From positions 1-12,179 of IMG/VR virus record IMGVR_UViG_3300033141_003953: a stretch of DNA of 12,179 nucleotides, one strand, 5' to 3'. The notes beneath the pieces are model-generated. The model did no database searches, was not told the origin of the DNA, and saw only the letters and a list, made by a program, of their open reading frames with translations. Positions 1 to 12,179 of the stretch are shown piece after piece; positions within the stretch are counted from its first letter, which is position 1, and the number at the start of each line of letters is the position of its first letter. The position numbers and the translations under genes are program-made. The stretch is from a virus.

Positions 1-114
1 TCATATTAATTTTTCTCCTGCATCTTTCTCAAGATTAGCTTTTAATAACACTAACCCTCTTTTCCAATCTTCTCCCTTTGCATGTTTTTGTTCTTGCTCT
101 AAATCTATAATTCT
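1..114. repeat. Left copy of exact 114-bp terminal direct repeat
   Basis: Bases 1-114 are identical base for base to 12066-12179 (checked by hand). The repeat lies inside the 3' part of the CDS at 1-225, which suggests a circular-assembly overlap or terminal redundancy rather than a dedicated non-coding terminus. Confidence 0.95.
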
Positions 115-225
115 CCTCTTAATAAATTCTTTTACATCTGTCATTAAAAAAATACCATTATCTAATTTTCCATGAGTATAAATGGGTCTGCTCATTCTCT
201 CACTCAAATTAAATTCTTTTTTCAT
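1..225 (-). CDS. Hypothetical protein, 74 aa
   Basis: ORF with ATG at 225 and TGA at 3-1. It starts 1 nt after the stop of the upstream gene (227), which implies coupled translation. No motif recognised. Confidence 0.55.
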   Translation of the reverse strand: MKKEFNLSERMSRPIYTHGKLDNGIFLMTDVKEFIKRRIIDLEQEQKHAKGEDWKRGLVLLKANLEKDAGEKLI

Positions 226-226
226 T

Positions 227-451
227 TTATTTTTTCTCTTCCAGCCATTTAGCTAATCTTTCAAAATAAGAAGCTGCGCTTTCATCTCTTTCAGCTTTAA
301 ATATTCTCTTAATTTTTCTAAAATCTTTAAGATACATTCTAATAACTATTGTCCCTTTACTTATACTTCCCCTGCTTGCTTGTTTAATGCCTTTATTCAT
401 GTTATAACTACGTATAACACCTTTATAAATGTTTCGTTTTTTAACAATCAC
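227..451 (-). CDS. Small basic protein, possible ribbon-helix-helix DNA binder, 74 aa
   Basis: Overlaps the upstream gene by 11 nt. A short beta-like strand (TIVIRMYL) is followed by two helices (KDFRKIKRIFKAE, SAASYFERLAKWLEE), a layout resembling Arc/CopG-type RHH proteins. The function is inference only. Confidence 0.5.
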   Translation of the reverse strand: MIVKKRNIYKGVIRSYNMNKGIKQASRGSISKGTIVIRMYLKDFRKIKRIFKAERDESAASYFERLAKWLEEKK

Positions 452-674
452 TATCAGGTAATAAACCTTTTCTGCCTCTTGTAGCTGGGGATATTAAATA
501 GGTGATATATCTGCAATAATCCCCCTCAACATTATAACATCTTTTTATATGGACATCTGTTGGTCTTAAAGTTACTCGGTGTTTTATACAATATACTGTA
601 TTTCCTTCTGCTTGTTCTACAAGATAGTTCCTTCTTCTTCTTATTCTTTTGATTTGTTTTTTTGTTTTTTTCAT
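441..674 (-). CDS. Very basic Cys/His protein, possible zinc-knuckle nucleic-acid binder, 77 aa
   Basis: The ORF track gives 441..746, but that start overlaps the fibre gene by 65 nt. The ATG at 674 lies 7 nt after the fibre stop (682-684) and gives MKKTKKQIKRIRRRR.... It contains C-x2-H-x9-H-x3-C (CIKH...HIKRC) plus one more Cys. Confidence 0.5.
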   Translation of the reverse strand: MKKTKKQIKRIRRRRNYLVEQAEGNTVYCIKHRVTLRPTDVHIKRCYNVEGDYCRYITYLISPATRGRKGLLPDSDC

Positions 675-681
675 TTTAATT

Positions 682-2229
682 TTAATGGAAGGCAGCCCAA
701 GTTGCTGGGCTTCCCCCTGAAGTGCAACCATAAAATTTATTATCAACTATGTTATATACAATTTCCCCTTCTGTTCCGTCAGTGTTGTTCATTCCTGCGT
801 CTGATACCTGTCTCGGTTTGAATCGTCCTGTGCAGGTGATAGTTTCTGTTGAAGAATTACATAAACTAACGTTTCCGTTTGCAGTAAAATCACCAGCAAG
901 AGTTAAACCTCCTGTTGAAGTGAAGTCTGTCCCTGCATTACCTATGTTTTTAATTCTGTAATTGTTCATATCTAAAGGTCTCCTAAAATCTATATCTCCC
1001 CCTGATTTTCTTGATATTAAAATAGGTGTGTCTATATGTGTTCCATTATCATTTTTTGCAAAAAGCCCAAAATTAGAACCTGCATCGCTTCCGCTTTCTG
1101 CACTATTATTTGCTCCCATTTCCCACCTTAAACTATCGTCTGTTGTCCAGCTTATAACTCTAAAAGTTCCAGCTTCATTTTTTAGTATGAATTTCCCGCC
1201 GTTTGTTGTTAAATCTCCTGTTGTTGTGTCACTTGCATCATTTTTTAAATAATCTGAATGTGCCTGATTATTGTTTGCAAGATGATTATCTATTTCCTGA
1301 TGTGTGTTTGTTCCTATGTTTTGAATTGCTGTATGGTCTATGTCTGTTGTTAAGTTATGAGTATTTGACAGAGAATTGTGATTTATCTCGCTGTCATTTG
1401 TTGAGATATTTGCTCCTGCTATTGTTATTCCTGTTCCTTCTGTTAATTCCTGCTGAAATCCTGTATGTCCTGCACTTGCATAATCTAAATTTGCTAAACT
1501 ATCATGCTGTCTTTGAAATGAAACTCCTCTGACTTCCACCCTTGTTCCTGTTGTTCCTTCCATATAAATATCTATGTTGGTAGCTACTGGGTGAGAATTG
1601 TTTGCATAAACCTTTACAACAATTCTGTCCCCACTGCTTAAAGGATATTCTTCGCTTACTGTAAGGTGGAAATTATGTTCTTCTTCTGTATTTCCTATAA
1701 AATCTGTTAATTCTGTTGTTCCTATTAATGTCTCACTTCCCCCATTATCTCTTACATAGAATTCTCCATAAAATTTTAATCTTCCTGCACTCCCAGCTTT
1801 TAGATGCGCGTGCATTTCATAAACTCCCCTTGTTAAAATTCTTATTAATGCATAAGCGTTATATGAACTTTCTGTTATAAATGAGCCTATTAGATAATTG
1901 TTTGTATTTCCCGGAACTGAATCACTTACAGTTTCTTTTGCTGTTCCATCAATATCTGGCTTCATTGTATAATAGCCTTCAATATCAGAATTTTCTTTAT
2001 ATCCAAATAAATCTATTCCTGTATTTACACTGACATTATCAACATATTCTTTATTTACAATATCCTTTGCACCAGAAATAGTTTGAGTTGTTCCCTGTTG
2101 CATATTTAAGGATTTGACAATATTGTAATCATCCATATTGTCAAAATTTCCTGCTCCTTCTGGTCTATGAAACTTATTTTTTTTGAAGCTTACACCTCTA
2201 AACATTGTCTTATATGGATTCTTTGCCAT
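682..2229 (-). CDS. Fibre / receptor-binding protein, 515 aa
   Basis: Largest ORF. It is Asn/Thr/Gly/Ser-rich and beta-rich. Residues ~240-330 carry repeated His-containing motifs of the kind common in phage tail fibres (HDSLANLDYASAGHTGF, HNSLSNTHNLTTDIDHTAIQNIGTNTHQEIDNHLANNNQAHSDYL). It has its own upstream intergenic region with a TATA-like box. Confidence 0.7.
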   Translation of the reverse strand: MAKNPYKTMFRGVSFKKNKFHRPEGAGNFDNMDDYNIVKSLNMQQGTTQTISGAKDIVNKEYVDNVSVNTGIDLFGYKENSDIEGYYTMKPDIDGTAKETVSDSVPGNTNNYLIGSFITESSYNAYALIRILTRGVYEMHAHLKAGSAGRLKFYGEFYVRDNGGSETLIGTTELTDFIGNTEEEHNFHLTVSEEYPLSSGDRIVVKVYANNSHPVATNIDIYMEGTTGTRVEVRGVSFQRQHDSLANLDYASAGHTGFQQELTEGTGITIAGANISTNDSEINHNSLSNTHNLTTDIDHTAIQNIGTNTHQEIDNHLANNNQAHSDYLKNDASDTTTGDLTTNGGKFILKNEAGTFRVISWTTDDSLRWEMGANNSAESGSDAGSNFGLFAKNDNGTHIDTPILISRKSGGDIDFRRPLDMNNYRIKNIGNAGTDFTSTGGLTLAGDFTANGNVSLCNSSTETITCTGRFKPRQVSDAGMNNTDGTEGEIVYNIVDNKFYGCTSGGSPATWAAFH

Positions 2230-2249
2230 AATAATAAATATATCTAATC

Positions 2250-2257
2250 TTTATAAA
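2250..2257 (-). promoter_or_regulatory. TATA-like octamer TTTATAAA, 20 nt upstream of the fibre ATG
   Basis: Lies in the 85-nt intergenic gap 2230-2314. The same octamer at almost the same spacing precedes the terminase gene. No Shine-Dalgarno lies between the box and the ATG. Confidence 0.35.
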
Positions 2258-2314
2258 TATTTGCAGACCCCTATAACTAAGCCCAATAAATTCAGAGATT
2301 AATTGTTATCAGAA

Positions 2315-2485
2315 TTACGCAGATGTCACAGTTTCAAATGCTGTTCCATTATGAAATACAATTTTTCCACCAGATAGAAATATAGCTCCTGAGATTGTCG
2401 GCTGTAATTTATTATTTGCTCCTGAAATAACCTGAGGCAAAATTAACTCACTTGGAGCGCATACATCACCAATAAGCTCCACCAT
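2315..2485 (-). CDS. Hypothetical small protein, 56 aa (MVELIGDVCAPSELILPQVISGANNKLQ...)
   Basis: Hand-translated ORF below the track cutoff. Its ATG overlaps the upstream stop (TAAATG), and GGGGGA lies ~8 nt upstream as a possible RBS. Confidence 0.5.
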   Translation of the reverse strand: MVELIGDVCAPSELILPQVISGANNKLQPTISGAIFLSGGKIVFHNGTAFETVTSA

Positions 2486-2659
2486 TTATTTTCCCCCTTT
2501 CTTTTTCTTTACTTCTTCTTTTTCTTTAGAATTCTCTAAAAAATATTCAACATCGTACATCTTGCCTGGGTCTTCTGCAATATCAGCAGGTAGATTTCCA
2601 TTTATATCTCTATGGTCCCACCACTTCTTTCCTCTTTGCATTTTTCCTTTGTGTGACAT
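2486..2659 (-). CDS. Hypothetical small charged protein, 57 aa (MSHKGKMQRGKKWWDHRDING...)
   Basis: Hand-translated ORF below the track cutoff. It starts 1 nt after the capsid gene stop and fills otherwise unexplained space in a gene-dense operon. Confidence 0.5.
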   Translation of the reverse strand: MSHKGKMQRGKKWWDHRDINGNLPADIAEDPGKMYDVEYFLENSKEKEEVKKKKGGK

Positions 2660-2660
2660 T

Positions 2661-3530
2661 TTAACTTTGTGTGTTAGTTATTACATAGATAGCTTTTGGG
2701 TCTGTAACTTGTAGATGACCTATTTCCCAGCTTCTAATTGTGAATTTAATTCCTTTATCTTCAATAACTGCAGATGTTAATCCTACTACAGATTTCCATG
2801 TTGCAGCTCTTTGTCCTATGATTATCATTGCTTCGTCGTCTTCAACTGAATTAGTTTTAATTATTGTTAATCCACAGATTTGTCCCACCTTTCCATTAGA
2901 AACAACATCAGCAGTTTTAAAACTTGGATTATTAATTACTTTAGAGTTCATCATTAGATTCCTGTAATCTTTTGGTGATAATAATAAATAACCATTTTCT
3001 TGCGCGTCGTAATTATGTTCATCCATCGCTTGTATTCCAGTTAAAATATCTCTTATTGGGTCTCTATCTGCTACTGTTGCGCTGTCCCATGTTGCAACTG
3101 CAGCTGCAGTTTGTATTCCTGTAGCTCCTGATAATCCTGAATAAATTTGGTCATCTACAGCTTTTGCAATCGCTCTTGCTACTCTTAAAATTGTTCTTGC
3201 CTGAACATCAATAGCATCTGTCAATCTGTCTTCCATAAAGACATGACCTTCTGCTGCATATTTTTCATTTCTTGCAGAATGTTTTGTCCAGCTTGGGTCT
3301 ACATGAGGGAATGCTGCGCCTCTTGGGACTCCTTTAATGTTTAACTGGTCTTTTGCTGTTAAGTCTTCTGGATTTTCCCTATAATATGTTTCTTCCCATG
3401 AACTTGAACTTTGAAGTAATAGAACTTGTTTTAGTTTATATTGCTGTAACGCAAACCCTTTTACAGCTTTTGAAACATTCTCAGCTCTGAGTTCATAATC
3501 GCCCATATTTAAATTTGTTCCTGCTCCCAT
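2661..3530 (-). CDS. Major capsid protein, HK97-fold-like, 289 aa
   Basis: Its position directly after the decoration-like gene (1-nt gap) and its size are typical. A long amphipathic helix, TDAIDVQARTILRVARAIAKAVDDQIYSGL, resembles the HK97 spine helix, and the C-terminal half is beta-rich. No N-terminal delta domain is present, consistent with a separate scaffold gene. Confidence 0.75.
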   Translation of the reverse strand: MGAGTNLNMGDYELRAENVSKAVKGFALQQYKLKQVLLLQSSSSWEETYYRENPEDLTAKDQLNIKGVPRGAAFPHVDPSWTKHSARNEKYAAEGHVFMEDRLTDAIDVQARTILRVARAIAKAVDDQIYSGLSGATGIQTAAAVATWDSATVADRDPIRDILTGIQAMDEHNYDAQENGYLLLSPKDYRNLMMNSKVINNPSFKTADVVSNGKVGQICGLTIIKTNSVEDDEAMIIIGQRAATWKSVVGLTSAVIEDKGIKFTIRSWEIGHLQVTDPKAIYVITNTQS

Positions 3531-3531
3531 T

Positions 3532-3957
3532 TTAACCTAATAATAATTGAACATTTATAACTTCATCTGCAGAACCGTCTTCTAATGCTCTGCCAAATAT
3601 TGCGCCTCCGCTTGCTGTTGGAATGTCTGGTATTGGCGCAACTGTATTTGCTCCACTAATCATTACAAAATCTCCTGCATTTACAGCATTTGTGCATTTT
3701 ATATCAAATATTCCTGTAGTGTAGCATGATATTGTTGTAGAACCATCGTTTGCTTCTTTATCAAAACACGCAACTCCTGCTCCCCTATTGACTATTGCTG
3801 CTCCCGGCGAACTATCGCTTGAATTTATTGCTGTTCTTGGGTCTTGCAATAATAATAAATTGCCCCCTGAGATATGTGTTCCGTCTGCAACAGTGTAAGT
3901 TATAGGGTTTCCACCGTCGGGACCCAAATCAACTGTATATGCTCCTGATAATACCAT
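3532..3957 (-). CDS. DUF2190-like head decoration / capsid cement protein, 141 aa
   Basis: Gly/Ala-rich beta protein immediately upstream of the capsid gene. The layout ...GAGVACFDKEANDGSTTISCYTTGIFDIK...AGDFVMISGANTV...IFGRALEDGSADEVINVQLL matches my recollection of the DUF2190 family consensus (GVA...GvF...Gd.V...iG.Ale...V.V.L). Confidence 0.6.
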   Translation of the reverse strand: MVLSGAYTVDLGPDGGNPITYTVADGTHISGGNLLLLQDPRTAINSSDSSPGAAIVNRGAGVACFDKEANDGSTTISCYTTGIFDIKCTNAVNAGDFVMISGANTVAPIPDIPTASGGAIFGRALEDGSADEVINVQLLLG

Positions 3958-3978
3958 AGCAAAATTAAAAACTTAAAC

Positions 3979-3986
3979 TATTTAAA
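3979..3986 (-). promoter_or_regulatory. TATA-like octamer TTTAAATA, 21 nt upstream of the decoration-gene ATG
   Basis: Read on the minus strand: AAGATTTAAATA + 21 nt + ATG. It overlaps the stop codon of the upstream gene. There is no Shine-Dalgarno. Confidence 0.35.
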
Positions 3987-4323
3987 TCTTTCGTTTATTT
4001 GGTATGCCAAATTTTTCTCTTAGTTCTCCCACAAAAGGATTAAACCTATTGTTAATTTCTGTTTCTATATCTTGGATTCTATATTTATACCATGCTCTTC
4101 CTAGAAGATAACAACCAATTCCATAAAAAATACCGAGAATGAGGGTTTTTTTCACATCTAAACTACTAATCCCAAATAATGCAATCATATATTTTAGATA
4201 TGATGTTAATCCCCATCCTCTATCAAAATAAGCTTTTGCGACTAAAGGTTTAAAAATCTTTCTTTTATCAATTTCATAACCCTTCTGTTCCATCTGGTAA
4301 ATTTTTATCTTCTTTAATTCCAA
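3982..4323 (-). CDS. Small membrane protein with two predicted TM helices, 113 aa
   Basis: Hydrophobic segments LTSYLKYMIALFGISSL and TLILGIFYGIGCYLLGRAW are followed by a charged C-terminus. The real start may be the internal Met at 4293 (MEQKGYEI...), which would cut the overlap with the upstream ORF from 50 to 20 nt. Confidence 0.6.
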   Translation of the reverse strand: MELKKIKIYQMEQKGYEIDKRKIFKPLVAKAYFDRGWGLTSYLKYMIALFGISSLDVKKTLILGIFYGIGCYLLGRAWYKYRIQDIETEINNRFNPFVGELREKFGIPNKRKI

Positions 4324-4765
4324 TTCCTATTTTTTCGACGTTGTTTAGATATAAAGGCAGTCTTTCTATACTTTCTCCGTCATATTTTGGAATTTTTTTT
4401 ATACCTAAAATTTTTCTTAAAATAGTTATGTATTTTTGATGTTTTTTATGTTGTGTTTTTCCTTGATTATTTTCCAATATTGACCTTAACATTAAGTCTT
4501 TATATTCTTTTGGAAAAACAATCTCCCACAGCTGAATTGGTCTGACTGCAACCTGAACCATAGTGTTCTCTCCTCTAAACTTAAACGGCAAATACTTTCC
4601 TCTAAGGTCATTAATAAACCTATCTACGTCGTGTTTTATTCCTCTTGTTATTAGATATAAGTGCATATTAGATGAACAACGGATTTTCTTGCGCATTCTA
4701 AAATCGCATCTTTTGTAAAATTTATATTTACTGATGCGTATTTTGTTCCGGTGGTGATAACCCAA
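4274..4765 (-). CDS. Hypothetical protein, 163 aa as drawn (start uncertain)
   Basis: As drawn, the long ORF overlaps 4651..4866 by 115 nt. Internal starts at 4696 (MRKKIR) or 4666 (MHLYLITRGIKHDV..., 130 aa) are more plausible. No motif recognised. Confidence 0.55.
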   Translation of the reverse strand: MGYHHRNKIRISKYKFYKRCDFRMRKKIRCSSNMHLYLITRGIKHDVDRFINDLRGKYLPFKFRGENTMVQVAVRPIQLWEIVFPKEYKDLMLRSILENNQGKTQHKKHQKYITILRKILGIKKIPKYDGESIERLPLYLNNVEKIGIGIKEDKNLPDGTEGL

Positions 4766-4866
4766 TTAACACCATAGGCAACCCCTAAAATGTATCCAAT
4801 TAAGAACGCAATAATATAACTTGCTATTTTTTCGATTCTTTTTCGGAATTTTCCTCTGCCGGACAT
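4651..4866 (-). CDS. Small membrane protein with one TM helix, 71 aa
   Basis: Basic N-terminus (MSGRGKFRKRIEK) followed by the hydrophobic helix IASYIIAFLIGYILGVAYGVNWVI. Confidence 0.5.
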   Translation of the reverse strand: MSGRGKFRKRIEKIASYIIAFLIGYILGVAYGVNWVITTGTKYASVNINFTKDAILECARKSVVHLICTYI

Positions 4867-4994
4867 TTTTCTAATGCTTGTTTAAATGATTTAAGAACAA
4901 TTTTATGTATTTCTATCCCTTTCTCCATTTTTTTTATTGTTTCCTCTGACGCTTTTATTTCTATTTCTATATCTTTTTTAGATAAAACCATCAT
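4824..4994 (-). CDS. Possible small charged helical protein, 56 aa (MMVLSKKDIEIEIKASEETIKKMEKG...)
   Basis: Hand-translated ORF that fills the 111-nt gap between 4978..5295 and 4651..4866. It overlaps the former by 17 nt and the latter by 43 nt, and ends TCG AAA AAA TAG. Confidence 0.3.
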   Translation of the reverse strand: MMVLSKKDIEIEIKASEETIKKMEKGIEIHKIVLKSFKQALEKCPAEENSEKESKK

Positions 4995-5295
4995 CTTTAA
5001 GTGGATTTGCTTCTCCTGTCATCACTTTTTTTGCATATTCTACATCACTTATAGGTTCTGGTTTTGGAGGTGTTTGTCCTGCTTCACTTTCTCCACCTAA
5101 ACTTTTCCTTGCTAAAATTTCTTCTTCTCTTTTAATTAATTCTTCTTTTTTTGTGTTTGCTTCTTCCAGCCTTTCAGCTGCTTCGTTTGCTCGTCTAATA
5201 ACCTCAATCTCTTCTGGCTTATTCCCATTATCATTTGATTCATCTGCATTCTTTTGTTTTTTTTCTTTCTGTTCTTTTTGCTCATTCATTTCCAT
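4978..5295 (-). CDS. Acidic coiled-coil protein, putative capsid scaffolding protein, 105 aa
   Basis: Extremely Glu/Lys-rich helical sequence (EEIEVIRRANEAAERLEEANTKKEELIKREEEILARK) in the head module. It is preceded by a strong Shine-Dalgarno. The functional call is inference from composition and position. Confidence 0.5.
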   Translation of the reverse strand: MEMNEQKEQKEKKQKNADESNDNGNKPEEIEVIRRANEAAERLEEANTKKEELIKREEEILARKSLGGESEAGQTPPKPEPISDVEYAKKVMTGEANPLKDDGFI

Positions 5296-5303
5296 TATGT
5301 TCT

Positions 5304-5311
5304 ACCTCCTT
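5304..5311 (-). promoter_or_regulatory. Shine-Dalgarno AAGGAGGT, 8 nt before the ATG at 5295
   Basis: Occupies the 16-nt gap after the stop at 5312-5314. The extended 12-mer TGAAAGGAGGTA is identical to the one before the OB-fold gene. Confidence 0.6.
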
Positions 5312-6223
5312 TCACATTCTTTCGAGAATTTGCTTCTCCATTTCTATATTTCTTAATACTGAGTTTCCTGTAGTTTCCATTAAAAACCATAAAGGATATA
5401 ATAAAGGATTTGAAATTGTCGCAGCTCTCAGTGTCCATCTTGCTGCATTTACATCTGAAACCGCAGAGTCTAATTCTGCTAATGCTTCTCCTTGTGATAT
5501 ATTTCCAAACCTTACTTGTGAGGAAATATCTCTCGTATTCATGCTTGCCAGTGTTAATAAATTGTCTCCTGCAAACCATGCTGTTAATATTGTTCCTGTT
5601 TGATGAGCTGCTAATAATGCTTTATGTGATTTTGCAAATGCGAAGCCTGCTTTTAATGCAGATTTTAATCCAAACCTGTTCATATTGCTTACTGTTGCCT
5701 GTGCTTTGATTAATGTTCCTTTTCCCACTTGTGTTCCCATAAATCTTACTCCTGCGGCTTTACCTGCTCCACCTAATAATCTTCCTGCTAATAATGTTCC
5801 TCCTGCAACTGCCCCTGCAAAAGCTGCTGTTCCTAAAACATCTCCTGCTGTTATTCTTCCGCCCCACCATGCTCTTGCCTGCTCTCTTTGCTCTGGAGTT
5901 CCTACACCTGCAGCGCTTAATCCCTTTACTGCTAATTTTCCACCTAATTTAAATGCTGAACTTACTAATGGTATTTTTTTGCCGATTTCTCCGACTTTTT
6001 CAATAAACCCTGTTTTCTTTTCTGCCGGTTTTTTTAAAGGCTTTTCTTCTTTTTTTTCTACTTTTTCTAAAAGACCCCCTCTTGCTAATGCCTCAGTCCT
6101 TCTTTTTGTTTTAATTTTTTTTAATTCTTTTTCCAAATTTTGTCTTTTAAGAGGCTTAGAGCCAAGTTTTTCCTTTACTTCTTCAAATCTTTTTTTTCGT
6201 TTTCCAAAAAGCCATAATGCCAT
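5312..6223 (-). CDS. Hypothetical protein, 303 aa: Lys-rich N-terminus, Gly/Ala-rich hydrophobic core
   Basis: Long ORF between portal and scaffold. The first ~80 residues are highly basic/charged. The core includes GTAAFAGAVAGGTLLAGRLLGGAGKAAG. No catalytic motif recognised. Confidence 0.65.
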   Translation of the reverse strand: MALWLFGKRKKRFEEVKEKLGSKPLKRQNLEKELKKIKTKRRTEALARGGLLEKVEKKEEKPLKKPAEKKTGFIEKVGEIGKKIPLVSSAFKLGGKLAVKGLSAAGVGTPEQREQARAWWGGRITAGDVLGTAAFAGAVAGGTLLAGRLLGGAGKAAGVRFMGTQVGKGTLIKAQATVSNMNRFGLKSALKAGFAFAKSHKALLAAHQTGTILTAWFAGDNLLTLASMNTRDISSQVRFGNISQGEALAELDSAVSDVNAARWTLRAATISNPLLYPLWFLMETTGNSVLRNIEMEKQILERM

Positions 6224-6231
6224 TTTTTATT

Positions 6232-6399
6232 TTATTTTATCTTCGGTGTTGGAATTGTTATGCCTATTGCTCCTGCAATAACAGCTATAACAGTTGTCAG
6301 TATAATACCATCTATTCCTTTAGATAATGCGAACATTTCTAAAGCTGTTATGCAAAATATTCCAGTGCATACAATCCTCCAATCTATTTTTTTCTTCAT
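6232..6399 (-). CDS. Small membrane protein, 55 aa (MKKKIDWRIVCTGIFCITALEMFALSKGIDGIILTTVIAVIAGAIGITIPTPKIK)
   Basis: Hand-translated ORF below the track cutoff. It starts 2 nt after the portal stop (6402-6404) and has two hydrophobic segments. Confidence 0.55.
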   Translation of the reverse strand: MKKKIDWRIVCTGIFCITALEMFALSKGIDGIILTTVIAVIAGAIGITIPTPKIK

Positions 6400-6401
6400 C
6401 A

Positions 6402-7496
6402 TTATTGTCCGCTTCCTGCGGTGGTTTCGTTTGGTTGAATATTAATTGGTTCATCCTTTGCTTTATCTGATAATAAATCGTTTTCTAAACTTGCTGGAAA
6501 TTCAAGCTCAATTTTTAATCCTAATTGCTCCCAGACCTGCTCTTCAACAAATAACTGCTCTTCTTCTATTGTCTGCTGAAATGCTAAATATGCAATTTTT
6601 GCTGTTGCTTCTGTAAATTCTGATGAACTTCCTACTATGATTTGAGGCACTCCTGTCGCCTGAAAGAAATAATTTTTTAATGCTTCAATCCATGGCAGAG
6701 GGTTTAAAGTTGCATTTGTCGGCACAGAAAGTAATTCATGCTCTACTGTCCCTTTTGGGACAAAAATATTCTCTGCGTTTTCTACTGCTTTGTCTGCTTT
6801 TGTTTTAAATGCTGCTATTTCTGCAGTATCGTCGGTATCTAAATGCCAGACAATTCTTGGCACGACATTTCTATGCATTAATTTTTTCATATCAGACATC
6901 GCTTCATTTCTCATTAAAATTATTGTTTCTAATGCTTCAATCATAGATTGCCCATGAATTTCATCTGCCACTCTGTTTCTTGCTAAGTGGAATATATTCT
7001 CTGGATTAAATTTTTTGTTTGGAGATTTTACTTTTGATTTTTGTTCATATCTTTTTATTCTTCCTTGCCTATCTACTACGATTATTATTACTCCGGGGTC
7101 TAATGGTTTAAGATTTAATATGTCCCCCTCATCATTTCTGATTATTTCACAAAAAGCGTCTCCGCCTATATTGTAGGTTCTTATCATATTTTCTATGATT
7201 GTGTTAAATGTATCTTTTCCCCAGCCTGTTATGAAATTTAGGGTTGCTTCTGTTTCTGAGTCTGCTTTAAATCCTTTTCCTACTGTCCATGTTGCTTTTG
7301 CGTCAATAACAGCCTTTAATTCTGGGATTGTTCTGTAATATCCTAAATATTTAGTCCAGTTTGTATTTTCCCATGTTGTTTCATCCTGCTCTGCTGGTCC
7401 ATCTGTTGTTGATACATCTACAGAAAAGTCGCTGACTACTCCTGACATATTTCCGTAGTCTGCTGAACTTATTTTTGTTTCGGGCATTTTAAACAT
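6402..7496 (-). CDS. Portal protein, 364 aa
   Basis: Size, position near the terminase, and sequence blocks resemble HK97-family portals as I recall them (NIGGDAFCEIIRNDEGDILNLKPLDP, FHLARNRVADEIHGQSMIEAL, ATGVPQIIVG...EATAKIAYLAFQQTIEEEQ). The start overlaps the upstream gene by 8 nt. Confidence 0.75.
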   Translation of the reverse strand: MFKMPETKISSADYGNMSGVVSDFSVDVSTTDGPAEQDETTWENTNWTKYLGYYRTIPELKAVIDAKATWTVGKGFKADSETEATLNFITGWGKDTFNTIIENMIRTYNIGGDAFCEIIRNDEGDILNLKPLDPGVIIIVVDRQGRIKRYEQKSKVKSPNKKFNPENIFHLARNRVADEIHGQSMIEALETIILMRNEAMSDMKKLMHRNVVPRIVWHLDTDDTAEIAAFKTKADKAVENAENIFVPKGTVEHELLSVPTNATLNPLPWIEALKNYFFQATGVPQIIVGSSSEFTEATAKIAYLAFQQTIEEEQLFVEEQVWEQLGLKIELEFPASLENDLLSDKAKDEPINIQPNETTAGSGQ

Positions 7497-8352
7497 CTAT
7501 TACAAATGGAACATGGAAAGTTAGTGTTGTCGGTTGTCCATCTTCAATTATTTGAGCAAAGTTAGTCCCTCCTGTATAAGCCCCTGAAATAAATCTATCA
7601 TTTCTATTTGCTGGGTCGTGTGCTATTCCAGCTGAAAATATTTCTGATGGTGCTGTATTTTTAAACCATGCCTCTATAGTAAATCTTAAGATTTCTCCCT
7701 TTTTAAAATGTTGCACTTCTGATAGATTTATTTTAATTAAGGCTGTGTGGCTTTGCAGCTTCCACCAGTCCATATTCATTGCATGAAAATAAACTGATTG
7801 TCCGCTTCCTAATTCTGTTTCTGTTGTTCCATCGTAGTGTTTAGCTGTGACTGTTACATAAAAAGTCACATCTGCCTCATTATTTTCCAGATTTTGAACT
7901 CCTACTGGGACATTTATTATTAAATCTCCTTTGATGTTTTTTGGTGTGTTGAATGTTATATCAAAATCTTCATCTACTAATTTTGTAAAAGAGTTTGCAA
8001 TATCTCCACTTGCAATACCTGATTTTAACCACTCAGAGTAAATTGTTGGCACTGTTGTTACTAATGTCGCTCCACTTGTTCCTCTTGCTCCATAATAAAC
8101 ATCATATCCTACGCCATTCGCTATATCAAAATAATCATAGTTTATTAATTGTTTTCCCGGAGCAAATAATGGCTCTACAGGTCTAATACTTAATTTTTTT
8201 TTAGGAATTTCAGCGGGTTCTGGTTCTGAGAATTCAGCTGGCGGTAGGATTATTGGTGGCGGTTCTAATTTCTTTTTTTTAATTTCGTGCGGGTCTTCTT
8301 CTTCCAGTTCTGGTTCTCTTGCAAATAAATTTGTTCCAAAATTTAAAGCCAT
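7489..8352 (-). CDS. Hypothetical structural-looking protein, 287 aa
   Basis: An acidic, Pro-rich N-terminal linker (EPPPIILPPAEFSEPEPAEIPKKK) is followed by a beta-rich domain. Coupled to its neighbours by 8- and 10-nt overlaps. Confidence 0.6.
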   Translation of the reverse strand: MALNFGTNLFAREPELEEEDPHEIKKKKLEPPPIILPPAEFSEPEPAEIPKKKLSIRPVEPLFAPGKQLINYDYFDIANGVGYDVYYGARGTSGATLVTTVPTIYSEWLKSGIASGDIANSFTKLVDEDFDITFNTPKNIKGDLIINVPVGVQNLENNEADVTFYVTVTAKHYDGTTETELGSGQSVYFHAMNMDWWKLQSHTALIKINLSEVQHFKKGEILRFTIEAWFKNTAPSEIFSAGIAHDPANRNDRFISGAYTGGTNFAQIIEDGQPTTLTFHVPFVIDV

Positions 8353-8789
8353 CTTTTTATTGATAATTCTTTATTTAAATCAGGCAGTTTTCCCTGATTT
8401 CTTTCTGAAAATAAAACTGCATGACCTATATTTAATAATTCTTCATTTATGTTTATTCCCTGATGAATAATTTCTCCTAATATTCTTCCTCTCCTTCCTA
8501 CTCTTTGTTTATCTGGAATAATTTCAACTTTCGCTCCTGACAACCTCTTTTCCAGCCAGTTTCTTGCTTCTTTCCCCCCTTTTTCATTCATTTCTGGAGC
8601 CTGAATTTTTGACAGTCTTATTGGAAAATCAAAATCTCTCTCACTCCATCTTACTCTTATTGTATCTCCATCTATAATTTTTACTACTTCTGCCTGAAAA
8701 TTTTCTGTTATCTGCTTGTGCGGGCTGTCAAAATAATAAATCTGCATTTGGCTGTTTGTTAATTCAGGAAATTTGTTAAAATCATGCAT
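8343..8789 (-). CDS. Staphylococcal-nuclease (thermonuclease, SNase) homologue, 148 aa
   Basis: Aligns by eye to S. aureus nuclease: IDGDT = IDGDT; IRLSKIQAPE vs FRLLLVDTPE; KQRVGRRGRILGEI vs DKYGRGLAYIY; NEELLNIGHA vs NEALVRQGLA. Confidence 0.8.
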   Translation of the reverse strand: MHDFNKFPELTNSQMQIYYFDSPHKQITENFQAEVVKIIDGDTIRVRWSERDFDFPIRLSKIQAPEMNEKGGKEARNWLEKRLSGAKVEIIPDKQRVGRRGRILGEIIHQGININEELLNIGHAVLFSERNQGKLPDLNKELSIKRWL

Positions 8790-9168
8790 CGTCTATAAAA
8801 TCTGTTTGTTTTTTGTCTTTGAGTAATGATAACCCTCTTAATGCTCCGTCTCTTAATACAGTTATCATACTTTCGGCTTCTGCTCTGCTTGTATATCCAG
8901 ACATATCATAGTTAATGCAGTAAATTGCTGCTAAATTGCTGGCAATTTCACTTAATATGTGTTTTACATCTTCGTTTAATGTTGTATATGTGTCGCTGTA
9001 ATTTACTCTTGTCATAGTGTTTATGAATGCTTCTGCTTCATTAATCCACTGAGTTATTAATTCGTCTGGTGTCTGACCGTAGATTGTAGTTCCACCTGTT
9101 AGATTAGAATTTACGTTGCTTCCTGCTTTTACTAAAACAGCTCCGCTTGTTGTCATTATTGCTGCCAT
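8782..9168 (-). CDS. Possible head-tail adaptor (gp6-like connector), 128 aa
   Basis: A helical segment, PDELITQWINEAEAFINTMTRVNY, resembles the conserved N-terminal helix pair of gp6-like connector proteins. It lies directly downstream of the terminase. Function is low-confidence. Confidence 0.45.
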   Translation of the reverse strand: MAAIMTTSGAVLVKAGSNVNSNLTGGTTIYGQTPDELITQWINEAEAFINTMTRVNYSDTYTTLNEDVKHILSEIASNLAAIYCINYDMSGYTSRAEAESMITVLRDGALRGLSLLKDKKQTDFIDDA

Positions 9169-9175
9169 GATTTTT

Positions 9176-10447
9176 TTATGTTATCCATATATTTAAATGT
9201 TTGTCTTTTACACACCAGACAGCTCTTATAAGTGCTTCTGCAATATGTGTATAATTTCCAAAAATTTTTAATTTTCCGTCTTCAGTATATTCATATTGAA
9301 CTGATTTTAAACTATGAAAAATTTCCTCTCTGTTTAAAAAGCTAACTTTTTCTCTTTCCATAAGATTCAACAAATTATTGTATAAATCTTCTTTTAATAA
9401 TTTTTTCCGCCTTTTTTCTTCATTATCTAAACTTCTTCTGGAATTATTAATTGCTTCTACTTTTCTTTTTGTTTGTGGATGGTCCAGCAAACTATCAAAT
9501 ACTCCTACTCCTAATCCTCCATCATCAATATATATTCTTTTATAATTGTTTTTTTTATCTAAAGCAATAATTTCAGTTGTTATTTGGGTTAAAAGCATTT
9601 TAGTGAAAATTTGGCAGTCAAACATAATTAATTCGCCATTTCTTTTTCGTTCAACAGAACAAAAAACTGTTTCATCTCCGCCCATTCTTGCTATATCTAC
9701 TCCTAAAAATTTTTTATAATTTGGAGTATAGTTTTCAGGTGCTATCATTCTTTCTTTTATTAAGTTATCAGGAAAGAATTGTCTTAGTTCATCAACAAAT
9801 TCCCCAAGATATTCCTGTGCGAATTGTAATTTTGTCATCCTTTTCTTTTCTCTTTCTATATTTTCCATCATTCTTTCTTTCATATTTTTTGGTCTTATTT
9901 TTGCTACTTCTGGCGTAGATATGTGAAATTTTTTATAATTTTTATCCTGAAATGATTCATAGAAATAACCCTGTCTGCCAAATGGTGTGCTTAACAGCCA
10001 TATATCCCCACCTGTTGTTGCAAGCATAGGAGTTATTGCTGCCCAAACATCTTCGGGTATAAAGGCGGCTTCATCTACAATCAATAAATCTATTGTGTAT
10101 CCTCTTATTCCGTAACCTGATTCTCCGACTGGCAGGCAGTAAATTGTTGAATTGTTTTTTAATTGTAGTTTGTGTTTTGTTGGTCTGTCTTTTCCAGTTT
10201 TAATAATTTTTTTATCTTTATTATGGATATAGGACAATATTTTTTCAAAAAGAAGTTGTGCTTGTCTTTCAACTTTTGCAACCACCATAATTGTTTTTTC
10301 TGAATTTTTTATTGCGTATTCTCCTGCTTTCATAGAGATTATTGTAGATTTCCCGACTTGTCTCCCAGACCTTAAAGCGATATTTCCATTAGAATTTAAA
10401 ATTTCTTTTTGCCATTTGTCGAGTTTGAAATTAAATATGTTTTTCAT
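9176..10447 (-). CDS. terL: Terminase large subunit, 423 aa
   Basis: Walker A RSGRQVGKST; Walker B IDLLIVDEAAF; coupling motif LSTP; RNase-H-like nuclease acidic motifs LGVDIARMGGDETV and IYIDDGGLGVGV. Confidence 0.9.
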   Translation of the reverse strand: MKNIFNFKLDKWQKEILNSNGNIALRSGRQVGKSTIISMKAGEYAIKNSEKTIMVVAKVERQAQLLFEKILSYIHNKDKKIIKTGKDRPTKHKLQLKNNSTIYCLPVGESGYGIRGYTIDLLIVDEAAFIPEDVWAAITPMLATTGGDIWLLSTPFGRQGYFYESFQDKNYKKFHISTPEVAKIRPKNMKERMMENIEREKKRMTKLQFAQEYLGEFVDELRQFFPDNLIKERMIAPENYTPNYKKFLGVDIARMGGDETVFCSVERKRNGELIMFDCQIFTKMLLTQITTEIIALDKKNNYKRIYIDDGGLGVGVFDSLLDHPQTKRKVEAINNSRRSLDNEEKRRKKLLKEDLYNNLLNLMEREKVSFLNREEIFHSLKSVQYEYTEDGKLKIFGNYTHIAEALIRAVWCVKDKHLNIWIT

Positions 10448-10468
10448 AGTTTAGTGTTGTTTAGTAAG

Positions 10469-10476
10469 TTTATAAA
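10469..10476 (-). promoter_or_regulatory. TATA-like octamer TTTATAAA preceded by an A-run, 21 nt upstream of the terL ATG
   Basis: Read on the minus strand: ACAAAAAAATTTTATAAA + 21 nt + ATG. There is no Shine-Dalgarno. Confidence 0.4.
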
Positions 10477-10547
10477 ATTTTTTGTGGAGTTCTGAGTTAT
10501 ACAAAACACAGGAACGAACAATAATCGCTAATAACAATACACAAACA

Positions 10548-10573
10548 AGCGAGCGAGCGAAGCGAGCGAGCGA
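10548..10573. repeat. Tandem duplication of AGCGAGCGAGCGA
   Basis: The 13-mer occurs at 10548-10560 and again at 10561-10573. It is followed by the self-complementary GCGCGC-ACGAG-GCGCGC at 10576-10592. Confidence 0.9.
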
Positions 10574-10600
10574 TGGCGCGCACGAGGCGCGCAACACGGA

Positions 10601-10705
10601 ATGTAATGCGCGAACGTAGTGAGCGCGTATTGTTTTATGTAATGCGCGAACGTCTTTAGTAAATGTAATTTCGTGAGCGTGTATTGTTTTATGTAATCTG
10701 AACGT
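10601..10705. repeat. Iteron-like direct repeat array
   Basis: ATGTAAT occurs at 10601, 10637, 10663 and 10691. The 17-mer ATGTAATGCGCGAACGT is exact at 10601-10617 and 10637-10653. The 25-mer GTGAGCG(C/T)GTATTGTTTTATGTAAT occurs at 10619-10643 and 10673-10697 with one mismatch. Confidence 0.85.
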
Positions 10706-10793
10706 AGCGAAAGACTTATAATGTTTCGTTTGTTTCACTATACGCGGACGAAACTTTATATGTCTTTCTCTACGTGAGTATTTGTTTCACGTC

Positions 10794-10893
10794 GCATTAC
10801 AAAACATAAATTTTAAATACTTGGAACGCTTAGAATTTGCAAAGCAAATTCTAAGTTAATAATAGTGGAAAGTTTTAGGTTGTTTTGTAATGC
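10794..10893. repeat. Nested inverted repeats: 13-bp arms flanking a perfect 12-bp-stem hairpin
   Basis: GCATTACAAAACA (10794-10806) is the exact reverse complement of TGTTTTGTAATGC (10881-10893). Between them, CTTAGAATTTGC-AAA-GCAAATTCTAAG (10829-10855) forms a perfect hairpin. Confidence 0.9.
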
Positions 10894-10940
10894 AAAGAAA
10901 TTAGAAACATTTAAATAGTATGTTTTCTTGTCTCTCTTAT

Positions 10941-11066
10941 ATGCGCTTCGATACGAGTAAGTTTCTCGTCTATCAAAAGCCAGTGACAGAAGGCATAGCA
11001 GGGACGGTTCGTAACTATACTTCTTCACTGACTTTTTACGTAAAACGTTCTATACTTACTCTCTGA
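10941..11066 (+). CDS. Speculative 41-aa micro-ORF (MRFDTSKFLVYQKPVTEGIAGTVRNYTSSLTFYVKRSILTL)
   Basis: The ATG lies 23 nt downstream of a plus-strand TTTAAATA (10910-10917), and the ORF ends 17 nt before the 11084 ORF. No other support. Confidence 0.2.
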   Translation: MRFDTSKFLVYQKPVTEGIAGTVRNYTSSLTFYVKRSILTL

Positions 11067-11083
11067 AAAACACAGACAGAGAA

Positions 11084-11296
11084 ATGAAATACATAGAAAT
11101 AAAACAAATTGTGAAACTTCTAAACGGCAAGGACATTAAAATAGAAGGTGAAACTTTTTCTCTTAAATCTATGGCAGGATGGTATAAACTTAAAAGGAGA
11201 CATCACTGCATTTTAGAAGAAGGTGAGCAATTAGAAGAAGTGAAAGAAAAAGAAAGAATAGAAATGAATAAAAAATTAAATTTCTCCAGCCTTTAA
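11084..11296 (+). CDS. Hypothetical protein, 70 aa; the only plus-strand ORF of at least 60 aa that I accept
   Basis: ORF diverging from the non-coding region. Its 3' end overlaps the convergent minus-strand gene by 21 nt. No motif recognised. Confidence 0.45.
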   Translation: MKYIEIKQIVKLLNGKDIKIEGETFSLKSMAGWYKLKRRHHCILEEGEQLEEVKEKERIEMNKKLNFSSL

Positions 11297-11461
11297 CAAC
11301 ATTTCAAATATTTCCCTGCCTTTTTGTTCAGTTGAGTTTCTTTGATAAGCAAATTGTGCAAATAGTTTCTTTTTATCTATTTCCTTTCCTTCTTCCTGCA
11401 CCTTTCTGCATATCTGCTTCATCCACTCAACATTTTCTCTTCTTGATTTTGTTGTTCCCAT
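11276..11461 (-). CDS. Small protein, possible winged-helix/HTH DNA binder, 61 aa
   Basis: Short helical protein (KLFAQFAYQRNSTEQKGREIFEMLLKAGEI) typical in size and pattern of small viral wHTH regulators. Inference only. Confidence 0.45.
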   Translation of the reverse strand: MGTTKSRRENVEWMKQICRKVQEEGKEIDKKKLFAQFAYQRNSTEQKGREIFEMLLKAGEI

Positions 11462-11524
11462 TTTCTTAATTTAAACAGGGGGTATGGACGCATTTGAATA
11501 ATCCCCCCCTGTGAATATACAATT

Positions 11525-11944
11525 TCAATTAAAAGCTTCCTGTGCCTGCTTTACAACTTTGATAGATTCTGCCATTATTTTCTCATTACTTTCATCTAAA
11601 TCGAATAATCCTCTTATTACTGTAAATATTTCAGTTGCCAGCCCAACAGGGTCTTTAGGATATGTTTTCGCTTCAATAGAGCCATTCTGAGCCACTTTCT
11701 TTACTTCTTCAATATCATTACCCTCTATTTTCTCCATTTCTTTCATATCGAAGTATCCATCTTCGTTTATCTCTCCCTTTATCAATACTGCATCACCCGG
11801 CTTGTGATTTGTTGCGTGTTTTTTATCAAATGTAGAATAATTTTTCCCATTAACAATAAAAACCCATCTTGTGTATGGCTTTCCGTTTTTGCCGACTCCT
11901 GAACTCATATCAACTTTTTCAATAATTCCTTTTATTGTTTCCAT
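11525..11944 (-). CDS. OB-fold-like protein, possible ssDNA-binding protein, 139 aa
   Basis: The N-terminal ~70 residues have a beta-rich pattern (GKNGKPYTRWVFIVNGKNYSTFDKK...PGDAVLIKGEI) resembling small OB-fold SSBs, with an acidic/helical C-terminal tail. Preceded by a strong Shine-Dalgarno. Confidence 0.5.
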   Translation of the reverse strand: METIKGIIEKVDMSSGVGKNGKPYTRWVFIVNGKNYSTFDKKHATNHKPGDAVLIKGEINEDGYFDMKEMEKIEGNDIEEVKKVAQNGSIEAKTYPKDPVGLATEIFTVIRGLFDLDESNEKIMAESIKVVKQAQEAFN

Positions 11945-12065
11945 GTTTACCTCCTTTCATTTTCATTCGAATATTACAAAGGGGCTACTCGGAATTACGC
12001 TTTTATGAAGAGTAATGTAGACTACATTTTAGAACATCTTAGCAACCACTTCGCCCCTTTGACTA
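11945..12065. promoter_or_regulatory. Intergenic control region with nested palindromes
   Basis: CAAAGGGGC (11977-11985) pairs with GCCCCTTTG (12053-12061). A central palindrome, AATGTAG-A-CTACATT, lies at 12014-12028. Confidence 0.45.
11949..11956 (-). promoter_or_regulatory. Shine-Dalgarno AAGGAGGT, 4 nt before the ATG at 11944
   Basis: Read on the minus strand: TGAAAGGAGGTAAAC ATG. The 12-mer is the same as at 5303-5314. Confidence 0.6.
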
Positions 12066-12179
12066 TCATATTAATTTTTCTCCTGCATCTTTCTCAAGAT
12101 TAGCTTTTAATAACACTAACCCTCTTTTCCAATCTTCTCCCTTTGCATGTTTTTGTTCTTGCTCTAAATCTATAATTCT
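12066..12179. repeat. Right copy of exact 114-bp terminal direct repeat (re-presents the 3' end of the CDS at 1-225)
   Basis: Identical to 1-114. Confidence 0.95.

Follow-up and report, generated by a model that had tools for sequence, protein, structure and literature searches.

The verdandiviruses (~20 kb; 10.1101/2021.07.29.453957) and NMV2 (15.7 kb; 10.64898/2026.08.12.739948) of Asgard archaea have no replication genes and are predicted to rely on their hosts. The smallest isolated tailed phages are phi29-like, including Astrithrvirus and Mycoplasma phage P1, at 11.6–11.7 kb (PMC11476376, PMC7762592). On their linear genomes they encode a phi29-type packaging ATPase as well as a terminal protein and a protein-primed family-B DNA polymerase. 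Capsid-forming PICIs and P4-type satellites are bacterial and integrated; they carry an integrase and a primase or replicase but no fibre.

The window, meaning the whole 12,179-nucleotide stretch analysed from IMG/VR record IMGVR_UViG_3300033141_003953, resembles the verdandiviruses (10.1101/2021.07.29.453957) in being a small archaeal HK97-type virus assembled as a circular contig from an anoxic habitat, sediment or water. In each, the gene directly upstream of the capsid gene encodes the cement (capsid-stabilisation) protein, and small genes, helix-turn-helix or zinc-binding regulators among them, stand in arrays. Neither has replication or transcription genes; replication is predicted to fall to the host. 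The capsid protein of the window has an encapsulin-family (Linocin_M18) Pfam match, as reported for VerdaV2 (10.1101/2025.06.18.659913). The verdandiviruses differ in size (19.5–20.6 kb, as against 10.0–13.6 kb for the window family). They also have a siphovirus-type tail with major tail protein, tape measure and baseplate hub, none of which was detected in the window family.

With the phi29-like phages, the window shares a similar genome size, a putative separate scaffold, the lack of a prohead protease and small terminase, an expected short-tailed virion and a small capsid, predicted to be T=3. It differs in having no polymerase, a T4-like TerL with an RNaseH-like nuclease domain, a circular map, archaeal promoters and no packaging-RNA match in Rfam. 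With the capsid-forming PICIs and P4-type satellites, it shares a size within 10–15 kb, an HK97 capsid protein, portal, terminase and head–tail connector, and no recognisable tail tube. However, the window is archaeal, has a fibre, lacks an integrase and a replicase, and in no case turned up integrated. Among cultured viruses, its TerL and capsid protein are closest to those of Halogranum tailed virus 1 (HGTV-1), a haloarchaeal myovirus of 144 kb, but that genome is twelve times larger and has a contractile tail and its own replication genes, and the likeness is confined to the hallmark proteins.

We think that the window is probably an autonomous, podovirus-like minimal archaeal virus, complete in genome and copied by host machinery, and we rank this above a satellite lifestyle, which is less likely. 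It was one of three options left by the original prediction and fits best of the three. Virion, host and replication mechanism are all inferred from sequence.

Genome closure and the family

The ends of the window carry one feature:
1..114, no strand: terminal direct repeat, copied at 12066–12179; circular or terminally redundant assembly

The two copies are identical (100% over 114 nt). The circular assembly unit is 12,065 bp, which explains the end coordinate 12065 of the original prediction. The window is a complete closed genome with a circular map, in which 23 genes, almost all of them on a single strand, give a coding density of 92%. None of the 50 related contigs that we retrieved exceeds 13.7 kb. 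Five are closed as well, which with the window makes six closed genomes, with units of 10,011–13,618 bp and terminal repeats of 114–127 nt. The contigs carrying the homologue clusters of two proteins described below, u287 (43 clusters) and u163 (144 clusters), are likewise no longer than 13.7 kb. Across the 50 contigs and ~190 homologue clusters, no homologue sat in a chromosome or on any larger contig. The sole yield of a reference search with one genome for each of 185,579 prokaryotic species was a free-standing 11.3-kb contig, and neither the plasmid collection nor, at the DNA level, the phage collection searched held a match to the window.

Gene counts among relatives refer to the 25 loci that reach 10 kb. 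Synteny is conserved, with TerL, portal and capsid protein in all 25 and the adaptor in 24. The window belongs to a discrete, previously undescribed family of minimal head–tail-type viruses of 10.0–13.6 kb, the smallest head–tail-type viruses so far seen. The headline of the original prediction, a minimal head–tail-type virus or capsid-encoding satellite, withstood each of the refuting tests proposed with it. It is very improbable that the locus is instead only part of a larger phage genome, belongs to a bacterial phage or is a domesticated gene-transfer-agent-like cluster. The binning of one relative (L019) with a Bacteroidota MAG would fit such an origin, as would the GGAGG ribosome-binding sites that precede a few internal genes. 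It is largely refuted by the six closed genomes, by the lack of any contig above 13.7 kb, by the absence of flanking chromosomal genes at every family locus and by the promoters described below.

Head, packaging and tail genes

The morphogenetic genes of the window are as follows, in order along the minus strand:
9176..10447, minus strand: TerL, large terminase subunit with ATPase and RNaseH-like nuclease, T4-like (phrog_2 1e-50; Terminase_6N 3e-13; Terminase_6C 2e-4)
8782..9168, minus strand: probable head–tail adaptor, a weak call (phrog_4931 2e-4; DUF3199 3e-3; Phage_connect_1 0.06)
7489..8352, minus strand: u287 (43 homologues, none on a contig above 13.7 kb)
6402..7496, minus strand: portal protein (PF04860 1.6e-17; phrog_9232 1e-20; 25 of 25 relatives)
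6232..6402, minus strand: tm56, small protein predicted to span the membrane twice, conserved directly after the portal gene
5312..6223, minus strand: u303, post-portal protein (pI 10.4; positional family)
4978..5295, minus strand: u105, acidic small protein (44% charged residues, pI 4.8; 17 of 25 relatives)
3532..3957, minus strand: capsid cement/decoration protein (PF09956 2.7e-7; phrog_122)
2661..3530, minus strand: HK97-fold major capsid protein, short at 289 aa (phrog_1650 3e-22; Phage_capsid_4 8e-12; Linocin_M18 1.6e-6)
2315..2659, minus strand: u57 and u56c, a pair of small conserved ORFs lying between capsid and fibre (14 and 15 of 25 relatives)
682..2229, minus strand: tail fibre/receptor-binding protein (phrog_29706 6e-7, the only match for the window copy)

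Pfam and PHROG profile searches confirm TerL, portal, HK97-like capsid, decoration and fibre genes where they had been predicted. HGTV-1 is the best match among cultured viruses for TerL (33% identity over 96%, 4e-53) as well as for the capsid protein (26%, 8e-6). The predicted adaptor gained the weak matches to phrog_4931 and DUF3199, but its family profile has no match in PDB. It is the first gene of its operon, behind a canonical BRE/TATA box at 9190–9202, which precedes the ATG by 21 nt. A comparison of every ORF of at least 50 aa with Pfam and PHROGs revealed no prohead protease gene. We propose that u105, which lies upstream of the cement and capsid genes behind a GGAGG ribosome-binding site, is the scaffolding protein.

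The N-terminal ~60 residues of the fibre are conserved family-wide, and the rest is variable. Fibres of the relatives match PHROG tail-fibre families down to 9e-19, and also Collagen, YadA_head, Laminin_G_3, Beta_helix/NosD and Phage Tail Collar. The fibre combines a conserved N-terminal anchor with exchangeable tips. The model of u287 (pLDDT 83.6) has a low-confidence N-terminus of ~73 residues followed by a jelly-roll/TNF-like beta-sandwich. Its structural matches are the C-terminal jelly-roll of cocaine esterase, the Pan3 needle (1e-4), TNF, lectins and a tail-fibre binding domain, with low TM-scores of 0.2–0.37. In one relative (L005), the gene is located after the fibre module. Jelly-rolls of this kind are known from needles, fibres and receptor-binding proteins, and u287 is probably a distal tail, knob or receptor-binding component. 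It was also considered as a tail tube or a replication enzyme, and both were rejected on the modelled fold.

In u303, a basic and disordered N-terminus leads into a hydrophobic centre rich in Gly/Ala, and the C-terminus is helical. Its positional family spans 285–431 aa, with several members linked by phmmer at 1e-6 to 1e-11, and it gave no match in Pfam, PHROG or PDB. It is apparently missing from the two most compact closed genomes (L019 and L037). We propose that it may be an internal, ejection or tape-measure-like protein. From their position, u57 and u56c are candidate head-completion or tail-accessory proteins. Another option of the original prediction was that its unassigned proteins are novel tail, ejection or replication proteins. 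This stands in part, since a tail or ejection role seems to fit u287 and u303.

No tail tube, nozzle or knob protein was identified in the window. Together with the unrecognised tape measure, replication and lysis genes, this is what would be expected of a capsid-forming satellite that makes and fills its own small capsid and depends on a helper for a tail tube or nozzle, for replication, or for both, in the manner of PICIs and P4. The adaptor is gp6-like, again a weak call, and adaptors of that type join further connector and tail proteins in long-tailed phages; satellites of archaeal viruses have also been proposed (10.64898/2026.08.12.739948; 10.1101/2025.02.15.638363). We nevertheless hold this reading to be unlikely. 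The window encodes its own receptor-binding fibre, in which lectin, collagen and beta-helix domains are swapped at the C-terminus behind the anchor, and tail-stealing satellites have no such gene. There is no integrase, and no integrated copy turned up among the ~190 homologue clusters, the 50 contigs or the 185,579 reference genomes. Genes for helper interference or capsid redirection and a P4/PICI-type primase–helicase are absent, and no candidate helper sharing any gene was seen. The satellite option of the original prediction is weakened by the self-encoded, diversifying fibre and the lack of integrated copies.

Promoters, host and replication

The remaining features of the window are these:
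11525..11944, minus strand: g139, small beta-barrel (OB-like) protein (165 representatives; 5 of 25 relatives)
11276..11461, minus strand: g61, small, basic; convergent with g70
11084..11296, plus strand: g70, small, basic; the only plus-strand gene, convergent with g61
10448..11083, no strand: repeat-rich non-coding control region of 636 nt between divergent transcription units
8343..8789, minus strand: SNase-family (staphylococcal-nuclease-like) nuclease (PF00565 4e-11; phrog_452 6e-15)
4274..4666, minus strand: u163, family-specific alpha/beta protein (conserved start MHLY...; longest ORF reaches 4765)
3982..4323, minus strand: u113, small and basic, with hydrophobic segments; partner of u163
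1..746, minus strand: u74a (1–225), u74b (227–451) and u101 (441–746, 4 Cys), small, basic, poorly conserved ORFs

There are 196 TTTAWATA sites (43 non-redundant loci). Upstream of ORFs of at least 45 codons, 38 of them stand at exactly 21 nt from the ATG and 9 at 22 nt; every other spacing has 0–4 sites. At positions -6 to -3 of the 38 sites, G, A, A and A occur in 24, 35, 33 and 35 cases. Control 8-mers of the same composition number 0–2 at 21 nt, and neither sigma-70 promoters nor intrinsic terminators are enriched. GAAA plus TTTAWATA at a fixed 21 nt before the start is the archaeal BRE/TATA geometry, and it implies leaderless mRNAs made by the host RNA polymerase. In the window, the cement gene has its own such promoter (3979–3991, 21 nt before the ATG), and a TATA variant, TTTTATAA, ends 21 nt upstream of the TerL ATG. 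The host is archaeal. Accessory regulators in the family match archaeal winged-helix families and Hjc, and the two best matches to HGTV-1 among cultured viruses show the same affinity. Shine–Dalgarno sites before genes inside an operon are normal for archaea too. The bin labels conflict, with the window assigned to Heimdallarchaeota and L019 to Bacteroidota.

The SNase nuclease is accessory, being present in 10 of 25 relatives. The original prediction had missed this gene, as it had the archaeal nature of the element. No tRNA or Rfam family was found in the window, and u74a, u74b and u101 appear to be variable accessory or regulatory genes.

When every ORF of at least 50 aa was searched against Pfam and PHROGs, no polymerase, primase, helicase, Rep, recombinase, small terminase or peptidoglycan hydrolase was found, in agreement with the gene absences originally noted; the missing hydrolase is expected of an archaeal element. 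Among ~200 accessory ORFs of the family screened with Pfam, none matched a polymerase, primase, Rep or integrase. None of u287, u163 and g139 proved to be a canonical Rep, polymerase, integrase or tail-tube protein.

The virus could still be autonomous and encode a novel origin-binding initiator or replisome recruiter, such as u163, g139 or a small basic or Cys-rich ORF, and so not be wholly host-driven; we judge this quite unlikely. The lineage can hold replication genes, as is shown by the RepA/DnaB-like helicase (5e-29) of a distant member (L043). With 144 homologues, on contigs of 13.3 kb or less, u163 is strongly conserved; it is also basic (pI 10.0) and confidently modelled (pLDDT 91.3), and Foldseek found no structural relative (best E 0.3 in PDB, 0.16 in BFVD). 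However, its gene lies within the morphogenetic operon, between the scaffold and cement genes, and not in the variable early region, and BLAST detects it in no more than about half the long loci. g139 combines an OB-like barrel with a conserved C-terminal tail (KDPVGLA...VKQAQEAF) that recalls SSB interaction tails. It adjoins the non-coding region in the window and is directly upstream of TerL in another member (L007). Its only matches are marginal (DUF3592, DUF3127, uL3-barrel). We regard it as a candidate DNA-binding accessory protein, but, with 5 of 25 relatives carrying it, it cannot be the universal initiator of the family. No nucleotide-binding or catalytic motifs were found outside TerL.

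The control region holds the TerL promoter, two plus-strand BRE/TATA-like boxes (10808–10819 and 10905–10917), a tandem pair of AAGCGAGCGAGCG, direct repeats of 25 and 17 nt, a 28-nt inverted repeat and a perfect 12-nt palindrome. Neither of the two mechanical ORFs in it is conserved in any relative, its sequence is not conserved between relatives, and no RNA-structure signal, Rfam family or ORB-like motif was found in it. GC skew as a guide to the origin is confounded by the one-strand coding. The region is a candidate packaging site and/or replication origin, the latter, which the original prediction had also placed here, being a guess.

The transcription units of this minimal archaeal virus start at the BRE/TATA promoters, which points to leaderless mRNAs from the host RNA polymerase. 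The putative scaffold u105 would direct, with no protease, the assembly of a small capsid, about T=3 by a published genome-length model in which T=3 averages 11.8 kbp with a 95% interval of 8.1–17.1 (PMC7762592). The adaptor, u287 and the fibre would form a very short tail, with u303 and the small membrane proteins as candidates for DNA delivery or egress, and the SNase nuclease may recycle host DNA. TerL would cut concatemers and package them in headful-like fashion, which would account for the circular assembly. Replication would be left entirely to the host replisome, probably starting from the repeat-rich non-coding region.

Genome closure and the related contigs

Bases 1–114 of the window are identical to bases 12066–12179, so the window is a circular assembly with a unit of 12,065 bp. 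The terminal repeat is direct, and there is no inverted terminal repeat. The G+C content is 33.7%, and the 23 accepted ORFs occupy 92% of the unit. All of them but one are on the minus strand, running round the circle from the large terminase gene, TerL (10447), to the small frame g61 (11276). The remaining one converges on g61:

11084–11296, plus strand: the sole plus-strand ORF

The only long stretch of the window without genes is 10448–11083.

Relatives were collected with the capsid protein and a profile built from it, which gave 40 IMG/VR contigs; exact-protein look-ups added contigs from JGI, ENA, NCBI and Logan. In all, 50 related contigs were retrieved, the longest of 13,732 bp. Six genomes are closed, namely the window and five that close on themselves independently, with lengths of 10,011, 10,951, 11,194, 12,065 (the window), 12,119 and 13,618 bp. 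The single match in a scan of reference genomes, taken one per species over 185,579 species, is a free-standing 11.3-kb contig. The plasmid collection contained no match to the window, and the deposited phages contained no nucleotide match. Homologues of u287 and u163, two window proteins without a named family, form 43 and 144 clusters, respectively, and are confined to contigs of at most 13.7 kb. The family occurs in many samples, and seven of the relatives are from Ace Lake, Antarctica, where they were recovered from the anoxic zone (IMG 3300035698; PMC8542988, PMC9324843).

Gene order is kept across the family, with the genes in brackets not always present: TerL, adaptor, (SNase), u287-like protein, portal, small membrane protein, post-portal protein, acidic small protein, (u163, u113), cement, capsid protein, two to three small ORFs, fibre and variable small genes. 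All 25 loci that reach 10 kb encode TerL, portal and capsid protein, and 24 of these also encode the adaptor. The variation in size seems to come mainly from the fibre and accessory modules. The original prediction, a minimal head–tail-type virus or a capsid-encoding satellite, had left room for the contig to be a fragment of a larger genome. The six closed genomes, the lack of any contig above 13.7 kb among the 50 retrieved, and the conserved gene order therefore rule this out. No publication describing the family was found in the literature searched.

Head, packaging and tail genes

Window genes with profile matches
9176–10447, minus strand: TerL (phrog_2, 1e-50; Terminase_6N, 3e-13; Terminase_6C, the RNaseH-like C-terminal domain, 2e-4)
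8782–9168, minus strand: adaptor, a weak call (phrog_4931, 2e-4; DUF3199, 3e-3; Phage_connect_1, 0.06)
8343–8789, minus strand: SNase-family (staphylococcal-nuclease-like) nuclease (PF00565, 4e-11; phrog_452, 6e-15), within the adaptor-to-portal operon
6402–7496, minus strand: portal (PF04860, 1.6e-17)
3532–3957, minus strand: cement/decoration protein (PF09956, 2.7e-7), directly upstream of the capsid gene
2661–3530, minus strand: HK97-fold major capsid protein (phrog_1650, 3e-22; Phage_capsid_4, 8e-12; Phage_capsid, 7e-5)
682–2229, minus strand: fibre (weak tail-spike match, 6e-7)

The Pfam and PHROG profiles bear out the TerL, portal, HK97-like capsid and decoration genes that had been called from sequence. 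Of the hallmarks of Caudoviricetes/Duplodnaviria, the window has an HK97-fold capsid protein, a portal and a large terminase with ATPase and nuclease. The rest of the earlier gene list also stands, weakly in the case of the adaptor, but it had overlooked the SNase nuclease at 8343–8789. This gene is present in about 10 of 25 relatives. Host-DNA scavenging and a virion-associated nuclease are both possibilities for its role; in the mechanism we propose, it would scavenge nucleotides.

Several smaller observations concern this module. The window's capsid protein also matches the encapsulin family Linocin_M18 (1.6e-6), and a Linocin_M18 match has likewise been reported for the capsid protein of the verdandivirus VerdaV2 (10.1101/2025.06.18.659913). 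The related locus L042 has two cement genes in tandem (L042:4983–5802). Short ORFs adjoin TerL in some relatives (e.g., L005 and L015) and were considered as small terminases; they are not conserved in the window.

The length of the genome suggests a small capsid, because T=3 capsids hold 11.8 kbp on average in a published model (95% interval 8.1–17.1; PMC7762592). Assembly would proceed by way of a separate acidic scaffold, u105 (4978–5295, minus strand), with no protease, and the cement protein would stabilize the product. The T4-like TerL would then package by a headful-type mechanism, which is consistent with the circular assembly.

Pfam and PHROG profile searches of the window detected no tail tube, nozzle, sheath or tape measure, and the proposed tail would be very short, made up of the adaptor, u287 and the fibre. 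The fibre had been predicted at 682–2229, and its weak match in the window is reinforced by the relatives, whose fibre genes match PHROG tail-fibre families down to 9e-19. Domains recognized in those fibres include collagen, YadA-head, Laminin_G_3, beta-helix/NosD and Phage-Tail-Collar. Only the N-terminal ~60 residues are conserved across the family. Such a conserved beginning on an otherwise variable sequence is what one usually sees in receptor-binding fibres, where a constant anchor carries exchangeable tips. The largest closed genome, L015 (13,618 bp), has two fibre-sized genes, one of them across the circular junction. For the adaptor-like call, the weak profile matches speak in favor, but a 15-sequence family profile found no match among PDB sequences.

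The structure of u287 (7489–8352, minus strand) was modeled from 43 homologues with a pLDDT of 83.6 and has an all-beta core at residues 74–284. Foldseek matches this core to jelly-roll/TNF-like sandwiches at low TM-scores of 0.2–0.37, among them the C-terminal domain of cocaine esterase, the needle of cyanophage Pan3 (1e-4), TNF, lectins and the binding domain of a short tail fibre. In the related locus L005, the u287 homologue is placed after the fibre module and not beside the portal. We read u287 from its model as a distal tail, knob or receptor-binding component. It would not be a tail tube, because the modeled fold is a jelly-roll.

The protein u303 (5312–6223, minus strand) belongs to a fast-evolving positional family of 285–431 aa encoded directly after the portal gene. 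Members have a basic disordered N-terminus, a Gly/Ala-rich hydrophobic center and a helical C-terminus. From this position and composition, we propose that u303 is an internal, ejection or tape-measure-like protein. It is apparently missing from the two most compact closed genomes. The sole candidates for egress among the window proteins are the small membrane proteins tm56, u71 and u113.

Promoters and host

The motif GAAAnATTTAAATA is common to the non-coding region and the stretch upstream of the cement gene, and this prompted a test across the family. In 43 non-redundant loci (398 kb), the spacing was measured from TTTAWATA to the ATG of ORFs of at least 45 codons. Of the 196 TTTAWATA sites, 38 have their end exactly 21 nt ahead of such an ATG and another 9 have it 22 nt ahead; every other spacing from 5 to 59 nt accounts for 0–4 sites. 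Within the set of 38, the bases G-A-A-A occur at positions −6 to −3 of the box in 24, 35, 33 and 35 sites. Six control octamers of the same composition gave 0–2 sites at 21 nt. In the archaeal BRE+TATA arrangement, transcription starts at or beside the start codon, yielding leaderless mRNAs. Judged by sequence and spacing, the TTTAWATA/GAAA boxes are this arrangement, and the mRNAs are predicted to be leaderless. In the window, BRE/TATA boxes mark the adaptor, cement and u287 genes (the last at 19 nt), and TATA variants are found at TerL and the fibre. A few internal genes are preceded by GGAGG sites instead.

Neither sigma-70-type promoters nor intrinsic terminators are enriched, which speaks against bacterial signals of this kind. 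Among cultured viruses, the haloarchaeal HGTV-1 gives the best match to TerL (33% identity, 4e-53) and also to the capsid protein (8e-6); TerL identity to bacterial phages does not go beyond 22–27%. On these sequence grounds, the host of the family is archaeal. We regard the alternatives of a fragment, a phage of bacteria and a gene-transfer-agent-like cluster as all but excluded.

Binning does not add a host lineage, since the labels contradict each other. NCBI places the window's proteins in a Candidatus Heimdallarchaeota MAG, and the closed relative L019 (JAYEFL010000205.1) is deposited under a Bacteroidota MAG. The binning of such small contigs is therefore unreliable, and at least one viral contig has been mis-binned into a cellular genome.

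The window is a complete member of an undescribed family of minimal archaeal head–tail viruses. The original observation is confirmed and its cautious interpretation supported and made more precise: the genome is complete and of archaeal virus type, its head and packaging module is full, its promoters are of the host type, and it encodes a receptor-binding fibre of its own.

Replication, the non-coding region and known systems

All window ORFs of at least 50 aa were compared with Pfam and PHROGs, and no polymerase, primase, helicase, Rep, recombinase, protease, small terminase or peptidoglycan hydrolase was matched; the absences noted earlier thus hold. With an archaeal host, the missing peptidoglycan hydrolase is unremarkable. 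Searches of the window for tRNAs and, above threshold, for Rfam families were negative. Accessory ORFs of the relatives were scanned against Pfam in two sets, first 60 and then 136, and neither set gave a polymerase, primase, Rep or integrase. Their matches are to archaeal-type winged-helix regulators (TrmB, MarR, HVO_A0261_N, ArnR1-like), CcdA, RusA, Zn-ribbon and fibre domains, with weak matches to Hjc and VRR-NUC. The only replication-type enzyme found in the 50 related contigs is a 445-aa AAA_25 (RepA/DnaB-like) helicase (L043:6450–7787, plus strand; E = 5e-29). It is carried by L043, a distant family member on an 11.2-kb contig whose capsid protein is 38% identical. The replication module thus varies across the wider group, and the window's clade lacks it.

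A Rep, polymerase, integrase or tail tube hidden among the proteins without a named family was the other way in which the prediction might have failed, and u287 and u163 were checked for it by structure. As described, u287 is a jelly-roll. The protein u163, with a conserved start of MHLY, was modeled from 50 homologues (pLDDT 91.3). Nothing in PDB (best E 0.3) or BFVD (best 0.16) matches its structure significantly, and its sequence has no match in Pfam or PDB. Because of this, we reject u163 as a Rep, integrase or tube; on its model it is a family-specific fold. A novel initiator encoded by the virus itself, either u163 or the product of g139 (11525–11944, minus strand), is improbable. The latter is found in 5 of 25 relatives, so it is not a universal initiator. 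Its family has 165 representatives at 50% identity, all of them small, which combine a beta-barrel at the N-terminus with a conserved tail at the C-terminus. The motif in this tail, KDPVGLA...VKQAQEAF(N/S), is strongly conserved, with homologues in the related loci L007, L020, L022 and L032, and is reminiscent of the protein-interaction tails of single-stranded-DNA-binding proteins. Database matches are marginal only, and g139 is not confirmed as such a protein.

The region 10448–11083 sits between divergent transcription units and includes the TerL promoter. Two mechanical ORFs within it have no counterpart in any relative.

Signals and repeats in and near the non-coding region
10547–10572: tandem AAGCGAGCGAGCG, two copies
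10601 and 10637: 17-nt direct repeat, two copies
10619 and 10673: 25-nt direct repeat, two copies
10702–10729/10748–10775: 28-nt inverted repeat, 89% complementarity
10808–10819 and 10905–10917, plus strand: BRE/TATA-like boxes with no ORF at the canonical +21
10829–10840/10844–10855: perfect 12-nt palindrome
11476–11482/11505–11511: hairpin CAGGGGG...CCCCCTG between g139 and g61
11977–11985/12053–12061: perfect 9-nt inverted repeat CAAAGGGGC...GCCCCTTTG between the end of the small frame u74a and the start of g139

The plus-strand boxes could serve to transcribe a non-coding RNA, or to give the gene at 11084–11296 a long 5' leader. The repeats at 10547–10855 are candidate protein-binding sites, not conserved in relatives. 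The 9-nt inverted repeat and the CAGGGGG hairpin may be transcript boundaries or regulatory hairpins. No conservation was found between the region and relatives beyond the promoter motif, and an ORB-like pattern gave 17 matches against 16 expected, none of them within it, which speaks against a conserved origin sequence. A structured RNA resembling a packaging RNA is likewise rejected for these 636 nt, with no Rfam family and no folding signal (z = −0.4 to −1.5; −1.5 for 10938–11083). RAGATH-12 gave a sub-threshold Rfam match outside the gap, at 9160–9240 on the minus strand (36.6 bits, where the gathering score is 75; E = 1.8e-4). It overlaps the adaptor promoter as well as the TerL end, and we regard it as a chance match. 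A stretch poor in genes close to TerL is also seen in most relatives, and 10448–11083 is a reasonable candidate for an origin and/or packaging site.

The closest known systems are the verdandiviruses in lifestyle and the phi29-like phages in size. Compared by description, verdandiviruses likewise place the cement gene upstream of the capsid gene, lack replication genes and have small regulator arrays, but they are ~20 kb and carry a siphovirus tail module. Its components (major tail protein, tape measure, baseplate hub) were not detected in the window or any of the 50 related contigs, whose closed genomes are 10.0–13.6 kb. What defines the phi29-like phages, such as astrithr (11.6 kb) and Mycoplasma P1 (11.7 kb), is a protein-primed polymerase together with a packaging ATPase of another kind (PMC11476376); the window has neither. 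Phages of this kind (Salasmaviridae, Astrithrvirus and relatives) have a protein-primed family-B DNA polymerase and terminal protein, whereas no window ORF matches a polymerase, and the largest non-structural one is 163 aa. They are also linear, with inverted terminal repeats and a packaging RNA, unlike the window with its direct repeat and no packaging-RNA or other Rfam match. A survey of terminal-repeat contigs up to 20 kb, which probably sampled such contigs in bulk, found small genomes with capsid genes to be mostly without portal and tail genes and does not describe this family (10.1101/2025.06.18.659913).

P4 and the capsid-forming PICIs share size and capsid genes with the window, but they are integrated bacterial satellites without fibres. 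That the family consists of capsid-forming satellites would fit the failure to find tube, nozzle or replication genes. We consider it unlikely, given a self-encoded, diversifying fibre, the lack of an integrase and the complete absence of integrated copies. No integrase was found in the window or in ~200 accessory ORFs of relatives, nor any homologue on a contig above 13.7 kb.

In the mechanism we propose, the host replisome would copy the genome, a route already suggested for the ~20-kb verdandiviruses and the 15.7-kb NMV2 (10.1101/2021.07.29.453957; 10.64898/2026.08.12.739948). A bolder reading, which we hold somewhat less likely than not, is a minimal, self-sufficient head–tail virus, in which ~10 kb and roughly 20 genes would suffice for a portal-bearing HK97 capsid (probably the long-sought isometric T=3), packaging, and delivery through a tail of adaptor, one jelly-roll protein and fibre. 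Transcription and replication would be outsourced to an archaeal, possibly Asgard, host, and family-specific proteins such as u163 and u303 would be novel ways to deliver DNA or to recruit the replisome.

The fixed spacing from BRE/TATA to ATG offers a simple way to recognize, from sequence, which uncultured small viruses have archaeal hosts. The family keeps TerL, portal, capsid protein, cement protein and receptor-binding fibre, with no replication gene except the helicase of the distant L043. The smallest isolated tailed viruses, the phi29-like phages of 11.6–11.7 kb, encode their own protein-primed polymerase; this family does without one in closed genomes down to 10.0 kb. It carries the strategy of small Asgard viruses, which do without replication genes, down to genomes about half as large and is a concrete candidate for the missing T=3 tailed capsid. 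If autonomous, it would set a new lower bound for the gene set of a head–tail virus.

Follow-up and report, generated by a model that had tools for sequence, protein, structure and literature searches.

A/T-rich octamers (TTTATAAA and TTTAAATA) occur at an almost constant distance upstream of the leading genes of candidate operons in IMGVR_UViG_3300033141_003953, the complete genome of a 12-kb head-tail virus. In related genomes the motifs and their spacing are conserved, and the motifs are under selection at the DNA level. Very probably these octamers are the TATA boxes of archaeal core promoters and the genes that follow them are leaderless, where the binding of factors, the exact transcription starts and the host are predicted from the motifs. 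Many uncultured relatives share this layout, which suggests that the family consists of viruses of archaea and not of bacteria.

The window, that is, the whole analysed stretch of 12,179 nt, is AT-rich (34% GC), and its coding strand is (-). For comparison we used 88 related genomes and fragments of the ~12-kb virus family with GC content from 31 to 47%; these sequences are related to each other and thus the family counts are not fully independent. TerL relatives from this family number in the thousands in marine, groundwater and sediment metagenomes, and no published description of the family was found in the literature searched.

On the coding strand of the window, six of the seven copies of TTTATAAA or TTTAAATA end 19-21 nt before a gene ATG, with 22 gene starts available. 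The sequence-only reading had proposed shuffling as a way to decide whether such a spacing is a coincidence. It is not expected by chance, as 2000 dinucleotide-preserving shuffles yielded on average 0.0185 boxes at this spacing and never more than two. Nor is it reproduced by real AT-rich phages: ORF-opening ATG codons at 19-24 nt follow 7 of the 20 TTTAWAWA boxes in the window, but none of the 31 boxes in phi44AHJD (30% GC) and none of the 35 in Mycoplasma phage P1 (27% GC). Counted from the ATG, whose A is +1, the box spans positions -29 to -22 at five sites. In five of the six start-associated boxes, AAA occupies box positions -5 to -3 and the base at -1 is a pyrimidine. The individual sites are listed in Table 1.

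Table 1. Candidate promoters and Shine-Dalgarno blocks in the window. PWM, score with the family weight matrix; -1, base preceding the ATG.
Feature	Position	Strand	Elements	Distance to ATG	-1	PWM
Candidate terL promoter	10469..10481	(-)	BRE-like AAA 10481-10479; TATA box TTTATAAA 10476-10469	21 nt to ATG 10447	T	11.7
Candidate internal promoter in terL 3' end	9190..9202	(-)	AAA 9202-9200; TTTAAATA 9197-9190	21 nt to ATG 9168 (adaptor-like gene)	C	24.1
Candidate decoration/capsid operon promoter	3979..3991	(-)	AAA 3991-3989 in CGAAAGA; TTTAAATA 3986-3979	21 nt to ATG 3957 (cement/decoration gene)		21.1
Candidate promoter of tail-spike-like (fibre) gene	2250..2262	(-)	AAA 2262-2260; TTTATAAA 2257-2250	20 nt to ATG 2229	T	9.8
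Candidate small-gene unit promoter	422..434	(-)	AAA 434-432 in CGAAACA; TTTATAAA 429-422	21 nt to ATG 400 (57-aa ORF 400-227)	C	16.1
Doubtful box	8372..8379	(-)	TTTAAATA; no BRE	19 nt to ATG 8352	G	<4
Shine-Dalgarno block (repeat D13)	5303..5314	(-)	TGAAAGGAGGTA; GGAGG 5309-5305	9 nt to ATG 5295 (operon-internal gene)		
Identical Shine-Dalgarno block	11948..11959	(-)	TGAAAGGAGGTA; GGAGG 11954-11950	5 nt to ATG 11944		
Plus-strand BRE/TATA site, control region	10898..10943	(+)	TTTAAATA 10910-10917	23 nt to ATG 10941 (41-aa ORF)		19.7
Second plus-strand promoter-like site	10800..10819	(+)	TTTAAATA 10812-10819	no ORF start at leaderless distance		15.1

Three of these boxes, upstream of terL, the fibre gene and the decoration gene, had been named in the sequence-only reading. 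All three are real: they lie on the (-) strand at the distances of 21, 20 and 21 nt, respectively, that it had given, no Shine-Dalgarno box intervenes between box and ATG, and the A-run that it had described as possibly BRE-like upstream of the terL box is indeed present. Its list was incomplete, as it lacked the good boxes before ATG 9168 and ATG 400, and the doubtful one before ATG 8352. The description of the boxed genes as following real intergenic gaps has to be relaxed for the decoration gene, where the gap measures just 24 nt and the stop codon (TAA) of the upstream ORF 4323-3982 falls inside the box.

Conservation differs between the sites. The box embedded in terL is found upstream of 48-56 of the 82 orthologues of the ATG 9168 gene, and a TATA box at 19-24 nt, unaccompanied by a Shine-Dalgarno box, precedes 24 of the 38 decoration gene orthologues. 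The terL box itself is lineage-specific, being present at leaderless spacing in only 2-4 of 77 relatives, because in most relatives another gene precedes terL. The tail-spike-like gene is too variable for the conservation of its box to be assessed. The box at 429-422 lies 21 nt before ATG 400, and the listed start GTG 451 is therefore too long; the gene start is corrected to ATG 400. Two candidates were rejected as promoters. One is the box starting at 8379, which has no BRE, has G at -1 and is not conserved: none of the 150 start-associated boxes in the relatives precedes an orthologue of the ATG 8352 gene. The other is the TTATAAAT box before the capsid gene; 24 to 29 of 41 capsid gene orthologues, depending on the Shine-Dalgarno definition, have a Shine-Dalgarno box.

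Shine-Dalgarno boxes had been reported in the sequence-only reading at two genes only. The identical blocks before ATG 5295 and ATG 11944 were confirmed, but weaker Shine-Dalgarno-like stretches also occur, GGGGG before ATG 2485 and AGGT before ATG 3530. Ten of the 19 orthologues of the ATG 5295 gene have a 5-nt Shine-Dalgarno box. No promoter-like site was found within 120 nt upstream of ATG 11944, and the genes at 11944 and 11461 both lack an identified promoter. On the opposite strand of the control region, the 41-aa ORF starting at ATG 10941 is followed by a 70-aa ORF (11084-11296).

A constant spacing is also seen in the family. The distribution of box-to-ATG distances in the 88 genomes and fragments has a sharp peak at 21-23 nt: among the 441 TTTAWAWA boxes on the coding strand, 88, 37 and 19 are followed by an ORF-opening ATG at precisely 21, 22 and 23 nt, compared with 3, 0 and 2 of the 253 boxes on the opposite strand. 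In the 21-nt class, additional conservation is observed at positions outside those used for selection. Adenine occupies positions -34, -33 and -32 in 93, 87 and 96% of cases, respectively; 74% have T at -10 and 87% a pyrimidine at -1, +1 being the A of the ATG. The family BRE is AAA situated 3-5 nt upstream of the box, often as CGAAA or ACAAA. It accompanies 100 of 142 start-associated boxes, as opposed to 48 of 270 other boxes on the same strand (Fisher test, 6e-26) and 6 of 227 antisense boxes, and the association still holds when the boxes are split by gene (47/47, 20/26 and 33/68). TATA boxes at 19-24 nt and Shine-Dalgarno boxes are mutually exclusive (the four cells of the contingency table are 2, 102, 114 and 213; Fisher test, 5e-14). 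Orthologues with a Shine-Dalgarno box have the TATA-like box 34-37 nt upstream instead. This shift, seen exactly when a Shine-Dalgarno leader is present, fits a fixed distance between the box and the transcription start, and nothing else.

The box before ATG 9168 lies within the coding region of terL. In 45 sequences the C-terminus of TerL reads LNI, and in all 45 leucine is encoded by TTA and asparagine by AAT, although the usage of these codons is 48 and 62%, respectively. The third base immediately preceding the LNI codons is T in 41 of the 45 sequences, compared with 32%. Selection has thus fixed the synonymous codons at this C-terminus in such a way that the box inside terL is kept. This is a clean natural example of a promoter situated inside, and constraining, a protein-coding sequence.

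The proposed mechanism is of a known kind, textbook archaeal biology, and therefore its value is in host assignment and annotation rather than in a new principle. The host TBP would bind TTTAAATA or TTTATAAA, and TFB would read the A-rich BRE. Counting from the first T of the box, the host RNA polymerase would then initiate about 29 nt downstream, on a purine that follows a pyrimidine; in the virus this purine is the A of the start codon. Each unit would therefore open with a gene translated from a leaderless mRNA, for which a Shine-Dalgarno box would not be needed, and genes inside the units would rely on a Shine-Dalgarno box (GGAGGT at 5295), on start/stop overlap, or on neither. The five good (-) promoters predict five units on one strand: terL; the adaptor-like gene through SNase, portal and further genes down to 3982; decoration and capsid genes, which thus gain a dedicated promoter; tail spike; and the small-gene unit from ATG 400. 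The two further promoter-like sites in the control region point the opposite way.

In archaeal core promoters the TATA box is centred near -27 and the BRE near -33; position -10 carries an A/T element, and the base at -1 is a pyrimidine (PMC5316973). Archaeal boxes lie 22-26 nt from leaderless starts as opposed to 6-10 nt for bacterial boxes, and the archaeal leaderless layout is modelled by GeneMarkS-2 as "group D" (PMC6028130). Such promoters have been mapped by dRNA-seq in Thermococcus onnurineus, Haloferax volcanii and Sulfolobus (PMC5316973, PMC4983044). The viral sites are similar in all these respects: an A/T box of 8 bp whose centre lies about 26 nt before the start (here, the ATG), an A-rich BRE centred at -33, T or A at -10, a pyrimidine at -1 and a purine at +1, and an ATG start. 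As in archaeal leaderless units, the first genes have no Shine-Dalgarno box and some internal genes have one. Unlike the dRNA-seq-mapped promoters, the starts in the window are read from the sequence, and the signals reside in a 12-kb virus, one of them inside the terminase reading frame.

The promoters of SSV1 are viral and are read by the host machinery, and the same is proposed here. In the SSV1 record (NC_001338; T3, T4, T9 and Tind) the first base of the box precedes the mapped start by 27-30 nt, and for T3, T4 and T9 the mapped start is 0-1 nt before the ATG; the corresponding distance in the window, measured to the ATG, is 28-29 nt. However, SSV1 is an unrelated spindle-shaped virus of Sulfolobus, and its boxes, TTTAAAGT or TTTATAAA, are preceded by G/C-rich bases and not by AAA. 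A short, constant distance between an AT-rich box and the start codon is also a feature of bacterial leaderless promoters (GeneMarkS-2 group C) and of T4 late promoters. In these systems the box is about 6-10 nt from the start and there is no BRE, whereas here the distance is 21-23 nt and a BRE is present.

The sequence-only reading had also considered that the octamers might be bacterial -10 elements. The host would then be an AT-rich bacterium, e.g. from CPR/Patescibacteria, with leaders of about 14 nt lacking Shine-Dalgarno boxes. The AT-richness of the virus genome fits this, as does the presence of some family contigs in bacterial MAG bins. Nevertheless we consider it very improbable, and it has already been largely refuted. 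Sites resembling sigma-70 promoters (-35/-10 hexamers 16-18 nt apart) are not enriched in the window, 52 being found compared with 47.2 +/- 6.8 in shuffled sequences, and the three terminator-like sites (a GC hairpin with a T-run; 5.7 +/- 2.6 in shuffles) are all on the non-coding strand, leaving the coding strand with no intrinsic terminator. The conserved partner of the box is an A-run directly upstream and not a -35 element 17 nt away. Boxes of bacterial leaderless genes are situated 6-10 nt from the start (PMC6028130), and the two AT-rich bacterial podophages have no boxes at the viral spacing. The pattern AAA-N2-TTTAWATA-N21-ATG occurs 5 times in 41 Patescibacteria genomes, which is the control level (8). 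In 41 Nanoarchaeota (DPANN) genomes it occurs 185 times, compared with 11 for the reversed control and 54 for a spacing of 28 nt. As for the bins, they are mixed, being both bacterial (CPR: Saccharibacteria, Levyibacteriota) and archaeal (DPANN: Nanoarchaeota, and also "uncultured archaeon"); the binned contigs are short and consist of virus sequence only, so that binning is weak evidence.

Late promoters of T4 (TATAAATA) are read by gp55, and the octamer is loosely similar to their consensus. Together with several small virus proteins of no known function, this similarity would fit a virus-encoded specificity factor that reads the boxes whatever the domain of the host. Such a factor is very improbable. 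The combination of BRE, TATA box, -10 element, initiator and spacing matches archaeal promoters of the host type, the same pattern is frequent in the Nanoarchaeota chromosomes, Pfam and PHROGs scans detected no sigma-like or RNA-polymerase-like protein, and the boxes precede structural and small non-structural genes alike. Least probable of all is that the octamers are binding sites of packaging or replication proteins, translation enhancers, or a by-product of AT-rich gene boundaries. AT-rich octamers are indeed common at 34% GC, and some boxes overlap stop codons or coding sequence. However, neither shuffles nor real AT-rich phages reproduce the spacing, the signal is strand-specific, and the shift of the box to 34-37 nt coincides exactly with the presence of a Shine-Dalgarno leader.

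The archaeal promoter reading is in agreement with protein similarity. The closest cultured relative by TerL is the haloarchaeal virus HGTV-1 (33% identity, E-value 4e-53), the best bacterial phage TerL having an E-value of 1e-14 or weaker. HGTV-1 also gives the lowest E-value (8e-6) for the capsid protein. The portal protein is uninformative on archaeal versus bacterial kinship. Thus the leaderless archaeal layout suggested in the sequence-only reading is supported by the spacing, BRE, -10 element, initiator, exclusion of TATA and Shine-Dalgarno boxes, codon fixation, SSV1 geometry and kinship to HGTV-1. Its other argument, that no cell-wall hydrolase is encoded, is weaker: none was found in the Pfam and PHROGs scans, and the argument rests on these negative scans only. 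None of the virus genes was found to encode an archaea-specific protein, the small proteins of the window had no matches in the Pfam scan, and a Pfam scan of 30 variable family genes identified only lectin, beta-helix and CcdA-type domains, which are uninformative on the host domain. The window has no match to Rfam families, and no tRNA genes were found in 37 family loci other than the window. ORB-like origin cores had no match in the window and matched only a few times in a few relatives (L017, L024, L053 and others).

For this family of head-tail viruses, which is very large and apparently undescribed, the promoter layout alone would assign the domain of the host. A narrower proposal is tentative, and we hold it to be rather doubtful: that the hosts of the family are non-halophilic DPANN archaea (Nanoarchaeota as defined by GTDB), and that the conserved C-terminal peptide KDKxLNI of TerL has evolved together with the BRE/TATA promoter that it encodes for the downstream structural operon, or owes its existence to it. 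If the hosts are indeed DPANN, these viruses would rank with the smallest known tailed viruses, and would be the first from this group of archaea. A search with the whole virus genome against 401 Nanoarchaeota genomes, including five flagged as unpublished (G327, G249, G338, G401 and G365) on which the negative outcome partly depends, yielded no CRISPR-spacer-like match, only short AT-rich chance matches; the best one (G182, 41 nt, 91% identity) is outside any repeat array. No integrated copy was found in a provirus search of the family contigs. One contig alone, L051 (21 kb), exceeds unit length; it is not a provirus but a chimera of two genomes that are ~78% identical and lie 12,330 nt apart.

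The three TATA-like boxes reported earlier upstream of the terL, fibre and decoration genes were all found in place on the - strand, as were the twin TGAAAGGAGGTA blocks before ATG 5295 and ATG 11944. The coding strand holds only 7 copies of TTTATAAA or TTTAAATA, of which 6 stop 19-21 nt short of a gene ATG. Shuffling the sequence 2000 times with dinucleotides preserved gave a mean of 0.0185 such boxes and at most 2. AT content as the cause was also checked in two small AT-rich bacterial phages: an ORF-opening ATG lies 19-24 nt after 0 of the 31 TTTAWAWA boxes of phi44AHJD and 0 of the 35 of Mycoplasma phage P1, compared with 7 of 20 in the window. Sigma-70-like sites are not in excess in the window (52 versus 47.2 +/- 6.8 in shuffles). 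It contains three terminator-like hairpins, all on the non-coding strand.

The window covers a complete virus record from IMG/VR (12,179 bp), and its 114-bp direct terminal repeat leaves a unit length of 12,065 bp. Its GC content is 33%, and nearly all genes are on the - strand. The table lists the identified genes and three boxes overlooked in the sequence-only reading. The box before ATG 8352 was rejected as a promoter, as it fails on BRE, initiator, weight-matrix score and conservation.

Genes and additional boxes of the window
Feature	Position	Strand	Basis or location
TerL	10447-9176	-	Pfam/PHROGs
Adaptor-like protein	9168-8782	-	Pfam/PHROGs
SNase-type nuclease	8789-8343	-	Pfam/PHROGs
Portal protein	7496-6402	-	Pfam/PHROGs
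Cement/decoration protein	3957-3532	-	Pfam/PHROGs
HK97-type capsid protein	3530-2661	-	Pfam/PHROGs
Tail-spike-like protein	2229-682	-	Pfam/PHROGs
Box	9197-9190	-	before ATG 9168, within terL 3' end
Box	429-422	-	before ATG 400
Box	8379-8372	-	before ATG 8352

More than 2900 TerL homologues were found at E <= 1e-20, the longest contigs being nearly always 11-13.7 kb. The family, which appears undescribed in the literature searched, was sampled as 80 loci from IMG/VR plus 6 close MAG contigs (GC 31 to 47%), and the spacing test was anchored on the motif, not on selected start codons. An ORF-opening ATG lies at exactly 21, 22 and 23 nt from 88, 37 and 19 of 441 coding-strand TTTAWAWA boxes, versus 3, 0 and 2 of 253 opposite-strand ones. 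Sorted by downstream gene, 150 start-associated boxes precede the adaptor-like gene (50), the decoration gene (27), portal (8), terL, capsid and the orthologue of the gene at ATG 5295 (3 each), fibre (2), the orthologues of the ORFs at ATG 400 and ATG 11461 (1 each), and variable genes without a window homologue (52). Most relatives have another gene before terL, and thus the terL promoter of the window is lineage-specific.

Among the 84 unique sites with the 21-nt spacing, the flanking positions examined had no part in site selection. They show A at -34, -33 and -32 (93, 87 and 96%), C or G at -35, A at -36 and -38, T at -10 (74%), and a pyrimidine at -1, before the A of the ATG (87%). The family consensus is A.A[CG]AAA-NN-TTTAAATA-N21-ATG. 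The BRE-like AAA accompanies 100 of 142 start-associated boxes versus 48 of 270 other same-strand boxes (Fisher 6e-26) and 6 of 227 antisense boxes, and it holds within every gene class (47/47, 20/26, 33/68). These BRE, -10 and -1 positions agree with published archaeal promoters, where the TATA centre is at about -27 and BRE at about -33, and where an A/T element and a pyrimidine occupy -10 and -1, respectively (PMC5316973). The distance from the box to a leaderless start is 22-26 nt in archaea versus 6-10 nt in bacteria (PMC6028130). For T3, T4 and T9 of the Sulfolobus virus SSV1, the record annotates mapped starts 1 nt before the ATG, with the box beginning 27-30 nt upstream of them; in the window, the distance from the first box base to the A of the ATG is 28-29 nt. 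The mechanism predicted for this virus is standard archaeal transcription with leaderless translation; the result matters chiefly for host assignment and annotation.

With gene starts defined by homology alone, a Shine-Dalgarno motif is almost never combined with a TATA box 19-24 nt before the start (cells 2, 102, 114, 213; Fisher 5e-14). Decoration-gene orthologues with GAGGT or GGTGA have the box at 34-37 nt upstream instead (loci L060, L021, L023, L040). From this natural experiment, the inferred start is fixed ~21-23 nt downstream of the box, and these orthologues use one of two interchangeable designs, leaderless or with a short Shine-Dalgarno leader. The Shine-Dalgarno regions 5303-5330 and 11948-11975 of the window form a 28-nt repeat (82% identity) extending beyond the shared 12-mer.

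The codons of the conserved TerL C-terminus KDKxLNI contain the box that precedes the adaptor gene. Among 45 TerLs with LNI, the leucine codon is TTA in 45/45 (family usage 48%) and the asparagine codon is AAT in 45/45 (62%); the third base of the preceding codon is T in 41/45 (32%). Such fixed synonymous codons indicate DNA-level selection keeping TTTAAATA within the reading frame. In the window the KDKxLNI coding sequence, AAAGACAAAnnTTTAAATA (9176-9202, - strand), doubles as the predicted BRE/TATA promoter of the next gene.

Among cultured relatives, TerL is closest to that of the haloarchaeal virus HGTV-1 (33% identity, E-value 4e-53), whereas the best bacterial phage match is only 1e-14. 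The capsid protein likewise has its lowest E-value with HGTV-1; the portal protein is uninformative. The MAG matches (L083-L088) are short contigs with virus sequence only, in bins assigned to Saccharibacteria, Levyibacteriota, Nanoarchaeota and 'uncultured archaeon', and therefore binning does not settle the host. For at least some family MAG contigs the taxon labels are binning artefacts. Some TerL homologues are labelled Heimdallarchaeaceae or Planctomycetia. Given this ambiguity, AAA-N2-TTTAWATA-N21-ATG was counted in 41 genomes of Nanoarchaeota, the sole archaeal phylum included, and 41 of Patescibacteria. The former have 185 matches at the 21-nt spacing and 54 at 28 nt (reversed-pattern control 11 in both cases), the latter 5 at 21 nt (control 8). 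Thus the virus promoter layout is present in this DPANN phylum and absent from CPR bacteria. No CRISPR spacer matching the virus genome was found in 401 Nanoarchaeota genomes, no tRNA gene in 37 family loci scanned, and no provirus in the family contig beyond unit length. The latter (L051, IMG/VR, 21,422 bp) is that long since it joins two ~76-80% identical family genomes spaced 12,330 nt; it was rejected as a provirus, being an assembly chimera or mixed concatemer.

The family-trained weight matrix yields five good - strand promoters, at 10476, 9197, 3986, 2257 and 429. Likely transcription units, with boundaries that we infer, would be terL; the adaptor gene down to 3982, with the Shine-Dalgarno-bearing gene at 5295 internal; the decoration and capsid genes; the tail spike and a 77-aa ORF; and a unit from ATG 400, possibly running across the terminal repeat to the Shine-Dalgarno-bearing gene at 11944. 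The mechanical starts of ORFs 227-451 and 441-746 (- strand) are too long. Promoter geometry places the real start of the former at ATG 400 (57 aa), replacing GTG-451; the latter probably starts at ATG 674, directly after the tail-spike stop, and its 77 aa include several Cys/His.

The control region adds two plus-strand sites that also score well. At 10812-10819 there is no ORF at leaderless distance. At 10910-10917, TTTAAATA forms a strong BRE/TATA site 23 nt before ATG 10941 of a 41-aa ORF, which is followed by a 70-aa ORF (11084-11296); 10898-11296 (+) probably makes up a small-gene unit that diverges from the control region. On the - strand, a G-run and a C-run ~20 nt apart (11478-11509), between the stop of a 139-aa gene and ATG 11461, could form a hairpin, and a T-run lies near 11270, after the stop of a 61-aa gene.

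Follow-up and report, generated by a model that had tools for sequence, protein, structure and literature searches.

What does the repeat array at 10601-10791, upstream of the large terminase gene (terL), do in a tailed virus whose genome encodes no detectable replication protein? Here, we describe the analysis of this array in a 12,179-nt stretch of viral DNA (IMG/VR record IMGVR_UViG_3300033141_003953, positions 1 to 12,179), referred to below as the window. An initial annotation had called the repeats iteron-like and offered them as a candidate origin or packaging-recognition site. The array would mark the cis-acting centre of a very abundant and essentially undescribed family of ~12-kb tailed viruses without replication proteins, and genomes of ~12 kb stand at the lower size limit of tailed viruses.

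Genome and virus family

The window ends in an exact 114-nt terminal direct repeat located inside a gene, which indicates a complete, circularly assembled genome of ~12,065 bp. Nearly all genes lie on the - strand (ORF survey), which makes the GC skew, proposed initially as a check and computed here, uninformative. Encoded are terL (423 aa, 9176-10447, - strand; domain and homology searches), an adaptor, a staphylococcal-nuclease homologue, a portal, a cement protein, an HK97-type major capsid protein and a fibre-like protein, as well as a 61-aa protein taken up below. The sole + strand gene candidate, divergent from terL, is a 70-aa ORF (11084-11296; ORF call, AF2 pLDDT 73), at which the AT skew flips sign and for which no homologue was found in relatives. 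Between terL and this ORF lies the largest non-coding stretch (10448-11083, ~640 nt), which holds the array. Pfam and PHROGs searches, lenient thresholds included, detected no Rep, primase, helicase or polymerase domain in any window ORF and no small terminase (TerS) family match in the window, in agreement with the initial annotation on Rep and TerS. No tRNA genes were found in the window or in 23 relatives.

At E < 1e-20, more than 2900 relatives of TerL were found. Many of these are encoded on contigs of 11-13.7 kb, and several such contigs show assembler-type terminal overlaps. Within the family, TerL identity is ~60-70%. Among isolates, haloarchaeal virus HGTV-1 has the nearest TerL (33% identity, E = 4e-53), and bacterial phages stay at or below 27%. 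MAG bins of the relatives (Heimdallarchaeota, Nanoarchaeota, Pacearchaeota and Methanomicrobia, also Saccharibacteria, Bacteroidota and Planctomycetia) are inconsistent, and so say little about the host. The TerL affinities, together with the ORB and TATA boxes described below, support archaeal hosts, and the window virus is probably a tiny (~12 kb) tailed virus of an archaeal host. Verdandiviruses, tailed viruses of Asgard archaea, are like the window in having no replication genes and a cement gene upstream of the capsid gene; membership in this group was rejected on size, as Verdandivirus genomes are 19-20 kb.

Conserved module upstream of terL

The comparison set consists of 87 related loci with terL oriented to the + strand. 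Full-length relatives have an ORF-free gap of 550-750 nt, lying 0-1000 nt upstream of terL. A family-conserved non-coding block, module-3, was found by nhmmer in 37 loci, always upstream of terL and always in terL sense. In the window it spans 10467-10593 on the - strand (nhmmer, alignment) and stops 20 nt short of the terL ATG; a Shine-Dalgarno sequence is absent. Its elements, aligned on the same strand, are a GCGCGC hairpin (10576-10592), (CGCT)3T(CGCT)3 (10547-10573) followed by a T/G-rich spacer, the box TTAGCGATTATTG (10519-10531) followed by a second T/G-rich spacer, CAGAACTCCAC (10484-10494) and CAAAAAATTTTATAAA (10469-10484). Across the family, the order is C-rich or CTCGC repeats, a T/G-rich spacer, an invariant TTAGCGA(G/T)T box and a second T/G-rich spacer, after which the 3' part reads AGGA.CCCAG.CAAAATTTT and passes into an A/T-rich run. 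Long-range pairing of the invariant GCGA(G/T) box with the upstream CTCGC/ATCGC repeats was rejected for want of covariation, and neither bacterial sigma-70 promoters nor intrinsic terminators were enriched. Upstream of module-3, no alignment between lineages was obtained.

Repeat array

The conserved module separates the terL start codon (10447, - strand) from the array block, which is 154-344 nt upstream of that codon. By motif count, ATGTAAT occurs on the + strand at 10601, 10637, 10663 and 10691; the whole window has six occurrences against 3.4 expected, and four of the six fall inside 97 nt. There is an exact direct 17-mer pair (10601-10617 and 10637-10653) and a direct 25-mer pair with one mismatch (24/25; 10619-10643 and 10673-10697, offset 54 nt). 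More degenerate copies are GTGAGTATTTGTTT at 10774-10787 (sequence reading) and TTTGTTTCAC at 10729-10738 and 10781-10790. All of these repeats stand where the initial annotation had placed them, and the 17-mer and 25-mer pairs exceed chance expectation in 2000 dinucleotide-preserving shuffles of 10601-10791: no shuffle (0/2000) reached the 17 nt of the longest exact direct repeat (shuffle maximum 16) or the 25 nt of the longest one-mismatch repeat (shuffle maximum 18). The description of the repeats as phased did not survive, as ATGTAAT spacings are uneven (36, 26 and 28 nt) and unlike those of classical iterons.

Repeat search, shuffles and alignment delimit a tandem duplication block at 10601-10700 on the + strand. 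By alignment, it consists of unit 1 (10601-10636, 36 nt), unit 2 (10637-10690, 54 nt), which is unit 1 with an 18-nt insertion, and a partial, decaying unit 3 from 10691, all on the + strand. Two full motif copies were identified on this strand by repeat search and alignment, c1 (TATTGTTTTATGTAATGCGCGAACGT, 10628-10653) and c2 (TATTGTTTTATGTAATCTGAACGT, 10682-10707), 54 nt apart. A half copy, ATGTAATGCGCGAACGT, lacks the TGTTTT part (10601-10617, + strand; repeat search), and a further half copy is the ATGTAAT at 10663-10669 (+ strand; motif count). Alignment of the array copies with the left arm of the neighbouring inverted-repeat cassette (10794-10893), read on the - strand, gives a common site of ~22 nt, TGTTTT(A)TGTAATGCG..ACGT, which exceeds the 13-nt cassette arm in length. 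The initial observation that the array's junction motif returns with a one-base difference in both arms of 10794-10893 was borne out by alignment. The repeat family is real: its members are copies of one motif, the same that makes up the arms of the inverted repeat at 10794-10893. Their order is direct, direct, hairpin, inverted, AT-rich cassette, direct.

The hairpin in this order is an imperfect inverted repeat absent from the initial list (10702-10729 and 10748-10775; inverted-repeat search), with 28-nt arms that are 89% complementary, an 18-nt centre and a total length of 74 nt. It can form on either strand and carries no strand information because its three mismatches are C/T, T/T and T/T.

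The locus with the closest TerL (L004, 72%) covers only 226 nt upstream of its terL and was not usable. Against L005-L007 (TerL 68% identical), the closest relative with the region covered, blastn aligns only the 61-aa gene, the cassette and a block at 10975-11064; the array is missing, and unrelated hairpins occupy its place. Relatives without an array had been named initially as one of the grounds for refuting the candidate, and L005-L007, which keep only the inverted-repeat cassette, are such relatives. ATGTAAT as a family-wide motif was rejected, with no enrichment in the gaps of relatives. Over the gap alignment, the only difference between loci L025 and L027 is an 18-nt tandem duplication inside a module spacer, and other lineages have arrays of their own in their gaps (a 12-mer three times in L008, a 14-mer four to five times in L068), which together indicate that duplications are frequent in the gap region. 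The long, composite, near-identical units likewise point to recent duplication and not to a long-maintained array. In the best-supported account, the array would be a recent addition specific to this lineage.

Recent neutral duplication would also give long near-identical composite units. A serious rival, although one that we rate as rather improbable, is thus that the array is a neutral by-product of slippage or tandem duplication in a hypervariable stretch and that only the cassette and module-3 are functional. Copies as similar as 17/17 and 24/25, arranged as contiguous 36-nt and 54-nt units, fit such an origin, but the duplicated unit holds the same site as the conserved cassette arms, so that duplication here multiplies a probable binding site. 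The surroundings give no alignment even where TerL is 68% identical, two relatives that are otherwise the same differ by the 18-nt duplication, and 12 of 37 contigs have their first base no more than 150 nt from the module box, as expected of a polymorphic, hard-to-assemble stretch; on the other side, other lineages have independent arrays of 3-5 copies in the same region, and much junk is unlikely in a tightly packed 12-kb genome.

Inverted-repeat cassette and promoter geometry

The nested inverted-repeat cassette (10794-10893, + strand; inverted-repeat search) is conserved with L006 and L077. Its 13-nt outer arms, GCATTACAAAACA (10794-10806) and TGTTTTGTAATGC (10881-10893), are 100% complementary and surround a perfect palindrome, CTTAGAATTTGC-AAA-GCAAATTCTAAG (10829-10855; inverted-repeat search). 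The left arm is an inverted motif copy, c4 (TTTATGTTTTGTAATGCGACGTGAAA, 10785-10809, - strand; inverted-repeat search and alignment), whose similarity to the array copies reaches into GCG..ACGT by alignment. The right arm is motif copy c3 (AGGTTGTTTTGTAATGC, 10878-10893, + strand; repeat search and alignment to the L006 arm), and a degenerate inverted copy lies beside it (10899-10911). Across the 74 nt that the arms enclose, GC is 25.7%, compared with 33.7% for the genome. Copies c4 (- strand) and c3 (+ strand) thus flank ~26%-GC DNA, and the same segment can also be read as a TATA box and operator.

By blastn, window 10795-10900 aligns with L006 8244-8339. Changes between the two are paired: both arms are shorter by one A/T, and the palindrome halves change from GC...GC to GT...AC. 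L077 also carries the inner palindrome, in a version with a paired deletion of one base. A second non-coding block is common to the window and L006 (10975-11064; blastn, E = 0.029), and it contains a direct repeat, CTATACTT(C/A).TC.CTGA, at 11015-11031 and 11050-11066 (repeat search). A palindrome scan of viral contigs (TAGAATTTG..CAAATTCTA) gave 70 unrelated AT-rich matches (L088-L157), which were discarded and later served only as a background set.

A geometry scan placed a TATA-like sequence, TAAATTTTAAATA, at 10807-10819 on the + strand. In the window, TTTTAAATA (10811-10819) is followed by an 11-nt spacer and then TAGAATTTGC, on the + strand, facing the 70-aa ORF and away from terL. Seven relatives (L006, L010, L016, L032, L051, L077 and L087) have an exact archaeal-type TATA box (TTTATATA, TTTAAATA or TTTATAAA) 10-13 nt before a perfect palindrome in terL sense; overall, this geometry recurs in eight lineages. 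Archaeal promoter spacing would put the transcription start inside the palindrome, the usual position of a repressor. A plain regulated promoter explains the TATA-to-palindrome geometry of the cassette equally well.

These observations bear on a serious rival that we consider somewhat unlikely, in which the copies are purely transcriptional operators, a small viral regulator controls two divergent promoters, and replication starts or is specified elsewhere. The putative promoters would be that of terL at ~10469-10484 (- strand), directly after which terL comes in the window, and the TATA box with palindrome at 10807-10855 (+ strand, towards the 70-aa ORF). The array lies between them, and they are ~340 bp apart. 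They were assigned by consensus alone, and AT-rich DNA holds many TATA-like strings. The geometry recurs in the eight lineages, where the start would fall within the palindrome, and in the window as in L006 the left motif arm is immediately adjacent to the TATA-like box. TATA boxes also precede 5 of 34 palindromes outside the gap, so that the pair would seem to be a promoter layout in general use among these viruses, and an HTH-like 61-aa protein is encoded next door. Left unexplained by operators are the ORB boxes and AT-rich tracts in the gap of relatives and a 14-fold palindrome excess over several hundred nucleotides.

Folding and palindromes

The stretch 10574-10900 folds far better than shuffles on both strands (z = -7.2 and -6.0), and so does the 440 nt ending at the module start in the window and 15 relatives; in all, 17 regions fold far better than shuffles on both strands. 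No consistent preference for one strand emerges (6 of 16, mean difference +1.3 kcal/mol). Folding on both strands without consistent strand bias indicates dyad symmetry at the DNA level. Palindromes with perfect arms of at least 9 bp around a centre of no more than 7 nt are 14-fold denser in the gap, with 38 in 29.8 kb compared to 34 in 381 kb elsewhere, and many of those in the gap have 0-3-nt centres. These data argue for a gap made of duplex dyad sites, or of hairpins usable on either strand, and against a strand-specific RNA.

A structured RNA was rejected: Rfam returned only a chance-level mir-2831 match in the window region (E = 0.18, on the 10702-10775 hairpin) and nothing at gathering score in 26 relatives, the folding has no strand bias, and conservation is lacking. 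In its broader form, this idea holds that the region is transcribed as a functional structured RNA, a mini-CRISPR array or an RNA anti-CRISPR, and we regard it as very improbable. The strong folding potential would suit it, but neither strand is consistently better folded across 16 lineages, conservation is absent upstream of module-3, and the many palindrome centres of 0-2 nt are better suited to duplex DNA sites than to RNA hairpins. In most relatives, the upstream TATA box faces into the hairpin-rich stretch; in the window, however, the conserved promoter faces away from the array. The 25-nt repeats with 29 nt between them have a superficial CRISPR likeness that failed when tested, as the 29-nt 'spacer' (10644-10672) repeats GCGCGAACGT and ATGTAAT from its flanks. 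A would-be spacer that shares GCGCGAACGT with the flank of repeat 1 is indicative of tandem duplication and not of a repeat-spacer architecture.

Contig ends and packaging

Twelve of 37 contigs of relatives begin within 150 nt of the module's conserved box, at distances that vary (33-187 nt upstream of the box). Variable distances indicate a hotspot of assembly breaks and not a fixed genome end, and physical genome ends at this region are thus unsupported. The classical position of cos or pac sites is immediately upstream of the terminase gene, as for the lambda cosB R-sites and the SPP1 pac boxes. The array matches that position, and contig ends of relatives cluster just upstream of module-3, both of which would suit repeats that act as terminase-recognition sites (pac or cosB-like) for the initiation of packaging upstream of terL. 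We nevertheless find this distinctly unlikely. TerS, or any other recognisable recognition subunit, is lacking; the contig starts reveal no fixed end; the assemblies of complete genomes are circular, with arbitrary breakpoints, and the overlap of the window falls inside a gene. Moreover, a site linked to TerL would be expected to change along with it, and the array lacks conservation, which would make module-3 the better candidate. The packaging-recognition site put forward in the initial annotation gained no specific support, with nearby contig ends of relatives at variable positions.

Origin evidence and candidate binding protein

Archaeal origins, for example Pyrococcus oriC, contain ORB and mini-ORB boxes that are bound by Orc1/Cdc6, and the P. 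furiosus ORB1-3 and mini-ORB core is ATTTCCACTGGA(A/G), with invariant TTCC and GAA (PMC1904270). The exact core TTCCA[C/G]TGGAA, which matches the P. furiosus core, is found in relatives L021, L023, L048, L070 and L167. Seven of eight non-redundant exact cores lie at most 1300 nt upstream of terL, a span that makes up 13% of the sequence (P = 4e-6). In the three loci whose sequences were read (L023, L048 and L167), the ORB boxes are in the non-coding region adjoining the module: in L023, two (T/C)TCCACTGGAAATGTAGGT copies stand immediately downstream of the module and precede (GA)n and (TA)n tracts; L048 carries ATTTCCACTGGAAC; and L167 has three ORB boxes after an AT-rich stretch, upstream of the module, which is the position of the array in the window. 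ORB cores upstream of terL in five lineages make an origin function of this region plausible.

For the window itself, the initial proposal of a candidate origin stands in part. It is favoured by the ORB cores of relatives and by the location in the sole large non-coding region, but the window gap has no ORB box: an ORB-like box (ATTTCCACTGGAA-like dyad) occurs 0 times in 10448-11083, and all 21 window matches with up to 3 mismatches are elsewhere. No orc1/cdc6 gene was found beside the motif sites of the window. Judging from position and from the relatives, the gap region as a whole is most likely a replication origin combined with divergent promoters, and we infer that it would be active as an origin in the window genome. 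Origin function in the window is argued from positional analogy alone.

The initial annotation had proposed that a tiny DNA-binding-looking protein could read the repeats. One of its candidates, the 61-aa protein (11276-11461, - strand), is a predicted three-helix bundle (structure model, pLDDT 89) that appears HTH-like and is our candidate reader of the motif. The best structural matches of the model (DNA-bound KAT6A WH, DtxR/MntR, MCM C-terminal WH, Lrp and DeoR) are all winged-helix/HTH domains, but none is statistically significant (best E = 0.75). Homologues among the fetched relatives are limited to L005-L007 (59%) and, distantly, L058 (30%), and a homologue search with the 61-aa protein returned only the query itself. 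A 59-aa ORF upstream of terL in L002 had been equated with it by eye, for which BLASTP gave no support. The CATTACAAA(A)CA arms and the 61-aa protein co-occur in two lineages, the window and L005-L007, and L077 has different arms and no 61-aa protein. The pairing of motif and protein is a hint from two lineages.

Taken alone, the array is unremarkable, a set of duplicated sites for protein binding in the control region of a virus. More informative is its setting: the module, the TATA and palindrome cassettes and the ORB boxes of sister lineages offer concrete, testable handles on how host replication is recruited and how the structural operon is switched on. Our preferred reading, held tentatively and at somewhat below even confidence, is that the array comprises multi-copy binding sites of one DNA-binding protein, lies in a region that combines origin and promoters, and grew through recent duplication. 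A single sequence-specific protein, either the 61-aa HTH-like protein or a host initiator, would bind all copies; binding to the copies and the identity of the binder are what we infer from the motif and its neighbourhood. DNA opening, promoter control or both would take place at a functional core formed by the inverted pair around the AT-rich cassette, and the duplicated copies of the array may add cooperative or auxiliary binding. The array would then be a lineage-specific elaboration of the origin region, within the fast-evolving half of the gap. No initiator gene was found in the genome, the array is missing from the closest relative covered, and its spacings are irregular (36, 26, 28 and 54 nt).

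A bolder interpretation, to which we give little credence, makes the ~640-nt gap a minimal Rep-less archaeal viral replicon or, alternatively, a new fast-evolving cis element or RNA. As a replicon, the 61-aa protein would read TGTTTT(A)TGTAATGC, replace the ORB/Orc1 recognition of sister lineages and recruit the host MCM loading machinery. As a cis element or RNA, a hypervariable palindrome-dense stretch would lie between an operator-controlled promoter and the module, and its diversification would drive the assembly breaks in metagenomes.

Comparison with known systems

Iterons (lambda ori, P1 oriR, P4 ori/crr, RK2 and pPS10) resemble the array in having direct sites of ~20 nt beside AT-rich DNA in the control region of a small replicon, and, as in P4 crr, the window has extra site clusters at a distance. 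Unlike theta-replicon iterons, for which the criterion is at least 3 tandem sites of 17-22 bp, the window has two full direct copies and otherwise halves only. Its spacing is irregular (36 and 54 nt) compared to ~22 bp or multiples of 11 in iterons and is not helically phased, no Rep gene is present in the window, and the array is missing in the nearest relative covered. 'Iteron-like' is fair as an analogy, but the array lacks the phasing, Rep gene and conservation of classical iterons as well as the ORB core motif.

Short imperfect repeats directly upstream of a terminase gene are also found in lambda cosB (R1-R3) and SPP1 (pacL/pacR). The window differs from these in having no small terminase, no evidence for a fixed terminus and repeats that are not conserved alongside TerL, and packaging recognition is unlikely, as is an RNA product.

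The F55 sites at the early promoters of SSV1 are operator repeats of an archaeal virus regulator. With these the window shares a small viral putative DNA-binding protein, repeated sites at or upstream of TATA-box promoters, and an operator-like palindrome that overlaps the expected transcription start. Unlike F55-type operators, the sites of the window extend more than 200 bp beyond the promoter in palindrome-rich surroundings, and are known from sequence alone. The combined origin and promoter region still has two serious rivals, neutral duplication and a role in transcription alone.

ORB origins differ from the window in their dyad and in their setting: the window motif TGTTTT(A)TGTAATGC has neither the TTCC...GAA dyad nor a G-string, and the window gap has no ORB-like box and no adjoining orc1/cdc6. 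Like ORB origins, the window has one site that is present several times and in either orientation, an inverted pair that brackets an AT-rich segment (74 nt, 26% GC), and relatives that carry exact ORB cores upstream of terL, mostly in the non-coding region.

The window is a complete, circularly assembled genome of about 12,065 bp, which lies near the smallest tailed-virus genomes known, and its two ends carry an exact 114-nt direct terminal repeat (1-114 and 12066-12179) that falls within a gene (1-225, - strand) encoding 74 aa. The 3' end of terL gives a sub-threshold Rfam match to RAGATH-12 at 9160-9240 (- strand; 36.6 bits, E = 1.8e-4, gathering score 75). Read in frame, the 'unpaired conserved' 5' half of this model spells out the invariant C-terminus of TerL (EALIRAVWC), as A-L-I-(R/G)-x-V-W. 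Since the two coincide, the model appears to derive from the 3' end of terL and the terL/adaptor junction in this virus family. It may largely represent a protein-coding signal; we found no paper naming RAGATH-12.

A G-run/C-run hairpin (CAGGGGG...24 nt...CCCCCTG, 11476-11512) separates the genes for the 61-aa and 139-aa proteins, and comparable G6-7...C6-7 hairpins occupy the equivalent place in related loci L002 (about 100-130) and L004 (about 11295-11350). The 139-aa protein (11525-11944, - strand) is conserved in L004 and in L005-L007 (38% identity), and has no match in Pfam or PHROG. To the eye, the N-terminal half of the protein resembles an OB fold, and for this reason the protein might be a candidate single-stranded-DNA-binding protein.

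Repeats are also found in the relatives. Upstream of the conserved nested inverted-repeat cassette, L006, the closest relative for which this region is available, carries five copies of a 9-nt tandem repeat (GATAATAGG-like, 7760-7805) and, at 7824-7930, another large nested palindrome (TTACTTCCTAAA...AGAATTATATAG...ACACGTG...). Loci L025 (440-520) and L027 (1-90) are identical apart from how many copies they carry of a 21-nt tandem repeat (gagagcgttaaagccaaggtt), which lies immediately upstream of the ORF-free gap, possibly inside a coding region. Fragments resembling tRNA, with an acceptor-like stem and T-arm GGTTCGAATCC, are present in L004 (11339-11386) and L030 (11091-11168; GGACGGT...GTGGGTTCGAATCCCACACCGTCC). 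ARAGORN did not call either as a tRNA, and possible identities are attP-like remnants and tRNA-like elements; a search of the window for fragments of this kind found none.

Among the 37 contigs bearing the conserved non-coding module upstream of terL, 12 (L012, L061, L003, L065, L020, L026, L048, L059, L037, L018, L004 and L030) start 33-147 nt upstream of its GCGA box, in C-rich (CCCA)n / CTCGC / hairpin sequence whose opposite strand would be G-quadruplex-prone. This stretch is an assembly-break hotspot, for which hypervariability, sequencing difficulty and physical ends are candidate causes.

The nearest string in the window that resembles an archaeal replication-origin box (ORB) is a dyad, TTCTAATGGAAAT / TTCCATTAGAATT, at 10382-10396 with 2-3 mismatches. 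This dyad falls within the terL coding sequence, ~55 nt from its start, and probably reflects a coding coincidence. The module itself (10467-10593, - strand, and 37 related loci) is non-coding and terminates family-wide in AGGA.CCCAG(A/C)(C/G)AAAATTTT; by eye, its CCCCAGAG stretch looks like the C-string/AGAG segment of ORB1 and ORB2 in Pyrococcus (CCCCCCAGAGTTTCATTTCC).

Follow-up and report, generated by a model that had tools for sequence, protein, structure and literature searches.

Genome organization of the virus and its relatives

The DNA analyzed here, positions 1–12,179 of IMG/VR record IMGVR_UViG_3300033141_003953 (hereafter the window, meaning this whole 12,179-nt stretch), carries the same 114 bp at both of its ends (1–114 and 12066–12179). 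With this exact direct overlap, the window represents a full genome with a circular map, ~12.07 kb in size (~12,065 bp). Among the relatives, many show comparable end overlaps of 99–127 bp, the mark of circular assemblies, at lengths of 11–13 kb, which would presumably place the group among the smallest tailed viruses. The genome encodes a T4-type terminase large subunit (9176–10447, − strand), together with portal, HK97-fold capsid, cement, SNase-domain, and fiber proteins, and all of the convincing genes lie on the − strand. No replication protein, Rep, integrase, recombinase, or telomerase was detected among the ORFs of the window, and a small terminase subunit is not recognizable. The SNase homolog, which the earlier note on this DNA had put forward for nicking or binding assays, is a gene of the virion module, and no link between it and the nested-repeat site described below was detected.

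Using the terminase as an anchor, we fetched 170 related loci; the scans reported here were counted over 172 loci. Terminase relatives in metagenomes exceed 2900, and very many of them reside on contigs of 11–13 kb. Our literature searches found no description of this family of ~12-kb tailed viruses, and a search for similar DNA among phage records returned no match. When viral contigs were scanned with the DNA pattern of the inner palindrome described below, the matches were mainly unrelated AT-rich repeats of giant viruses. Bins that hold relatives are labeled Nanoarchaeota, "uncultured archaeon," Saccharibacteria, and Levyibacteriota, so that binning does not decide the host.

Two concentric inverted repeats upstream of the terminase gene

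The only long noncoding region of the genome (10448–11083) lies directly upstream of the terminase gene, and it contains two inverted repeats placed one inside the other. The outer repeat consists of two 13-bp arms, at 10794–10806 (GCATTACAAAACA) and 10881–10893 (TGTTTTGTAATGC), which are complementary at 13 of 13 positions and separated by 74 nt. The inner repeat is a palindrome spanning 10829–10855, in which a 5′ arm (10829–10840, CTTAGAATTTGC) and a 3′ arm (10844–10855, GCAAATTCTAAG), complementary at 12 of 12 positions, enclose a three-base loop, AAA on the + strand (10841–10843). The coordinates that the earlier note had given for these arms and for the hairpin were reproduced exactly, both from the sequence and with a repeat finder. 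The dyad axes of the two repeats are offset by 1.5 nt, and the 74-bp spacer between the outer arms has a G+C content of 26%, compared with 34% for the genome.

Dinucleotide shuffles of the window gave a hairpin with a stem of at least 12 and a loop of at most 8 in 5 of 300 cases, and an inverted repeat with arms of at least 13 within 120 nt in 11 of 300. Computing the folding energies of both strands, as had been proposed as a check, gave values far better than those of shuffled sequences: −21.6 kcal/mol for the + strand folded as DNA (z = −5.8), and −35.6 and −30.4 kcal/mol for the + and − strands folded as RNA (z = −6.9 and −6.2, respectively). The inner stem does not have the makeup of an intrinsic terminator, with only 4 of its 12 pairs being G-C and no T run following the stem on either strand.

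The nested architecture is conserved and its stems covary

We scanned the 172 loci blind for a perfect outer repeat (arms of at least 10 bp, gap of 30–120 nt) surrounding a concentric perfect hairpin (stem of at least 8 bp). This architecture was found in 26 instances, representing about 13 distinct, unrelated sequences, and ten block-wise dinucleotide shuffles of the same loci yielded 0–1 instance each. The shuffles of the window and the block shuffles of the related loci together rule out a chance origin of the nested repeats, which are real, strongly nonrandom, and conserved. All 26 instances lie 0.3–1.2 kb upstream of the terminase gene. Once imperfect pairing is allowed, the outer arms prove to be general: in 17 of 22 elements, the best symmetric 10-mer pairs at 9–10 of 10 positions, whereas chimeric controls average 7.0. 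The arms share a loose family consensus, ACTTTCA[CG].

The closest relatives with a complete noncoding region are L005–L007, whose terminase is 68% identical to that of the window. At the same relative place, L005 carries the unit TTACATTACAAAC ... TAGAATTTGT-gaa-ACAAATTCTA ... GTTTGTAATGTAA, and the palindrome is the best-conserved noncoding block between L005 and the window. Where these two differ, pairing is kept: the C-G pair that closes the loop in the window is T-A in L005, and the outer arms carry two further two-sided changes. L070 and L143 are distinguished by a single double change, from G-C to A-T. Across 19 center-anchored elements, the pairs at stem positions 3–9 are Watson-Crick in 100% of cases and include as many as four types at a given position, and pairing reaches background beyond position 13. 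These pair counts were taken on center-anchored sequences; a MAFFT alignment lost the register of the dyads. The earlier note had named a lack of conservation, or of compensating changes, in related genomes as grounds for abandoning the feature, and the opposite was found: the element is kept, and its stems change on both sides together.

Other aspects of the element vary among relatives. The hairpin loops differ in both sequence and length (0–5 nt), and the distance from TAGAA to TTCTA in the inner dyad ranges from 9 to 13 bp, so that the fixed half-site spacing predicted for a rigid dimeric operator is not found. The variable core between TAGAA and TTCTA is nevertheless always perfectly complementary. 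A single protein motif shared by the outer and inner arms was rejected, since the arms are no more similar within an element than across elements, with the exception of L060. A rolling-circle or hairpin-primed origin is likewise unsupported, given that no ORF encodes an HUH Rep or nickase, that the loops are unconserved, and that the assemblies are circular.

With the element placed upstream of the terminase gene in the window, one could imagine a packaging site (pac or cos) that is recognized or cleaved by the adjacent terminase, its symmetric sites flanking the cut. The lack of a recognizable small terminase subunit would suit such a site, as would the many noncircular contigs of relatives that end within the noncoding region. 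In the relatives, however, the element stands 0.3–1.2 kb away from the terminase with other genes in between, and at least 13 contigs assemble as circles across the region. Furthermore, the full-length contigs of relatives that have no end overlap tend to break in the GC-rich repeats of the noncoding region (described below) and not at the palindrome, and a packaging site would leave the promoter geometry of the element unexplained. We consider a packaging role extremely unlikely. Physical genome ends at the palindrome were likewise rejected, on the grounds of the circular assemblies and the breaks in the GC-rich repeats.

A TATA box at a fixed distance from the inner dyad

In archaea, the TATA box is centered ~26 nt upstream of the transcription start, and leaderless mRNAs are common. 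Of 1441 gene starts across the virus family, ~180 are preceded by a TATA-like 8-mer (TTTAWATA and variants) that begins, in a very sharp peak, 29 nt (±1) ahead of the ATG, a pattern that, in light of established knowledge of archaeal transcription, points to archaeal-type promoters and to an archaeal host. In the window, the genes for the terminase, adaptor, fiber, cement, and 287-aa proteins (− strand; starts, in descending order, at 10447, 9168, 8352, 3957, and 2229) have such boxes, which begin 27–29 nt upstream of the ATG, and a Shine-Dalgarno sequence is absent there. For the genes starting at 5295, 11944, and 2485, a strong site of the GGAGG type is found in place of such a box. The box of the terminase gene, TTTATAAA (10469–10476, − strand), begins 29 nt upstream of the ATG at 10447, a distance that would make the terminase mRNA leaderless.

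The nested unit contains a box of the same motif class as these gene promoters, TTTAAATA at 10812–10819 on the + strand, whose first base is 17 nt ahead of the inner stem and 29 nt ahead of the loop. From this likeness, we infer that the motif is used as a promoter in the window. The transcription start is predicted at ~10841 on the + strand (TATA start + 29), which is the first base of the hairpin loop and coincides with a pyrimidine-purine step, C10840/A10841. In the related loci, the distance from the start of the TATA box to the center of the hairpin peaks sharply at 28–32 nt, with 8–11 cases per bin over a background of ~1, and 42 of the 172 loci have such a promoter-centered palindrome, 26 different stems being represented among them. 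A dyad thus centered overlaps the promoter and predicted start in 26 distinct relatives, as is expected of an operator. The key feature of the element, which the earlier note had overlooked, is this archaeal TATA box (10812–10819) at a family-wide fixed distance from the dyad.

Further motifs accompany the box in relatives, where a BRE-like AAAGC or AAGC is located just upstream of the TATA box and CTT/AGAA is conserved at TATA +17 to +24. The 5′ arm of the inner palindrome in the window includes this family-conserved CTTAGAA, and the sequence upstream of its TATA box, ACATAAAT, is A-rich and without the G/C of the BRE-like AAAGC.

Strong predicted folds (z about −6 to −7) and covarying stems would also fit a structured RNA, and a transcript reading through the unit would fold into an outer stem, internal loops, and an apical stem-loop. 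The window has a TATA-like box at 10755 (+ strand), 39 nt upstream of the left arm, which is a candidate source of such a transcript with a start near 10784, and three G-U pairs make the + strand fold of the window 5 kcal/mol better. The preference for one strand is, however, inconsistent among 13 elements, with eight folding better on one strand and five on the other, and the stems are perfect Watson-Crick helices that lack the G-U pairing usual in RNA. Rfam searches of the window and 15 relatives gave no match in the region, no promoter occurs at a consistent position ahead of the left arm in relatives, and the motif conserved inside the element is the promoter's own TATA box. A structured RNA therefore seems to us very unlikely. 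The RNA made from the promoter itself would lack the hairpin, because a start in the loop leaves out the 5′ arm; a loop start, the absence of a strand bias, and the absence of an Rfam match would together mean that the pairing takes place in DNA, as a hairpin or a cruciform.

Orientation of the predicted promoter

The TATA box of the nested unit in the window points away from the terminase operon, unlike that of all other relatives. Two of them, L005 and L024, have a TATA box on each side of the palindrome, and the remaining relatives have one toward the operon only. The order of the surrounding region is unchanged despite the flipped promoter, and four independent assemblies of the window virus are identical over the palindrome region. 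The samples JGI 3300033148, 3300033149, and 3300033153 contain this same virus. The reversed orientation resembles the outcome of an old inversion, or of losing one box from a symmetric pair, more than it resembles a visible switch.

Another reading is an invertible element, in which recombination between the 13-bp arms would flip the 74-bp promoter segment and so switch the direction of transcription. Inverted repeats do flank a promoter here, and the promoter of the window is indeed opposite to those of all other relatives within an otherwise preserved order. Against this, the genome contains no recombinase gene, the four independent assemblies share one orientation, only one of ~24 elements is flipped, and the central palindrome would be left unexplained. 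On balance, we find it hardly credible that the unit is an inverton.

A second long palindrome, of 74 bp, is located at 10702–10775, where the repeat finder reports 28-nt arms that are 89% complementary. It has two outward-facing TATA-like boxes, at 10722 (− strand) and at 10755 (+ strand, the box mentioned above), with predicted starts at ~10693 on the − strand and ~10784 on the + strand. The leftward box may supply the transcript in the terminase direction, as the palindrome promoter does in relatives. An Rfam match of this second palindrome to mir-2831 is at chance level.

Downstream of the + strand promoter lies a 70-aa ORF (ORF70; 11084–11296, + strand), which is the sole + strand ORF and is a JGI gene call in three other assemblies; the segment 10750–11250 shows a + strand composition skew. 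We rejected ORF70 as a conserved gene served by the promoter, as it has no homolog in the 170 related loci, and its status as a gene is uncertain. That the TATA box of the window faces away from the operon, and that the only ORF downstream of it is without homologs, count against the promoter reading.

Iterons and a possible replication origin

Between the nested unit and the terminase gene, the noncoding region is divided into several blocks. The iteron block (10597–10705, + strand) contains four direct copies of ATGTAAT(GCGCGAACGT), at 10601, 10637, 10663, and 10691, and a second repeat, GTGAGCG[CT]GTATTGTTTT, at 10619 and 10673. The outer arms of the nested unit belong to the same series: read as its reverse complement and together with its flanks, the left arm reproduces the iteron core TGTTTTGTAATGCG, and the right arm is a copy oriented as the four upstream iterons are. 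The earlier note was thus right to call the arms variants of the upstream iteron motif: TGTAAT is invariant in all six copies, TGTTTT(A)TGTAATGCG is common to four of them, and five copies point one way while the sixth is inverted. In relatives, the outer arms are mostly not repeated as iterons, and this amplification is specific to the window virus.

Closer to the terminase gene is a GC-rich block (10547–10596), in which AAGCGAGCGAGCG occurs twice (10547–10572) and a GC hairpin is formed by 10576–10581 and 10587–10592. Similar GCTCGCT-type repeats and long C-runs are present in the otherwise AT-rich genomes of relatives (L002, 1471–1690; L036, 2206–2270; L039, 2228–2345), always downstream of the promoter palindrome. 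Neither an Rfam match nor an excess of GNRA or UUCG tetraloops was found in these GC-rich repeats, and a structured RNA in this part was rejected on the tetraloop result. Next comes a T/G-rich tract containing the motif GCGATTATTG(T), at 10518–10528 in the window (− strand, GCGATTATTGT), ~2385–2397 in L039, and ~1697–1706 in L002; the motif is kept between distant relatives at a matching relative place in the noncoding region. The order toward the terminase is conserved, running from the promoter palindrome through the GC-rich repeats, the TG-rich tract with GCGATTATTGT, and an AT-rich part to the first gene.

The iteron-like arms raise the alternative of an origin core, in which the inverted arms, as extra iteron copies, would be initiator sites flanking a 74-bp AT-rich unwinding region, and the central palindrome with its embedded promoter would aid opening or priming. 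Several observations fit this picture. The arms match the iteron core, one of the six copies being inverted relative to the other five; the spacer is richer in A+T than the genome, as noted above; and the inverted sites around an AT-rich segment, together with the four direct iterons nearby (10601–10705), follow the ORB-DUE-ORB arrangement. As the genome has no recognizable replication protein, host factors must be recruited. ORB and mini-ORB sequences of Pyrococcus have conserved TTCC and GAA and an inverted arrangement (PMC1904270). Compared with that source, mini-ORB-like dyads of relatives (TTCCACTGGAAA, TTCCATAGGAAAT) match both the sequences and the inverted arrangement (L039, 2473–2545; L036, 2433–2547 and 2666–2678; L067, 200–213). 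L039 has the mini-ORB-like GTTCCACTGGAAATGTAGGT twice in the same noncoding region, TTCCATAGGAAAT arms in L036 flank an 89-bp AT-rich stretch, L067 has another such dyad, and the family outer-arm consensus ACTTTCA[CG] itself resembles half a mini-ORB. On their sequence, the dyads of L036, L039, and L067 are candidate Orc1/Cdc6-type origins.

Other observations speak against an origin at the nested unit. The arms of the window (GCATTACAAAACA) and its iterons are without the TTCC/GAA core that defines ORBs, and a scan for TTCCANTGGAAA with at most one mismatch gave no match in the noncoding region of the window, although matches are present in some relatives. Where ORB-like repeats do occur (L036 and L039), they are at the opposite end of the noncoding region, apart from the promoter-type palindrome. 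Moreover, the iteron amplification is confined to the window virus, and an origin would not require so sharply fixed a distance from the TATA box to the dyad center. Strand composition skew is uninformative on the origin, because all genes are on one strand. We regard an origin core as rather unlikely for the nested unit, if clearly less so than the alternatives weighed above; a transcription switch and an origin may also coexist in one control region.

A proposed promoter inside two concentric dyads

The best reading of the 100-bp unit is as the conserved first control element of the long noncoding region in this family of ~12-kb tailed viruses. More specifically, we favor, with roughly even confidence, a transcription switch, namely, a regulated promoter with its operator. 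The TATA box at 10812–10819 (+ strand) would direct initiation ~29 nt downstream, in the 3-nt loop of the 27-bp palindrome, and the 13-bp outer arms would bracket this promoter at about −48 and at +40 to +52. The two dyads would then switch the promoter by either of two routes. In the first, symmetric small DNA-binding proteins, probably virus-encoded, would occupy the dyads, and the same protein could also bind the four adjoining direct iterons, as in iteron replicons. In the second, the perfectly complementary arms would pair intrastrand in underwound DNA. By either route, TBP, TFB, and RNA polymerase would be kept from reaching the start site.

Two features of the dyads bear on the choice between these routes. 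The outer and inner arms differ in motif, except in L060, and one protein may thus not explain both dyads. In addition, the variable spacing between TAGAA and TTCTA, combined with a core that is always complementary, suggests that intrastrand pairing is itself under selection. In its strongest form, the second route would amount to a structure-dependent promoter in a globally distributed clade of ~12-kb archaeal tailed viruses, a promoter whose BRE/TATA-directed start lies in the loop of a nested hairpin or cruciform and whose extrusion, in underwound DNA or during replication, switches transcription and perhaps primes or opens an origin. We think this strong form unlikely; if true, it would couple transcription and replication in a virus that encodes no replication protein.

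Of the functions that the earlier note had offered for the nested repeats, the evidence favors the operator-like dyad, a control site acting at the level of DNA that may belong to an origin, and it lends no support to the rolling-circle or hairpin-primed origin or to the stand-alone RNA.

Very little is known about the control of transcription and the start of replication in archaeal viruses, especially in uncultivated ones with minimal genomes that lack replication genes. The nested units provide a sharply delimited, testable sequence rule for the whole family, in which a TATA box is followed after 17–19 nt by a covarying palindrome centered on the predicted start, all between matching arms. 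Such a rule could help to find regulators, to locate the origin, and to assign viruses of this kind to archaeal hosts from sequence alone. If the pairing of the arms, rather than the symmetry of a protein, is what is selected, then this would be a rare DNA-structure-dependent promoter in archaea.

Comparison with known control regions

Repression in archaea usually works through a symmetric protein that occupies a site covering the start, on the downstream side of the TATA box. Archaeal repressors such as those of the TrmB, NrpR, Phr, and MDR1 types have operators of this kind, placed after BRE/TATA. The nested unit shares with these operators, and with early regulatory sequences of archaeal viruses (PMC11065993), a dyad between the TATA box and the start. 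Early promoters of archaeal viruses combine a strong BRE/TATA core with virus-specific flanking repeats that are bound by viral repressors (PMC11065993), and the unit resembles them in its core and its virus-specific flanks, with small virus-encoded binders being likely here as well. In contrast to the archaeal repressor operators, the dyad here is a long perfect palindrome (2 × 8–13 bp) centered on the predicted start, its half-site spacing is variable, and a second, concentric pair of arms is present, 63–103 bp apart.

The archaeal oriC (PMC1904270) is similar in that inverted 13-bp sites flank an AT-rich segment of 60–100 bp, with direct copies nearby, in the main intergenic control region. 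It differs from the window in that the arms here are without the TTCC...GAA core and no orc1/cdc6 gene is adjacent, and a promoter and a perfect palindrome occupy what would be the unwinding element.

Among iteron replicons with autoregulated initiators (F RepE, pPS10 RepA, and R6K π), the inverted halves are adjacent to each other. The window resembles these replicons in having direct iterons next to which two partial copies, inverted relative to each other, overlap a promoter, whereas its arms are 74 bp apart, no Rep-like protein is encoded, and the feature is specific to the window virus. In SV40, a 27-bp palindrome lies next to an AT/TATA tract and is bound by the initiator helicase of the virus itself. 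The likeness to this polyomavirus core origin extends to a perfect 27-bp palindrome just downstream of TATA, to transcription starts in or near the palindrome, and to the joining of origin and promoter in one control region; SV40 is, however, a eukaryotic virus with no homology to the window virus. Geminiviruses and other CRESS-DNA viruses, as well as rolling-circle plasmid origins, also gather a hairpin, iterons, and promoters in one intergenic region, but these systems need an HUH Rep and a conserved loop nick, and here no Rep is found and the loops vary (0–5 nt).

Candidate binding proteins and additional observations

Among the small proteins of the virus, for which Pfam, PHROGs, and PDB sequence searches were uninformative, a 61-aa protein encoded beside the control region (11276–11461, − strand; 59% identity in L005) is a candidate DNA-binding protein on the basis of its predicted structure. 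Its model is confident (pLDDT 89) and comprises three helices in an HTH-like fold, and Foldseek gave only weak matches, to winged-helix/HTH DNA-binding domains (E > 0.6). A homolog search with this protein recovered only itself. The structure model of a second candidate, of 74 aa, is of low confidence.

Several further features of these genomes are recorded here as separate observations. In L037, genes for tRNA-Ser(GCT) and tRNA-Ile(TAT) lie at 1575–1751 (− strand), on the opposite strand and just upstream of its promoter palindrome. The terminase/adaptor junction of the window (9160–9240, − strand) has a weak match to the RNA family RAGATH-12 (36.6 bits, E = 1.8e-4; gathering score, 75). A perfect 14-bp inverted repeat, AAATAAATCTATCA, is situated inside the gene for the 287-aa protein, with its arms at 7587–7600 and 7720–7733, 119 nt apart. 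This gene (7489–8352) occupies the slot between the SNase gene and the portal gene, where L102, a 67%-TerL relative, instead carries a 358-aa β-helix, pectinesterase-like protein (2523–3599). The replacement suggests that the slot holds a receptor-binding or depolymerase module.
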